A DNA stretch of 64,000 nt from Alphaproteobacteria bacterium (GTDB taxonomy: Bacteria > Pseudomonadota > Alphaproteobacteria > UBA9219), in assembly GCA_033763555.1 (NCBI GenBank), contig JANRKK010000008.1, positions 29 to 64,028 of the forward strand. The letters run 5' to 3'. The position numbers and the translations under genes are program-made. Shown here in pieces: positions 1-64,000 of this stretch. The notes under the pieces were generated by a model, which worked only from the letters and a program-made list of their open reading frames with translations, did no database searches and was not told where the DNA came from. How positions within the stretch are numbered: the stretch's first letter is position 1; each line of letters opens with the position of its first letter.

Positions 1-66
1 GACAATGAATGGGGCTTCTCCTGCCGCATGAGCGACACCGCCGCGGCCATGATGAAGGCGAAGTAG
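1..66 (+). CDS. gap: Glyceraldehyde-3-phosphate dehydrogenase, 3' end (partial)
   Basis: Frame 1 reads DNEWGFSCRMSDTAAAMMKAK-stop, matching the GAPDH C-terminal (WY)DNEWGFSxRM motif; not in the ORF track. Confidence 0.9.
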   Translation, partial: DNEWGFSCRMSDTAAAMMKAK

Positions 67-103
67 GGCCATTTCCCTCGAAAAAAAACTCGGATAGTCT
101 CGG

Positions 104-150
104 CGTTATCCCCGCCAAGGCGCGGGTAGCGCTTGCGTTCAGGATTCCAT
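104..150 (+). repeat. Degenerate single arm of CGTC-type REP palindrome
   Basis: cgttatccccgccaaggcgcggg...ggattccat resembles the arm cgtcatgcccgcgaaggcgggcatccat at 51627; its end overlaps the ccmF ATG. Confidence 0.45.
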
Positions 151-2833
151 GTTCATCGAAACCGGGCACTTCGCCCTTATCCTCGCCCTGCTGGTCGCCG
201 CGGTTCAGGCGTTTATCGGCTTGCGCGACTTACGATCAGATCGTCATAAGTCCTCCCCCCTTGGGGGGAGGGTTGGGTGGGGGGTCTCTGAAGAACACGA
301 CCCCCCATCTGCGAAAACCAAGAGCTTACTTCGTAAGCTCAGGTTTTCGCGTCTTCCCCCCAAAGGAAGAAGACGGGATTCTGTCAATACGAGAGACATA
401 TCAGATACTCAAATATGGATAGCTGCCGCGCGAAGGACGGCGCGTGCCCAATGCGCCTTGATCGCCATCGCTTTTGTGGCCCTCGCGCATGCCTATGTGA
501 CCAGTGATTTTTCCGTCCTCAACGTCGCGCAGAACAGCCATATCGACAAGCCGCTGCTGTATAAAATCTCGGGCGTGTGGGGCAATCATGAGGGCTCCAT
601 GCTGCTGTGGGTTCTGGTGCTGGCGCTTTATGGCGCGGCGCTGGCATTGTTCGGCAAAAAAATGCCGACCTCTCTGCAGATGCGCGCGCTGGGCGTGCAG
701 GGTATTTTATCGGCGGTCTTCCTGCTGTTCATCCTGCTGACCTCGAACCCTTTCATGCGGCTCAACCCCGCGCCCCTGAACGGGCAAGGGCTGAACCCGA
801 TTTTGCAGGATCCCGGCCTCGCCTTTCATCCGCCCTGCCTTTATCTCGGCTATGTCGGTTTTTCGCTGGTCTTCGCGCTGGCTGTTGCGGCACTGATGGA
901 AGGCAGGGTGGATTCCACATGGGCACGCGCGGTACGGCCCTGGGCGCTGGCGGCCTGGAGCTTCCTCACGCTCGGTATCGGGCTGGGTTCCTGGTGGGCC
1001 TATTACACGCTGGGCTGGGGCGGCTGGTGGTACTGGGACCCGGTTGAAAATGCGTCTTTCATCCCGTGGCTGGCGGGCACGGCATTGCTGCACAGCCTGA
1101 TCGTTCTGGAAAAACGCGATGTATTGAAAGCCTGGACAGTCCTTCTGGCCATCATCACATTCTCGCTGTCGCTGATCGGTACCTTTCTTGTGCGTTCGGG
1201 TGTGCTGACTTCGGTGCACAGCTTCGCGTCCGACCCGGCGCGCGGCGTGTTCATCCTCGGCATGATCGTGGCGGTGACGGGCAGTGCGTTGCTGCTGTTT
1301 CTCCTGCGCGCGCCAACGATGAAATCCGGTGCGGATTTTGCGCCGCTCTCCCGCGAGGGTAGTTTGCTATTGAATAATGTGTTGCTCAGCACGGCGGCGG
1401 GAACGGTGTTGCTCGGCACCCTTTATCCGCTGTTCCTTGATGCGCTGAGCCTCGGCAAGGTCTCGGTCGGGCCGCCTTATTTCAACCGGACTTTCGGGCC
1501 GCTGATGCTGCCGTTGATCATCGCGATGGGTATCGGGCCGATGCTGGGCTGGAAAAAAGCCGATGCGCGTGGATTGGTTCAGCGTCTGGGTTTTGCGTTG
1601 CTGGCGGCTCTGACCGTGATGGCTGCAACATGGATTTGGGCAGGCGGTTCAGCGAAAATCTTGATCACAGCGGCGGGTATGGGACTGGCGGCATGGCTGG
1701 GTACAGCGACCTTCCTGACATGGGCCGAGCGTATCAGCCTGTTCCGCACGGGTTTTGGTGAAGCACTGCGCAATGCTGCGCAGCTGCCACTGTCGGCCTA
1801 TGGCATGCTAGCGGCGCATGCGGGCATGGCGGTGCTGCTGGCGGGGATTACAGGCTCGCTCGGCTGGCAGGTGGAAAAAATCCAAATGATGCGCGTCGGC
1901 GAAAGCGTGGATGTCGCCACCTACCGCCTGAAGCTAGAAAAGGTCGAGGAAAATATCCAGGGCCCCAACTATACCGCCACACGCGCGGCGTTCGTTGCGA
2001 CCAAGAATGGCGGTTTTGTTGCGCGCCTGACACCGGAACGGCGAATGTTCACTATGCCGCCACAGCTTGTCACCGATGCCGCCATCCATACCAATTTCAT
2101 CGGCGATCTCTATGCCGTGATCGGTGAAGCGGATGGCAAGGGTAACTATGTCACGCGGCTTTACTACAACCCACTGGTGCCATGGATTTTCTTTGGCGTC
2201 GGATTGATGGCGCTGGGGGGCACGCTGGCGCTCGCGGGACGCCGGAAGAATTCCGGTGCAACGGAAAAACAGGAAGCGGCACGATCAGGCAAAACATCGC
2301 GCCGTGCGTTTTTGATACCTTTGATGGCATTTGCCGTTTTGGCCGGGTTTTTTGCCAATCGCCTGTGGCTGGCTGAAAAAGGCTTTGCTCCGGATAAAAT
2401 TCCATCGGCGCTGATCGGCAAGCCGGTACCGGTTTTCGATCTGCCATCCCTGACAGGCGGCCACGTAACGGCGGCGAGCTTCAAGGGCAAAGTTACGCTG
2501 GTGAATTTCTTTGCTTCCTGGTGCGTGCCGTGCCGGGCGGAGCATGAGATTCTTTCCGGCCTGAAAAGCGTGAAAAGCCTGACGCTGGTCGGCATTAATT
2601 ACAAGGACAGGCCGGAACAGGCGCAGGCCTGGCTGAGAAAATCCGGCAATCCATTCAGCGCCATCGCCAACGACCGCGAAGGCACAGCGGCGATTGATTT
2701 CGGCGTCTATGGCATTCCTGAAAGCTTCCTGATTGATCGGCAAGGCATCATCCGTTTTCGGCAAGCCGGCATCCTGACACCCGAAGCCGTGCAGAACAAA
2801 ATCCTTCCACTCGTGAAGGAGTTGAACCGATGA
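149..2833 (+). CDS. ccmF: Cytochrome c heme lyase CcmF fused to C-terminal CcmG/DsbE thioredoxin
   Basis: WGNHEGSMLLW, HPP, WGGWWYWDPVEN (WWD motif), SVHSFA; then a TM anchor and VNFFASWCVPCRAEH...GVYGIPESF thioredoxin, all in one 894-aa frame. Confidence 0.95.
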   Translation: MFIETGHFALILALLVAAVQAFIGLRDLRSDRHKSSPLGGRVGWGVSEEHDPPSAKTKSLLRKLRFSRLPPKGRRRDSVNTRDISDTQIWIAAARRTARAQCALIAIAFVALAHAYVTSDFSVLNVAQNSHIDKPLLYKISGVWGNHEGSMLLWVLVLALYGAALALFGKKMPTSLQMRALGVQGILSAVFLLFILLTSNPFMRLNPAPLNGQGLNPILQDPGLAFHPPCLYLGYVGFSLVFALAVAALMEGRVDSTWARAVRPWALAAWSFLTLGIGLGSWWAYYTLGWGGWWYWDPVENASFIPWLAGTALLHSLIVLEKRDVLKAWTVLLAIITFSLSLIGTFLVRSGVLTSVHSFASDPARGVFILGMIVAVTGSALLLFLLRAPTMKSGADFAPLSREGSLLLNNVLLSTAAGTVLLGTLYPLFLDALSLGKVSVGPPYFNRTFGPLMLPLIIAMGIGPMLGWKKADARGLVQRLGFALLAALTVMAATWIWAGGSAKILITAAGMGLAAWLGTATFLTWAERISLFRTGFGEALRNAAQLPLSAYGMLAAHAGMAVLLAGITGSLGWQVEKIQMMRVGESVDVATYRLKLEKVEENIQGPNYTATRAAFVATKNGGFVARLTPERRMFTMPPQLVTDAAIHTNFIGDLYAVIGEADGKGNYVTRLYYNPLVPWIFFGVGLMALGGTLALAGRRKNSGATEKQEAARSGKTSRRAFLIPLMAFAVLAGFFANRLWLAEKGFAPDKIPSALIGKPVPVFDLPSLTGGHVTAASFKGKVTLVNFFASWCVPCRAEHEILSGLKSVKSLTLVGINYKDRPEQAQAWLRKSGNPFSAIANDREGTAAIDFGVYGIPESFLIDRQGIIRFRQAGILTPEAVQNKILPLVKELNR
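251..374 (+). repeat. Multi-hairpin palindromic element (RPE-like, family B) inserted in frame in ccmF
   Basis: Hairpins ctcccccc-tt-ggggggag, ggggggtc..gacccccc, gcgaaaacc..ggttttcgc (311-350), gtcttc..gaagac; same architecture as the intergenic copy at 46092-46233. Confidence 0.8.
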
Positions 2834-3336
2834 ATTTTCACTTCATTCGTCATTCCGGCGCAAGCCGGAATCCAGCGGCGAGCGTCCGCGAGCCAAAAAA
2901 ACTTATTTGCGTGCTGACGTACAAGTACTGGATCCCGGCTTTCGCCGGGATGACGCTTGTTGTTGTGTTTTTGTTTGGATTAATAACACTCGCCCACGCC
3001 GTGCAGCCGGATGAAATGCTGAAAGACCCGGCACTGGAAGCCCGCGCGCGCGTGATCAGCAAGGATATGCGCTGCCTTGTCTGCCAGAACCAGTCGATTG
3101 ATGATTCCGACGCGCCGCTGGCGCGCGATCTGCGCGTACTGCTGCGCCAACGCCTGACGGCAGGCGATACCGATGCGCAGGCGCGTGCCCATATCGTGCA
3201 GCGTTATGGTGATTATGTCCTGCTGACGCCGCCTTTCAAGCCCGCGACTTCTCTTTTATGGCTGGGGCCCGGGTTTTTCTTGCTGATTGCACTGGGGGCG
3301 ATGATCGGTTTCTACCGGAAAGGCAGACGCACATGA
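2830..3336 (+). CDS. ccmH: Cytochrome c biogenesis protein CcmH (CycL)
   Basis: RCLVCQNQSIDDSDAPLARDLR and RYGDYVLLTPP motifs; ATGA overlap with upstream gene; alternative start at 2950. Confidence 0.93.
   Translation: MNFHFIRHSGASRNPAASVREPKKLICVLTYKYWIPAFAGMTLVVVFLFGLITLAHAVQPDEMLKDPALEARARVISKDMRCLVCQNQSIDDSDAPLARDLRVLLRQRLTAGDTDAQARAHIVQRYGDYVLLTPPFKPATSLLWLGPGFFLLIALGAMIGFYRKGRRT
2848..2955. repeat. CGTC-type REP dimer (family A), 108 bp, in frame in the ccmH 5' end
   Basis: Inverted arms cgtcattccggcgcaagccggaatccag (2848-2875) and ctggatcccggctttcgccgggatgacg (2928-2955); translates RHSGASRNP...WIPAFAGMT. Confidence 0.88.
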
Positions 3337-4004
3337 CCGCTCTGCTCTGCACCGCGCTTGCCCTGATGGTTGCCGCTTTTCTTGCGGCACCTTTTTGGCG
3401 GACAAATCGTAAGAGCGCACTGGCGCTCGCGTTCGGGCTGATGCTGGGCGCGGGGCTGTTCTATCTTTATCTCGGTGCGCCGGATTTGCCGGACAAGCCC
3501 TATGCCGCGCGGCGCAACGACCCGGATTTCCGCCTGAACACCATCGCCGAAACCATGGCGACGGAGCTGGCGGAACGGCCCGATGCCGAAGGTTACAAGC
3601 GCGCGGCAGCTTTGTTCCTCGCCATAGGGCGCTTTGACCGTGCCGCAGAAGCCAGCCGCAAGGCGGTGGAGCACGGCGCGGATGATGCCGAAACCTGGTC
3701 GCGGCTGGGCGAAAGCCTGGTGCGGGCGAATGACGGCATGGTGGTGATGGATGCGCAGGATGCTTTTAAAAAGGCCCTGAAGCGCGACCCGAAAGATGTC
3801 CGCGCGCGTTTTTCCATGGGCCTCGCGCAGGCGCAAATCGGCAACTTCAAAAAAGCCGTCGGCATCTGGCGCGATCTGGAACGCGACGCGACGCCCGATG
3901 CGCCCTGGTTGCCGCAGGTGAAAAAAAGCATCCGGGAGTTTTCCCGCAAGGGCGGATTCGACCCGGCCTCCATCCCGCCGCGAGCGCCTGAAGCAGGCCG
4001 CTAA
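3333..4004 (+). CDS. ccmI: Cytochrome c biogenesis TPR protein CcmI/CycH (short form)
   Basis: Two N-terminal TM helices, YLYLGAPDLPD motif, TPR repeats; ATGA overlap with ccmH. Confidence 0.8.
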   Translation: MTALLCTALALMVAAFLAAPFWRTNRKSALALAFGLMLGAGLFYLYLGAPDLPDKPYAARRNDPDFRLNTIAETMATELAERPDAEGYKRAAALFLAIGRFDRAAEASRKAVEHGADDAETWSRLGESLVRANDGMVVMDAQDAFKKALKRDPKDVRARFSMGLAQAQIGNFKKAVGIWRDLERDATPDAPWLPQVKKSIREFSRKGGFDPASIPPRAPEAGR

Positions 4005-4089
4005 GCCGCAATCCGCGCCGATTCGCCGCACAATCTAGGCAACGCGCCGGAAAATGGGCATAAAGGCTGCAACCTCTGGAGGAACCCTC

Positions 4090-4629
4090 ATGAAGAAATG
4101 CGCATCCAAGGGCTTTGCCGCCCTCATCGCCGTCCTGGCCGTTCTGGCCTTTATCATTGCTATGCAAACTTCGGAATTTCAGGTGACGCGCACGGCCACC
4201 ATCGCCGCGCCGCCTGCCAAACTGTTCCCGCTGGTGAATGACCTGCGCAAATGGGAAAGCTGGTCGCCCTGGGCCAAGCTCGACCCGAACGCCAAACATT
4301 CCTTCGAGGGACCGCGCGCGGGCAAAGGCGCCATCATGCATTGGGATGGCAATATGCAGGTGGGCAAGGGCAGTATGACCATCACCGAAAGCCGCCCGTC
4401 CAGCGCCATCAAGTTCCAGCTGGATTTCACCAAGCCGCTGAAAGGCACCAGCACGGCCGAGTTCACCTTCAAGCCGGAAGGCAAGAACACCGCCGTGACC
4501 TGGAGCATGCAGGGCAAGAAGGATTTCCTGGCCAAGGCTATCAGCTTAATTTCCAGTTGCGAAAAGATGGTCGGCGGGCAATTTGAAAAGGGCCTGGCCA
4601 ATCTGAAGGCCATCGCCGAAAAGCGCTAG
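4090..4629 (+). CDS. SRPBCC (polyketide cyclase/dehydrase-like) family protein
   Basis: VNDLRKWESWSPWAKLDP and FEKGLANLKA motifs; GGAGGA RBS. Confidence 0.85.
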   Translation: MKKCASKGFAALIAVLAVLAFIIAMQTSEFQVTRTATIAAPPAKLFPLVNDLRKWESWSPWAKLDPNAKHSFEGPRAGKGAIMHWDGNMQVGKGSMTITESRPSSAIKFQLDFTKPLKGTSTAEFTFKPEGKNTAVTWSMQGKKDFLAKAISLISSCEKMVGGQFEKGLANLKAIAEKR

Positions 4630-4647
4630 GCCATTTCCCCTAAAAAG

Positions 4648-4683
4648 TTCTGCTCCGGCCACCCCCCAGCAGCCGGAGCAGAA
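4648..4683. terminator. Stem-loop between convergent genes
   Basis: ttctgctccggc / gccggagcagaa 12-bp inverted repeat. Confidence 0.6.
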
Positions 4684-4718
4684 TGCTGCATGCGCAGCTT
4701 CCCTAGGCAACGGCGCGG

Positions 4719-5114
4719 TTAGTCCGCAGGCTGTTGCATCTGGTTGTTTTGCTCGACCGTCTTGCCATCCACTTTCTTGGTGTGGCTGTATTCGGTCTTG
4801 CCGTCTTTTTCCACGGCCTTGTTTTTAATTTCGGTCGTGGATTTGTTGAAAAGACCTTTGGGGTCTTTCTTGCTCTTGATATGGACGGTGGTCTTCTTGT
4901 TGCCTTCGCTGTCCACATCGACCTTCTTGGTGGTTTCCTTTTCGATGTTGGTACCGGACGAGTCCGTATTTTCCATCTTGTCCTTGGCTTCATAGCCGCC
5001 GTCGGAATGCGTGCGGACGCTGGATTCCGACTTGGCGCTGGTGTCAGCCGCAAGGGCCGGACCTGCGATCAGAAGCGCGGCAAGAGCCACGGATGCGAGA
5101 AACTGCTTTTTCAT
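4719..5114 (-). CDS. Secreted K/T/E/S-rich hypothetical protein
   Basis: Signal peptide MKKQFLASVALAALLIAGPALA; hydrophilic beta-hairpin-like mature part. Confidence 0.8.
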   Translation of the reverse strand: MKKQFLASVALAALLIAGPALAADTSAKSESSVRTHSDGGYEAKDKMENTDSSGTNIEKETTKKVDVDSEGNKKTTVHIKSKKDPKGLFNKSTTEIKNKAVEKDGKTEYSHTKKVDGKTVEQNNQMQQPAD

Positions 5115-5322
5115 GGGGATACCCTTTCGATAACGAAGTTGTCCTGCCCGCCCTGGCGGGCGGTTCCTGTTAGATCTCTATCAGGCGTTCTGTAAGGAAC
5201 CCATATATAAGGGCGCGGCAGAGAGTAAAAATCCCGGAAGGATGACGGGCTTCGACCACTATGCTATCTCAGAAGCCCCGCACCGCAGACTTCATCTCAC
5301 AGCTGGTTTGAAAGGATTCTTC

Positions 5323-5832
5323 ATGATTCTCGGCATGCCGGTTGCGCATTTTACGTTGTTGCACACGGCCATCAGCCTGATCGCCATTGTCGCCGGTATC
5401 GTCATGCTGGCGGGGATGGTGCGGGGGCGTTTTTGCGCCCGGACACACGGCGTATTCCTGCTGACCACCATTGCGACGAGCGCGACCGGATTTATGTTCC
5501 CTCTGGCGCAGTTCGGGCCGCCGCGTATTTTCGGCCTGATTTCTTTCGCCGCTCTGGCCGCCGCGCTGTTCGCGCTTTATGTGGAACGGCTGAAAGGCCG
5601 CTGGCGGGTGATTTATATCGGCACCGTGTGGCTGACTTTTTATTTGAATGTCGTCGTTCTGGTGGTGCAGTCCTTCCAGAAAATCCCGGCCCTGAACGTC
5701 TTTGCCCCGACGCAAAAGGAACCGCCCTTTCTGGCGACACAATCGGCCGTGCTGCTGCTGTTCGTGATCTGCGGCGTTCTTGCGCTACGCCGCTTTCGTC
5801 CGCCTGCGGGAAAGTTGTTGCCGTTGAGGTGA
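5323..5832 (+). CDS. Integral membrane hypothetical protein (about 5 TM)
   Basis: AAAGGA RBS before ATG 5323; hydrophobic helices; QSFQKIPAL..APTQKEPPF motif. Confidence 0.75.
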   Translation: MILGMPVAHFTLLHTAISLIAIVAGIVMLAGMVRGRFCARTHGVFLLTTIATSATGFMFPLAQFGPPRIFGLISFAALAAALFALYVERLKGRWRVIYIGTVWLTFYLNVVVLVVQSFQKIPALNVFAPTQKEPPFLATQSAVLLLFVICGVLALRRFRPPAGKLLPLR

Positions 5833-5988
5833 GGTAAGCTTTTGGGGTGAGATTGCTTTCGCTCGGCTATCAAACTCGGTGCGCACTTCATGGCACCACA
5901 CCCCAACAACCCGTCCGCCTACGCTCCTGCGGAGCTTCGGCGGACATAAGGTTTGCTAACGCTCGCCGCGCTCGCGAAGCAAACCTAA

Positions 5989-6078
5989 TGGCGGATGGGG
6001 TGAGATTCGAACTCACGGTGAGCTTGCGCCCACGCCGGTTTTCAAGACCGGAGCCTTAAACCACTCGGCCACCCATCC
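5989..6078 (-). tRNA. tRNA-Ser (anticodon UGA)
   Basis: Reverse complement GGATGGGTGGCCGAGTGGTTTAAGGCTCCGGTCTTGAAAACCGG...GTTCGAATCTCACCCCATCCGCCA; long variable arm; CCA end. Confidence 0.97.
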
Positions 6079-6133
6079 ACATCATGAGAGATAGCAGAAA
6101 CCAACCGGACGGGAAAAGGCCACCGTTTGGGCG

Positions 6134-9100
6134 TTATTCCGACGCCGCCATAAGCAGGCTGGCGTTGCCGCCTGCCGCTGTGGTGTTGTTGGAGGTCACG
6201 CGCTCCACCGCAAAGCGCGGCAGATAGTGCGGCCCGCCGCCCTTGGGGCCCGTACCGGACAGGCCCTCGCCGCCGAAAGGCTGTACGCCGACGATCGCGC
6301 CGATCATCGAGCGGTTGACGTAGAAATTGCCGACATGCAGTTCGCGTTCCACCTGACGCACGGTGGCTTCGATGCGGCTGTGCAGGCCGCCCGTGAGGCC
6401 GAACCCGGTGGCGTTGATCTGCGCGATTAGCGCGCCGAGATTTTCAGGCTTATACCGAACCACATGCAGGATGGGCCCGAACACTTCGCCCTTGAGCCAA
6501 CTGATGGATGGAATTTCCCAGGCCTGCGGTGCCACGAAATTCCCGGCCATGCATTCGGGGCTGAGCTCAACCGTGCAGATTTCCTTTGCCTCGCGGCGTA
6601 GGAGGCCGACATGCTCCATCAAACCATCCTTGGCACCCTTGTCGATCACCGGACCGACATCCGTTTCCAGTTTCGCCGGATTGCCGACGTTCAATTCGCG
6701 CATGGCACCCTTCAGCATCGTGATGATTTTATCCGCCGTCGGTTCCGGCAGGCAAAGAATGCGCATGGCCGAGCAGCGCTGCCCCGCCGAACGGAAAGCG
6801 CTGGTCAGCACATCATCCACCACCTGTTCTGGCAGGGCCGAGCTGTCGACGATCATCGCGTTCTGGCCGCCTGTTTCGGCAATCAGCGGCACGATTGGCC
6901 TGTCCTTGGCCGCCAGCGTGCGGTTGATGCCCCATGCGGTGGAGGTCGAGCCCGTAAAGGCCACACCCGCGACATCCGGATACGCGACCAAAGCTGCGCC
7001 CAGCGCGCCGCCGCCCACCATCAGCTGAAACACATGCGGAGGAATCCCTGATTTCTCGATCAGCCGCGCCGTGGCAACCGCAATGGCCCGCGTCTGCGAG
7101 GCAGGCTTGGCGAGGACGCAATTGCCCGCGACCAGAGCCGCCGCAATCTGGCCCAGGAAAATCGCCAGCGGGAAATTCCACGGGCTGATGCAGACAAACA
7201 CGCCGCGTCCGGCGAGGCGCATCTGGTTACGCTCGCCAGTCGGCCCGGGCAGGTCGATGACAGCAAAATCTTCCCGCGCGCGCATCGCGTAATAGCGGCA
7301 GAAATCCACAGCCTCGCGTAGCTCAGCCAGCGCATCGGGCAAAGTCTTGCCGCCTTCGCGCGTCAGAATGGCCATCAGCTCCGTGCCATTTTCTTCCAGC
7401 AGATCGCCGAGCCGTTCAAGGCAGTTGGCGCGAACATCCACGGGGGCATTGGCCCAGACCCTGTGCACGCTTTGCGCGGCCCGAAAGGCCTTGTCAGCGA
7501 TCTCCTTGAGATCGCCCTTAAGCTCCGTGACCGCAGGCAGTGTGACGCGGCCCACCGCTTCGAGTAAGGGGCCTGTGACAAAAGGATCATTCAAATCCAG
7601 CCCGGCGGAATTGCGGCGCTCCGGCGCATAGAGATCGGCGGGCAGGCGCACCGACGGGTGGCGCAGTTGCGGATAGGATTTGACATCCTCAACCGCATCC
7701 GTCGTGAGTTGGGAAACCGAAACCGAACGGTCGAGCATGCGGTGAACAAAGGAACTGTTCGCGCCATTTTCCAGAATCCGGCGCACGAGATAGCCGAGCA
7801 GCACTTCGTGATCGCCAACGGGCGCGTAGGTACAGCTCTTGATGCCTTCGCGCTGCATGATGCGGTAGAGATCGTCATTCATGCCGTGCAGTTTCTGGAA
7901 TTCGAAGCGCGAGGGATCCTTCGCCAGCTCCAGAATATGCGCGACGGTCATCGCGTTATGCGTGCCGAAAACAGGCTGGATGCCGTCACCCGCATCCAGA
8001 ATGCGACGGGCGCAGGCAAGGTAGGACACATCGGTGCTGGCCTTGCGGGTGAAAGTCGGGAAGTCGCTCCAACCACGTTCCTGCGCGCGCTTGACCTCGC
8101 TGTCCCAATAGGCGCCCTTCACAAGGCGGATATGCATGCGGCGGCGATAGGCCTTGCCCATTTCAGTAATGAAGTCGATCACGGCAGGTGCGCGTTTTTG
8201 GTACGCCTGCACGGCGAAGCCGAGCCCTTCCCAGCCGCCCAGCCGCGCACGGTTCAGCAATTCATCGGAAACTTTCAGCGATAATTGCAGACGACCGGCT
8301 TCTTCGGCATCAATTGTGACGGGAATGTCGTAACGCGCCGCCTGTTCGCACAGGGTGACGAGGCGCGGCACCATTTCGCGCATCACGCGTTCGCGGTGTG
8401 TAATTTCATAACGCGGATGCAGCGCCGACAATTTGATGGAGATGCCGGACGGCCGCGCGAATTTCTGCATTTTCTGGAACGCGCCAATCGCTTCGATGGC
8501 TTGGGCATAGGATTGGTAATAACGCTCGGCATCTTCGGCGGTGCGCGCGCCCTCGCCCAGCATGTCGAAAGAAAAGCGCATATCCTGCGCCATCAGGGGA
8601 CGGGAATTCTGCAAGGCGTGCTCGATCGTCTCGCCGGTAACAAACTGGCCCGCCAGCCATTGCATGGCGGCCTTGATAGCTTCGCGGATAACCGGTTGAC
8701 CCAGACGCGAAATCAACTTGCCGACGGCCGCGCCGGGATTTTGTTTGGTCGGATCGTCCAGCTGTATGACTTTGCCGGTGATGGATAAAGCCCATCCGGT
8801 CATATTCATCGCCCAGGGCGCGTCATTGCCGAGCGCCTCGTTCCAGTGCGTTTCGCTCAGCTTGTCGCGGATCAATGCATCCGCGGTCGTGCGATCAGGA
8901 ATACGCAGCAGCGCTTCCGCCAGACACATCAACGCCAGGCCTTCCTGACTCGTCAGGCCAAAGCGCGACAACAGATCATTGACGCTGGCCGACGGCTTGT
9001 GCGTGCGGCGGATTTCTTCAATCCAGCTGGCGGCGCGCCCCGCGGCGCGGGAACGCTCAGCCGCCGAGAGTTGCGCGGCCGGGAAAAGTTTTTCAAGGCA

Positions 9101-9211
9101 GTTTTCTTCCCCGGCACGGTAGAGCGCGGCCAGTTCCTGCAGGTATTTTTGCGAGTCGAAAGGCATGGCGGGAGATTCGGACAGGGCTTTGGAAAAAGCA
9201 AGATTGGGCAC
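6134..9211 (-). CDS. putA: Bifunctional proline dehydrogenase / P5C dehydrogenase
   Basis: SFDMLGEGART, RLVKGAYWDSE, LENGANSSF, ISPWNFPLAIF, ETGGQN, AGQRCSA, EVFGP; GTG start with GGAGG RBS. Confidence 0.97.
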   Translation of the reverse strand: MPNLAFSKALSESPAMPFDSQKYLQELAALYRAGEENCLEKLFPAAQLSAAERSRAAGRAASWIEEIRRTHKPSASVNDLLSRFGLTSQEGLALMCLAEALLRIPDRTTADALIRDKLSETHWNEALGNDAPWAMNMTGWALSITGKVIQLDDPTKQNPGAAVGKLISRLGQPVIREAIKAAMQWLAGQFVTGETIEHALQNSRPLMAQDMRFSFDMLGEGARTAEDAERYYQSYAQAIEAIGAFQKMQKFARPSGISIKLSALHPRYEITHRERVMREMVPRLVTLCEQAARYDIPVTIDAEEAGRLQLSLKVSDELLNRARLGGWEGLGFAVQAYQKRAPAVIDFITEMGKAYRRRMHIRLVKGAYWDSEVKRAQERGWSDFPTFTRKASTDVSYLACARRILDAGDGIQPVFGTHNAMTVAHILELAKDPSRFEFQKLHGMNDDLYRIMQREGIKSCTYAPVGDHEVLLGYLVRRILENGANSSFVHRMLDRSVSVSQLTTDAVEDVKSYPQLRHPSVRLPADLYAPERRNSAGLDLNDPFVTGPLLEAVGRVTLPAVTELKGDLKEIADKAFRAAQSVHRVWANAPVDVRANCLERLGDLLEENGTELMAILTREGGKTLPDALAELREAVDFCRYYAMRAREDFAVIDLPGPTGERNQMRLAGRGVFVCISPWNFPLAIFLGQIAAALVAGNCVLAKPASQTRAIAVATARLIEKSGIPPHVFQLMVGGGALGAALVAYPDVAGVAFTGSTSTAWGINRTLAAKDRPIVPLIAETGGQNAMIVDSSALPEQVVDDVLTSAFRSAGQRCSAMRILCLPEPTADKIITMLKGAMRELNVGNPAKLETDVGPVIDKGAKDGLMEHVGLLRREAKEICTVELSPECMAGNFVAPQAWEIPSISWLKGEVFGPILHVVRYKPENLGALIAQINATGFGLTGGLHSRIEATVRQVERELHVGNFYVNRSMIGAIVGVQPFGGEGLSGTGPKGGGPHYLPRFAVERVTSNNTTAAGGNASLLMAASE

Positions 9212-9234
9212 GAAAACCTCCCCTTAAAATCCCG

Positions 9235-10005
9235 TCAGGACGCGACGGATTCGAGCCTTTCTTCAGGCTGGGGCGGGTAATAATCCAACAGTCTCTGTCG
9301 CGCAAGCGGAAGGTCGCCGGGCCGGGCGATAAGATGCCGATTTTGCGGATGGGCGAAGACATGGCGGGCGAGAAAATGCCCTGTCAGCTCCAGCCCCTGC
9401 CTTATGTCCTGACTTGTCCACAGGCCACGGCCCGCCAGAAAGCTCGGCAGGGGAAAGAGTTTTTCATGATAGGGCGCGCCCGCTTCCAGCGACACGGCGC
9501 GGCCCGTGCGCGGACTGACATAGGCCAGATTGTCGCTGCCGCCATTGGCGGCGCAGGCGTTGAGATCGAGCCCGTAACCCAAAGCCTGCAACAGTCCCAT
9601 CTCCCACTTTATATAAGAGGGGCCCCAGAGGCCGGGGTCAGGCAAAGCCAGCAGGGCGCAGAGGCCAGCATAGACACCCAGCATCGGCTGGCGTTCCGGC
9701 AGGCTGGCTTCGGTCACGGCGCAGGCGCTGGCGATCAACGCGAGAATTTCCGGTTCATCCAGCCACGCCGCCGGATGCGCATTCAAAAGATCACAACTGT
9801 AATGGCCGAGATGATCTTCCAGCTTGGCGCGCCAGCGCGCCTTGACGCGATTGCCCGGCTGCAAAACGGGTTGCGCGCGCTGCCCCTGCCCGCCCGCCAT
9901 CAACCCCGCATGGCGCCCTTGCGTTTCGGTCAGCAGCATGACGACCGCGGCGTTTTCGCCATGCGGCCGGGCCGATAAAACAATGGCTTCGTCAATCCAT
10001 TCCAT
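9235..10005 (-). CDS. recO: DNA repair protein RecO
   Basis: MEW.DEAIVLSARPHGE, LQPGN, LGYGLDL..CA, YVSPRTGRAVS. Confidence 0.95.
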   Translation of the reverse strand: MEWIDEAIVLSARPHGENAAVVMLLTETQGRHAGLMAGGQGQRAQPVLQPGNRVKARWRAKLEDHLGHYSCDLLNAHPAAWLDEPEILALIASACAVTEASLPERQPMLGVYAGLCALLALPDPGLWGPSYIKWEMGLLQALGYGLDLNACAANGGSDNLAYVSPRTGRAVSLEAGAPYHEKLFPLPSFLAGRGLWTSQDIRQGLELTGHFLARHVFAHPQNRHLIARPGDLPLARQRLLDYYPPQPEERLESVAS

Positions 10006-10161
10006 TGTGTGGATGCTAGGCCATCCGGCGCCATCAGAAAACCTTATTCTTCCCGTCACTTAGACCCGAGTGGCAGGGGGCAAGAGCCTATGGTATGGAG
10101 ATGCCCCGCCTTGGTTTCTGCTTTCCCGCCTCTTCACACATTCTTTCTCAGGGAGACTTCA

Positions 10162-10770
10162 ATGATCCGCTTGCGCTCTTTCCTTTCTCTGGCCGCGCTG
10201 GGCGTGCTGGTTCTTTCCGCCCCCGCGCATGCCGCCGACGCCGCGCCCGCAGCGTCCGGCGCTTACCAGCTGGACAACAGCCATGCGAGCATCACTTTCA
10301 AAATCAATCATCTTGGTTTTTCGCGCTACACAGGCCGCTTCGACAAAATGGAAGGCACACTGAATTTCAACAGCGAAGCGCCGGAAAAAAGCGCGGTTGA
10401 TGTCACTATCTATCCGAACAGCGTCGACACCAACAATGTGAAGCTGGAAGAAGAATTACGCAGCAGCGATAAAGGCTTCGACGTCATCAAGCATCCGCGC
10501 GCGACCTTCCGTTCGACCAAGGTCGAGCGCACCAGCCCGACAACCGGAAAAGTAACAGGTGATTTCACCTTCATGGGTGTCACCCACCCGGTGACGCTGG
10601 ATGTCACCCTGATCGGCAGCGGCGCTCACCCCATGAACAAGAAGCCCGTTATCGGCTTCAGCGCCTCGGGCAGTTTCAAACGTTCGGACTACGGCTATAC
10701 CGCCTTCCTGCCCATGGTCGGCGATGAGGTGAGCCTGCAGATCGAAGCGGAGTTCAACAAGGCGGAGTAA
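10162..10770 (+). CDS. YceI family periplasmic protein
   Basis: Signal peptide; YQLDNSHASITFKINHLGFSRYTGRF; GDFTFMGVTHPVTLDV. Confidence 0.93.
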   Translation: MIRLRSFLSLAALGVLVLSAPAHAADAAPAASGAYQLDNSHASITFKINHLGFSRYTGRFDKMEGTLNFNSEAPEKSAVDVTIYPNSVDTNNVKLEEELRSSDKGFDVIKHPRATFRSTKVERTSPTTGKVTGDFTFMGVTHPVTLDVTLIGSGAHPMNKKPVIGFSASGSFKRSDYGYTAFLPMVGDEVSLQIEAEFNKAE

Positions 10771-10772
10771 CC

Positions 10773-11375
10773 ATGGCGAAGCCCGCTCCTTCCGCCGTTT
10801 ATGACCCTGTCGCCAAGGCATTGCACTGGCTGATTGCGCTGGCCGTTATCGGTATGCTGGCGGTGGGATGGATTATGGTCGGGCTTCCCAACGGACCGGA
10901 AAAATTCGCGCTTTTCCAGTGGCATAAATCCATCGGCATTACCGTTCTGTTGCTGGCCCTGGTGCGGCTGGCCTGGCGTTTGAAACACCCCGCTCCGCTT
11001 CTGCCCTCGACCATGCCGGGTTGGGAAAAATTCGCGGCGCATGCCGGGCATTTTCTTTTGTACGCCCTGATGATCGGCATGCCGCTTGTCGGATGGGTGG
11101 TTGTCTCCACATCGCCCCTGAATTTGCCGACCATGTTTTACGGGTTTTTCCAGTGGCCACATCTGCCTGTCCTGTCGACGCTGGAGAACAGGAAAGAGAT
11201 CAATGACCTCGCCGCATGGGCACATGGAGTTGCCGCATGGATCTTTGTAGCCCTGATTGTGGGGCATGCGGCGGCGGCGTGGAAACACCACCTTATCAAC
11301 CGCGACAATGTGCTGCTGCGCATGATGCCAAAAGCCCTGACCGGATTTCTCAACCGCTTGCGGGGGCAAAAATGA
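10773..11375 (+). CDS. Cytochrome b561 (YceJ-like)
   Basis: LHWLIA, HKSIG, HFLLY, HAAAAWKHH heme ligands; between two yceI genes. Confidence 0.92.
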   Translation: MAKPAPSAVYDPVAKALHWLIALAVIGMLAVGWIMVGLPNGPEKFALFQWHKSIGITVLLLALVRLAWRLKHPAPLLPSTMPGWEKFAAHAGHFLLYALMIGMPLVGWVVVSTSPLNLPTMFYGFFQWPHLPVLSTLENRKEINDLAAWAHGVAAWIFVALIVGHAAAAWKHHLINRDNVLLRMMPKALTGFLNRLRGQK

Positions 11376-11941
11376 AAAAATATCTGGCTGTTTTTCTGGC
11401 CCTTCTTGCTTGCGCCTCTCCGACGCCTAGCTTCGCCAAAAACTGGACGGTCGATTACGCTAACAGCCGCCTGGGCTTCACCGCAACACAGGGCGATAAA
11501 AGCTTTGAAGGATCTTTCAAGAATTTTCAGACCACGATTGATTTCGACCCTGCCAAGCCTGAGGCCGGAAAAATCACCGCCACGATCGACATGATCAGCG
11601 CCGTTGCAGGCAGCGCCGAGCGCGACAGCGCCCTGCCGCAGGCGGACTGGTTCGACACCAAGAAATTCCCGCAGGCGCAATTTGCTTCCACCAGTATCAA
11701 GGCAGCCGGAACCGACAAAAGCGCCGCGCAATGTTTTGAAGCCGAAGGCACGCTCACCATCAAGGGTATCGAGCGCAAGGTGACGCTGCCTTTCTGCCTG
11801 AAACCGGAAGACGACCATACGCGCGCGAAAGGCAAAATTGTTCTGATGCGCAATGATTTCCAGATCGGCCAGGGCCAGTGGGCGAGCGAGGCTTTTGTCA
11901 AAAACGCTGTCACAGTCACCGTGGATATCGCGGCGCGTTAG
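11372..11941 (+). CDS. YceI family protein
   Basis: WTVDYANSRLGF, WFDTKKFPQAQF, GTLTIKG; ATGA overlap. Confidence 0.9.
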   Translation: MKKYLAVFLALLACASPTPSFAKNWTVDYANSRLGFTATQGDKSFEGSFKNFQTTIDFDPAKPEAGKITATIDMISAVAGSAERDSALPQADWFDTKKFPQAQFASTSIKAAGTDKSAAQCFEAEGTLTIKGIERKVTLPFCLKPEDDHTRAKGKIVLMRNDFQIGQGQWASEAFVKNAVTVTVDIAAR

Positions 11942-12076
11942 GGCCTGAAACACCGCAACAACATGGCATTAACCATAGAAATTCCTTCTCATTTGGCTGT
12001 CCGGCTGATAAAAATAAACCTGCTATTCAAGGGCGGGTTTATTAAGGCCGTTCAAAATTCCGGAAAGGTTTAGGAA

Positions 12077-12703
12077 ATGTCTCAAGAGACTGTAACCGTC
12101 ACCGTTCATGTGACGGCTGAAGAATATGAAGCACTGATGGCACATTTCAAGGAAGCGGTAACGCAAGCCATCGTTACGCATAATATTCCGCTTGTGCGCT
12201 CAACCATCAAATTGCATCCCGGCCTGCTGGATGAAGCTTACGGCGACCCCGAAAGCCGCAGCAATTTTGCCCATATGGTTGCCATGCACGGATGCCATGA
12301 GCTTGTCCCGCTTATTCAGGAACAACGGCCGGAGCTTCTGCAAGGCCGAAACCGCCACAACAATACGCCGTTTTCCCTGGCGGTTGCGGGTCATGATGAA
12401 GAAACAGCGCTTGCTTTCTGCGCCGTTGATGACGGCTGTGCAGCACGCGGCAATATATTCAACAGCAATGTCCTGCACATCGCCGCACAACATGGCACAG
12501 ACAAACTGATTCAGGTCATCGCGCAGAAATACCCCAATATGCTGGACGAGCCGAACGATTTGGGTCGGACGCCGCTGGAGGCCGCCAGGTTCTGGAACCG
12601 TTCTTCAGCCGTCGCGACGCTTGAAAGCCTGTTGCCGGAAGCAGAGGTTGAGCGAGGCGAACCAAGACTGCGCCTCGTCGGCGGACAAAAGTTTGCCAGA
12701 TAA
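12077..12703 (+). CDS. Ankyrin repeat protein
   Basis: About four ankyrin-like units: NFAHMVAMHG, NNTPFSLAV, NSNVLHIAAQHG, GRTPLEAA. Confidence 0.8.
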   Translation: MSQETVTVTVHVTAEEYEALMAHFKEAVTQAIVTHNIPLVRSTIKLHPGLLDEAYGDPESRSNFAHMVAMHGCHELVPLIQEQRPELLQGRNRHNNTPFSLAVAGHDEETALAFCAVDDGCAARGNIFNSNVLHIAAQHGTDKLIQVIAQKYPNMLDEPNDLGRTPLEAARFWNRSSAVATLESLLPEAEVERGEPRLRLVGGQKFAR

Positions 12704-12725
12704 GCTTCTTAAAATACGCCTGTTT

Positions 12726-14000
12726 TTAAGCTGCTGATTTTTGCCGGGCGGTTCCTACCGCTCTCTGCCAAACAGCGAACAAATCCTCGGCCAAAACATC
12801 CTGCCAGCTGGCGAGATAGTCGCGGCTGTAGGTGATGGCCGCTTCGCGCATCATCTGATGCAGTGCCGGATCGACGGCGAAACCGCGTAAGGCCCCGGTC
12901 CAATTTTCCACGCCGCTATCGACCACCTGCATCGCAGGCGTATGTTTAAACAATTGTGCAACACCGCTTTGGCGCGAGACCAGAACGGGACAGCCCGAAG
13001 CCATCGCCTCCACCCCCGCCATACTACGGATTTCCACTTCCGACGACAGCGCCAGACCATCGACACTGGCATAGAGCCGTGCCAGTTCATGCGGCGGAAC
13101 AAAACCCGGCAGGCTGACATGCGCGCCGAGGCGCTTCTTCACTTCTTCCGCAGCCGGGCCGACGCCCGCGCAAAGAAAATGCAATGGCACGCCTTCACCG
13201 ATCAGCTTTTCCATTGCACCCGCAAGCGTGTAGATATTCTTGCCGACATCGACGCGACCGACAAACAGCACCAGAATGCGTCCTGGCGGAACGGCATAGT
13301 CACGTTCAACACCCGCGCGGTCGGCACGGTGCGGGCCAAACATATCTTTGTCCACGCCGAGGCGCAAATGATGCACATGCGCCTTGCCGAGAATATTTTC
13401 GGCCAGCTTGTGATCTTCTTCGCGCGTCACCAGCGCCGCGCGACAGAGGCTGACATGGCGCTGTAGCCGCCGCTCCATGCTTTTTTCCTTCCGTTCCGGC
13501 AATTTCCAGGCATCCAGCATTTGGACGCCGAGCCAGCTGCGTCCGAAAATTTTCTCGATCGTCTGGCGCGTAAAAATACGGGTGTAGGACGGCGTATCCG
13601 TGTGAAAGGATGTCACAAGCTGAATGCCGCGCATGCGGCTGACCCGCTCCGCCGTGCGGGCAAAAGCAAAAAACCCGTCGGTGGTATGAATGACATCATA
13701 GGCTGCCAGTTCCCGCGCCAGCGCCGGATGCCAGGGTGATAGATCGGTATGATCGGGCACATAAGGCAAGAATTTCAGTTTTGCCGTGCTGAACACAGGT
13801 GGCAGATGGCGAAAACGCGCGCGCGGGCCCAGCACCTCATCCGGCGCATCGCCGGAAAAATAAACCGTGAGATCAAGCGGCAGATTGCCGGAAGCCGCAG
13901 CGGCGCCCAGACGTTCCCAGCACTTCACATGCCCACCCGCCTGCGGCGAACGGCGCAGGTCGACCAGAACGGCGACACGAAGGGGTGCGGGTGAAGTCAT
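12726..14000 (-). CDS. Glycosyltransferase family 4
   Basis: SFHTD, LFVGRVDVGKN, intact EX7E (EIRSMAGVE)AMASGCPV. Confidence 0.9.
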   Translation of the reverse strand: MTSPAPLRVAVLVDLRRSPQAGGHVKCWERLGAAAASGNLPLDLTVYFSGDAPDEVLGPRARFRHLPPVFSTAKLKFLPYVPDHTDLSPWHPALARELAAYDVIHTTDGFFAFARTAERVSRMRGIQLVTSFHTDTPSYTRIFTRQTIEKIFGRSWLGVQMLDAWKLPERKEKSMERRLQRHVSLCRAALVTREEDHKLAENILGKAHVHHLRLGVDKDMFGPHRADRAGVERDYAVPPGRILVLFVGRVDVGKNIYTLAGAMEKLIGEGVPLHFLCAGVGPAAEEVKKRLGAHVSLPGFVPPHELARLYASVDGLALSSEVEIRSMAGVEAMASGCPVLVSRQSGVAQLFKHTPAMQVVDSGVENWTGALRGFAVDPALHQMMREAAITYSRDYLASWQDVLAEDLFAVWQRAVGTARQKSAA

Positions 14001-14114
14001 GATTTCAGAAATAACTCGTTTTGTGGGTGTGCCGTTATTGTGCAGCGCCCCTAACAAAATTCAAAGCGTTGCGCTGAGATGCTCATACGCCGCTCTATAC
14101 AACCGGGGATGGAA

Positions 14115-14143
14115 TTGACAAGCCAAAAAAGAGTAAATAGTCT
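14115..14143 (+). promoter_or_regulatory. Sigma70-type promoter
   Basis: TTGACA-N17-TAGTCT upstream of the small ORF at 14220. Confidence 0.6.
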
Positions 14144-14219
14144 TTAATCTGAGGTAACGGTATTTCTGGCCTCGTAACGATCTGTGGTTGAAATTGAATC
14201 AATAACAAGGAGGTACGCC

Positions 14220-14402
14220 ATGTCCGGTTTCTTTGATAATCCTCAAAAACGTGTGGAAGGTATTTTTTCACAGCAGGAAGAGAAGCGATTTCCAGGCTTG
14301 CATGACAGGCTAAGAGAGTTTGAAAAAGAAAAATGGGAAGAACCATCCCGTCCTGCCGGAGCTTTGCAGGAAACAGAGGCTCCCGCACTTACCCACCGCT
14401 AA
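14220..14402 (+). CDS. Small (60 aa) charged hypothetical protein
   Basis: Strong AAGGAGGT RBS, own promoter and downstream terminator. Confidence 0.7.
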   Translation: MSGFFDNPQKRVEGIFSQQEEKRFPGLHDRLREFEKEKWEEPSRPAGALQETEAPALTHR

Positions 14403-14420
14403 ACTGAACTGAAGATCGAT

Positions 14421-14454
14421 AAGAGGCTGCCGCATTCCGTGCGGTGGCCTCTTT
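14421..14454 (+). terminator. Intrinsic terminator
   Basis: aagaggctgccgca-ttccg-tgcggtggcctctt followed by T-rich sequence. Confidence 0.7.
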
Positions 14455-14493
14455 GCTTGTCTGGCGGCAGGGTTCCAGTATAGTCCTGCCGTC

Positions 14494-15909
14494 ATGACGC
14501 AAACCATCCACCATTTCGACCCCACCATTCTGCGCGAGTACGATATCCGCGGCACGGTCGGCAAGACCTTGCATATTGCCGATGCGCTGGCGCTGGGACG
14601 CGCCTTCGGCACGGTGGTGGTGCGTAGCGGCGGCACGCATATCATGGTCGGCTATGATGGCCGCACCCATTCGCCCGATTTCGAGGCGGCTTTGGTCGAA
14701 GGGTTGGTGTCCACGGGGCTGCATGTGAACCGCATCGGGCTCGGCCCGACACCGATGCTGTATTTCTCGGTGCATCACACCAACGCCAGCGCCGGAATTA
14801 TGGTGACGGGTTCGCACAACCCGCCTGACCAGAATGGCTTCAAGATGATGATCGCCAAGCATGTGAAAGGCGGCGGGCCCTTCTATGGCGAGGCGATTAA
14901 AAAACTCGGCGTCATGGCAGCGAAAGCCGACTATGTCACCGGCAAGGGCGATGCGAAGAAAACCGATATTCGTGATGTCTATGCCACGCGCCTTGCGCGC
15001 GATTACCAGAGCCCGCGCCCGCTCAAGGTCGTGTGGGATTGCGGCAATGGCGCTGCGGGCGAGATTGCCCGCCGCCTGACAGCCAAACTGCCGGGCGAAC
15101 ACACACTGCTTTTCGCCGATATTGACGGAACCTTCCCCAACCATCACCCCGACCCGACAGTTCCCGAGAATCTGCGCGATCTGCAGGAAGCCGTGCGCAA
15201 AAACGGCGCCGATCTTGGCATCGGTTTCGATGGCGACGGCGATCGCATCGGCGCGGTGGACGGGCAAGGCCGCATCGTCGCGGGTGACCAGCTGCTGGCG
15301 ATTTACGCCACCGATATTCTCAAGGCCTATCCGGGCGCGGCGATTATCGCCGACGTCAAGGCGTCACAAGTGCTGTTCGATCGCATCGGCGAGCTTGGCG
15401 GCAAGCCCATCATGTGGAAAACCGGCCATTCGCATGTGAAGGCCAAGATGGCCGAAACCAAATCGCCTTTCGCCGGGGAGATGAGCGGCCATATTTTCTT
15501 CGCCGATAAATATTATGGCTTTGACGATGCGCTGTATGCGGGCGTGCGATTGCTGTCAGTCGTTGGCAGCTCGGGCAAATCACTGGACAGCTGGCGCGAC
15601 TCCCTGCCCGCCACGATCAGCACGCCGGAAATGCGTTTCGCCGTGGACGAGGCGCGCAAATTCGCGGTGGCCGACGAGGTCAAAAAACGCCTGAAGAAGG
15701 CGGGCGCGCAGGTCATCGATATCGACGGTGTGCGCGTGATGACCGAGGATGGCTGGTGGCTGCTGCGCGCCTCGAACACCCAGGCGGTTCTGGTCGCCCG
15801 TGCCGAGGCGCAGACCGAAGCAGGGCTGGAAAGGCTGAAAGGCCAGCTAAAGGCGCAGCTGAAGGAAAGCGGCATTGACCTGCCGGGTAATCCCGGCGCG
15901 GGACATTAA
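14494..15909 (+). CDS. algC: Phosphomannomutase/phosphoglucomutase
   Basis: REYDIRG, VTGSHNP, FDGDGDR, GEMSGH, RASNT motifs. Confidence 0.93.
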
Positions 15910-15928
15910 CGTCTGATTGTCGGTAAAG

Positions 15929-16234
15929 CTAGAGTTTCAAAGCTGTATTATTTTCACGACTTCTACGGCGCAAACAGCCTGCACGATCAATTGCCGATGC
16001 CTGCCATGAAATATTTTCGAGCAGCTTAAGGGCCGCGCAGGCAAAACCAAGCTTTAAAGAAACGTCAGCCACATAACCGGGCACAAAAACCCCACCAACA
16101 GCATCAATGGCCAACAAGGCAGCTGCCGTCACACCAGCATAAACACCGCCTGCATAGAGGCATTCAATTCCACCTTTGGGGGAATTGAAAACTTCCTTAA
16201 CAGCTGTTTTCCAATTTTGAAGAGCATTGCTCAT
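15929..16234 (-). CDS. Small hydrophobic orphan protein
   Basis: 101-aa ORF filling an AT-richer gap; Gly/Ala-rich hydrophobic core. Confidence 0.6.
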   Translation of the reverse strand: MSNALQNWKTAVKEVFNSPKGGIECLYAGGVYAGVTAAALLAIDAVGGVFVPGYVADVSLKLGFACAALKLLENISWQASAIDRAGCLRRRSRENNTALKL

Positions 16235-16334
16235 TTTTATTTATCCCTTTGCCTTAATACCGCCCATTATACACGGCGAAGGCACATGCTTCAAAAACAA
16301 CAATAGTTTCGCGGTTGGTTAACGCAGCTAAGTC

Positions 16335-17006
16335 TCAGTAAAGACCGGGAATTAAACGCGCCGTTTTTTTCGCGTAATTTTTATATTCAGGGAAGGATTT
16401 CGTCAGCACGCGCTCCTCATAATGGATGCGCACCAGCTGCAGGGACAGCTGCGCCGCGACCAGCAACACCGCGCCCACCGACAAAAAGCTGATCATGGCG
16501 CCGATGGTTGCCACTGCCTCAGCGGCATAAAGCGGATGGCGGATAATTTTATAGGGCCCTTTTGTCACCAGTTTGCGGCTTTCCGGCAAAATCGAAAAAG
16601 ACCGTCCCAGATGCGACAGGATATAGACCGCAAAAATATTGCCGCCGATGATCAGAAAGCTGGCGAACAACTGAACGCTGAGTGAAAGATCTGTGCGCTG
16701 ATCGAAAATCAACATACCGGACATCAGGAAACCGCCCAGCAGCGCCGCCGTGGTCGGCCAGATGCCCGCAAATTTGTTGACGGGGCGGAAGCGCAGGACA
16801 TAGACGCAGGCAATCATCATGGTAAAAACGCCGATGGCGAATGTGGAAAGCCCTTGGGCGAAAACATGCGCATCGAACTGGCCGGGCGCGACGCTGTTGA
16901 AATGCGCAAGCGCATTTTTGACATACATGCCCGCCGAAAAAGCGAAGAACAGCGCCAGCACGCCGCGGATGGCAAGATCGATTCGATGGCGGAGAGTGGA
17001 TGTCAT
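16335..17006 (-). CDS. Isoprenylcysteine carboxyl methyltransferase / PEMT family membrane protein
   Basis: LGRSFSILPESRKLVTKGPYKIIRHPLY and RIHYEERVL...Y..Y......LIP. Confidence 0.9.
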   Translation of the reverse strand: MTSTLRHRIDLAIRGVLALFFAFSAGMYVKNALAHFNSVAPGQFDAHVFAQGLSTFAIGVFTMMIACVYVLRFRPVNKFAGIWPTTAALLGGFLMSGMLIFDQRTDLSLSVQLFASFLIIGGNIFAVYILSHLGRSFSILPESRKLVTKGPYKIIRHPLYAAEAVATIGAMISFLSVGAVLLVAAQLSLQLVRIHYEERVLTKSFPEYKNYAKKTARLIPGLY

Positions 17007-17057
17007 GAAGAGGCGGGAAAAGATGCGCGGGATAGCGGGGATTGTCGGGGAATCCCC

Positions 17058-17072
17058 TTAAAACTTGCTTAA
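17058..17072. promoter_or_regulatory. CtrA-type box
   Basis: TTAA-aacttgc-TTAA upstream of the Flp pilins; second imperfect TTCA-N7-TTAA at 17185-17199. Confidence 0.65.
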
Positions 17073-17267
17073 GCGGATAATGATCTGCCAGCCGCATCAA
17101 GCAGATGGTGCGCGATGTTTCAAAATTCGTTCTTGTTTGCTTGCAAACTACCGCGTTGTTTTTACGGGCAAAAACGCTTCTTCCTTCACGATTTCTTAAG
17201 CGCCGTCGGTATAGTCTGGGCCTATTCCTGTTTCGACAGTTTTTGTTCAACACATAAGGAGAGAGCC

Positions 17268-17426
17268 ATGCAGAATATTACACGCTTCCTGACGGAAGAA
17301 AAAGGCGCGACAGCCATTGAATACGGCCTGATCGCTTCGCTGATCGCCGTCGCTATCGTCGGCGTTCTGGTTACCCTGGGCCCAGCTTTGTCGGGCATCT
17401 TCCAGACGGTGCAGAATAACCTCTAA
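17268..17426 (+). CDS. flp: Flp family type IVb pilin (copy 1)
   Basis: EKG/ATAIEYGLIASLIAVAI motif; AAGGAG RBS. Confidence 0.95.
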   Translation: MQNITRFLTEEKGATAIEYGLIASLIAVAIVGVLVTLGPALSGIFQTVQNNL

Positions 17427-17449
17427 TTTAATATAAGAAGGAGGACTTC

Positions 17450-17611
17450 ATGCGTCAGATTCTATCCCGCTTCCGCCAGGAAGACAAAGGCGCGACAGCC
17501 ATCGAATACGGCTTGATCGCCTCGTTGATCGCGGTTGCTATTGTCGGTGTGCTTTTGACATTGGGACCGACTCTGGCCGGGGCCTTCCAAACCGTCCAGA
17601 ACAGTCTCTAG
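17450..17611 (+). CDS. flp: Flp family type IVb pilin (copy 2, absent from ORF track)
   Basis: MRQILSRFRQEDKG/ATAIEYGLIASLIAVAIVGVLLTLGPTLAGAFQTVQNSL; AAGGAGG RBS. Confidence 0.95.
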   Translation: MRQILSRFRQEDKGATAIEYGLIASLIAVAIVGVLLTLGPTLAGAFQTVQNSL

Positions 17612-17704
17612 GCTGAACCTGCTCCGGTCACGAACCGGAGCACGGGAATCCCTCTCCCGAACGGCGCGTCCCGCATGGCGGCGCGCCGTTGGCGTTTCCG
17701 GAGG

Positions 17705-18388
17705 TTAGGGCATCGCCGCGACGAGGCCGCTGACAGCCTGCGAGTCCGACGTAAAGCTGTGATCGACCAAGATGCCGCGCGGCGTCGCTTCGCGACCGTA
17801 AAGCTGCTGGTTCCAGGTTTCACGCGGCGCCACCACCGAACCTTCCAGCGAGACACCCACGAACAAACCTTCCGAACGGGCGAAGGCGTACATATCGGCC
17901 TTTAAATCCATGCCTGTGGCGGCATTGACGCCCTGCCCCAATTCGCCCACAGCGAGCCCGGCATCGGCGCCCAGCGTCACGGCGCGGTTCATGACGGCTT
18001 TGACGCCTTTTTCGGTCATGACAGTGATAATGAGTTCGGACGCCTGGCCGCCGAACTGCAAGCCCCAGCTGATACCGCCGATGGTGTAGAAGGCCGGGTT
18101 GCTCCAGCGGCCATCTTCGCCGCGCACCAGCATGACGGCGTTGCCGCCGCGTCCGCCGAAGAAGAAGGCAGCACGGATCATGTTGGGAACAATGATGATG
18201 GCTTTGGCGCGGGCCGCGAGATCGACAAGGCCGGGATACTGGTTGTCCGACATCATGGTCTGGAAGGTAATGCGGGATTTATCGACCAGCTGTTCGGTCT
18301 CGCTGCCGAACTGGCCGGAACTGCGGCAGCTGGCGAGCGCGAAGACAGCGACGAAAATCAGGGCAAGGCGGGTGCGAATCAGCGGCAT
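17705..18388 (-). CDS. YSC84/SYLF lipid-binding domain lipoprotein
   Basis: Lipobox LASC; GGRGG.AV, WSNPAFY, GLQFGGQ, SEGLFVGVSLEG. Confidence 0.9.
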   Translation of the reverse strand: MPLIRTRLALIFVAVFALASCRSSGQFGSETEQLVDKSRITFQTMMSDNQYPGLVDLAARAKAIIIVPNMIRAAFFFGGRGGNAVMLVRGEDGRWSNPAFYTIGGISWGLQFGGQASELIITVMTEKGVKAVMNRAVTLGADAGLAVGELGQGVNAATGMDLKADMYAFARSEGLFVGVSLEGSVVAPRETWNQQLYGREATPRGILVDHSFTSDSQAVSGLVAAMP

Positions 18389-18463
18389 GAAAACTCCTGC
18401 TTTTTGGTACTCTTGGCGGAGAATCATGTCAAATCAAAGGCGCTTGAGCAGGTCGCATGACGC

Positions 18464-19303
18464 TTATTGGATTGCCAGAACAATACCGAGAACGGCGATT
18501 TCCACCACCTGCTGCAAGGTTCCCAACAAGGGGCCGTTATAGCCGCGCAGGTGATTGGCGCCGATCAGCGCCACGATCAACCCGGCAATAGCGCCTGTAA
18601 TCAGCGCGGTCAGCGCATCTTCGCCCAGCACGATAAAAGAAATCACCGTACCGAGGCCGAGCGCCAGAATAACGCGCAGGGCAGGCGGCTGCTGGAAATG
18701 ATCGGCGACCGGGTCGCCTTCGATCGGCCGCAGCCAGGCCGCCGCAACCACCATCAGCGCGCGCGACCAGCAGCAGGCGACGATCAGCGCTTGAAACACG
18801 ACCATGTTGCTGGCGAGGCTGGCGATCGCGCCGATTTTCATGATGATGACAAGAATGATGCCGAGCGTGCCGTAGCGCACCGAGCGTTCCTCGCGCAGCC
18901 AGCCTATTCTCTGGTCGCCATCCGCCGTACGGCCATATTGGTTGATGAGGCTGGCAAATTCTTCTTCATGCAGCGCGCGCGTCATCCACAGCATGCCGAT
19001 GACCGCGAAGGTCGCGGTGATGCTGCCCGGCATACGCATCTGCGTCATGATCCAGTCGATGCTGGCGCCCGCAAGGCCGATCAGCGCGCCGACCAGAGGA
19101 AACCAGCCCATCGCCTTGCGGATAAGGCGCGGTTTCAGCTCGCCGTGAAAAGGCAGATCGAAACGGGTGAGGTAGTTGAACGCGACCGACAATTCGGCCC
19201 AGAGATTTTCCGGCGAAGGCGGGCGGACGGTGACGGAAGGCGGCGGCTCCGGCACATGTCCCGGAGGTTTGTAAATGCCTTCATTTCTGTCATCTTCGCT
19301 CAT
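18464..19303 (-). CDS. cobS: CobS (cobalamin-5-phosphate synthase)-like membrane protein with degenerate motifs
   Basis: LTR, WFPLVGALIG, T.ALHE, WSR, G..G..LG..QQ..E scaffold; conserved Asp residues replaced. Confidence 0.7.
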   Translation of the reverse strand: MSEDDRNEGIYKPPGHVPEPPPSVTVRPPSPENLWAELSVAFNYLTRFDLPFHGELKPRLIRKAMGWFPLVGALIGLAGASIDWIMTQMRMPGSITATFAVIGMLWMTRALHEEEFASLINQYGRTADGDQRIGWLREERSVRYGTLGIILVIIMKIGAIASLASNMVVFQALIVACCWSRALMVVAAAWLRPIEGDPVADHFQQPPALRVILALGLGTVISFIVLGEDALTALITGAIAGLIVALIGANHLRGYNGPLLGTLQQVVEIAVLGIVLAIQ

Positions 19304-19549
19304 GAAACCTTTATAGGGGAGCGGTTTTCAAACAGCAATCTTAACCATAAAGCTTCATGAAACTTCACTTTTCACTTCATGCTGTTTCACTAGACCGATG
19401 ATATTGCGCAAACCGCTCCCGGATCGCCTGACCCTTAAAAAATGGCGGTTTTCCGCCGTTTGCGGATTGACAGGCCAAAAACGCGGCGCCTAGGATTGAT
19501 GCAGGGCTGACGGATTCGCACAGCCGCATTCCAACCGAAGGAGCCGCCC

Positions 19550-19870
19550 GTGAACAAGAATGAATTCATCGCCGCCATTTGCGACAACAAGGCTCTGCAG
19601 AAAATGGATTTGTCCAAGAGCTGCGTTGCGCAGGTTGTTGAGGCCTGCTTCAACACCATCGAGACCAGCCTGAAGCGCGGCGAGGAAGTCCGTCTGGTCG
19701 GCTTCGGCAATTTCTATGTCTCGAAGCGCAACGCCTCGAAGGGCCGCAACCCGCGCACGGGCGAAAGCATCCAGATCAAGGCTTCGCGCCAGCCGAAATT
19801 CCGCGCCGGAAAGCAGTTGAAGGAACAGGTCAACAGCAACTCTTCCTCAGGCGGCAGCGGACGGCGTTAA
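19550..19870 (+). CDS. hup: DNA-binding protein HU
   Basis: MNKNE, VRLVGFGNF, GRNPRTGE.I.I.A...PKFRAGK.LK; GTG start; TTGACA-N18-TAGGAT at 19467-19496. Confidence 0.95.
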   Translation: MNKNEFIAAICDNKALQKMDLSKSCVAQVVEACFNTIETSLKRGEEVRLVGFGNFYVSKRNASKGRNPRTGESIQIKASRQPKFRAGKQLKEQVNSNSSSGGSGRR

Positions 19871-19890
19871 GGTAAATTTTGTCCGGTATC

Positions 19891-19920
19891 AAAGGGCCAG
19901 CCTTGCCGCTGGCCCTTTTT
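19891..19920 (+). terminator. Intrinsic terminator after HU
   Basis: aaagggccagc-cttgcc-gctggcccttttt. Confidence 0.85.
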
Positions 19921-19980
19921 CTATGGAAAGCTGAAAAATCATAGAAAATCCGGGTTTTATCTGGTATCTGGATATTCGGC

Positions 19981-20055
19981 GGGCAGTTAGCTCAGCGGTA
20001 GAGCATCTCGTTTACACCGAGAGGGTCGGGGGTTCGATCCCCTCACTGCCTACCA
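19981..20055 (+). tRNA. tRNA-Val (anticodon UAC)
   Basis: GGGCAGTTAGCTCAGCGGTAGAGC..CTCG-TTTACAC-CGAG..GGTTCGATCC..ACCA. Confidence 0.97.
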
Positions 20056-20189
20056 GCCTTCGCAGGCATGGCACTGCGAAGGCTGCCGCATTTACTCCTG
20101 CCAATTCACCATTTCCCTTTAAAAACAACGGAACGTTGACATCAGGGGCCCGGATAGCCTAGTTGTTGCGGCCTTATGCCGCTTTTTAC

Positions 20190-20266
<77 letters not shown>

Positions 20267-20283
20267 CTTTCAAAATTTTTGGG

Positions 20284-21015
20284 TTATTGCCGCCCCTCAG
20301 CCGGAACGATTTCCAGCCGATAGCCCACGGCAGGTTCGGTGACGATGTAGCGCGGGAAGGACGGCTCGGCTTCCAGCTTGCGGCGCAGGGCGCCGATGCG
20401 TTTCTGCAGATCGCGCTGACGCTCATCACCGCCATCCGGCTTTCCCCACAAGGCGCGCTCGATGCGCCCGAAGGTCAATACGCGCCCGCCATGCTGCGCC
20501 AGCAGGCGCAGCAACGCATATTCCTCATCCTCCAGCGGAACTTTTTGGTCGTCGCGCGTCACTTCCGACGCCTGCAGCCGGATGCTGAGATTGCCTGTTT
20601 TGACGCTGCCCGCTTCGTTCCAGCCGGAACGGGCCGCCTGCTGCTGCAAGGCAGCGCGGACACGCTGCACAAGATCGCGCACAGCAAAAGGCTTGGTCAT
20701 GTAATCATCCGCCCCTTGTTCCAGTGCGGCTATTTTTTCGCTGTCCTCGGTGCGGCCAGATAAAATCAGGATTGGCATATCACTGGTGAGGCGGACATCG
20801 CACACCACCTGCTGCCCGTCGATATCGGGGAGACCAAGATCGAGGATCATCAGGCTCGGCTTCGCGGTATGCACCAGCGTGATGGCTTCTTCGGCGGTCG
20901 AAGCCTCCAGTACATTGAAACCTTCAGCCTGCAGCGAGAGGCGCAGAAATTTGCGTACATGCGGTTCATCATCAACGACAAGGATGCGCGGCACGGGCGG
21001 TGCGGATGGGGGCAT
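20284..21015 (-). CDS. OmpR-family response regulator, KdpE-like
   Basis: ILVVDDE, LDLGLPDIDG, GADDYMTKPF, LRRKLEAEPSFPRYIVTEPAVGYRL. Confidence 0.88.
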   Translation of the reverse strand: MPPSAPPVPRILVVDDEPHVRKFLRLSLQAEGFNVLEASTAEEAITLVHTAKPSLMILDLGLPDIDGQQVVCDVRLTSDMPILILSGRTEDSEKIAALEQGADDYMTKPFAVRDLVQRVRAALQQQAARSGWNEAGSVKTGNLSIRLQASEVTRDDQKVPLEDEEYALLRLLAQHGGRVLTFGRIERALWGKPDGGDERQRDLQKRIGALRRKLEAEPSFPRYIVTEPAVGYRLEIVPAEGRQ

Positions 21016-21106
21016 ATGGGAAGGGTAGCATAAAACAGGCAAAACCAAGAAACTTGCCTAAAGTCCCTTATTTTCATATGTCAGGCTGCATTAGACGAGA
21101 GGATAT

Positions 21107-22315
21107 ATGATTAACCATTTCGCCCTGACCGAGCGCCATATTCAGCACGGCCTAACCGACAAGGATTTCTCTGACTATGCAGGCGTTCCTGTCGTCAGCT
21201 TCCGACTTTCAGAGTTTCCGCACTGGCAGAAACTGGAGTGTGGCGACCACCTAACATATCCCGAAATCAAAGAAAGAGCCGATGCGATATTAAAAAGATT
21301 AAAAGAAGCAAATATGCCGCTTGAACACGAACGAATGGTATCTCTTGCAGCACAAAGCATCACAGTTACGTCGCCTACAACCACCCCTATTCATACGGAA
21401 ACAAATATTCCTAAAATTCCTTCGGAATACTTTGCTGCCATTCTTCAAAACGGCATCGTCGCTGCTATGAATTCTGAAGCGACACCTCCGGTGTGTCCAA
21501 CTTTTATTGACACAAGCACAGTCGTCAAAAAGGCACTCACAGCAAGTACGGCCTTAGTGTTACGCAACGCCTCGCGCGCCGAAGCTAAGAAAATCTGGGC
21601 AGATAATGCTAAGGTTTCAATGGAACCCGTGCATTCCTTTCCTGACGACGGCACATTAGATCTGTTTACTGATCTTCACGAAATGAGACATACAGCCCAA
21701 ACCGATCTGGTTCTGGATAATGCCGATGAAAATGTTTTGAGCTACTCCCAAGAACTGGATGCCGATTTATTTGCTGAAGCCGCAATGCAAGGGTTCGAGG
21801 CCGGCCGACAAACACTTCTTTTAATACGCCATGCACGGTATGTCGGGGCACTTTATAATCCCCCAACACATTTAACACGTCCTGCGATTGAATCACTTGA
21901 GAATGGAAAATATCCTCCCACCTTTCATGCCGTGGCAGGTTCCGTATGGGAAATTCGCCTTCGCCTTTTCATGGAAATGAGCGGTGAAGACCATAGAAAA
22001 ATTGATTCTTCCCGGTTTCAAAAAACATTCCGTATACTCTACCAAGACAAACGAAAATCTTCTGACCCCAATGTTATCGAGGCAGCTGCACATTGGGCAA
22101 CTGCCCAGAAGCCTGAAGCGATATTAACAACTTTATGGCGCCTGACAGGCGATCAGATACTCACTAATCCGTTATCTCACAAAATCGCAAGCTGCATTAT
22201 TGAAGGCGCAAAATTTTTTGACCCCACCTTGATCAACGACCCACATCCACAAAGTCAACCTCATAATGTGCAGACAGAGATGCGATCAGCGCTGCAAAAG
22301 CTAGCGCTATCCTAA
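21107..22315 (+). CDS. Orphan protein with HExxH zinc-metallopeptidase-like motif
   Basis: DLHEMRH followed by QELDADLFA; GAGGA RBS; AT-richer than flanks. Confidence 0.7.
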   Translation: MINHFALTERHIQHGLTDKDFSDYAGVPVVSFRLSEFPHWQKLECGDHLTYPEIKERADAILKRLKEANMPLEHERMVSLAAQSITVTSPTTTPIHTETNIPKIPSEYFAAILQNGIVAAMNSEATPPVCPTFIDTSTVVKKALTASTALVLRNASRAEAKKIWADNAKVSMEPVHSFPDDGTLDLFTDLHEMRHTAQTDLVLDNADENVLSYSQELDADLFAEAAMQGFEAGRQTLLLIRHARYVGALYNPPTHLTRPAIESLENGKYPPTFHAVAGSVWEIRLRLFMEMSGEDHRKIDSSRFQKTFRILYQDKRKSSDPNVIEAAAHWATAQKPEAILTTLWRLTGDQILTNPLSHKIASCIIEGAKFFDPTLINDPHPQSQPHNVQTEMRSALQKLALS

Positions 22316-23509
22316 TTGTTTGACCTGACCCTCCGCGAAACGCCGCGCTGCCTGGTCAGCGTCGTGCAGGGTCTCGAGATTGGAAAGCGCGGCGGGTTTC
22401 TGGCTGTTCAGCGTCGCTTCGTTGACGCGCTCGATATCGAGGAAACCGATGCGCTTGTCGAGGAAAGCCTGCACCGCGACTTCGTTGGCGGCGTTGAGCA
22501 TGGCGGGCGCGGTGCCGCCCTTCGCCATTGCTTCACGCGCAAAACGCAGCGCCGGGAATTTCACGGGATCGGGCTGCTCAAACGTTAGCTGGCCGATTTT
22601 GGCGAGATCAAGCTTCGCCGCGGGGGTTTTCATGCGCTGCGGCCATGCAAGACAGTAGCCGATGGGAATGCGCATGTCGGGCGTGCCCATCTGCGCCAGC
22701 ACCGAGCCGTCTTCATATTCCACCATGCTGTGGACGATGGATTGCGGGTGCATGATGACATCGATTTTTTCCGGCGGCATCTGGAACAGGAAATGCGCCT
22801 CAATCACCTCCAGCGCCTTGTTCATCAGCGTCGCGCTGTCGATGGAGATTTTGGCGCCCATCGCCCAGACGGGATGTTTCACCGCCTGCTCCGGCGTTAC
22901 CTTGGCCATATCCTCGCGCGAGGTGGTACGGAACGGCCCGCCGGAAGCGGTCAGGATCAGACGTGAGATGGCATCGCGCCGATCAAAATCGAACACCTGC
23001 CAGATGGCGTTATGTTCGCTGTCGACGGGCAGAAGCTGCGCGCCGCATTCGGCGACAAGTTTCATCATAAGGGGCCCGGCGCAGACCAGCGTTTCCTTAT
23101 TGGCAAACGCAATCACCGCGCCGCGTTTGGCTGCCGCCAGCGTGCCCGGCAGCCCCGCCGCGCCGACAATGGCCGACATGACCCAGTCGCTGTCGGCCTG
23201 CGCGGCTTCTTCCACGGCCTTGGCGCCTGCGGCGACGGCGATGTTGGTGCCCGCCAGCGCCTCTTTCAGAGCGGCATATTGGCTTTCATCAGCGATAACG
23301 GCGCGTTCAGCATTCAGCTGCCTCGCCTGCTCCGCCAGCAGTTTCACATTTTTCAGTGCCGTCAGCGCAACGACTTCATATTTCTCCGGCGCGCGCGCGA
23401 TGAGATCAATCGTCTGTGTACCGACCGAGCCGGTCGAGCCAAGAATAGTGACACGGCGTTTTTGCGACGCGGGTTTCGATTTTTTTGCCAGGGCCTGAAG
23501 TGCGTTCAT
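22307..23509 (-). CDS. dxr: 1-deoxy-D-xylulose-5-phosphate reductoisomerase
   Basis: ILGSTGSVG, ANKETLV, PVDSEH, TASGGPFR, MGAKISIDSATLMNKALE. Confidence 0.98.
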   Translation of the reverse strand: MNALQALAKKSKPASQKRRVTILGSTGSVGTQTIDLIARAPEKYEVVALTALKNVKLLAEQARQLNAERAVIADESQYAALKEALAGTNIAVAAGAKAVEEAAQADSDWVMSAIVGAAGLPGTLAAAKRGAVIAFANKETLVCAGPLMMKLVAECGAQLLPVDSEHNAIWQVFDFDRRDAISRLILTASGGPFRTTSREDMAKVTPEQAVKHPVWAMGAKISIDSATLMNKALEVIEAHFLFQMPPEKIDVIMHPQSIVHSMVEYEDGSVLAQMGTPDMRIPIGYCLAWPQRMKTPAAKLDLAKIGQLTFEQPDPVKFPALRFAREAMAKGGTAPAMLNAANEVAVQAFLDKRIGFLDIERVNEATLNSQKPAALSNLETLHDADQAARRFAEGQVKQLG

Positions 23510-23537
23510 GTCTGATACCTGTCTTCTGCCTTCCGAA

Positions 23538-24350
23538 TTACCACCATTGCATCTGTTCGCCGAGGGCAATCTGGAACATCACGAAAAACACTGCCGCGAA
23601 AACCAGCCCGTCAATCCGGTCGAGCACACCGCCATGACCGGGGATCAAACTTCCGCTGTCTTTCACTCCGGCACGGCGCTTGAAATAGGATTTGAAGAAA
23701 TCCCCACCCTGCGCCACTACGGCCATGATGATGGCAAGGCCAATTCCGATTTCCGGCCGCTGCGCGCCCAGGACAACCGCCGCAGCATAGCCAAACACCG
23801 CCGCCAGCGCCATGCCCCCGAACAGTCCCGCCCAGGTTTTGTTGGGACTGATGGCCGGGATAAGCTTGGGCCCGCCGATCAGCCGCCCGGCAATATAAGC
23901 ACCTGTATCCGTGCCCCACACCACCAGCAAAAGGTAATAGACCAGATCGCGGCCCCCCTGCATGTCATGCAGGGTTAAAAGCGCGAGACCGCTGCCGCCC
24001 ATATAAGGCAGGCCGAGCGCGACCCATCCGGCGCGGTCGACATGGTCCCGCGCCGACAGGAAAAAAAGTATCAGAGTCAGAACGGCGCCAAACATGACGC
24101 CGAAGGCGGGTGATTGCCCCAGATCGGCCAGCAGCGTCACCAGCAGCGCGGCATAAGCAAAACTTGTCACCACACGGCTGGCCCCGGGATCGACAAGGCG
24201 CAGCCATTCGTAAAGTCCGACGGCGGTCAGAGCCGTCACCGCCAGCGTAAAAACCCAGCCGCCGACATGCACCACCAGCAGCGCCAGCGGCACCATGACA
24301 AGGGCGGAGAGAATACGCTGACGGAAATTGGCGGATGTGAGGAAAGACAT
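23538..24350 (-). CDS. cdsA: Phosphatidate cytidylyltransferase
   Basis: ISPNKTW, GDFFKSYFKRRAGVKDSGSLIPGHGGVLDRIDG. Confidence 0.96.
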   Translation of the reverse strand: MSFLTSANFRQRILSALVMVPLALLVVHVGGWVFTLAVTALTAVGLYEWLRLVDPGASRVVTSFAYAALLVTLLADLGQSPAFGVMFGAVLTLILFFLSARDHVDRAGWVALGLPYMGGSGLALLTLHDMQGGRDLVYYLLLVVWGTDTGAYIAGRLIGGPKLIPAISPNKTWAGLFGGMALAAVFGYAAAVVLGAQRPEIGIGLAIIMAVVAQGGDFFKSYFKRRAGVKDSGSLIPGHGGVLDRIDGLVFAAVFFVMFQIALGEQMQWW

Positions 24351-24356
24351 TTTAAC

Positions 24357-25082
24357 CTAGAGCGCGCCCGTCGCACCGTAGCGCCGCTCGCGGCGCTGAT
24401 ACTCGGCGATGGCTTCGGCCAGATGCTCGCCAGAAAAATCCGGCCACAGCACATCCAGGAACACGAATTCGGCATAGGCCGACTGCCAGAGCAGAAAGTT
24501 GGAAATGCGTTTTTCGCCGCTGGTGCGTACGACCAGATCGGGGTCAGGCATGCCACCTGTGAAGAGGAAAGATTGCAGCACATGCTCGTCAATCGCCTCA
24601 GCCTGCAGCTGGCCGCGTTCGACCGCCTTGGCAAGACCCCGCGCCGCCGCCGTAATTTCCTGCCGCCCGCCATAGCTGAGCGCCAGAGTCAGCGTCAGCG
24701 CCTGGTTATCCTGTGTCAGCTCCTCGGCATGGTCGATCATTTCGATAATGTCGGTCGGAAGCGTACGGCGCTCGCCAATGATGCGGATGCGGATGCCCTC
24801 CTTATGCAATGTCGCCAGCTCGCTGCGCAGATAGAAGCGCAACAGCTGCATCAAATCCTCGATCTCGGCCATCGGGCGGCGCCAGTTTTCGGACGAGAAG
24901 CTGTAGAGCGTCAGATGGCTGATCGGCAAATCCTTCGCGGCCTTGAGCGTCCGCCGCACCGCCTCGATACCCGATTTATGCCCCATCACGCGCGGCAATC
25001 CGCGCCCAGCCGCCCAACGCCCATTGCCGTCCATGATAATGGCGATGTGGAGTTTGGATGGCGAGGCGGCAGCGTTACTCAT
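24357..25082 (-). CDS. uppS: Undecaprenyl diphosphate synthase
   Basis: [37 protein letters not shown]. Confidence 0.98.
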
Positions 25083-25615
25083 ACGTGCGAAATTTCTTTT
25101 TCCTTGTGCGCCAGCGTCTCATCAATTTTCTTGATGGTTTCATCGGTCAGCTTCTGTACCTTTTCACTTTGGGATTTCTGCGCGTCTTCCGGCAGCTTTT
25201 CCTTTTTCAAAGCATCCATCGCGTCACGGCGAACATTGCGCACCGCGATACGCGCGGATTCGGCATATTTTCCGGCGATTTTGGCGAGCTCGACGCGGCG
25301 TTCCTGACTCAGCTCCGGCACCGGAACGCGAATAAGCTGGCCGTCCGGCTGCGGATTAAGGCCAAGCCCGGCATCGCGGATGGCTTTTTCCACAGCCTTG
25401 ACGAGGCTCGCGTCCCAGACCTGTACCGTCAGCAGGCGCGCTTCGGGCACCGAGACGTTGCCAACCTGATTCAACGGCGTACTGCTGCCATAGGCATCGA
25501 CATGGACAGAGTCGAGCAGATTGGCCGAGGCGCGGCCCGTGCGCAGGCCGGAAAATTCCTTGCGCAGAGATTCAAAAGCGCCGTCCATGCGCTGCTTGGT
25601 CTGTTCGAGATTCAT
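25079..25615 (-). CDS. frr: Ribosome recycling factor
   Basis: [20 protein letters not shown]; conserved synteny. Confidence 0.98.
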
Positions 25616-25617
25616 GG

Positions 25618-26403
25618 CTAGTCCTTTTTATCGGTAATGATCGTGAATTTGCCTTTGCCCTGCATCACTTCGGCAAAAGCACTGTGCGTGAAGATGGAGA
25701 AGACGAGGATAGGGATTTTGCTCTGCCGCGCCAGCGATATGGCCGAGGTGTCCATCACCTGCAAATCCTGCGACAAGACGTCCATATAGCTGAGACGGTC
25801 ATAGCGCTTGGCATCCTTTACCTTGGTCGGATCGGCACTGTAAACGCCATCGACCTTGGTGGCCTTGAGCAGCGCGTCACACTGCATTTCTGAAGCACGC
25901 AGTGCGGCAGCAGAGTCGGTGGTGAAAAACGGATTGCCTGTTCCGGCGGCGAAAATCACGACGCGGCCTTTTTCCATGTGGCGCATGGCGCGGCGGCGGA
26001 TATAGGGCTCGCACACCGAGGACATCGGAATGGCCGACAGTACGCGCGTCGGCACACCGATTTTTTCCAGCGCATTCTGCATGGCAAGCGCGTTGATGAC
26101 CGTCGCCAGCATGCCCATGTAATCGGCCGTAGCGCGATCCATGCCCTGTGCCGCGCCGGAAACACCGCGGAAGATATTGCCGCCGCCGATGACGGCGCAG
26201 ACCTCAACGCCCATCGCCACGACTTCCTTGATTTCCTCAGCAACGCGGTCGACGGTTTCGGGCTCCAGCCCGTAATCGCGCTCACCCATCAGGGCTTCGC
26301 CCGAGAGCTTCAGCAGCACGCGCTTGTAGCGCGCCGCGGCATTCGCCGCCGTTTTCGCAGGAGGTGTCGCCATCTTCCGTTTCTCCGCCAGATTGTTTGC
26401 CAT
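25618..26403 (-). CDS. pyrH: UMP kinase
   Basis: [35 protein letters not shown]; GGAGG RBS before ATG 26403. Confidence 0.98.
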
Positions 26404-26603
26404 AGGGGTTGCCTCCCGTCCATGCGCCGCAAAATCCGCCGCATTATAGCGGCCCCGCCGAGGAAAAACAGGGTTTAATCTCAAACGCTTGGGCGGTTAA
26501 TGAGGGGTTTGCAAGTAAATCCGATGCCGTTTGACTTTTGGGGCGGCGGAAATTGGGGTAGTATGGGGCGGTATTTTTGAAGGGATTTAGAGGAGTTATT
26601 AAG

Positions 26604-27071
26604 ATGGCAAAATTTTTATATATTGAAGATAGCGACAGCGTTCGCAATTCCGCAGTCTTTCTCATAGAGACAGTTTTTCCTAATGACACTTGTGTTACGG
26701 CAATTGATTACCATGACGCTACTCGAAAACTGGCTGATGAAGGCCCTTTCGATTTTATCGTTTCGGATTTTAAATATGCAGGCCGTAACGATACGGGCAT
26801 TAATAAACAGGGAGAAGGGTGTCTTGACCTTCTGGAAGACCTGCAAGGCAATCCACTGCAAGACCATTTTGTCATTTACTCGGGCACAGATAAGCCCACC
26901 ATAGTAGCGACCCTCTCTGCGCGAGGTATTTCTTTGGCAGAAGAACGGATTTTCGACAAGTTTGGCGGCGCTAGCATTGAAGACGCTATCAACTACGCTA
27001 TCAAAAACTTCACACCCGGCACACCCAGCGGTTCAACGCCAGGTTCGACGCCGCCAATGGCGACGCCTTAA
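26604..27071 (+). CDS. Stand-alone receiver (CheY-like) domain protein 1
   Basis: LYIEDS, FDFIVSD (phospho-Asp position), IYSG, IFDK; Pro/Thr-rich tail; AGGAG RBS. Confidence 0.75.
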   Translation: MAKFLYIEDSDSVRNSAVFLIETVFPNDTCVTAIDYHDATRKLADEGPFDFIVSDFKYAGRNDTGINKQGEGCLDLLEDLQGNPLQDHFVIYSGTDKPTIVATLSARGISLAEERIFDKFGGASIEDAINYAIKNFTPGTPSGSTPGSTPPMATP

Positions 27072-27097
27072 TTCGTCAGGCTTTAAGGAACACAAAA

Positions 27098-27568
27098 ATG
27101 CCGAAGATGCTGTATTGCGAAGATGATGCTCATCTCACAGATGCTATGAAGATTATAGCAGAGCTTGAATTTCCGGATGTGGAACTTGTTTTTGCTAAAA
27201 ACAGCGAAGAAGCTATCACGGCACTCGCTAATCAAGGATCCTTCGATTTCATTATTGCCGACTTTGGTTATCGTCATAAGGGGTGGCGTGAAGAACCGCG
27301 TTTCGTTCAAGCGAATTGCCTGAGTTTGCTTCGGTATATGAAGCAAGCGGGAATAACCACGCCTGTGATTATTCAGTCAGGCCAAATCAAATCTTTTATG
27401 CACGCAGTCTTGCAAGCTCAAGGATTTGAACTACCTCAAGAACTTATTTTTGAGAGAGACACCTTAATGACAGATATCGTCCAATATGCGATTGGCTGTT
27501 TTTGTCCTACCGCTTCAAACGGGAAGCCGTCTCCCAAACCGGAAAAGCCGGAGCCCAGTTTCTTCTAA
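27098..27568 (+). CDS. Stand-alone receiver domain protein 2 (conserved Lys replaced by Arg)
   Basis: LYCEDD, FDFIIAD, IQSG, IFER; Pro/Lys-rich tail; paralog of upstream gene. Confidence 0.72.
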   Translation: MPKMLYCEDDAHLTDAMKIIAELEFPDVELVFAKNSEEAITALANQGSFDFIIADFGYRHKGWREEPRFVQANCLSLLRYMKQAGITTPVIIQSGQIKSFMHAVLQAQGFELPQELIFERDTLMTDIVQYAIGCFCPTASNGKPSPKPEKPEPSFF

Positions 27569-27574
27569 AGCTTT

Positions 27575-28495
27575 TTAGCTCGCCATCTTGGCGACTTCGG
27601 CGGCGAAATCGTCGGCGACCTTCTCAATACCTTCGCCGAGCTGATAGCGCACAAAGCCAGCCAGTTTCACAGGCGCACCGAGTGTTTTGGACGCGTTCTC
27701 GATCACCTGCGCGATGCGCGTTTCGCCGTCGACGACATAGACCTGCTCCAGCAGCACAACATCTTCGTAATATTTACGGATGCGACCTTCGACCATCTTG
27801 GCGATCACTTCCGGCGGCTTGCCGCTGGCTTTCGCCTGTTCCGACAGAATATCGCGTTCGCGTTGCAGGGCTTTCGCATCGACATCGGCGATCGTCAGCG
27901 CTTCTGGCTTTGCCGCCGCCACATGCATGGCGATCTGTTTGCCCAGTTCCTGCAACTTTCCGGCATCCGCCGCGGATTCCAGCGCGACCAGCACGCCGAT
28001 CTTGCCGAGGTTCGGCGCCAGCGCATTATGCATATAGGTGGCGATGGTACCTTGCGGAACCGAAAGCTGCACGGCACGGCGGAGATTCATATTCTCACCG
28101 ATGGTGGCGACGAGGTTGGTCAGTGCATCCTGCACCGTGGCGCTGCCGGGATAGGGCTTGCCCTTCAGCGCTTCGGCATCCGCGCCTGTTTCGAGCGCGA
28201 TTTTTGCCGCCTGCAGGGCGAAAGCCTGAAACGCATCGTTGCGCGCGACGAAATCGGTTTCCGCGTTCACTTCGACCACAGCGGCCTTGGTACCGCCTGC
28301 GGCCACAGCAACCAGACCTTCGGCCGCGACGCGACCGGACTTCTTGGCGGCGGCCGACAGGCCCTTTTTGCGCAGCCAGTCCACAGCGGCTTCCATGTCG
28401 CCGTTGGTTTCGGCCAGCGCCTTTTTGCAATCCATCATGCCTGCGCCCGTTTTTTCGCGCAGGTCCTTGACCATGTTCGCCGTAATCTCAGCCAT
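27575..28495 (-). CDS. tsf: Elongation factor Ts
   Basis: [37 protein letters not shown]. Confidence 0.98.
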
Positions 28496-28511
28496 ATCTG
28501 TCTCCTAAAAG

Positions 28512-29285
28512 TTAGGCGCTTGCCGCAACGGGTACGTCATCGGCAGGTGCGGCGGCTTTGGCTGCGCCCGTATCCTTGTCGGTGCCGCCCATTTCGGCTT
28601 CCAGGCCGTCCAGAACCGCCTGTGCCGCCATGTCGCAGTACAAATCAATGGCCCGCGCCGCGTCGTCATTGCCGGGGATCGGATAGGTGATACCCGTGGG
28701 ATCGGAATTGCTGTCGACGATGGCGATGACCGGAACGCCCAGCTTGGCCGCTTCGGCGATGGCGATGTTTTCCTTGAGCGTGTCGATGACAAAAACGATA
28801 TCCGGCAACCCACCCATATCCTTGATGCCGCCAAGCGCACGTTCCAGCTTGTCACGGCTGCGCGTCATCCGCAGGATTTCCTTTTTCTTCAGGCGTCCAC
28901 CGCTCGTCTGGTTGGCAAGCTTGTCGTCATATTCGCGCAGGCGCTTGATGGATTGCGAGATTGTCTTCCAGTTGGTCAGCATGCCGCCGAGCCAACGGTG
29001 GTTGACGTAGTATTGGCCGGAGCGTTTCGCGGCTTCGGCGATTTTTTCCTGTGCTTGGCGCTTGGTGCCAACGAACAGAACGCGGCCGCCCGCGGCGGCG
29101 ACATCGCGCATGGCCTGCAGCGCGCGCTGCATCATGGGAACCGTCTGCTCGAGATCGATGATGTGCACATTGTTGCGCACGCCGAACAGGTGGGTCTGCA
29201 TTTTGGGATTCCAGCGGCGCGTGTTGTGTCCGAAATGGACGCCAGCTTCAAATAATTGCCGCAGAGTCACGACGGGCATCGTCAT
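28512..29285 (-). CDS. rpsB: 30S ribosomal protein S2
   Basis: [32 protein letters not shown]; AAAGGA RBS. Confidence 0.98.
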
Positions 29286-29445
29286 GGGTCTTTCCTTTCT
29301 CCGGTTGATCCGCCGCGTGCTGTAAGAGGTGGGCTTTCTGTCGCAGTCACGGTTGCGACCGCAAAGCGGGCGCAGAGTAGTCGCGACCAGAAAAACCACC
29401 ACCGGACGGCTGAAACGGGATTTACCGAGCCAGCCAAACACGCGT
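29286..29445 (-). promoter_or_regulatory. Probable structured rpsB 5' leader
   Basis: About 160-nt GC-rich non-coding stretch with short inverted repeats (e.g. ggtcgcgac/ggtcgcaacc) directly 5' of rpsB; rpsB leaders mediate S2 autoregulation. Confidence 0.4.
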
Positions 29446-29545
29446 GAGTTTTAACATTTCACTCCGGGAACCATCCCCGGAAGCAGGGGGTTTGTAGCCG
29501 GATTAAACTCGCAAATCAAGCAAAAACCATATGTATTTTGGCCTA

Positions 29546-30415
29546 TTACTTCAGATAGGTAGGTGCAGGCGGACGGAAATTGGGGCCGTATTTCTTAATG
29601 ATGGCCGCCGCCGTCCCATCATTGTTGAGGAGCTCGATCACCGCATCCAGCGCAGCTTTCAGGTCGGTTTCACCCGGACGTACGGACAGAACATTGGCAA
29701 AGATCTGCACAGGCTGACCACCCGCGACAGGCCTGAGCTTTGCGCCCGAACCGCTGTTGAAACGCTGCACATTGTCGAAATTATCAAGAACAATGTCCGC
29801 CTTTTTCATCGCCACGCTCATGATCTGCTGGACCATATCGGCGGATTGCGGCAGGGCCAGTTCCTGTGACAGAGGAAAAAGTTTTCGGCGCGCGCTTTGC
29901 GGTGCATCGCCATCGATCACGACCACACGCACATCCGGCTTGTTGAGGGATGGTAGACCCGCATCAAAACGGCGATCGTCCTCGCGCGCGAAAGCGACGA
30001 GCGCATCATAGTAAAGCCCTTGCGTGAGCAAGGAAACTCTGGCGCGCGCGCCGGATTGCCATACGGGAACGCACATCATGTCGATCTTGTTGGTGTTCAG
30101 AGCTTCATGATAATCGCCCCAGCCGACTTCCTGCGTCCACTCGACCTTGAAGCCGAGTTCGTGCGCGATGGCTTCCATATACTCATATGCCAAGCCGGAC
30201 ATCGCACCTGTATTCGCATCACGCAGAAGCAGCGGATTCCATACGACATAGCCGCAACGGATGGTGCCGGTGCGCTTGATGCGGTCAAAAGCGGTTTCAC
30301 GCTGCGCAGTATTGCCAGAAGATTGCGTCAACGGCTGGGTCATCAGCCGATAGAGGCCCATTCCGGCCACAACAAGAACGGCAAAAATCGCAACGGACTT
30401 AAAAAATTTCTGCAT
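29546..30415 (-). CDS. Periplasmic solute-binding protein (family 3 / PBPb)
   Basis: N-terminal hydrophobic anchor; DRIKRTGTIRCGY, IAHELGFKVEW; no permease adjacent. Confidence 0.85.
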   Translation of the reverse strand: MQKFFKSVAIFAVLVVAGMGLYRLMTQPLTQSSGNTAQRETAFDRIKRTGTIRCGYVVWNPLLLRDANTGAMSGLAYEYMEAIAHELGFKVEWTQEVGWGDYHEALNTNKIDMMCVPVWQSGARARVSLLTQGLYYDALVAFAREDDRRFDAGLPSLNKPDVRVVVIDGDAPQSARRKLFPLSQELALPQSADMVQQIMSVAMKKADIVLDNFDNVQRFNSGSGAKLRPVAGGQPVQIFANVLSVRPGETDLKAALDAVIELLNNDGTAAAIIKKYGPNFRPPAPTYLK

Positions 30416-30506
30416 GTTTTATCCTTTTCATAATTTTTACAGCCGGGTTGCCCGAACCCATGCGCCATGAAACAGGATTTCCGTGAAAGCAATTCGCGCT
30501 ATTTCC

Positions 30507-30563
30507 ATAAAAGACGTTTTTTACATCTTTTATTAACATAAAAGCTGTATTAATTGTTTTTAT
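30507..30563. promoter_or_regulatory. Two tandem operator-like inverted repeats
   Basis: ATAAAAG-N13-CTTTTAT (30507-30533) and ATAAAAG-N12-TTTTTAT (30538-30563, overlapping the regulator ATG). Confidence 0.5.
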
Positions 30564-31191
30564 GACGCCTGACCTTGTACGCGCCGCACGCGGCTTTTTG
30601 AACTGGCAACAGCGCGATCTTGCCGACACCGCCGGGCTGTCCCTCTCCGCGGTCAACAACTATGAACGGAATAAAGGCAAAACCCGCGATGTGACCATCC
30701 AAGCCATGGTGGGCGCCCTGGAGGCGGCGGGCATCGAATTTCTGCCCCATGGCGCTATCCGGAAAGCCGACGAGACGGCCAGCGTGCAGACTTTGACGGG
30801 CCCGGATTTCATCCAGAAGATGAACGAGGATATGTACAACGCCATCCGGACGCCGGGGCAGGAGATCTTCACCTGCTCAACGGATGAAAGCCAATGGTTT
30901 GAGCCGAATGTTAAAGAAGCAAGCCAACGCTATTATGCATGGCGCAAAAAAATGGCGGCGCGGGAGCTGTACCTTGTTGCCGAAGGCAATACCGTGTTTG
31001 AAAGCGCGAAACAGAATTACCGTTTTCTGCCCGCCAATCTTATCGGCAAGATTACCTATTGTATTTATACCGACCGGATTGCCCTGATTTCCTGGCGCAA
31101 GAAACAGGCCTTTATCCTCAGGGGCGACCAGCTGGTCGAACCCTTCCGGGAACAGTTTAAATTTCTCTGGCGTTTGGGGCGGAAGGCTTAG
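30562..31191 (+). CDS. XRE-family HTH transcriptional regulator with C-terminal extension domain
   Basis: VRAARGFLNWQQRDLADTAGLSLSAVNNYER...ALEAAGIEF. Confidence 0.88.
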   Translation: MTPDLVRAARGFLNWQQRDLADTAGLSLSAVNNYERNKGKTRDVTIQAMVGALEAAGIEFLPHGAIRKADETASVQTLTGPDFIQKMNEDMYNAIRTPGQEIFTCSTDESQWFEPNVKEASQRYYAWRKKMAARELYLVAEGNTVFESAKQNYRFLPANLIGKITYCIYTDRIALISWRKKQAFILRGDQLVEPFREQFKFLWRLGRKA

Positions 31192-31850
31192 GCCCCTGGC
31201 CTTGGTGGGCCTAAATTCACGCCTGTTCCCATAATAGAACGCACGGGTTCTCTAGAGCAGCGTTTTATAAGTTCGCGGGGACCCAAAGCAGGGACAACAT
31301 ATTTTTGTTCAAACACATCCCAGTCGAGGGGCTGCATACAGGCTGCCAGTTTCTCAACACAGGCATGCCTATCAAAATCGTCTTTGTCTTGTTGGGAAGG
31401 ACACTGAGCTTTCATTTCAGCCATACATGCCGACCATTTTCTCATAAGTGCTGTGATGGTTCGATGAGGATAACGAGGGGCAAGAAGAAATCCCCCCATG
31501 CCGCGGTCAAGCCAACCCTTTATAAATTCTCCATAGAGCACGACATGCGCACCTGTCTCACTGTTTTCTAAAACGGCTATGTCGCCCACATCATGCGTCG
31601 GCATATCAAGCGCCGCGCGTAAAATATAAATATTCAGCCCCGACAACCTCATGGTACAGCCCGACGCGGAACTGTGATTTGCCAGCGGCGCTTCAAGCTC
31701 GACACCGCGACGTATGGCCCATTCCATTGCTGTGGAAAGAAGATCCTTGTAGTCGCGCTGAAAAGGCAAAAAGATTTGAGGATCCAAGCTGCAGTAGACA
31801 TCAATGAGCTGGCGGTCATCCAGCGAGGAAGAATGAATGAATTTAGTCAT
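31188..31850 (-). CDS. Orphan hypothetical protein
   Basis: GGAGGAG RBS before ATG 31850; AT-richer; directly downstream of accB. Confidence 0.7.
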   Translation of the reverse strand: MTKFIHSSSLDDRQLIDVYCSLDPQIFLPFQRDYKDLLSTAMEWAIRRGVELEAPLANHSSASGCTMRLSGLNIYILRAALDMPTHDVGDIAVLENSETGAHVVLYGEFIKGWLDRGMGGFLLAPRYPHRTITALMRKWSACMAEMKAQCPSQQDKDDFDRHACVEKLAACMQPLDWDVFEQKYVVPALGPRELIKRCSREPVRSIMGTGVNLGPPRPGA

Positions 31851-31911
31851 GATCTCCTCCAAAACATGTCTTCAACAAAAGTTGACTTAAAATTAGTCTG
31901 TACCTGCAAAT

Positions 31912-32361
31912 TTAATTCATCACCATTAGCGCCTCGCCGAATTCGACGGGTTTGCCGTTGGTGACGAGAATTTCGGCGATAGTTCCGGCCTGCGTGGCCT
32001 TGATAGGGTTCATAACCTTCATCGCTTCGATGATCAGCAGCGTATCGCCTGCCTTGACCCTGTCGCCAGCCTTCACAAAAGCGGCGGCATCCGGCGACGG
32101 CGTCAGATAAACCGTGCCAACCATCGGCGCGGTTATGGCACCCGCGGGGGCAGCATGCGCCGCCCCACCTGATGCGGTCGGGGCCGATGAGGCAGCAACG
32201 GGAGCCACAGCGGGCGCTGCATGCACCACATGGCCGCGCGCAACGGCGCAGCGAATTTTCTTGTCGCCTTCGGCATATTCAATTTCGCTCAACCCGGTTT
32301 CTTCCAGGAGCTTGGCGAGCTTGCGGACAAAGGCGGTGTCGAGATCAAATTTCGTTGGCAT
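31912..32361 (-). CDS. accB: Acetyl-CoA carboxylase biotin carboxyl carrier protein
   Basis: [15 protein letters not shown] biotinylation motif. Confidence 0.97.
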
Positions 32362-32370
32362 GATTACCGT

Positions 32371-32826
32371 TTACCTGCGCGAAGATTTAACGCGTTTTGC
32401 CATGGACCGCAACGCATAAGCGTAACCGTCGATGCCAAGGCCGCAAACAGCGCCAATGGCAACTTCAGAAATTAACGAATGGCGGCGGAATTCCTCGCGG
32501 GCATGGATGTTGGAGATATGCACCTCAACCATCGGCAATCCGGCGATTTTCAACGCATCCAGAATGGCCACGGATGTATGGCTGTAGCCACCCGCGTTAA
32601 TAATGATGCCCGCATGAGTTTTGCGGGCTTTCTGAATCCAGGTGACCAGTTCACCTTCCAGATTGCTGTGGCGACAATCCGCCGTAAGACCAAGCTCCTT
32701 CGCCGTCTTCCGGCACAGTTCAGCAACGTCTTTTAGCGTCGCCTTGCCGTAGATTTTCGGCTCCCGTACGCCGAGCATATTCAGGTTTGGGCCGTTCAGC
32801 ACCAGAATGGCGGGGGGCTTTTTCAT
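32371..32826 (-). CDS. aroQ: Type II 3-dehydroquinate dehydratase
   Basis: [41 protein letters not shown]. Confidence 0.97.
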
Positions 32827-32840
32827 CCGCGGCGTCCGCC

Positions 32841-33599
32841 TCAGGATTTCTTTTTCGCGGCACGGGCGGCTTCGACCGCTTTCTTCAACTGCTCATGCTG
32901 CATGGCGCCGGGGTAAATCTGATCGCCCACGATGAACATGGGCGTGCCACGAACGCCGATACTGCGTCCCAATTCCAGATTGGCCTGCAGCGCCTTGTTG
33001 ATGGCTTCGTCTTCCATGTCCTTTTTCAGCTTGTCGGTGTCGAGCCCGACATCCTTTGCGGTTTTCAGGATAAGCTCACTGGTCAGGCGGTCTTTGACAT
33101 CCATCAGCGCGTCATGGAATTTGACGAACTTGCCCTGGCGCGCGGCGGCGAGTGATGCCTTGGACGCCTCAATCGATACCGGGCCAAGAATGGGGAAGTC
33201 CTTGTAGAGGAGCTTCACATTCTTATCGTCCTGCAGCAGTTTTTCCACGGCGTCCTGCGCCATTTTGCAATAGCCGCACTGGTAATCGTAAAACTCGACG
33301 ACCGTGACGTCACCTTTCGGATTGCCGCCGACAGGCGTGGCGGGGTCGTCATAAATTTTATCCTTGGTTTTGGCGATGGCTTCCTTGCTTTTGGTTTCAG
33401 CCAGCGCTTCATCGCGTTTCTGTGCGGCCTTCAGGGCATCGACGATAACTTCGGGATGTTCTGTCAGATAATTTTTGATGATGCCTTCAATCGAGCCGCG
33501 CTGCGCATCGGAAAAACCCTTGGGGGCATCCGCCGCATATGAAAAACCGGAAAAAAGCCCGCAGGTCAAAACGGCCAGGGCAAGAAGGGCGAAACGCAT
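32841..33599 (-). CDS. DsbA family thioredoxin-fold protein
   Basis: Signal peptide; [23 protein letters not shown]. Confidence 0.92.
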
Positions 33600-33737
33600 G
33601 GGCGACTCCGGTGAGAGGAAAGCGAAAGCTGTGAAGAAACAACCAAGTTTTGTCCGTTAAGTCAATGTTTTAGGGCGCTTCGATGGATTCGGAATCCGAT
33701 AAAATATCGGATAGACTGCGGTTTTACAGGATTGCTG

Positions 33738-34946
33738 ATGATAACAAACGCTCTTTTCAACCGCTCCGTGCTGCTGATTATTTCCGGCGGCATCGCAGCC
33801 TATAAAAGCCTTGAGCTTATCCGCCGCCTGCGTGACGGCAGCGTGAAAGTGCGCTGCGTGCTGACGCAGGGCGGCGCGCAATTCGTGACGCCCTTGTCGG
33901 TCTCTGCCTTGTCGGAAGAACAGGTCTATGGCGATCTCTGGTCGCTGACAGATGAGCACCAGATGGGTCATATCCGTCTGGCGCGCGAAGCCGATTTGAT
34001 TGTTGTCGCACCCGCTTCAGCCAACCTTATCGCCAAAATGGCGCAGGGACTTGCGGATGATCTGGCCAGCACGGTTTTGCTGGCGACGGACAAGCCTGTT
34101 CTGCTCGCACCCGCGATGAACGGCGTGATGTGGCAAAATCCGGCGACACAGGCGAATATCGCCACGCTGAAAAAACGCGGCGTGAAAATGATCGGCCCCG
34201 CCAGCGGCACGATGGCTTGTGGCGAGGAAGGCGAAGGCCGCATGAGTGAACCTGCTGAAATTCTCGCCGCCATCACGAAATATTTCTCGGTGCCCGGCCC
34301 GCTGAGCGGCAAACGCGCGCTGGTCACCAGCGGCCCGACGCATGAACCAATCGATCCCGTGCGTTTCATTGGCAACCGCTCCTCCGGCAAGCAAGGCCAT
34401 GCGATTGCCGAAGCGCTGGCGCGGCAAGGCGCGGAAACCATTCTTGTAACCGGGCCTGTGACGCTGCCCGACCCGGCAGGTATCAAAACCATCCGCGTTC
34501 AGACCGCACAGGATATGCTAGCCGCCTGTGAAACCGCCCTGCCCGTTGATGTCGCCGTCTGTGCGGCGGCCGTAGCCGATTGGCGCACGACGGAAATCTC
34601 CTCCGGCAAATTGAAAAAGGGCGTGGCGAAACCGACGCTGGAACTCGCTGAAAATCCGGATATTCTCGCGCGGCTGAGCAAGGCAGGGAACCGCCGCCCG
34701 CGACTTGTCATCGGCTTTGCGGCAGAAACAGATGATCCACTGAAGAATGCCGCGCGGAAACTGGACGCCAAAGGCTGCGATTGGCTGGTGGCAAATGATG
34801 TCAGCAACGGCAAAGTGTTTGACCAAGACGATAACGAAGTCACATTTCTGCGTCGTAGCGCACCACCGCAAACCTGGCCGCGGCAAAGCAAGGAACAGGT
34901 GGCGCGGCAACTTGTGCAGGAAATCGTTAATGTGTTGACGGCGTAA
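33738..34946 (+). CDS. coaBC: Phosphopantothenoylcysteine decarboxylase/ligase
   Basis: GGIAAYKS, HI.LA, APAMN, GPT.EPIDPVRFIGNRSSGKQG, GFAAET. Confidence 0.97.
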   Translation: MITNALFNRSVLLIISGGIAAYKSLELIRRLRDGSVKVRCVLTQGGAQFVTPLSVSALSEEQVYGDLWSLTDEHQMGHIRLAREADLIVVAPASANLIAKMAQGLADDLASTVLLATDKPVLLAPAMNGVMWQNPATQANIATLKKRGVKMIGPASGTMACGEEGEGRMSEPAEILAAITKYFSVPGPLSGKRALVTSGPTHEPIDPVRFIGNRSSGKQGHAIAEALARQGAETILVTGPVTLPDPAGIKTIRVQTAQDMLAACETALPVDVAVCAAAVADWRTTEISSGKLKKGVAKPTLELAENPDILARLSKAGNRRPRLVIGFAAETDDPLKNAARKLDAKGCDWLVANDVSNGKVFDQDDNEVTFLRRSAPPQTWPRQSKEQVARQLVQEIVNVLTA

Positions 34947-34996
34947 GGCTTTGTGTTAGCGTTCTGTAGTTGGAATAAATTTTTCAGGAGCAATCT

Positions 34997-35251
34997 ATGC
35001 CATCCATATCTTCGTTACGCGCAGCAGCAAGGGAAGTATTCTGGAATTCGGCGGAAGAATTGGTGGAACTGGTACCCTTTTGCGCGATGTCGTTAACCAC
35101 GCCCGTGGCTATGGGCATCGGTTTAGCTCTAAGCCCAACCAGATCGTGTGTAGCTGCTGCTGGCCTTGGTGGCATACTGATAGGGGGAGCAGCAGGATTT
35201 CTTGCGAGTCTTAGTATCTACAAAAAACTTGATTCCCTAAACCAAGCATAA
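34997..35251 (+). CDS. Small hydrophobic orphan protein
   Basis: AGGAG RBS; 84 aa with two hydrophobic Gly/Ala segments; between coaBC and dut. Confidence 0.6.
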
Positions 35252-35264
35252 TCCATTTCTGTTC

Positions 35265-35729
35265 ATGACCACCCTTCCTGTCCCCATCACTGTCCTGCCC
35301 CATGCCGAAGCCCTCGGGCTTCCGGCCTATGCGACCGAACATGCCGCCGGCATGGATCTCTGCGCCGCCGTCACCAATGATGTGGTGATCGAGCCCGGCA
35401 AGCGAACGCTGATCCCGACGGGCATCGCCATCGCCTTGCCCGAAGGTTATGAGGCGCAGATACGGCCGCGTTCCGGCCTCGCGCTCAAGCACGGCATCAC
35501 CCTGCCCAACAGCCCCGGCACGATTGATGCCGATTATCGCGGCGAGGTGCAGGTGATCGTCGCCAATACCGGCAGCGAACCCTTCACCGTCACGCGCGGC
35601 ATGCGCATCGCGCAGATGGTGGTCGCCGCCTACAGCCGCGTCAGCTGGCAGGAAGTCGCTGAACTGCCGCAAACCGCGCGCGGCGCGGGCGGTTTCGGTT
35701 CGACCGGAACGGCCACCAAAACACGCTAA
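35265..35729 (+). CDS. dut: dUTP diphosphatase
   Basis: [32 protein letters not shown]. Confidence 0.98.
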
Positions 35730-35737
35730 GCACGATC

Positions 35738-36787
35738 ATGCCCTCTCCTTCCGCCATTGCCCGGCAATGGAATTTCGGCCTGCCGGTTACGGCGTTGAGC
35801 GCTAATCGCAACGGCGATTGGATGGCTGCGGCGCTGGGTGACGGATCGCTGCGTTTGCTGCCCGCCAGCGACGAAGCGGAACAACCGAAAGAGCTGAAAC
35901 TCCACAAAGGCATTTCGCTGTCACTGCAGCCGGATGCCGATGCGCATGCGTTTCTGTCAGGTGGTGACGATGGTTGCGTTTATATTATCGATCCACAGCT
36001 GGATGCGCCGACGCTGTTGGCCGAGCATAAAAACCAGTGGATCGACCATGTGGCGTCCGCGCCGGAAGGCGGATTCCGCGCCTATTCCGTTGGCAAGCAG
36101 GCGCATATGCTGAACGCCGAAGGCGAAAGCCTTGCACCGCTGCAGGCGCCGAGCAGCATCGGCGGCCTGGCTTTCAGCCCCAACGGCAAACGCCTTGCCG
36201 CTAGCCATTACAACGGTGTGAGCCTGGTTTGGACGAAAGCGAAAGAATCCGCGCCGACAAAACTGGCCTGGAAAGGTTCGCATCTGGGCGTGATCTGGCA
36301 TCCGGATGGAAAAATTCTACTAACCTCACTGCAGGAAAATGCACTGCATGGCTGGCGCCTTTCGGACAATAATGAGATGCGGATGCAGGGCTACGCCGCC
36401 AAAGTGCATTCGATGGGCTTTTCAGCGAAAGGCCGCTATCTGGCGACCAGCGGAGCGGAGGAAGTGGTGTGCTGGCCTTTCTTCGGCGGTGGGCCGTGGG
36501 GCAAAACGCCGCTGACGCTGGGCGGACGCGAAGCGCGGCTGGTGACACAGGTCGCCGCGCATCCCAAAGATGAAATGGTCGCGGCAGGTTACGATGACGG
36601 CATGGTTATCCTTGCGCCGCTGGATGGCCGCATGGAAGTGATGATCCACCCGCCTGTCGGACAAGGTGCATCGGTGACAGGACTGGCATGGAATGGCGCA
36701 GGTAATTGCCTGTTCGCCGGGAATGAGAAAGGCTCCCTGACCCTCTTCACGCTGGAAAGCGTGGGGCGGAGCGTACGAAGCGCCTAG
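35738..36787 (+). CDS. WD40 repeat protein
   Basis: SGGDDG, WIDHVA, LAFSPNGKRLA, LQENALHGWRL, MRMQGY..KV. Confidence 0.88.
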   Translation: MPSPSAIARQWNFGLPVTALSANRNGDWMAAALGDGSLRLLPASDEAEQPKELKLHKGISLSLQPDADAHAFLSGGDDGCVYIIDPQLDAPTLLAEHKNQWIDHVASAPEGGFRAYSVGKQAHMLNAEGESLAPLQAPSSIGGLAFSPNGKRLAASHYNGVSLVWTKAKESAPTKLAWKGSHLGVIWHPDGKILLTSLQENALHGWRLSDNNEMRMQGYAAKVHSMGFSAKGRYLATSGAEEVVCWPFFGGGPWGKTPLTLGGREARLVTQVAAHPKDEMVAAGYDDGMVILAPLDGRMEVMIHPPVGQGASVTGLAWNGAGNCLFAGNEKGSLTLFTLESVGRSVRSA

Positions 36788-37335
36788 TTTTTGAAGTGTT
36801 TTAAACTGGCGCGCCAGTAATCCCAAGCGGTGATAATTGTCAGGCCGCCTGCAATCCACAACAACAATCCGCCGATAGTGGACGCATAAACGCCGGACGC
36901 GTGGCGGCCGACAATCAGGAAGGACAGCGCGACGATCTGGATGAAGGTTTTCCATTTCGCCAGCTGGCTGACCGGCATGCTGACGCGCACACCTGCCAGA
37001 AATTCGCGCAGGCCAGACACCGCCACTTCGCGCAGCAGGATAATTACGGCCGGAAGAATGCTGAAGCCCGTGATCTGGCCGTTGAAGACCAGCAACAGAA
37101 TGACGGCGGCGACCAGAAGCTTGTCGGCAATCGGGTCGAGAAATTCGCCGATCATCGAAACCTGCCCGTCGCGCCGCGCCATATAACCGTCGAGCAGATC
37201 GGTCACGCCCGCGGCGACGAACAGCACCAGCGCCAGCCACGCCGCCCAGGCATAGGGCAGCGCCAGCAGCAGCAAAATCACCGGAATGGCGATGATGCGC
37301 GACAGCGTCAGACGGTTGGCGAGTGAATTCCACAT
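36784..37335 (-). CDS. pgsA: Phosphatidylglycerophosphate synthase
   Basis: TDLLDGYMARR....S.IGEFLDPIADKLLV; follows uvrC. Confidence 0.96.
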   Translation of the reverse strand: MWNSLANRLTLSRIIAIPVILLLLALPYAWAAWLALVLFVAAGVTDLLDGYMARRDGQVSMIGEFLDPIADKLLVAAVILLLVFNGQITGFSILPAVIILLREVAVSGLREFLAGVRVSMPVSQLAKWKTFIQIVALSFLIVGRHASGVYASTIGGLLLWIAGGLTIITAWDYWRASLKHFKN

Positions 37336-37344
37336 GGCCCCTCT

Positions 37345-39234
37345 TTACTCCCCCTGCCGGAAATAATCATGGATTTTTTTGGCAGCATTAAGGCTGATGC
37401 CGGGAACGCGGGCTATATCCTCCGCCGCCGCCCCGGCCACTGCCCTGGCCGAACCGAAATGGTGCAAAAGCGCCCTTTTGCGCGCGGCGCCGATGCCCGG
37501 CACATCCTCCAGCCCCGACTGGCCAACAGCCCGGATGCGGCGCGAACGGTGCGCGCCAATGGCAAAACGATGCGCCTCATCCCGCAGCCGCTGCAGATAA
37601 TAAAGTACGGGATCTTCCGGCGGCAGGCTGAAGGCTTCCCGGTCCGGCATGAAGAAACGTTCGCGCCCGGCATTACGGTCCGGCCCCTTGGCGATGGCGG
37701 CGACGGGAATATCCGGCAGGCCAAGATTTTGCAGAACGGTGCACACTTTACTCAATTGCCCCTGCCCGCCATCGATCAGCACAAGGTCGGGCCACATGCC
37801 GGACTGGCGCGCGGGGTCTTCGTCGATCAGGCGGCGGAAGCGGCGCGATAAAACCTCCTCCATCATCGCGTAATCATCGCCCTGCGTATCGGCGCGACGG
37901 ATATTGAATTTGCGGTAGGTTTTTTTCAGGAAACCTTCCGGCCCGGCGGCGATCATCGCGCCGACCGCATGGCTGCCGGAAATATGTGAATTGTCATAAA
38001 CCTCGATGCGTTTCGGCGCTTCGGCAAGATTGAAAATTTCGGCCACGCGCGTCAGCAGCTTCGCCTGCTCGGCGCTTTCCGACAAAGTGCGCGCCAACGC
38101 TTCCTGCGCGTTTTTGCGCGCGCTGTCGATCAGCCGCTTGCGCGCGCCCTGCTGCGGCACCGCAATTTTGACCTTGTGCCCTGCGCGCTCCGCCAGGGCC
38201 TGTTCCAACAAAGCCGTATCTTCGGATTTATGGCTGAGCAGAATGGAAGGCGGCGGCGGTTTGCTGGCATAAAACTGCGCGAGGAAGGATGACATGATCT
38301 CGCCCGGCGGCAATTGATCGGCATGCGCCGGATAAAATGTCCGCGCGCCGTAATTGCGGTCGGCGCGGAAGAAAAACACCTGAATGGCCGTGCGGCCCGC
38401 CGCCTGATGCAGCGCGATGACGTCAGCATCGCCGAGGCCGGACAGATGAATGCCTTGCTTCGCCTGAATGCCGGTCAGGATTTTAATGCGGTCGCGCAGC
38501 TCCGCCGCTTTTTCGTAATCCATCGCATCGCTGGCGCTCTGCATATCCGCCGCAAGCTGTTTCTGAATCTCCTGATTCTTGCCTTGCAGGAAGGCGCGCG
38601 CCTCCTCGACCTGTTTTGCGTAAGCCTCTTCCGTCACTTTGGCGACACAGGGCGCGGTGCAGCGCTTGATATGATATTGCAGGCAGGGCCGCGTACGGCT
38701 GGCGAAAAAATTATCCGAACAATTGCGCAGCATGAAGCCGCGCTGCATCAGCGTCAGCGTTTCATTCACCGCACCCGCCGAAGCGAAAGGCCCAAAATAC
38801 CAGCCCTTGCGCGACTTCGCCCCGCGATATTTCAGCAGCTGCGGAAATTTATGATCGCGCGTGATGAGCATATAGGGATAGCTTTTGTCGTCGCGCAGCA
38901 GCAGATTGAAAGGCGGCGCAAAACGCTGGATGAAATTGCCTTCGAGCAAAAGCGCTTCGGCCTCGGTCGTGGTGACGACGATTTCCAGGCTGCGCGTTTG
39001 CGCCACCATGCGCTGCAATCGGTTTGGCAGACGCGCGCGCTGTGTATAAGACGTGACGCGCTTCTTAAGGCTCTTCGCCTTACCGATATAGAGCGATACG
39101 CCATCTTCGGCCAGCATGCGGTAGACGCCCGGCCTGGAAGGCAGGGTTTTGATCTGTGCGCGCAACACATCCGCCCCGGCATCAAAGCCAGTGCGTCCGC
39201 GGCGCAAGCGTTTGGCGGGTGCGGGTTTGGGCAT
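37345..39234 (-). CDS. uvrC: Excinuclease ABC subunit C
   Basis: PGVYRM..LYIGKAK, DDKSYPY, CLQYHIKRC..PC, IEVYDNSH, IDGG.GQL, RDEAHRFAI. Confidence 0.98.
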   Translation of the reverse strand: MPKPAPAKRLRRGRTGFDAGADVLRAQIKTLPSRPGVYRMLAEDGVSLYIGKAKSLKKRVTSYTQRARLPNRLQRMVAQTRSLEIVVTTTEAEALLLEGNFIQRFAPPFNLLLRDDKSYPYMLITRDHKFPQLLKYRGAKSRKGWYFGPFASAGAVNETLTLMQRGFMLRNCSDNFFASRTRPCLQYHIKRCTAPCVAKVTEEAYAKQVEEARAFLQGKNQEIQKQLAADMQSASDAMDYEKAAELRDRIKILTGIQAKQGIHLSGLGDADVIALHQAAGRTAIQVFFFRADRNYGARTFYPAHADQLPPGEIMSSFLAQFYASKPPPPSILLSHKSEDTALLEQALAERAGHKVKIAVPQQGARKRLIDSARKNAQEALARTLSESAEQAKLLTRVAEIFNLAEAPKRIEVYDNSHISGSHAVGAMIAAGPEGFLKKTYRKFNIRRADTQGDDYAMMEEVLSRRFRRLIDEDPARQSGMWPDLVLIDGGQGQLSKVCTVLQNLGLPDIPVAAIAKGPDRNAGRERFFMPDREAFSLPPEDPVLYYLQRLRDEAHRFAIGAHRSRRIRAVGQSGLEDVPGIGAARKRALLHHFGSARAVAGAAAEDIARVPGISLNAAKKIHDYFRQGE

Positions 39235-39295
39235 CAAGCCATTTTGCCTGAGAGGCAAAACTATGTCACCGATGAGGTCTTGATGAAAAACAAGC

Positions 39296-39535
39296 CTAGG
39301 ACGGGCTTCTGTCAGATAGAAAGTCTCTCAACCTTCCTAGGCATCGCCCAAATCCTGAAGGACGGCGCGGCGGTTCAGCATGAACCATGGCAGCGAATTG
39401 GGCTCTTAATCTTTCGGTGTCTTTGGGCGTCGTTGTGTAAACCCACACACCATTGATTTGTGTACGAACCAACGGAAGCGGCTGCCCTCTCTCCTGTATA
39501 TAGATGACATCTGGTTCGGAGTAATTTCCGCTCAT
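39296..39535 (-). CDS. Small orphan hypothetical protein
   Basis: 79-aa ORF filling an AT-richer gap; no recognisable motif. Confidence 0.45.
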   Translation of the reverse strand: MSGNYSEPDVIYIQERGQPLPLVRTQINGVWVYTTTPKDTERLRAQFAAMVHAEPPRRPSGFGRCLGRLRDFLSDRSPS

Positions 39536-55931: not shown

Positions 55932-57167
55932 GTGTCCACGCGTCCATCTTCGCCGTCCCGCCCGCACTCTAGCAAGAACCCGGCCGCGCTCAAGCCATCA
56001 CGGCGCGCGTCGCAAACGGCTGTGCTGCATCTATGCCCCGATCTGGAACCCGGCGACCCGGCGCGCGAAGCGGTTGAACTTGCCGTTCTGACGCAGCGTT
56101 CCGGCTGGCGTTCCCTTATCACCTCCGGCGGCGGGCCTTTGGTGACCGAAGCCGAACGCGCCGCCGTGCGCCATACCCGCATGCCGCTTGATCGCCGCGG
56201 CATTTTCACCAGCTGGCGCAACCGCGTGCATCTGGAAGCCCTGTTCCAGCGCGAACGGCCCGCACTGATTCATGCGCATGGGTTTGAAGTGCTGCCGCGC
56301 GCCTACAGCCTGGCGCGGACGCATCGCCTGCCGCTGGTGGTTGATCTGACACAGCCTTTGCCCGACCAGCCGCGCATCCACAGGCTGCTGGCGAATTTGG
56401 GCCGGGTTCAATGCCTGCTGCGCGTGCCATCGGACTATATGCTGAACCAGTTGCAGGATGTTTTTCAGGTTATTCCCGACTATATCCGCCCTGTTGCGCC
56501 GGGCGTCGACCTGCATTGGCATAATTCCGCCGCCATCAGCACCGAACGCATGCAGAATCTTACGCGCCTCTGGCGCCTGCCGGAACAGGCTACCGTTATC
56601 CTTGTGCCCATGCCGCTGTGCGAGGGCTTCGGGCACAGTATATTCCTGCAGGCGCTGGCCTCGATGAAAAGCGAAAATCTGTTCGCCGTTCTGATCGGCA
56701 CCGACCGCCAATCGCCCGGCCTGCGCGCGGAACTGGAAAATCAGGTCAATCAACTGGGTCTCAACGGCAAGATCGTCATGCCAGAATTTTGCATGGATTG
56801 GCCGACGGCCTTCTGGCTCGCCAGCGTCGTCGTCGCGCCGAACAGCCTGCCGCGCGGGCAGGCGCGCGAATTGCTGGCAGCGCAGGCGGTGGGGCGCCCG
56901 GTGATCGTTACGGATACAGGCGCCAACAGCGAAATGGTACGCAGCGGCGAAACCGCCTGGGTCATTCCGCCCGACAATGTGCAGGCGCTGGCGGATGCGC
57001 TGCGCGAAGCCATTCATCTGGATACCGAACAGCGCCTCGGCCTCGCCGAACATACGCGCGATTTCATTGCCGGAACTTTCCCGCAAGATGTCTGGTTCCA
57101 GGGCATTATGGAAATTTACCAGTCGCTGCTGCGCCTGCCCGCGCAGGTCAAGGCGAAGGCGGCTTAA
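55932..57167 (+). CDS. GT4 glycosyltransferase homolog with degenerate catalytic motifs (start uncertain)
   Basis: GT-B scaffold (SGGGPLV, LIHAH, PGVDL, AQAVGRPVI, E.V..GET) but no EX7E. Confidence 0.8.
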   Translation: MSTRPSSPSRPHSSKNPAALKPSRRASQTAVLHLCPDLEPGDPAREAVELAVLTQRSGWRSLITSGGGPLVTEAERAAVRHTRMPLDRRGIFTSWRNRVHLEALFQRERPALIHAHGFEVLPRAYSLARTHRLPLVVDLTQPLPDQPRIHRLLANLGRVQCLLRVPSDYMLNQLQDVFQVIPDYIRPVAPGVDLHWHNSAAISTERMQNLTRLWRLPEQATVILVPMPLCEGFGHSIFLQALASMKSENLFAVLIGTDRQSPGLRAELENQVNQLGLNGKIVMPEFCMDWPTAFWLASVVVAPNSLPRGQARELLAAQAVGRPVIVTDTGANSEMVRSGETAWVIPPDNVQALADALREAIHLDTEQRLGLAEHTRDFIAGTFPQDVWFQGIMEIYQSLLRLPAQVKAKAA

Positions 57168-58021
57168 CCCGCCTCGCCCGATAGCCAGTTTATATTCACG
57201 CCGCGATGTTCGGTTTGCAGGGCGTCGTGCAGCAAGGGGAAAAGCTTCCGCAGCCTTTCATCGAACTGCCAGGGCGGATTGATCAGGATAAAACCGCAAC
57301 CATTCAGGCGGTCATGCCGCGTTTCTTCGTGATAGATAAATTCGGCGCATAATTGCTTGGCGATGCCGCTGGCCGCCAGCGCTTCATGAAAGCGCCAGAT
57401 GGCCGGGCGTTCTTTCACAGGATACCAGATGGCATAGAGTCCCTGCGGCCAGCGGGCATAAGCCTCGCGGATCGCCTGCGCCAACCTGTCGAATTCATCC
57501 GGCGTTTCATAGGGCGGGTCGATCAGGACAAGCCCGCGCTTTTCCGGCAAAGGCAGAAAGCCGCGCAGAGCCTCATAGCCGTCACGGTGATGTACCTGCG
57601 TCTGGGCAAAGGGACGCATCTGCCGCCGGAGCGCCTCGGCATCGTCCCTATGCAATTCGCAGGCGATGAGGCGATCCTGCGATCGCAAAAGCCGCGCCAC
57701 AAGAAGCGGCGAGCCGGGATAGAACTGAAAGGCTTCCGCCGTTCCCGCCGACCAGCCGGGATTGAAATTTTTCAGCACATCGTAATAGGCGGCAAGATCA
57801 GGCACAGGCGGCGCGGTAAGCAGTTTATAAATGCCATCCTGCGCCTCGGATGTTTTTTGCGCACGTTCATCCTGCAAATCGTAAAACCCCGTTCCCGCAT
57901 GCGTATCCAGCACGCCGAAAGGCGTTTCCTTAAGGCGCAAATGCTCCAGCAACAAGGTTAAGACAACATGCTTAACGACGTCGCTGATGTTACCTGCATG
58001 ATAAATATGGCGGTAATTCAT
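57164..58021 (-). CDS. rlmJ: 23S rRNA (A2030-N6)-methyltransferase
   Basis: MNYRHIYHAGN..DVVKH, DTHAG.G.Y, YPGSP, LIDPPYE, INPPW. Confidence 0.96.
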   Translation of the reverse strand: MNYRHIYHAGNISDVVKHVVLTLLLEHLRLKETPFGVLDTHAGTGFYDLQDERAQKTSEAQDGIYKLLTAPPVPDLAAYYDVLKNFNPGWSAGTAEAFQFYPGSPLLVARLLRSQDRLIACELHRDDAEALRRQMRPFAQTQVHHRDGYEALRGFLPLPEKRGLVLIDPPYETPDEFDRLAQAIREAYARWPQGLYAIWYPVKERPAIWRFHEALAASGIAKQLCAEFIYHEETRHDRLNGCGFILINPPWQFDERLRKLFPLLHDALQTEHRGVNINWLSGEAG

Positions 58022-58085
58022 GTTGAAGACATGACGTCAAATCCGTAAAATTGTCCATATTTGAAATTTTTTCTGGCATTCTTTT

Positions 58086-59729
58086 ATGAAGATCGCGCAA
58101 CGTTTTTTATTATCCATTGCCTTTCAAGCGGCAGCCTTGGCCGTGTCCAGCCGTGCGCTTGCCGAGCCGCTGGCAACTTCTGCTGAAATTCCTCCCCCCG
58201 ACATGATGTCGCGCGCTTCCACCCTTGACCTTATGCCCGATAGATGGCGGCAGCTGATGCCTGAGGCCCGGATCATACCACCCATGATCCCCAATCTGCC
58301 CGGCGTGAGTTATCGCGGCTGGCGATTTATCGCCCTGCCCGACGCTACAGCAAGCCCGGCCTATCAACTGGCTCCCCTGCTGCCGGATGCGCCGGGCGCG
58401 GCAGAAAAACTGGCGGTTTTCCTGAAGCCCGCTAAAGGTAAAAAGGTACCCTCGGTGACCGACATTGCTTTTTACTTCGCGGCAGCGGGCGGCTGGATCG
58501 ACACTGAAAAATATTTGATGCAGGAGTCAGGTGTTGCGCACAAGGCTGCTCTGCTCAGCTTCACGCTGATGGCAACCACACTGTCCGATCAGGACGCCGT
58601 GAATGCGGCATCCATTAGGGCGAAAGCCGCCGCTAAAGGCGCAGAACGCCGCGCCGCCTACAATGAGCTCTATACGGCAACCGCCTTGCAAAAAACGCAT
58701 CATGATTTCTTTATCTGGCTGGCTCAGCAATACCAAAATGCTGAAACACTGGAAGGCCTGACCGTCAATGCTGTTCTGGGGGAAACAAGGCAAATTCTAC
58801 AGATCCGCAAAAAGGCAAAACCGACGCTGACATTTACTGGTGAATCCCTATCCGCAGCTGCGGATCTTATTGTGGGCGGCGTACTTAAAAAACAGGCGCA
58901 GCAAGTGGCCGAGTTCCGGAAGACATATGCGGCTTTTGACGCGCGGATCGATGCTGCCCTGCAGGCGGCCTGCAACGCCGCCGATTTGCATGAATCTATT
59001 GGCTATGGGATCGCGGGTTCGGAAAGTCTCTTTAAGCCAGAGATTGTCAATGTTGATACAGGTGCGACAGGGCTTTTCCAATATAAGGAACAGTCCTGGT
59101 TGCAGGCGATCAAGGTCCTGCCACAGAGCCGATATGGGCTCGCGATTCTCGATGCCTCTCCCGCTTTGCGTGAAATCCTTAAATGTATTGTCCCCACAGG
59201 CAAAGACAGCAATGGGCGCACGCTGTATGGCGTCGCCAATAAAAATCAATGCAAGACTGTTATGGCTGCGCGGCGCGACCCGGCGTTGAATGCCTTTGTC
59301 GGCATGAGCGAAGCGCGAACAAGTTTTATTGTTCTACAAACGCGACTGGGGCGTGACCCGAAACCATCGGAAATGTGGCTGGCAAATATTCTCAGTCCGG
59401 CGCGGACGGCGGATTTTATATTGGCAGCCGTCAAGAATCCGGAAGGAACAGTTGACCAATTGCTGGACGCCAAGGGGAATCGCCTGATTTCCGATCCGAT
59501 GGTTCAGCAGAATTATCTCTTCCGCGATATTCGAGACCGACAGGCTGTTCCCACGCTTGCTGCTAATGTTCTGCGACGCGCCGAAGCACAGGTAAATGAA
59601 GTCATAACGGGCATTGTGCTTTCAGGTGCACCGCCACAGACCATTCAGGAGTTGCGGGAAAAAGTCATCCTGACTTGCAATCCACCTCTGCCGCGCGACA
59701 TCTACCCGGGTAACCGCCCGGCGCCTTAA
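58086..59729 (+). CDS. Secreted protein with SLT-like lytic transglycosylase domain
   Basis: Signal peptide; IAGSESLFKP (catalytic ES), ATGLFQY..QSWL, RRDPALNA. Confidence 0.7.
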   Translation: MKIAQRFLLSIAFQAAALAVSSRALAEPLATSAEIPPPDMMSRASTLDLMPDRWRQLMPEARIIPPMIPNLPGVSYRGWRFIALPDATASPAYQLAPLLPDAPGAAEKLAVFLKPAKGKKVPSVTDIAFYFAAAGGWIDTEKYLMQESGVAHKAALLSFTLMATTLSDQDAVNAASIRAKAAAKGAERRAAYNELYTATALQKTHHDFFIWLAQQYQNAETLEGLTVNAVLGETRQILQIRKKAKPTLTFTGESLSAAADLIVGGVLKKQAQQVAEFRKTYAAFDARIDAALQAACNAADLHESIGYGIAGSESLFKPEIVNVDTGATGLFQYKEQSWLQAIKVLPQSRYGLAILDASPALREILKCIVPTGKDSNGRTLYGVANKNQCKTVMAARRDPALNAFVGMSEARTSFIVLQTRLGRDPKPSEMWLANILSPARTADFILAAVKNPEGTVDQLLDAKGNRLISDPMVQQNYLFRDIRDRQAVPTLAANVLRRAEAQVNEVITGIVLSGAPPQTIQELREKVILTCNPPLPRDIYPGNRPAP

Positions 59730-59734
59730 TCAGG

Positions 59735-60202
59735 CTAGTTCGATGGCGGGCGAAGAACCTGGTCAGCTGGCAAGGGAATGCCGTTTTCCATGTTCATCGT
59801 AGGTGCGGATGAAGGAGAAGAAAATGTCGGCAAGCGGTTTCCTGCTCCGACAAAACGCCCCAATCCGTAAAGCCCCATAAAAATCACAAGAACAACAACG
59901 GCCGTTATACCCAAGGTCCAACGCAGCCAGCGCAACCGCTTACGCAAAAGTACCTTATGCGTCTGCCCGAAAGCTTCTTCCGCATCTTCGCGCGCGAGAA
60001 AACGGGCGATCGCATAAAATTCTCCCTTGGGCGAGGTAACGCCCAATTCCCAATCGCCTTCATCGCCCTGCAGGGCCAGTGTAAAGCTGTGGTTCCGCTC
60101 CAGATCAAAGCGCCAGATCAGCGGCGGATTGGCCTTGTGGTAGGCAGCGACCAGAGTGGCACCAACTCTTTTCGTTTCAACGGGTTTTTTCTGCAGCAAC
60201 AT
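59735..60202 (-). CDS. Single-TM hypothetical protein co-oriented with icmP
   Basis: Starts 2 nt after the icmP stop; basic stretch then TM, C-terminal GIPLPAD. Confidence 0.8.
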   Translation of the reverse strand: MLLQKKPVETKRVGATLVAAYHKANPPLIWRFDLERNHSFTLALQGDEGDWELGVTSPKGEFYAIARFLAREDAEEAFGQTHKVLLRKRLRWLRWTLGITAVVVLVIFMGLYGLGRFVGAGNRLPTFSSPSSAPTMNMENGIPLPADQVLRPPSN

Positions 60203-60204
60203 GC

Positions 60205-61440
60205 TTATGTCCTTGCTTGTGATTCCCCTTCGCGCGGCGGAATCGGCTGGTTCGATGATGCCAGATATTGGTTGAGCGTGACAATCGCCGTGTCGACGCG
60301 CGGGATTGGCAGGGGTTTGCGGGCATTCTGCTCGGCCATGAAATGCGCCATCGCCCCGGCCCCCTCGGTATGGAAGGAACGGCGACCCAGATTATTCATG
60401 GGATACCAGAGGGTACGGTCAACCGCGCGCAGCCAGAGAAAATGCGCAGGCGCCAGAACACCACCCATAAAACGCGCCCAACGGAGCGTGCCAAGCATGG
60501 CGGTCGCCCGGTAGGCATGCTGATCGGCGGATTTTATGGCTTCACCGCCAATGGCAGAATCGCGGTTGATACGGCGGACTTCATCCATGATGGTAGAAGG
60601 CAAGTTTAACCCACCGCTCGATGACCAGCAGAGCGACAGACGACCGAGCAGATTGTCGCTGTCTTCGCGTTTCTGTACGCCTTTCAAGGCAAAAGCGGCA
60701 AACAATGCCTGAACATAGGGCGGTGTGGTATCGATTCCGTTCCAGCGCGGCCCAAGCTGCAGCAGGAAAGCGCGGCGCGCGGCCTCGCGATCAGGAATAC
60801 CGTTGACGACCGGAATGCGGTGCCATGCAATCCATTCCTCCGGTGACAGAGCTTCAGCGAAAGGCGGCAGTTTTTCGGGCACTGGATCGCCAGGCCGTCG
60901 TGCGCTAAATTTCGACGGGTTGAAATTGACGATCGGCGAAATCACAGGCCACATTTTGGACTGTACCTTGATGAAGCTTTCCAGCGTATGCGTTGTCCGG
61001 AACTTGTTCCGGCGCGAGAAGAACACCATATGAACGCCGACCACGGCACAGGCAGCCGCAAGCAGCCAACGATCATAGCTCGTGACCAGCTTTCCTATGT
61101 CCGCAAGTCCCGCAACCGACAGGCTATAGCGATCGACGGATTCAGCAGCAGGCAACTGGGTCAGATAGCCAATACCGAAACATTCATGCGCCGCGCTAAT
61201 AACGGCAGGCGGCGGGCTGGTCACGCCATATTGCACGGCCTGAAGCCAATCGAGGCAGGCACCATGATTGCCTGTGAAAAGATGAATAATCCAGATCTCG
61301 CCGAACCGCAGCCAGCGCAAAGCTTCCAGCAAAGGCAGCTTGAAAAAATGCCACACCAGCCAGAGCGCCAAAAAAATGGCGATGAACAGCAGAAGCATTG
61401 TCCAGGTCGGTTCGTTGTTATTGCCCGAAGATTGGCTCAT
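60205..61440 (-). CDS. icmP: Type IVB secretion coupling-complex protein IcmP/DotM (TrbA-like)
   Basis: N-terminal TMs; QLGPRW, GVLAPAHFLWLRAVDRTLWYPMNNLGR...EGAGAMAHFMAE. Confidence 0.9.
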   Translation of the reverse strand: MSQSSGNNNEPTWTMLLLFIAIFLALWLVWHFFKLPLLEALRWLRFGEIWIIHLFTGNHGACLDWLQAVQYGVTSPPPAVISAAHECFGIGYLTQLPAAESVDRYSLSVAGLADIGKLVTSYDRWLLAAACAVVGVHMVFFSRRNKFRTTHTLESFIKVQSKMWPVISPIVNFNPSKFSARRPGDPVPEKLPPFAEALSPEEWIAWHRIPVVNGIPDREAARRAFLLQLGPRWNGIDTTPPYVQALFAAFALKGVQKREDSDNLLGRLSLCWSSSGGLNLPSTIMDEVRRINRDSAIGGEAIKSADQHAYRATAMLGTLRWARFMGGVLAPAHFLWLRAVDRTLWYPMNNLGRRSFHTEGAGAMAHFMAEQNARKPLPIPRVDTAIVTLNQYLASSNQPIPPREGESQART

Positions 61441-61462
61441 GAAACGGCCTTATTCCGTTATC

Positions 61463-64000
61463 TCAGGGTTTTGCTGCCTTCGACACATCGTCACTGTCAT
61501 AGGCATGCGCGATCAATTCTTTCGATAATTCCTCAATCACCGTGCTGGTTGCGCCAGATTCTACTTCGCCTTTTTCCGCCAGCATGATAACGCGGCGGCG
61601 GATCTCCTGCCGCGCCGAACCGTTAGGGAAATATTTGGCAAGAACCTGACGTCCCCGGGATGCACCCAGCGCCGTGTAAAGCTTATTGCGCAGATGGACG
61701 TCCTCGACCGAGGTTGAAAGCGCCCATAATTCGATGGGGCCAAGCGTGTTGACAAGATGCTGTTCATAGAGCCCCTCAGTCGTCAGCAGCAAGAGCAGCA
61801 CGGGCGCACCCGTTGAACGCGGGCCCGTCAGGCGGTAGCGCATGATCCAGCGCGCTGTATCCGACAGGCCGAAACGCTCGGCGGTTTCCGACACGGCGCG
61901 GTCGGACACAGCTGTACCGCAGACCCATATACCCGTGGCAAGGTCGACCATGTCCTTGCTGAAATCGTCCAAAAGCTGTGACGCCAGAACGATCTGCACA
62001 CCCCATTTACGGCCTTCGCGAACGTCGCGCACGACCTGCGAACGCACCGCTGCCGTTTTGCTGGTGCGGTGAAACTCGTCGAAGCAAATACGCTTCGGCG
62101 TTTCGCGGATATCGTTGATACGCGCTTCGTGAAAGGGACGGTATTTCTCAGGCACAGCGCGAAGAATATCGGGCCCCAGCCACCAGGAACGGATCAGCGC
62201 ATGCCGCGCCAGCATGTACATGATCGCCGTTTGGCGGTCGGCCAGATCATCGCCCTGCGGCGCGACGTCCTGCAAATCGACGGCAACGACACGCGAACTG
62301 CCAATTTCAAAGCGCGTCACCGAAGCGAGAATGGGGAATTCACGCACGCCCGAAGTGATCATACGCTCGAACGCATGAATGATGGTTTCGGAGGAGGAAC
62401 TGACTTGCGCTTCTTCGAGCAGCGAGCGTATCTGCGGGCGCCGTGCGGCAGTCACAGCATCGACCAAAGTCGGTACGGCATAGCGCTGGGCAATACTGGC
62501 TTCGTGATGCGCGCCTTTTTCATACAAGGCATCGACGACATCCCACCAATAGGGATCGGCGGGCAGATGAATATTGAATTTTGCCAGCGCGTCATCAACC
62601 TCGGACTCAACACGCACCAGATAGGGTCGCGGTTCGGTGTTCGCGCCGCTGTCATCGCGCCAACGATACATTTCATCGACGCAAAGCCCAGCCAGCTGCG
62701 ACATACCGTCATAGGGCTGACCCTGGCCCGCTGGTGTGCAAAGCAGCGTCAAAAGTTCGGTCAGATAAGCGCGTTCTTCCGGCAGCGGATAACGGCAACC
62801 CAGCTGCGTATCGAACGGGTTGATGGCGTAGTCCGGCGTCATACGCAGCTTGAAGTGCAGCGCTTCATGGCGGCGCTCCAGCGGCAGCGCGTCACGAATG
62901 AGCGAGATCAACCCCGATGATGAAGGGCCGATATCAAGAATGGCGATGAAAGGAAGCTTGTTGGAGCCGCTCGACAGAATGGTGCCGATGTTCAAGGCGT
63001 TCATCAGAACGGATTTACCCGAGCCCGGCTGCGCGAAGATCAGATCAAACCAGGCGGTCGTCAGGCTGCTGCCCATTTGGTAGGGCCAGAGGCGGCCATC
63101 AGGCGTGCGCAGCAACACAGGGCCTTCCTGGAAAGGCGACGAGGCGCGCTGCCAAGGCAATAACTTGATCACTTCATGGAAGGGCGCAATCGCCGCCGGA
63201 GCTGTGGAGGCACAGGCAATGCCAAGCACCGATGACATCGCGGCCTCCAGAGGGTCGCCGCCCGCCGAAGATGCCTGCGCATACCCCCAGGCTTCCAGCG
63301 CCTGCATCAACGCGCCAAGGCGCATTTCCAGAAGCTTGCGGTCATTGGCGGGTGCATAAGTTGCAAGAGATACGCGCAGCTTCACAATCGGTTCGCTTTG
63401 CGCCAGTTGTTGCAATGCGCGCAGCGATTCACGGATCTGGCGATTGACCTCATTGGTGAAGGCCAGAATGGCGGCAGCGAAGGAACGGAAACCCGCACCT
63501 TGGGCGCCTGCGCTTTCGATCAGGAAAGAAATGCGGAACGGTACATCATTGTCGATGAGGCGTGCCAGCAATTGCGGGAAGGGCGAAGGCTCGGCCGGAG
63601 CCAACGTCATATCCACGCCCGCCCACAGAAGATTGCCGATGCGCACGATGGAGGGCGAAACAATCGTCGCCTCACCCGTGCAAAGCTGTTGCCGCAAAGG
63701 CGGCCAGAGAACATCCGAAGCATCCTTGTTGCCATGCTGTGGCGCCCGCGGCAGCAGCGGATCGCCCGGCAAATTGGCGCGCCATTCATCATGGCCGATT
63801 TGGGGATAAAGGCTGGTACGCACAGCCGCCAACGCTTCATGCGATGTCAGCAGCTTGACCCGCATGGTGATTTCCTCAAGCGCGGCAACCACCGAACCGA
63901 CATAGCTTTTATGCCGTGTCCGCAGGGCTTCCAGCCCCTGCATCGGGTATTGCGCATCCTGCGCGGCGACCCATTTTTGCTTGGCGCGCTGATCAATCGC
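61463..64000 (-). CDS. icmB: Type IVB secretion ATPase IcmB/DotO (TraU-like), 5'-truncated by window edge
   Basis: LPWQRASSP, RTPDGR.WPY, Walker A AQPGSGKS, INPFDTQLGCR.P, Walker B FDEFHRT, REGRKW, GPIELWALST; frame open to 64000. Confidence 0.93.
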   Translation of the reverse strand, partial: AIDQRAKQKWVAAQDAQYPMQGLEALRTRHKSYVGSVVAALEEITMRVKLLTSHEALAAVRTSLYPQIGHDEWRANLPGDPLLPRAPQHGNKDASDVLWPPLRQQLCTGEATIVSPSIVRIGNLLWAGVDMTLAPAEPSPFPQLLARLIDNDVPFRISFLIESAGAQGAGFRSFAAAILAFTNEVNRQIRESLRALQQLAQSEPIVKLRVSLATYAPANDRKLLEMRLGALMQALEAWGYAQASSAGGDPLEAAMSSVLGIACASTAPAAIAPFHEVIKLLPWQRASSPFQEGPVLLRTPDGRLWPYQMGSSLTTAWFDLIFAQPGSGKSVLMNALNIGTILSSGSNKLPFIAILDIGPSSSGLISLIRDALPLERRHEALHFKLRMTPDYAINPFDTQLGCRYPLPEERAYLTELLTLLCTPAGQGQPYDGMSQLAGLCVDEMYRWRDDSGANTEPRPYLVRVESEVDDALAKFNIHLPADPYWWDVVDALYEKGAHHEASIAQRYAVPTLVDAVTAARRPQIRSLLEEAQVSSSSETIIHAFERMITSGVREFPILASVTRFEIGSSRVVAVDLQDVAPQGDDLADRQTAIMYMLARHALIRSWWLGPDILRAVPEKYRPFHEARINDIRETPKRICFDEFHRTSKTAAVRSQVVRDVREGRKWGVQIVLASQLLDDFSKDMVDLATGIWVCGTAVSDRAVSETAERFGLSDTARWIMRYRLTGPRSTGAPVLLLLLTTEGLYEQHLVNTLGPIELWALSTSVEDVHLRNKLYTALGASRGRQVLAKYFPNGSARQEIRRRVIMLAEKGEVESGATSTVIEELSKELIAHAYDSDDVSKAAKP

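Follow-up and report, generated by a model that had tools for sequence, protein, structure and literature searches.

Some MITEs form in-frame fusions with host ORFs, and palindromic insertions that preserve the reading frame of their host gene are, to our knowledge, textbook material for Rickettsia only. The Rickettsia palindromic elements, RPE-1 to RPE-10, are described as in-frame palindromic repeats of about 100-150 bp (PMC10969869, PMC3733652). In E. coli, the TM (TMECO) motif is described as 37 nt long, always intergenic and without a link to mobile elements, and the second loop of BoxC/PIT/TM motifs as either T-T-A (type A) or C-C-G (type B) (Holder et al. 2015, PMC4666352). CGTC-tagged REPs are portrayed by Di Nocera et al. 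(2013, PMC3733652) as a CGTC tag followed by an 8-9-bp stem whose first two pairs are A/T, a 4-5-nt loop and a CCA-like tail; the same article names Micavibrio aeruginosavorus as a host of CGTC-1 repeats and uses the term REPtron where inverted copies of a repeat enclose the gene presumed to move them.

Here we report an in-frame insertion in the ccmF gene of a Micavibrio-like bacterium, the repeat family to which it belongs, the recurrence of that family in frame in other genes, its motif architecture and its association with genes encoding DUF559 nucleases. We consider it probable that the ccmF insert is a translated copy of a triplex-motif repeat family, which behaves like the RPEs and is likely a miniature of a DUF559 cassette, a reading that joins three topics treated apart in the literature: RPE-like repeats, BoxC/PIT/TM motifs and the uncharacterised DUF559 nuclease family.

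A 165-bp in-frame insertion in ccmF

The genome under study (G000) is a GC-rich, Micavibrio-like 1.97-Mb draft of 46 contigs, 100% complete by marker genes, and the window analysed here is a stretch of 64,000 nucleotides from one of its contigs. Near the start of the window, a single open frame of 894 codons (149-2833, forward strand) encodes CcmF (Cytochrom_C_asm and CcmF_C domains) followed by a CcmG-like thioredoxin domain. Between its first two transmembrane helices (TM1 and TM2), this protein was suspected, from a sequence-only reading, to carry roughly 55 extra residues. Alignment to 12 CcmF orthologues, drawn from 15 relatives with a CcmF-sized match (G003, G013 and G014 were left out), put the number at exactly 55, with 55 gap columns at the insert position in 12/12 orthologues, corresponding to a 165-bp (55-codon) in-frame insertion at 242-406 on the forward strand. 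Upon deletion of the insertion from CcmF, the TM1-TM2 loop equalled that of the orthologues in length; the orthologues' loop is short, rather than equally long and free of palindromes. The ccmF site is also empty in a genome of the same genus (G001), in which the element query found no match at E<=0.001 and DUF559 no match at E<=1e-5. The copy would have entered ccmF after the lineage split from its sister species, and would owe its survival there to a length divisible by three, a frame free of stops and the shortness of the TM1-TM2 loop.

The heptamer ATCAGAT occurs at the insertion boundary as a 7-bp direct repeat on the forward strand, its left copy at 235-241 and its right copy, 165 bp away, at 400-406, which makes it a candidate target-site duplication or microhomology; because of this repeat, the limits of the insertion may be given as 242-406 or, equally, as 235-399. 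Of the 165 bp inserted, 40 nt do not belong to the conserved core and recur only in part in other copies. An A/T-rich left flank (242-250, forward strand; CGTCATAAG) is partly common to the copy on contig C15 and to some copies of genome G015, and the first ~10-14 nt of the right flank (376-399, forward strand) resemble the flanks of the C15 copy and of the RdgB copy of genome G051. The extent of 251-374 given in the sequence-only reading holds for the conserved repeat core, the whole insertion being 165 bp (242-406) and not 124 bp long.

An inverted pair of triplex-type motifs

Folded as single-stranded DNA, positions 240-385 formed the four consecutive hairpins that had been read from the letters (252-259/264-271, 277-286/299-308, 311-329/333-350 and 352-357/365-370), with a minimum free energy of -42.8 kcal/mol, compared to -21.1 +/- 2.7 in 200 shuffles (z -8.17; 0/200 as good). 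These hairpins were resolved into two modules by a motif test that requires, from 5' to 3', a pyrimidine arm, a purine arm and a reverse-Hoogsteen (G-rich) arm, with the triads G*G:C, A*A:T and T*A:T allowed. Module A, a class II triplex-type motif at 251-284 on the forward strand, comprises a pyrimidine arm (251-260), a loop (261-262), a purine arm (263-272), a second loop (273-274) and a G-rich third strand (275-284), with 9/10 Watson-Crick pairs and 10/10 allowed triads; hairpin 1 corresponds to its first two arms. Module B (298-375) is a triplex-type motif on the reverse strand, whose Watson-Crick arms form hairpin 4 and whose second loop holds hairpin 3, and which is decayed in the ccmF copy (8-nt arms, 7/8 pairs, 7/8 triads). 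Hairpin 2 (277-308, forward strand) joins the two modules, the G-rich third strand of module A pairing with the C-rich complement of the third strand of module B; compared with C15, the nearest copy, the ccmF copy has 12 extra nt in the loop of this hairpin. Hairpin 3 (311-350, forward strand) is the gcgaaaac...gttttcgc stem-loop and shows compensatory changes between copies; across 70 copies, such changes were found at 12/22 predicted pairs of hairpins 3 and 4.

One forward and one reverse-strand triplex-type motif were present in 7/7 full copies of the element in G000, while any such motif was present in 3/200 shuffles. The arms of the forward motif measure 8-10 nt with at most one mismatch per arm, those of the reverse-strand motif 8-12 nt, and the two motifs of a composite are imperfect inverted repeats of one another. 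The second loop of module B spans 37-43 nt. G000 further contains 12 single motifs, 34-36 nt in length, whose second loop reads TTA in five, TT or TTT in five, CTA in one and TCA in one, CCG being found in none. By its sequence, then, each full copy combines, in inverted orientation, two class II intrastrand-triplex motifs of BoxC/PIT/TM type, the triplex itself being a prediction. The likeness to the motifs described by Holder et al. (PMC4666352) extends to the order of the pyrimidine, purine and G-rich reverse-Hoogsteen arms and to closely spaced inverted pairs; the length is similar but not the same (34-36 nt here versus 37 nt), and a T-T-A second loop is found in several copies only. Unlike the E. 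coli TM motifs as they are described there, the motifs reported here occur as inverted pairs in frame inside genes, carry a nested hairpin in one motif and, as single motifs, bracket DUF559 genes. A blastn search of E. coli genomes with the element gave no match.

Further copies and their in-frame recurrence

An nhmmer profile built from the copies detected 7 full-length copies in G000 (E-values 1e-28 to 4e-31), with cores of 113-136 bp. One of these seven composites, a low copy number, lies in a conserved gene (ccmF) and one in a poorly conserved ORF. A free copy of the same architecture, placed earlier at 46092-46233, was located by profile, fold and motif scan at 46097-46232 on the forward strand, in a divergent intergenic region; it aligns to the insert in the same orientation, and its DNA (46085-46245 folded) adopts the same hairpin layout (z -4.61; 0/200 shuffles as good). 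Beyond G000, the element DNA query matched 29/55 genomes of the taxonomic family, and when one genome per species was scanned with a module-B pattern, 82 stretches came up, most of them from Micavibrio-like, Rhodospirillaceae-labelled and Phyllobacteriaceae MAGs. The profile confirmed 78/80 of the listed pattern-scan loci; the two loci with no profile match, L115 (a Sulfitobacter MAG) and L129 (a Prevotella MAG), were taken as chance pattern matches. An Rfam search of six copy-bearing loci at E<=1 gave only two weak matches, below the gathering score and both outside the copies, and the insert peptide matched no family of Pfam or NCBIfam at E<=1.

In related genomes, the same repeat family was found in frame in five other genes, mostly in one reading frame: RdgB/Ham1, whose domain is split in two by 47 additional residues, a UbiG-like methyltransferase (+41 aa), DapF (+47 aa), RNase R (+43 aa) and an AddB-like protein (L120; about +50 aa), which lacks a Pfam family and was counted as a gene on tblastn evidence. 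In all five cases, G000's own orthologue has an empty site. No direct repeat was seen at the assigned boundaries of the six other intragenic copies, these boundaries having been placed only approximately, by comparison with empty sites in distant orthologues. Long stop-free frames run through the element at 10 pattern-scan loci, 6 of them without a Pfam family and 5 of these 6 not counted as genes, and at 8 loci in relatives, 4 of them without a family. Locus L106, where the element lies upstream of the aligned aminotransferase part, was not counted as an in-frame case. When 1.84 billion proteins were searched with a peptide profile, 34 matched, and a Pfam scan of 10 of them identified hosts that include an alpha/beta hydrolase, PrmA, Ham1, Smr and Hda; 13 columns of the peptide alignment (A2) are invariant.

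The five in-frame insertions with empty G000 sites, together with the further hosts retrieved by the peptide profile, support the proposal made from the letters alone, namely that this is an RPE-like, peptide-donating repeat family, as far as sequence comparison can tell. Like the RPEs as they are described (PMC10969869, PMC3733652), the element is palindromic, about 100-150 bp long, found in frame in unrelated housekeeping genes, to which it adds a conserved peptide, and found in intergenic copies too; it likewise has no transposase within it and an alphaproteobacterial host with a small genome. It differs from the RPEs, whose hosts are obligate intracellular bacteria, in its GC-rich, Micavibrio-like and free-living or predatory host, its low copy number (7), its inverted pair of triplex-type motifs and its candidate partner gene, DUF559. 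The likeness is one of behaviour only. RPE behaviour is hereby extended to a GC-rich Micavibrio-like lineage, with empty-site controls for six conserved genes. For annotation, this carries a warning, as such inserts make loops longer in conserved proteins of membranes and metabolism and also yield spurious ORFs.

Association of the motifs with DUF559 nuclease genes

The sequence-only reading had also proposed a search for a nuclease or transposase gene flanked by the repeat, and such genes were indeed found, DUF559 genes being bracketed by the same motif. Both DUF559 genes of G000 (2/2) are flanked by inverted module A, such that 4 of its 12 single motifs bracket its only 2 DUF559 genes, which lie at C30:23519-24010 on the minus strand and at C43:44812-45324 on the plus strand. 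Among 31 DUF559 loci across the taxonomic family, 15 have single motifs on both sides, 3 have one on one side and another 3 have module B on both sides; of the remaining DUF559 loci that were examined, 5/6 carry other flanking inverted repeats of 39-99 nt. Most DUF559 loci of many genera have this inverted layout, their arms lying 400-530 nt apart. Across 55 genomes, the element and DUF559 occur together in 25, the element only in 4, DUF559 only in 8 and neither in 18. When mapped on the DUF559 tree, the types of end cluster (9 changes versus 14.3 in shuffled data, with 0/200 shuffles as low), for which shared descent alone may be the explanation. Finally, module A of the ccmF copy is 89% identical over 46 nt to one end of the DUF559 cassette on contig C43.

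Since inverted single motifs flank DUF559 genes, the ccmF insert resembles a TM-DUF559-TM cassette reduced to a miniature without its gene. The family would thus likely derive from a cassette in which two inverted motifs surround the gene of a DUF559 (Vsr-like PD-(D/E)xK) nuclease, and such an origin would make this nuclease the candidate enzyme that moves the ends. This arrangement recalls MITEs, in that a short element without genes has ends that are inverted copies of those of a longer, gene-carrying unit, with a possible 7-bp target duplication at ccmF. It departs from MITEs in that the longer unit, the DUF559 cassette, is without a known transposase, and in that the target duplication is seen at one site only, the other 6 boundaries being approximate. 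Literature searches, judged from titles and abstracts, turned up nothing that links DUF559 to repeats or intrastrand triplexes to an endonuclease, and the supplements of Di Nocera et al. (2013) and Holder et al. (2015) might list related elements.

An unlikely alternative is that the host's own recombination and repair machinery, working on unstable triplex or hairpin DNA (by gene conversion, replication slippage or microhomology-mediated insertion), spreads or maintains the copies with no dedicated enzyme involved, and that DUF559 genes merely tend to settle beside the motifs, or that the motifs serve them as terminators or insulators. On this view, microhomology could account for the 7-bp direct repeat at ccmF; the host gene of the C15 copy is without about 120 residues of TPR repeats at the position of the element; Holder et al. 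(PMC4666352), in their account of E. coli, tie TM motifs to genomic instability and none of them to mobile elements; and elements are present in 4 genomes in which DUF559 gave no match at E<=1e-5, among them G058, which is 100% complete and holds 18 copies of the element. This account is countered by the specificity of the pairing, which draws a third of the single motifs of G000 to its only two DUF559 genes, by the recurrence of one inverted geometry in most DUF559 loci of many genera and by the way in which the types of end follow nuclease clades.

We favor the reading in which the insert is a miniature of the DUF559 cassette. A bolder generalization, which we advance tentatively and find slightly harder to believe than to doubt, is that inverted pairs of BoxC/PIT/TM motifs are non-autonomous miniatures of widespread, undescribed, selfish DUF559 cassettes, able, like the RPEs, to settle in frame in essential genes. 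If true, the long-unexplained BoxC/PIT repeats would gain a partner enzyme as well as a way of spreading, and, should the DUF559 link be causal, the origin and spread of a class of repeats present in hundreds of bacterial genomes could be tested with one small enzyme and a 35-nt oligonucleotide.

Predicted translation of the insert and the state of CcmF

The start codon of ccmF, preceded 5 nt upstream by an AGGA Shine-Dalgarno-like box, and the conserved TM1 both lie upstream of the insert and in the same open frame, which speaks against a translation start downstream of it. In an AlphaFold model built from 12 sequences, TM1 spans residues 2-35 and TM2 residues 81-118, with pLDDT values of 73-93 per 10-residue block over these helices, except for residues 21-30 (75) and 31-40 (44), and the insert has a pLDDT of 35-55 and includes one short helix. 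When translated, the insert would contribute 55 mostly disordered residues with a net charge of +8, a low pLDDT being no proof of disorder. Counting helices back from the external WWD site places the TM1-TM2 loop, by inference, in the cytoplasm. We infer that the insert is translated within CcmF and tolerated there.

That the insert is real but CcmF non-working, either as a decaying pseudogene or as a shorter protein that starts downstream of the insert, is in our view decidedly improbable. In its favor, the pathway is dispensable in this group, given that 6/31 relatives gave zero match to a CcmF-CcmG query, 5 of these 6 being 97-100% complete, and selection on ccmF could therefore be relaxed; moreover, hairpin 4 has decayed in the ccmF copy relative to the C15 copy, and so the insertion is not very recent. 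Yet the 894-codon frame is still open, an alignment with 11 orthologues shows that G000 keeps the residues invariant in CcmF, among them the WWD motif and H227, and its TM1 is still close to that of the orthologues. A downstream start is further disfavored by the sequence itself, in which no in-frame ATG occurs between the insert and TM2 and in-frame TTG or GTG codons occur only within TM2, and by the inverted topology that a loss of TM1 would bring about. The downstream ccmH and ccmI genes are intact, and five genes elsewhere keep their frame through the same element.

Comparison with REP elements

That a RAYT (Y1, IS200/IS605-like) transposase moves the repeat, and that the repeat would thus be an ordinary element of the REP/BIME type, appears very improbable. 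As in REPs and BIMEs, the element is short, palindromic, clustered and modular, a GTAG precedes the C15 copy, and intragenic REPs are known (PMC3733652); the likeness to GTAG/CGTC-tagged REPs, as described in that article, covers short palindromes, head-to-head dimers, an occasional intragenic position and a REPtron-type layout. However, Y1_Tnp (PF01797) was not found in G000 by a search that matched 6/14 control genomes, the GTAG tag precedes only the C15 copy, other copies having TAAG, AAAT or GGTG, and the motif is of the three-strand triplex type rather than a simple REP hairpin. Hairpin 4 starts with CGTC and then TT in the ccmF and C15 copies only (GCTTCC or GCGTCC in the others), and has loops of 3-4 nt and no CCA tail. 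Unlike CGTC-1 as described (PMC3733652), the stems of the ccmF element are C-rich/G-rich runs of 8-12 bp joined by a third strand, and no CCA tail follows. The REPtron layout, in turn, differs in the flanked gene, which is here of a PD-(D/E)xK-type nuclease and not of a Y1 transposase, no RAYT having been found in G000.

Least credible of all is an assembly artefact that misplaced a repeat into ccmF, since, although G000 is a 46-contig draft, only 130 nt separate its C15 copy from the end of a contig and assemblies often break at repeats, the insert is interior to a 64-kb contig with unique flanks and a unique 12-nt difference from its nearest copy, the frame is kept exactly and comparable in-frame insertions are seen, in independent assemblies, in five other genes.

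As a separate observation, a CGTC-1-like dimer is present elsewhere in the window, at 2848-2874 and 2920-2946.

A structured repeat was inserted into ccmF

CcmF-sized matches were found in 15 relatives of the host genome (G000; the window is its C8:29-64028), and N-termini were compared in 12 of them, namely 11 loci and the same-genus G001, with G003, G013 and G014 left out. The sequence-only reading had noticed some 55 extra residues between the first two transmembrane helices of CcmF (TM1 and TM2), and this was borne out: G000 CcmF holds exactly 55 extra residues in this loop, which is short in 12/12 orthologues (11/11 without G001, the same-genus empty site, which is an unpublished genome). 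The 7-bp sequence ATCAGAT occurs as a direct repeat at window 235-241 and 400-406, a spacing of 165 bp, and excising 242-406 restores the loop to orthologue length; a rough hand calculation puts the probability of such a 7-mer at ~0.002, given a gap length of 165 set by the protein alignment and ~30 placements. The limits first proposed for the element, 251-374, match the conserved repeat core (251-375), but the insertion itself spans 242-406. The flanks of the core, 9 nt on the left and ~10-14 nt on the right, are partly common to the copy on contig C15, the nearest one (84% identity), and to a copy in the RdgB gene of genome G051, leaving ~17 nt of the insertion over. The palindromic insert in CcmF is thus confirmed with its limits corrected, a structured repeat having entered ccmF in this lineage.

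The insert would be translated, as the conserved TM1 lies upstream in the same frame and in-frame alternative starts occur only within TM2. An AlphaFold model of CcmF (12-sequence alignment, mean pLDDT 70.8, pTM 0.72) placed helices at residues 2-35, 81-118, 147-171, 174-199, 227-251 and 256-288; the WWD motif comes next, at 290-301. Since the WWD/P-His site of CcmF is external according to the accessible text of PMC10663686, counting the helices back puts the loop (residues 36-80) inside, and the insert is predicted to be cytoplasmic; its 14 Lys/Arg versus 6 Asp/Glu fit the positive-inside rule. The insert had a pLDDT of 35-55 and one short helix (residues 55-64), compared to 73-93 in 10-residue blocks of TM1 and TM2, the C-terminal part of TM1 being the exception (75 at residues 21-30, 44 at 31-40), a pattern weakly suggestive of a tolerated loop.

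The element is a pair of triplex-type motifs

Folded as single-stranded DNA, window 240-385 forms four consecutive hairpins, as had been read from the sequence, with an MFE of -42.8 kcal/mol, compared to -21.1 +/- 2.7 in shuffles (z -8.2, 0/200 as good). The same architecture had been noted free at 46092-46233, and indeed 46085-46245 showed the same hairpin layout (z -4.6) and aligned with the ccmF copy in the same orientation.

We then applied, by script, the motif definition of Holder et al. 2015, as given in the available part of PMC4666352, to the seven G000 copies. All seven carry a forward class II motif consisting of a pyrimidine arm, a purine arm and a G-rich third strand (arms 8-10 nt, second loop 1-4 nt; module A, in the ccmF copy at window 251-284, + strand), and all seven carry a reverse-strand motif (arms 8-12 nt; module B, in the ccmF copy at 298-375, - strand) whose second loop of 37-43 nt encloses hairpin 3; any such motif occurred in only 3/200 shuffles of the ccmF copy. 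The Watson-Crick arms of the two motifs make up hairpins 1 and 4, their third strands pair to form hairpin 2, and the nested stem-loop is hairpin 3. In the ccmF copy, the reverse motif is decayed (7/8 pairs, 7/8 triads) compared to that of the C15 copy (11/12 and 11/12). When 70 of 120 collected copies were entered into a count of compensatory changes, 12 of the 22 pairs predicted for hairpins 3 and 4 were found to still pair via two-sided changes, and the structure is therefore maintained beyond sequence alone.

In two copies from other genomes, in DapF (L118:461-601) and in an AddB-like protein (L120:4518-4679), module A has an extra hairpin nested between purine arm and third strand, which suggests that loop 2 of the motifs accepts nested stem-loops in general.

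The family recurs in frame within conserved genes

A nhmmer profile search of G000 yielded the further copies that the sequence-only reading had called for, seven full ones in total (E-values 1e-28 to 4e-31): C8:279-403 (in ccmF), C8:46125-46260, C15:67033-67145, C43:74552-74672, C6:2795-2909, C39:63135-63258 and C42:2872-2991. For five of the seven, no stop-free frame of at least 100 codons runs through the copy. On C15, the copy sits in antisense orientation within a 250-codon frame, which is cut by the end of the contig and resumes on C27, the two ends (C15:66526-67275 and C27:11920-12198) overlapping by 78 nt. The joined product comprises a membrane anchor, a Pro/Ala-rich linker and C-terminal TPRs, and is similar to 315-411-residue proteins of relatives; compared to that of G017, it is without ~120 residues of TPRs exactly at the antisense element, making this probably a second, less clean intragenic copy.

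A 176-nt element query matched 29 of the 55 genomes of the taxonomic family, and its halves, module A (query positions 14-55) and module B (64-139), were often found singly. Scanning one genome per prokaryote species for the module-B pattern gave 82 stretches, in MAGs labelled uncultured Rhodospirillaceae, Micavibrio, 'Bdellovibrionales', Alphaproteobacteria/Rhodospirillales and Phyllobacteriaceae; profiles confirmed 78 of the 80 loci listed, with 104 matches, 29 of them full length. Frames running through the element were assessed by Pfam and by tblastn against G000 as an empty-site control, which confirmed five further in-frame insertions: in RdgB/Ham1 of G051, where the domain is split in two (L042, +47 residues), a UbiG-like methyltransferase (L074, +41), RNase R, between CSD2 and RNB (L080, +43), DapF (L118, +47) and the AddB-like protein (L120, ~+50). 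The family therefore lies repeatedly in frame within conserved genes, which supports the initial likening to Rickettsia palindromic elements (RPEs).

Module B enters in the same frame (..PSPAKTK.LLRK.KF.LPLPQGER) in each of the six sense insertions, that in CcmF among them; the RNase R insertion shifts frame midway through the element. Stops are usually present in one of the three sense frames, so this same-frame use amounts to 6/6 in one of two open frames. The in-frame bias would be explained if the only survivors were insertions that keep the frame, bring no stops and fall in permissive loops. A peptide-profile search of 1.84 billion representative proteins, biased to one frame and thus unusable for frame counts, gave 34 matches at E<=0.001; Pfam families were found in 8/10 of those scanned, the hosts being alpha/beta hydrolase, PrmA, Ham1, Smr, Hda, APH, a Peptidase_S74 protein and a DUF559 protein, in which the insert peptide is a C-terminal extension.

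Several loci and genomes showed other arrangements. At L068 (G017:C70; contamination of G017 ~9%), a 3-isopropylmalate dehydrogenase frame (522-1583, minus strand) has a Pfam Iso_dh match ending at profile position 267/348, beyond which it meets two copies of module A and a stop, so the repeats may have disrupted or frame-shifted this gene. In Phyllobacterium/Phyllobacteriaceae MAGs (L079, L081, L099, L112, L123, L126, L128, L136, L145), module B occurs with a hairpin 3 whose inner stem differs, and the family therefore crosses alphaproteobacterial orders. Genome G015 holds dense module-A arrays with a spacing of ~80-160 bp and at least 38 matches (C49:27286-27764, C8:45972-46203, C5:63448-63653), and G058, 100% complete, has 18 element matches and no DUF559 match at E<=1e-5.

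Many DUF559 nuclease genes lie between inverted motifs

A nuclease gene flanked by the repeat had also been proposed as something to look for, and both DUF559 (PF04480) genes of G000 (117 and 110 bits) proved to be bracketed by inverted module-A copies. These two cassettes and a gene-less dimer on C23 account for 6/12 single motifs of G000, and over 46 nt the ccmF module A shares 89% identity with one of the ends of the C43 cassette. DUF559 is present in 33/55 family genomes. Module A lies within 250 bp on both sides at 15/31 DUF559 loci and on one side at 3/31, module B on both sides at three more (L158, L162, L169), and five of six loci checked among the remainder have other inverted repeats, likewise C-rich/G-rich in style (39-99 nt, 419-529 nt apart). 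Among these genomes, whose relatedness makes them non-independent, 25 have both element and DUF559, 4 the element only, 8 DUF559 only and 18 neither. End types are clustered on a tree of the 31 nucleases (9 changes, versus 14.3 on average after shuffling; 0/200 shuffles were as low), which may partly be shared descent.

In the unpublished G001, neither the element query nor DUF559 had a match, and the 845-bp segment that holds the C30 cassette of G000 (C30:23533-24377; L153 734-1578) is absent. Beyond the cassette, this segment comprises ~310 bp in which there is a small Cys-rich ORF (minus strand, 85-codon frame), so the cassette may have come or gone together with extra cargo. A Y1 (RAYT) transposase was not found in G000.

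Judged from these arrangements, the composite element would be a gene-less derivative of a cassette in which two triplex motifs flank DUF559, and the nuclease would act on the flanking motifs, providing a concrete candidate enzyme for the spread of the element. At the level of titles and abstracts, no published link between DUF559 and flanking repeats was found.

Relation to known repeats and the ccmF neighborhood

In behaviour, the ccmF element resembles RPEs as these are described in the accessible part of PMC10969869, and by sequence architecture it is a motif pair of the BoxC/PIT/TM class, which in E. coli is reported to be always intergenic and without link to mobile elements (PMC4666352, available text). 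The host is Micavibrio-like, judging by the labels of related MAGs and by its genome (1,967,135 bp, 46 contigs, 55.3% GC). For Micavibrio aeruginosavorus, the accessible text of PMC3189940 puts repetitive DNA at just 0.10% and reports no mobile elements, under a repeat criterion of at least 50 bp at >=97% identity, which the present family would escape. Intragenic REPs have been published, as has a CGTC-1 family of that species (PMC3733652), and comparison with CGTC-1 as described in the available portion of that paper suggests that the ccmF element is not a CGTC-1 unit.

In the window, ccmF and a ccmG-like thioredoxin gene form a single open frame (149-2833, + strand, ATG 149, 894 codons) with an AGGA box 5 nt 5' of the ATG and Pfam matches to Cytochrom_C_asm (residues 144-350), CcmF_C (370-698) and a thioredoxin-like domain (756-877). 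Relatives G005, G017, G025 and G009 have ccmG separate from ccmF, overlapping or just downstream, and the frame is either a true CcmF-CcmG fusion, which the topology would allow if CcmF ends in the cytoplasm, or the result of a lost stop or sequencing error.

Between the stop of this frame and ccmH lies a head-to-head dimer of CGTC-1-type REPs (2848-2874 and 2920-2946), each with a CGTC tag, an 8-bp stem starting with AT, a 4-nt loop and a CCA tail. The listed ccmH ORF (ATG 2830) runs through both units, and an in-frame ATG at 2950, within the second REP, yields a normal signal peptide; Pfam CcmH starts at residue 46 of the long ORF, and ATG 2950 appears the likelier start.

Follow-up and report, generated by a model that had tools for sequence, protein, structure and literature searches.

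Background

The closest described systems are the Dot/Icm type IVB machines of Legionella and Coxiella, whose substrate genes are scattered, occur in one species or in a patchy pattern, evolve fast and include paralogues; the substrates bear C-terminal signals, some of which DotM reads. Substrates of type IVA (VirB/VirD4) systems, such as the Vir proteins of Agrobacterium and the Beps of Bartonella, carry positively charged C-terminal tails. The IncI1 (R64-type) apparatus consists of a type IVB transfer system and a type IVb thin pilus. The CtrA motifs of Caulobacter and alphaproteobacteria are TTAACCAT and TTAA-N7-TTAA. Arginines of Legionella DotM bind Glu-rich signals, and across species Glu-rich tails track Arg/Lys at the DotM interface, as the authors of that study note (PMC5802825). 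In Pseudomonas putida IsoF, a type IVB system is reported to kill bacteria by delivering a toxic protein effector into them (PMC9519443).

The window (the whole stretch of DNA analysed, 64,000 nt) comes from an uncultured Micavibrio-like alphaproteobacterium (UBA9219 lineage; contig JANRKK010000008.1, GCA_033763555.1), a host outside the Legionellales. An earlier note had listed 14 orphan ORFs in this window as a candidate scattered effector set. All 14 are present and are given below with the other features; ORFs are named by their first coordinate.

11969..11976, + strand: TTAACCAT box (CtrA-type half-site), 108 nt upstream of ORF 12077
12077..12703, + strand: 208-aa ankyrin-repeat protein (Ank_2, 2.5e-7, 31.6 bits with the cut-off at 27.3); GC3 0.57; two Pro among the last 25 residues; homologue in 0/40 relatives
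14220..14402, + strand: doubtful ORF of 60 codons in the divergent GT4|phosphoglucomutase intergenic/promoter region, from six-frame translation
15929..16234, - strand: 101-aa orphan; GC3 0.37; tail without Pro; TTAACCA 82 nt upstream; found in 0/5 close relatives
21107..22315, + strand: 402-aa member of an HExxH+E (gluzincin-like) family with a variable Pro-rich tail
26604..27071, + strand: 155-aa divergent receiver-like protein, paralogue 1; tail ...TPGTPSGSTPGSTPPMATP
27098..27568, + strand: 156-aa divergent receiver-like protein, paralogue 2; tail ...KPSPKPEKPEPSFF
31188..31862, - strand: 224-aa orphan downstream of accB; GC3 0.48; four Pro in the last 25 residues; net charge +4; found in 0/5 close relatives
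34997..35251, + strand: doubtful ORF of 84 codons between coaBC and dut with a TTAACCA box inside; may be just the dut promoter region; found in 0/5 relatives
39296..39556, - strand: doubtful ORF of 86 codons upstream of uvrC, missed by the gene caller
42550..44097, - strand: 515-aa orphan whose C-terminal part repeats a PxWR(D/A)AVP-like motif; found in 0/40 relatives
44114..44791, - strand: 225-aa tandem paralogue of the C-terminal part of 42550 (34% identity)
49184..50455, - strand: 423-aa protein with an N-terminal J-domain (1.2e-5, HPD motif)
51100..51390, + strand: 96-aa Gly/Ala-rich small orphan after ndk; found in 0/5 relatives
54751..55173, + strand: 140-aa orphan; GC3 0.43; four Pro in the last 25 residues; sub-threshold for the gene caller; found in 0/5 relatives
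59735..60202, - strand: 155-aa membrane protein, after dotM in 11/13 related loci; no family in library scans
60205..61440, - strand: DotM/IcmP, type IVB coupling-complex protein (Pfam DotM_C, 6.6e-47)
61463..64000, - strand: DotO/IcmB-like VirB4-family ATPase, C-terminal 845 codons; cut by the contig end, with the rest on contig C12

Type IVB secretion system

The genome encodes a Dot/Icm-like type IVB system, as the earlier note had assumed, consisting of DotM, DotO, DotL, DotN, DotG, DotH, two DotI, a DotE-like protein, DotA and DotD. This is the same kind of machine as in Legionella and Coxiella (DotL, DotM, DotN, DotO, DotA, DotG, DotH, DotI and DotD). IcmS was not found in a search that lacked a positive control, which is a weak test of this difference from Legionella/Coxiella. 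DotM (60205) matches NCBIfam DotM_IcmP_IVB with 2.7e-55 and 187.9 bits, under the equivalog cut-off of 230, and matches Legionella DotM (6sz9_B) with 3.8e-25. In relatives the DotO-like gene encodes 996-1008 aa and is flanked by dotN and dotM. The type IVB genes are chromosomal and occupy six or more loci that lie among housekeeping genes. DotM is found in 38/41 genomes of the host order, including 29/29 of good quality, and in 4/60 other alphaproteobacterial families. Since icm genes occur in every good genome of the order, co-occurrence there cannot discriminate.

Judging from the aligned sequences, three of the five Glu-peptide-binding arginine positions of DotM are not basic in the host order, unlike Legionella. 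Among 14 DotMs of the order, the R196 position carries D/E in 13, R217 is replaced by a non-basic residue in 13 and R315 in 14, while R197 and R314 are kept. The altered arginine patch would fit a signal different from that of Legionella.

Orphan genes

Gene calls were made with our own crude caller. About 11 of the listed ORFs appear to be genuine low-GC3 genes; 14220, 34997 and 39296 are doubtful, and the coding scores of the latter two are negative (-0.12 and -0.13 per codon). The orphans had been described as AT-richer, and their GC3 of about 0.37-0.57 is indeed below the genome mean of 0.635 (sd 0.079). Among the 13 ORFs measured (all except 14220), 12 are at or below the 11th GC3 percentile, and 12077 is at the 18th. 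A Pfam/NCBIfam scan of the same 13 found no family beyond Ank_2 in 12077, the J-domain in 49184 and a sub-threshold receiver domain in 27098. A crude hydrophobicity test found an N-terminal hydrophobic stretch in 0/9 window orphans tested, which agrees with the claimed lack of signal peptides. Matches of 42550 in the Atlas are weak repeat-protein leads at most, and 31188 has a weak paralogue on contig C1.

The claim that orphans split conserved operons was compared at tsf|pyrH, where it stands in part. In nine relatives tsf and pyrH lie next to each other, at most about 100 nt apart; several others have different inserts, including a TauE-like protein, an SBP_bac_3 protein, a DUF559 protein and small ORFs. 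The paralogues 26604 and 27098 share 32% identity, and orthologues of 27098 occupy the same site in two relatives (G011 and G001). These receiver-like orthologues are only 33-37% identical, compared to 81-84% for the flanking Tsf and 87-88% for PyrH. The orphans are species-specific or patchy and fast-evolving. In being dispersed and partly paralogous these candidate substrates also resemble the Legionella/Coxiella repertoires. Eukaryote-like domains are represented by two ankyrin proteins, one J-domain protein and one WD40 protein; the ankyrin and J-domain proteins recall Legionella/Coxiella, but the content is thin compared to those repertoires.

C-terminal tails

The tails quoted in the earlier note (TPPMATP etc.) are correct, and their description as Pro/basic holds for proline. 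At least three Pro occur in the last 25 residues of 10/14 listed ORFs (8/11 after dropping the doubtful ones), compared to 157/1078 core proteins (14.6%; binomial p=2e-6). The basic character is weak: K+R is unchanged, and Arg and net charge are modestly raised (mean +1.39 vs +0.65). The tail of 49184 is itself strongly cationic and Pro-rich (five Pro, nine K/R). The putative signal would be compositional and C-terminal, as in Legionella/Coxiella. Asp is at 0.71x in orphan tails, D+E is not raised and, unlike Legionella/Coxiella, no Glu-rich E-block was found. The tails are like those of type IVA substrates in being unstructured, net-positive and Arg-enriched, but the machine is of another class, proline is dominant here and the charge shift is modest.

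Comparison of the last 25 residues of orphans and core proteins across the genome shows a genuine C-terminal bias. At least three Pro are present in 50/109 low-GC3 proteins without a family (a set that includes at least one machine part, DotA), 22/107 low-GC3 proteins with a family and 157/1078 core proteins; for at least four Pro the counts are 30/109 without a family and 52/1078 core (p=8e-10). Body proline is equal between orphans and core, N-termini have no enrichment, and the GC3 and proline codon choice of the tails are those of the body of the same gene. The Pro-rich tail is absent from 59/109 orphans and from 4/14 listed ORFs, including the ankyrin protein 12077. Such tails are also seen on 58086, which is an exported protein, and on DotM's membrane partner. 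Low-GC3 proteins more often end in proline, whether they have a family or not (12% and 14% vs 5%), which looks like weak selection rather than a signal.

The bias was repeated with the same pipeline in G032, a genome of a different family in the same order (23/59 vs 37/215, p=0.008). Three DotM-negative alphaproteobacterial controls, classed by GC3 only without a Pfam split, had no bias: G089 (GC 59.5%; 9/52 vs 38/177), G049 (GC 62.7%; 5/50 vs 45/226) and G051 (2/48 vs 11/195). Of two DotM-positive genomes from outside the host order, G078 has a trend (11/27 vs 23/94, p=0.13) and G055 has no bias (2/30 vs 13/91). The tail bias is confounded with lineage, as both clear positives come from one order.

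HExxH and J-domain families

ORF 21107 founds an undescribed, order-restricted HExxH+E peptidase-like family. Its structure model (pLDDT 87) has DPP III as the best solved-structure match (Z 6.9), and clan-MA zinc peptidases make up most of the top 50 rows. The family is found in 16/40 relatives, with 1-7 matches each, and in 0/60 other alphaproteobacterial families. As orthologues in icm-negative genomes would speak against the effector reading, it is relevant that 0/56 DotM-negative alphaproteobacterial families contain this family, the one tested widely. Tails with at least three Pro occur in 39/61 full-length members; the mean tail charge is +1.57 and no member is at or below -3. The J-domain family of 49184 has 11 homologues (30-38% identity), and 6/12 members have such Pro-rich tails.

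CtrA-type box

We take the TTAACCAT box to be a CtrA half-site by the Caulobacter motif. As in the Caulobacter regulon, CtrA, CckA and SciP are encoded in the genome, the box sites are largely intergenic (61/94 vs 12.4 expected), and the box precedes sciP, flagellin and an Flp pilin gene. Unlike Caulobacter, this genome shows a five- to six-fold enrichment of the box in front of orphans (16/78 vs 21/638), and the box also precedes dotA. The enrichment was not repeated in 400 kb of G032 (3/41 vs 13/177).

Alternative explanations

The orphans could be ordinary, non-secreted, lineage-specific accessory or young genes, of horizontal or de novo origin, with Pro tails that are a by-product of 3'-end evolution or a stability feature unrelated to type IVB secretion. 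The low-GC3 class is mixed, since 107/216 have ordinary families (housekeeping enzymes, about 10 SBP_bac_3 proteins, integrases, a metal-resistance island, defence, T4BSS and pilus genes); therefore, composition alone marks nothing. Unrelated genes at tsf|pyrH in different relatives mark this junction as a general insertion hot spot, terminal Pro is raised across all low-GC3 genes, and the tails are richer in Arg, Ser and Cys too, which random translation would produce. The tail sequence is unconserved even between orthologues, and the bias is unestablished in DotM-positive genomes beyond the host order. However, tail proline (9.2%) exceeds the approximately 6% estimated for random translation of about 47% GC DNA, Gly, Ala and Leu are depleted rather than raised, and low-GC3 genes of the two GC-rich DotM-negative genomes have no bias. 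Tail composition is also kept in the families of 61 and 12 members despite sequence drift, which points to selection on the tail. Overall, non-secreted accessory genes seem a rather unlikely explanation.

Export or display by another route, such as type I secretion, the R64/Tcp-like type IVb filament machine beside dotD or vesicles, is improbable. The tails are unlike type I signals, which are typically acidic or Gly-rich C-termini, and the lack of a signal peptide (hydrophobic leader) or membrane segment in 42/50 Pro-tailed orphans argues against Sec-dependent routes. These points are set against the Tcp/R64-like pilus set (PilO, secretin, TcpQ) close to dotD on C12 and the emphasis on type I and type II secretion in the M. 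aeruginosavorus genome paper (PMC3189940). The pilus set also recalls IncI1, as do the matches to TraO, TraQ, TrbC and TraY; several parts have one of the first three as their best NCBIfam match. These matches and the one relaxase gene in this genome could be explained by a resident machine for conjugation or DNA transfer, with the orphans as unrelated cargo of past transfers. That gene is distant from the T4BSS genes and, unlike in IncI1, neither a linked relaxase (PF03432) nor a plasmid accompanies the system, which is chromosomal, dispersed and order-conserved. The PF03432 relaxase family is present in 19/41 genomes of the order (13/29 good ones, 0-6 copies). Since DotM is in 29/29 good genomes and the relaxase is unlinked, the system is not a typical conjugative element. 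The claimed absence of mobility genes is also borne out, with integrase or transposase families in 0/69 window ORFs scanned, and the DNA-transfer explanation appears very improbable.

Proposed mechanism and significance

The explanation we tentatively adopt, which is possible but short of probable, is that these are lineage-restricted accessory genes, a sizeable fraction of which encode Pro-tailed substrates of the order-wide type IVB system. From sequence, the scattered orphans are plausible candidates for injected proteins. The proposal of an undescribed effector set with its own signal thus keeps its T4BSS, its restricted, fast-evolving genes and its tail bias, but it is weakened by the heterogeneous class, the thin eukaryote-like content and a bias unestablished outside the order.

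In the proposed mechanism, accessory genes would have entered singly or in pairs between conserved housekeeping genes; candidate substrates are 21107, 49184, 26604/27098, 31188, 42550/44114 and 54751. The proteins would be made in the cytoplasm without signal peptides and may present a disordered, Pro-rich, Asp-poor, slightly cationic tail, conserved in composition but not in sequence, to DotL-DotM-DotN. The Glu-binding arginine patch of this putative receptor would have been remodelled in the host order. DotO/DotA/DotG/DotH/DotD would then push the proteins into the contacted cell. The CtrA-type box on part of the set and on dotA in this genome suggests stage-specific expression.

The findings do not point to a eukaryotic host, and the target may with at least equal likelihood be bacterial prey. 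Compared to the reported P. putida IsoF system, the system here is order-wide, is spread over at least six loci and has a large candidate substrate set. In a predator-like lineage, protein delivery into other bacteria, as in P. putida IsoF, would be the natural reading.

Proline-rich tails of low-GC3 genes

The source genome (G000; 1.97 Mb, 55% GC, 46 contigs, with the window at bases 29-64028 of contig C8) has an excess of proline at the C-terminal ends of its low-GC3 proteins. Among 1744 genes, proline makes up 7.7% of the last 25 residues in the 224 genes with GC3 <0.55 versus 5.1% in the 1112 genes with GC3 >=0.62 (p=5e-9). Proline in the protein body is 5.0% in both groups and the N-termini have no excess. 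A Pfam scan (E<=1e-6) of the 216 low-GC3 genes of at least 100 codons found a family for 107 and none for 109. The genes with a family include housekeeping enzymes, about ten SBP_bac_3 proteins, glycosyltransferases and integrases, as well as a metal-resistance island, defence genes, pilus genes and components of the T4BSS (type IVB secretion system). An earlier note had named a missing C-terminal bias relative to core proteins as grounds against its reading of the orphans, and the bias was recovered: at least three prolines occur in the last 25 residues of 50/109 (46%) of the low-GC3 genes without a family, compared with 22/107 (21%) of those with a family and 157/1078 (14.6%) of core genes. 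At least four occur in 30/109, 8/107 and 52/1078, respectively. Since proline at the last residue is raised in every low-GC3 class, that part of the bias is not specific.

The tails of the no-family genes are also raised in Arg (1.25x), Ser (1.25x), Asn (1.38x) and Cys (1.8x) and lowered in Asp (0.71x), Met (0.51x), Ala (0.76x) and Leu (0.82x), and 24% of them contain PxxP versus 6%. The same note had described the tails as basic, which holds to a modest degree for mean net charge (+1.39 versus +0.65, p=8e-4) and for Arg, but not for K+R content (14.5% versus 13.9%, no difference). The Glu-rich E-block signal is absent, with D+E making up 9.6% of the last 25 residues in orphans versus 11.2% in core proteins. 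By a crude test, a hydrophobic stretch at the N-terminus and a membrane segment are both missing from 42 of the 50 Pro-tailed orphans.

Two other sources of the tails were rejected. Random translation does not account for them, as proline is above expectation, Gly, Ala and Leu are down, and GC-rich controls have no effect. Read-through into native GC-rich DNA or terminator stems is likewise rejected: tail GC3 (0.48) equals that of the gene body (0.47), the choice of proline codons tracks the gene itself rather than the core genome, and neither Gly nor Ala is raised.

The same pipeline was applied to control genomes, with low GC3 defined as below the mean minus 1 sd and the measure being at least three Pro in the last 25 residues. 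The control samples were 167-400 kb and their genes were classed by GC3 alone.

Genes with at least three Pro in the last 25 residues, by genome (DotM; GC; low-GC3 genes; core genes; p)
G000, source genome: DotM yes; 55%; 79/237; 159/1081; 7e-9
G032, another family of the same order: DotM yes; 60.5%; 23/59; 37/215; 0.008
G051: DotM no; 41%; 2/48; 11/195; 0.66
G089: DotM no; 59.5%; 9/52; 38/177; 0.61
G049: DotM no; 62.7%; 5/50; 45/226; 0.23
G078, outside the order: DotM yes; 64%; 11/27; 23/94; 0.13
G055, outside the order: DotM yes; 45%; 2/30; 13/91; 0.69

Therefore, the bias is real, is not an artefact of GC content, and is present in two families of the order. G078 also has four tandem low-GC3 paralogues (loci L196-L205, contig C4 at about 18-23 kb) that share the tail ...SMPRPSG..SDEP.

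Type IVB secretion system and DotM

The components of the T4BSS are spread over several contigs of G000:
Window 60205-61440: DotM
ORF running off the contig that holds the window: DotO-like ATPase
C7: dotG, dotH (Pfam 4.1e-74) and two dotI
C36: dotE-like
C43: dotN (IcmJ_DotN_IVB 3.9e-23)
C21: dotL, DotL-like, 815 aa (TrbC_conju 1.3e-109)
C12: dotD (6.1e-30), adjoining a TrbN-like transglycosylase and near Tcp/R64-like pilus genes
C40:5855-8611 (+): dotA (DotA/TraY 331 bits, above cut-off)

The coupling proteins DotL, DotM and DotN and the core or inner-membrane proteins DotG, DotH, DotD, DotI, DotA and DotO identify the system as type IVB. DotL, DotM and DotN all score under the NCBIfam equivalog cut-offs and are therefore divergent members. 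The IcmS profile (PF12608) had no match in G000, but this search is weak since the control genomes gave none either. In relatives the gene order is dotG-x-dotE-like-x-x-x-dotN-dotO-dotM-155aa-dotL, and in 11 of 13 related loci dotM is followed by the gene for the 155-aa membrane protein.

DotM was found in 38 of 41 genomes of the order (three families), including all 29 of good quality, and in 4 of 60 other alphaproteobacterial families. A PF03432 relaxase was found in 19/41 genomes (13/29 good ones) at 0-6 copies, and the one in G000 is on C30, apart from the T4BSS genes. This pattern is more in keeping with a resident protein-secretion organelle than with a conjugative element, with PF03432 as the single family on which the relaxase count is based. 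The C30 relaxase (58020-58328, +), the only PF03432 gene of G000, lies beside a P-type ATPase and amid many low-GC3 orphans at 45-62 kb, and this stretch is probably a small mobilisable island. On C12 (27-45 kb), no more than about 5 kb separates dotD and the TrbN-like transglycosylase from type IVb pilus genes of the Tcp/R64-like kind (PilO, secretin, TcpQ); this recalls IncI, in which a type IVB apparatus is paired with a thin pilus.

Five arginines of Legionella DotM are required for binding of Glu-rich effector peptides, and across species Glu-rich tails accompany Arg/Lys at the DotM interface, as the structure authors put it (PMC5802825). In a phmmer alignment, R196, R197, R217, R314 and R315 of Legionella DotM (6sz9_B) correspond to D217, R218, T238, R342 and T343 of the window DotM. 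Of 14 DotMs of the order, 13 have D or E at the R196 site and 13 a non-basic residue at the R217 site; the R315 site is non-basic and R197 and R314 are retained in all 14. These substitutions would be compatible with the absence of acidic tails here.

The metagenome-assembled genomes that hold related DotM loci are labelled 'Alphaproteobacteria bacterium' or 'Bdellovibrionales bacterium', and NCBI places Micavibrio under Bdellovibrionales. The literature searched, including parts of PMC3189940, PMC12428579 and PMC8896642, gave no account of a type IV or IVB system for Micavibrio or Micavibrionales; the first of these, the M. aeruginosavorus genome paper, states that no type III or IV system is evident.

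Orphan genes of the window

The window has an ordinary alphaproteobacterial backbone according to Pfam and NCBIfam scans of its 69 ORFs. It includes ccmF, putA, recO, dxr-cdsA-uppS-frr-pyrH, tsf-rpsB, aroQ-accB, coaBC, dut, uvrC, lysS, ndk and purN. The earlier note held that 14 ORFs between these genes are an undescribed set of Dot/Icm effectors with a Pro/basic C-terminal signal. All 14 are present where it placed them (named here by their start in the window: 12077, 14220, 15929, 21107, 26604, 27098, 31188, 34997, 39296, 42550, 44114, 49184, 51100 and 54751). Ten of them have at least three Pro in the last 25 residues (p=2e-6), and the family scan of the window found no integrase or transposase family, in line with the statement that mobility genes are missing.

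The AT-richness ascribed to the set is seen as low GC3 in 12 of the 13 ORFs measured, none of which exceeds the 11th percentile of 1744 G000 genes called by codon usage trained on the genome's long ORFs; it holds less well for 12077 (18th percentile), and 14220 is outside the measured set. GC3 is about 0.37-0.54 in the listed ORFs versus about 0.65-0.78 in core genes, with gene calls here and throughout made by a simple home-made caller. Three of the ORFs are doubtful genes. ORF 14220 (14220-14402) has 60 codons and lies inside a divergent promoter region, and coding scores are negative for 34997 and 39296.

Family matches are confined to two of the listed ORFs. ORF 12077 has an ankyrin match (Ank_2 31.6 bits, gathering cut-off 27.3) and 49184 a J-domain with HPD; the receiver match of 27098 is sub-threshold. 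ORFs 26604 and 27098 are paralogues (32% identity), as are 44114 and the C-terminal part of 42550 (34%); an Atlas search of 42550 gave weak repeat-protein leads only. Eukaryote-like domains comprise the ankyrin repeats of 12077 and of one C32 gene, the J-domain of 49184 and the WD40 protein at 35738, with no others among the 216 low-GC3 genes. We found no pointer to a eukaryotic host.

The window also has several other genes of note:
149-2833 (+): CcmF with a C-terminal thioredoxin-like (AhpC/TSA, Redoxin) domain in one 894-aa ORF
30562-31191 (+): 209-aa XRE-type HTH protein with at least 10 paralogues across the genome
35738-36787 (+): 349-aa WD40 beta-propeller between dut and pgsA, with core-like GC3 (0.66) and no Pro-rich tail
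39560-40564 (-): 334-aa Ala/Pro-rich protein upstream of the doubtful ORF 39296, without a family and core-like in composition
53397-54518 (-): 373 aa, GC3 0.74, very high coding score, no Pfam or NCBIfam family

The protein encoded at 53397-54518 gave nothing in an Atlas search. It is conserved in four of five close relatives (53-64% identity) and therefore belongs with the lineage's core proteins, not with the orphans. The longer opposite-strand ORF 53349-54638 (+) appears to be its shadow.

Insertion at tsf/pyrH and distribution in relatives

The orphans had been said to split conserved operons. This is borne out at tsf/pyrH (window 25618-28495; loci L021-L043 in the comparison), the one junction compared, in 23 relatives, nine of which have a gap of about 100 nt or less. 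In G000 the gap is 1.09 kb and holds the two receiver-like genes. The relatives G011 and G001 (unpublished) have one receiver-like orthologue each at this junction; the orthologues are 33-37% identical, compared with 81-84% for Tsf and 87-88% for PyrH. Inserts in other relatives encode two small paralogues, TauE-like, SBP_bac_3 and DUF559 proteins, and a small lipoprotein-like ORF. The variety of inserts and the low identity of the orthologues make tsf/pyrH an insertion hot spot across the order with fast-evolving occupants.

The listed ORFs are sparsely distributed among relatives, which are not independent of one another; G001 and G067, which enter some of the counts, are unpublished genomes.

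Homologues of the listed ORFs
42550: 0/40 relatives
12077: 0/40 relatives
27098: weak matches in 4/40 relatives
49184: one clear homologue among 40 relatives; 11 homologues in a collection of 5.8 billion proteins
31188, 54706 (listed ORF 54751), 34997, 51076 (listed ORF 51100) and 15929: each 0/5 close relatives

HExxH, J-domain and receiver-like families

A profile built on ORF 21107 found 85 representatives among 1.84 billion proteins. H191, H195 and E216 do not vary across 40 members and E192 hardly does, and HE..H is present in 58 of 61. ORF 21107 thus has the gluzincin arrangement of HExxH with a downstream Glu as third ligand, and on this observed motif we read it as a member of an undescribed gluzincin-like family. 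An AlphaFold model from 40 sequences reached pLDDT 87, while that from a 3-sequence alignment was unusable (pLDDT 37). Foldseek of the model against the PDB gave no match at E<=0.001. The best VIA-align match was DPP III (Z 6.9, with an rmsd of 5.0 over 182 aligned residues), and the top 50 are mostly clan-MA zinc peptidases, all at Z <8. The predicted similarity in fold to these peptidases is suggestive only.

Sixteen of 40 relatives carry the HExxH family, at 1-7 matches per relative, and none of 60 other alphaproteobacterial families does. A dedicated effector set should lack orthologues in icm-negative relatives, and the family is indeed absent from all 56 of these families that are without DotM. 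In 61 full-length members, proline makes up 12.4% of the sequence past the motif (A/V)EYF(N/S)P(D/G)L versus 5.6% of the body. At least three Pro are present in 39 of the 61 tails, which have a mean charge of +1.57 with none at -3 or below.

ORF 49184 has the HPD motif in its sequence and was counted as a J-domain protein at a DnaJ score of 25.7 bits (cut-off 27.8); precomputed annotation assigns PF00226 to it and to 7 of its 11 homologues. Six of 12 members of the J-domain family have at least three Pro in the tail. The Response_reg match of 27098 and 26604 failed the cut-off (15.5 versus 30.2 bits). A three-member profile matches the first half of solved receiver domains (E 0.003-0.1), and E8, D9 and D55 are invariant. 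ORFs 26604 and 27098 are receiver-like, short of assignment to the receiver family.

CtrA-type box

An unbiased k-mer scan found TTAACCA within 200 nt upstream of 16/78 no-family orphans versus 21/638 other genes (p=2e-7), far ahead of all others in 210 same-composition permutations. Fourteen of the 16 sites are in the forward orientation and 62-141 nt upstream. Within the window the box stands upstream of 12077 and 15929, and it is also found inside 34997, 172 nt upstream of dut. Of the 94 sites of the motif TTAACCAT in the genome, 61 are intergenic versus 12.4 expected, and the motif is found upstream of sciP and flagellin. A full TTAA-N7-TTAA site at window 17058-17072 precedes two tandem Flp/Fap pilin genes (17115-17426 and 17450-17611, +). 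Both TTAACCAT and TTAA-N7-TTAA are what we take to be the CtrA motifs of Caulobacter.

CtrA is encoded in G000 outside the window (419 bits, above cut-off), as are CckA, SciP and flagellar regulators. The response regulator at window 20284-21048 was considered as CtrA and ruled out. TTAACCA also lies 73 nt upstream of dotA/traY, and judging from this site at least one gene of the machine may share CtrA-type control with the orphans. Enrichment of the box was absent from 400 kb of G032 (3/41 versus 13/177), and in the controls its rarity precludes a judgement; therefore, it is a lead for G000 only.

Interpretation

The best-supported account of the orphans, which we hold tentatively, is that many of them would be substrates of the T4BSS, recognised through a tail that is Pro-rich, acid-poor and mildly cationic. 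The main rival, somewhat less likely, takes them for ordinary young accessory genes and gives their disordered ends some other cause or function. The tail bias is confounded with lineage; beyond the order it is not established, with a trend only in G078 and none in G055. In the HExxH and J-domain families the tails keep their composition as their sequence drifts, which is how a compositional signal, or another selected disordered function, would look.

If the orphans are secreted, bacterial prey is a serious alternative as their target. This rests on relatedness to predators, on IncI-like pilus genes close to dotD, on the receiver-like and J-domain candidates, and on the precedent of a bacteria-killing type IVB system reported in P. 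putida (PMC9519443). Taken as a whole, the following fuller scenario is improbable. The whole Micavibrio-like order of epibiotic predators would have domesticated a mating apparatus of the IncI type and would use it to inject proteins into bacterial prey. The apparatus would consist of the type IVB channel and a thin type IVb pilus. Its cargo would be the fast-turning orphans, among them a new zinc-peptidase family, J-domain proteins that could seize prey DnaK, and receiver decoys that could drain prey two-component signalling. The cationic, acid-poor and Pro-rich disordered tail would be a new type IVB signal, read by a DotM with a rebuilt arginine patch, and CtrA would partly switch on expression in the attack stage.

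The HExxH proteins form a new peptidase-like family of defined distribution, and the tail rule provides a simple way of listing candidate effectors in uncultured relatives. Should the Pro-rich tail be the signal, type IVB systems would have a second type of signal, and this would be a worked case of the DotM-substrate co-evolution proposed by the authors of the DotM structure (PMC5802825). An order-wide T4BSS with recognisable candidate substrates would carry Dot/Icm-type protein injection beyond Legionellales, and it would offer a concrete and testable mechanism for how epibiotic predators such as Micavibrio may kill or drain their prey.
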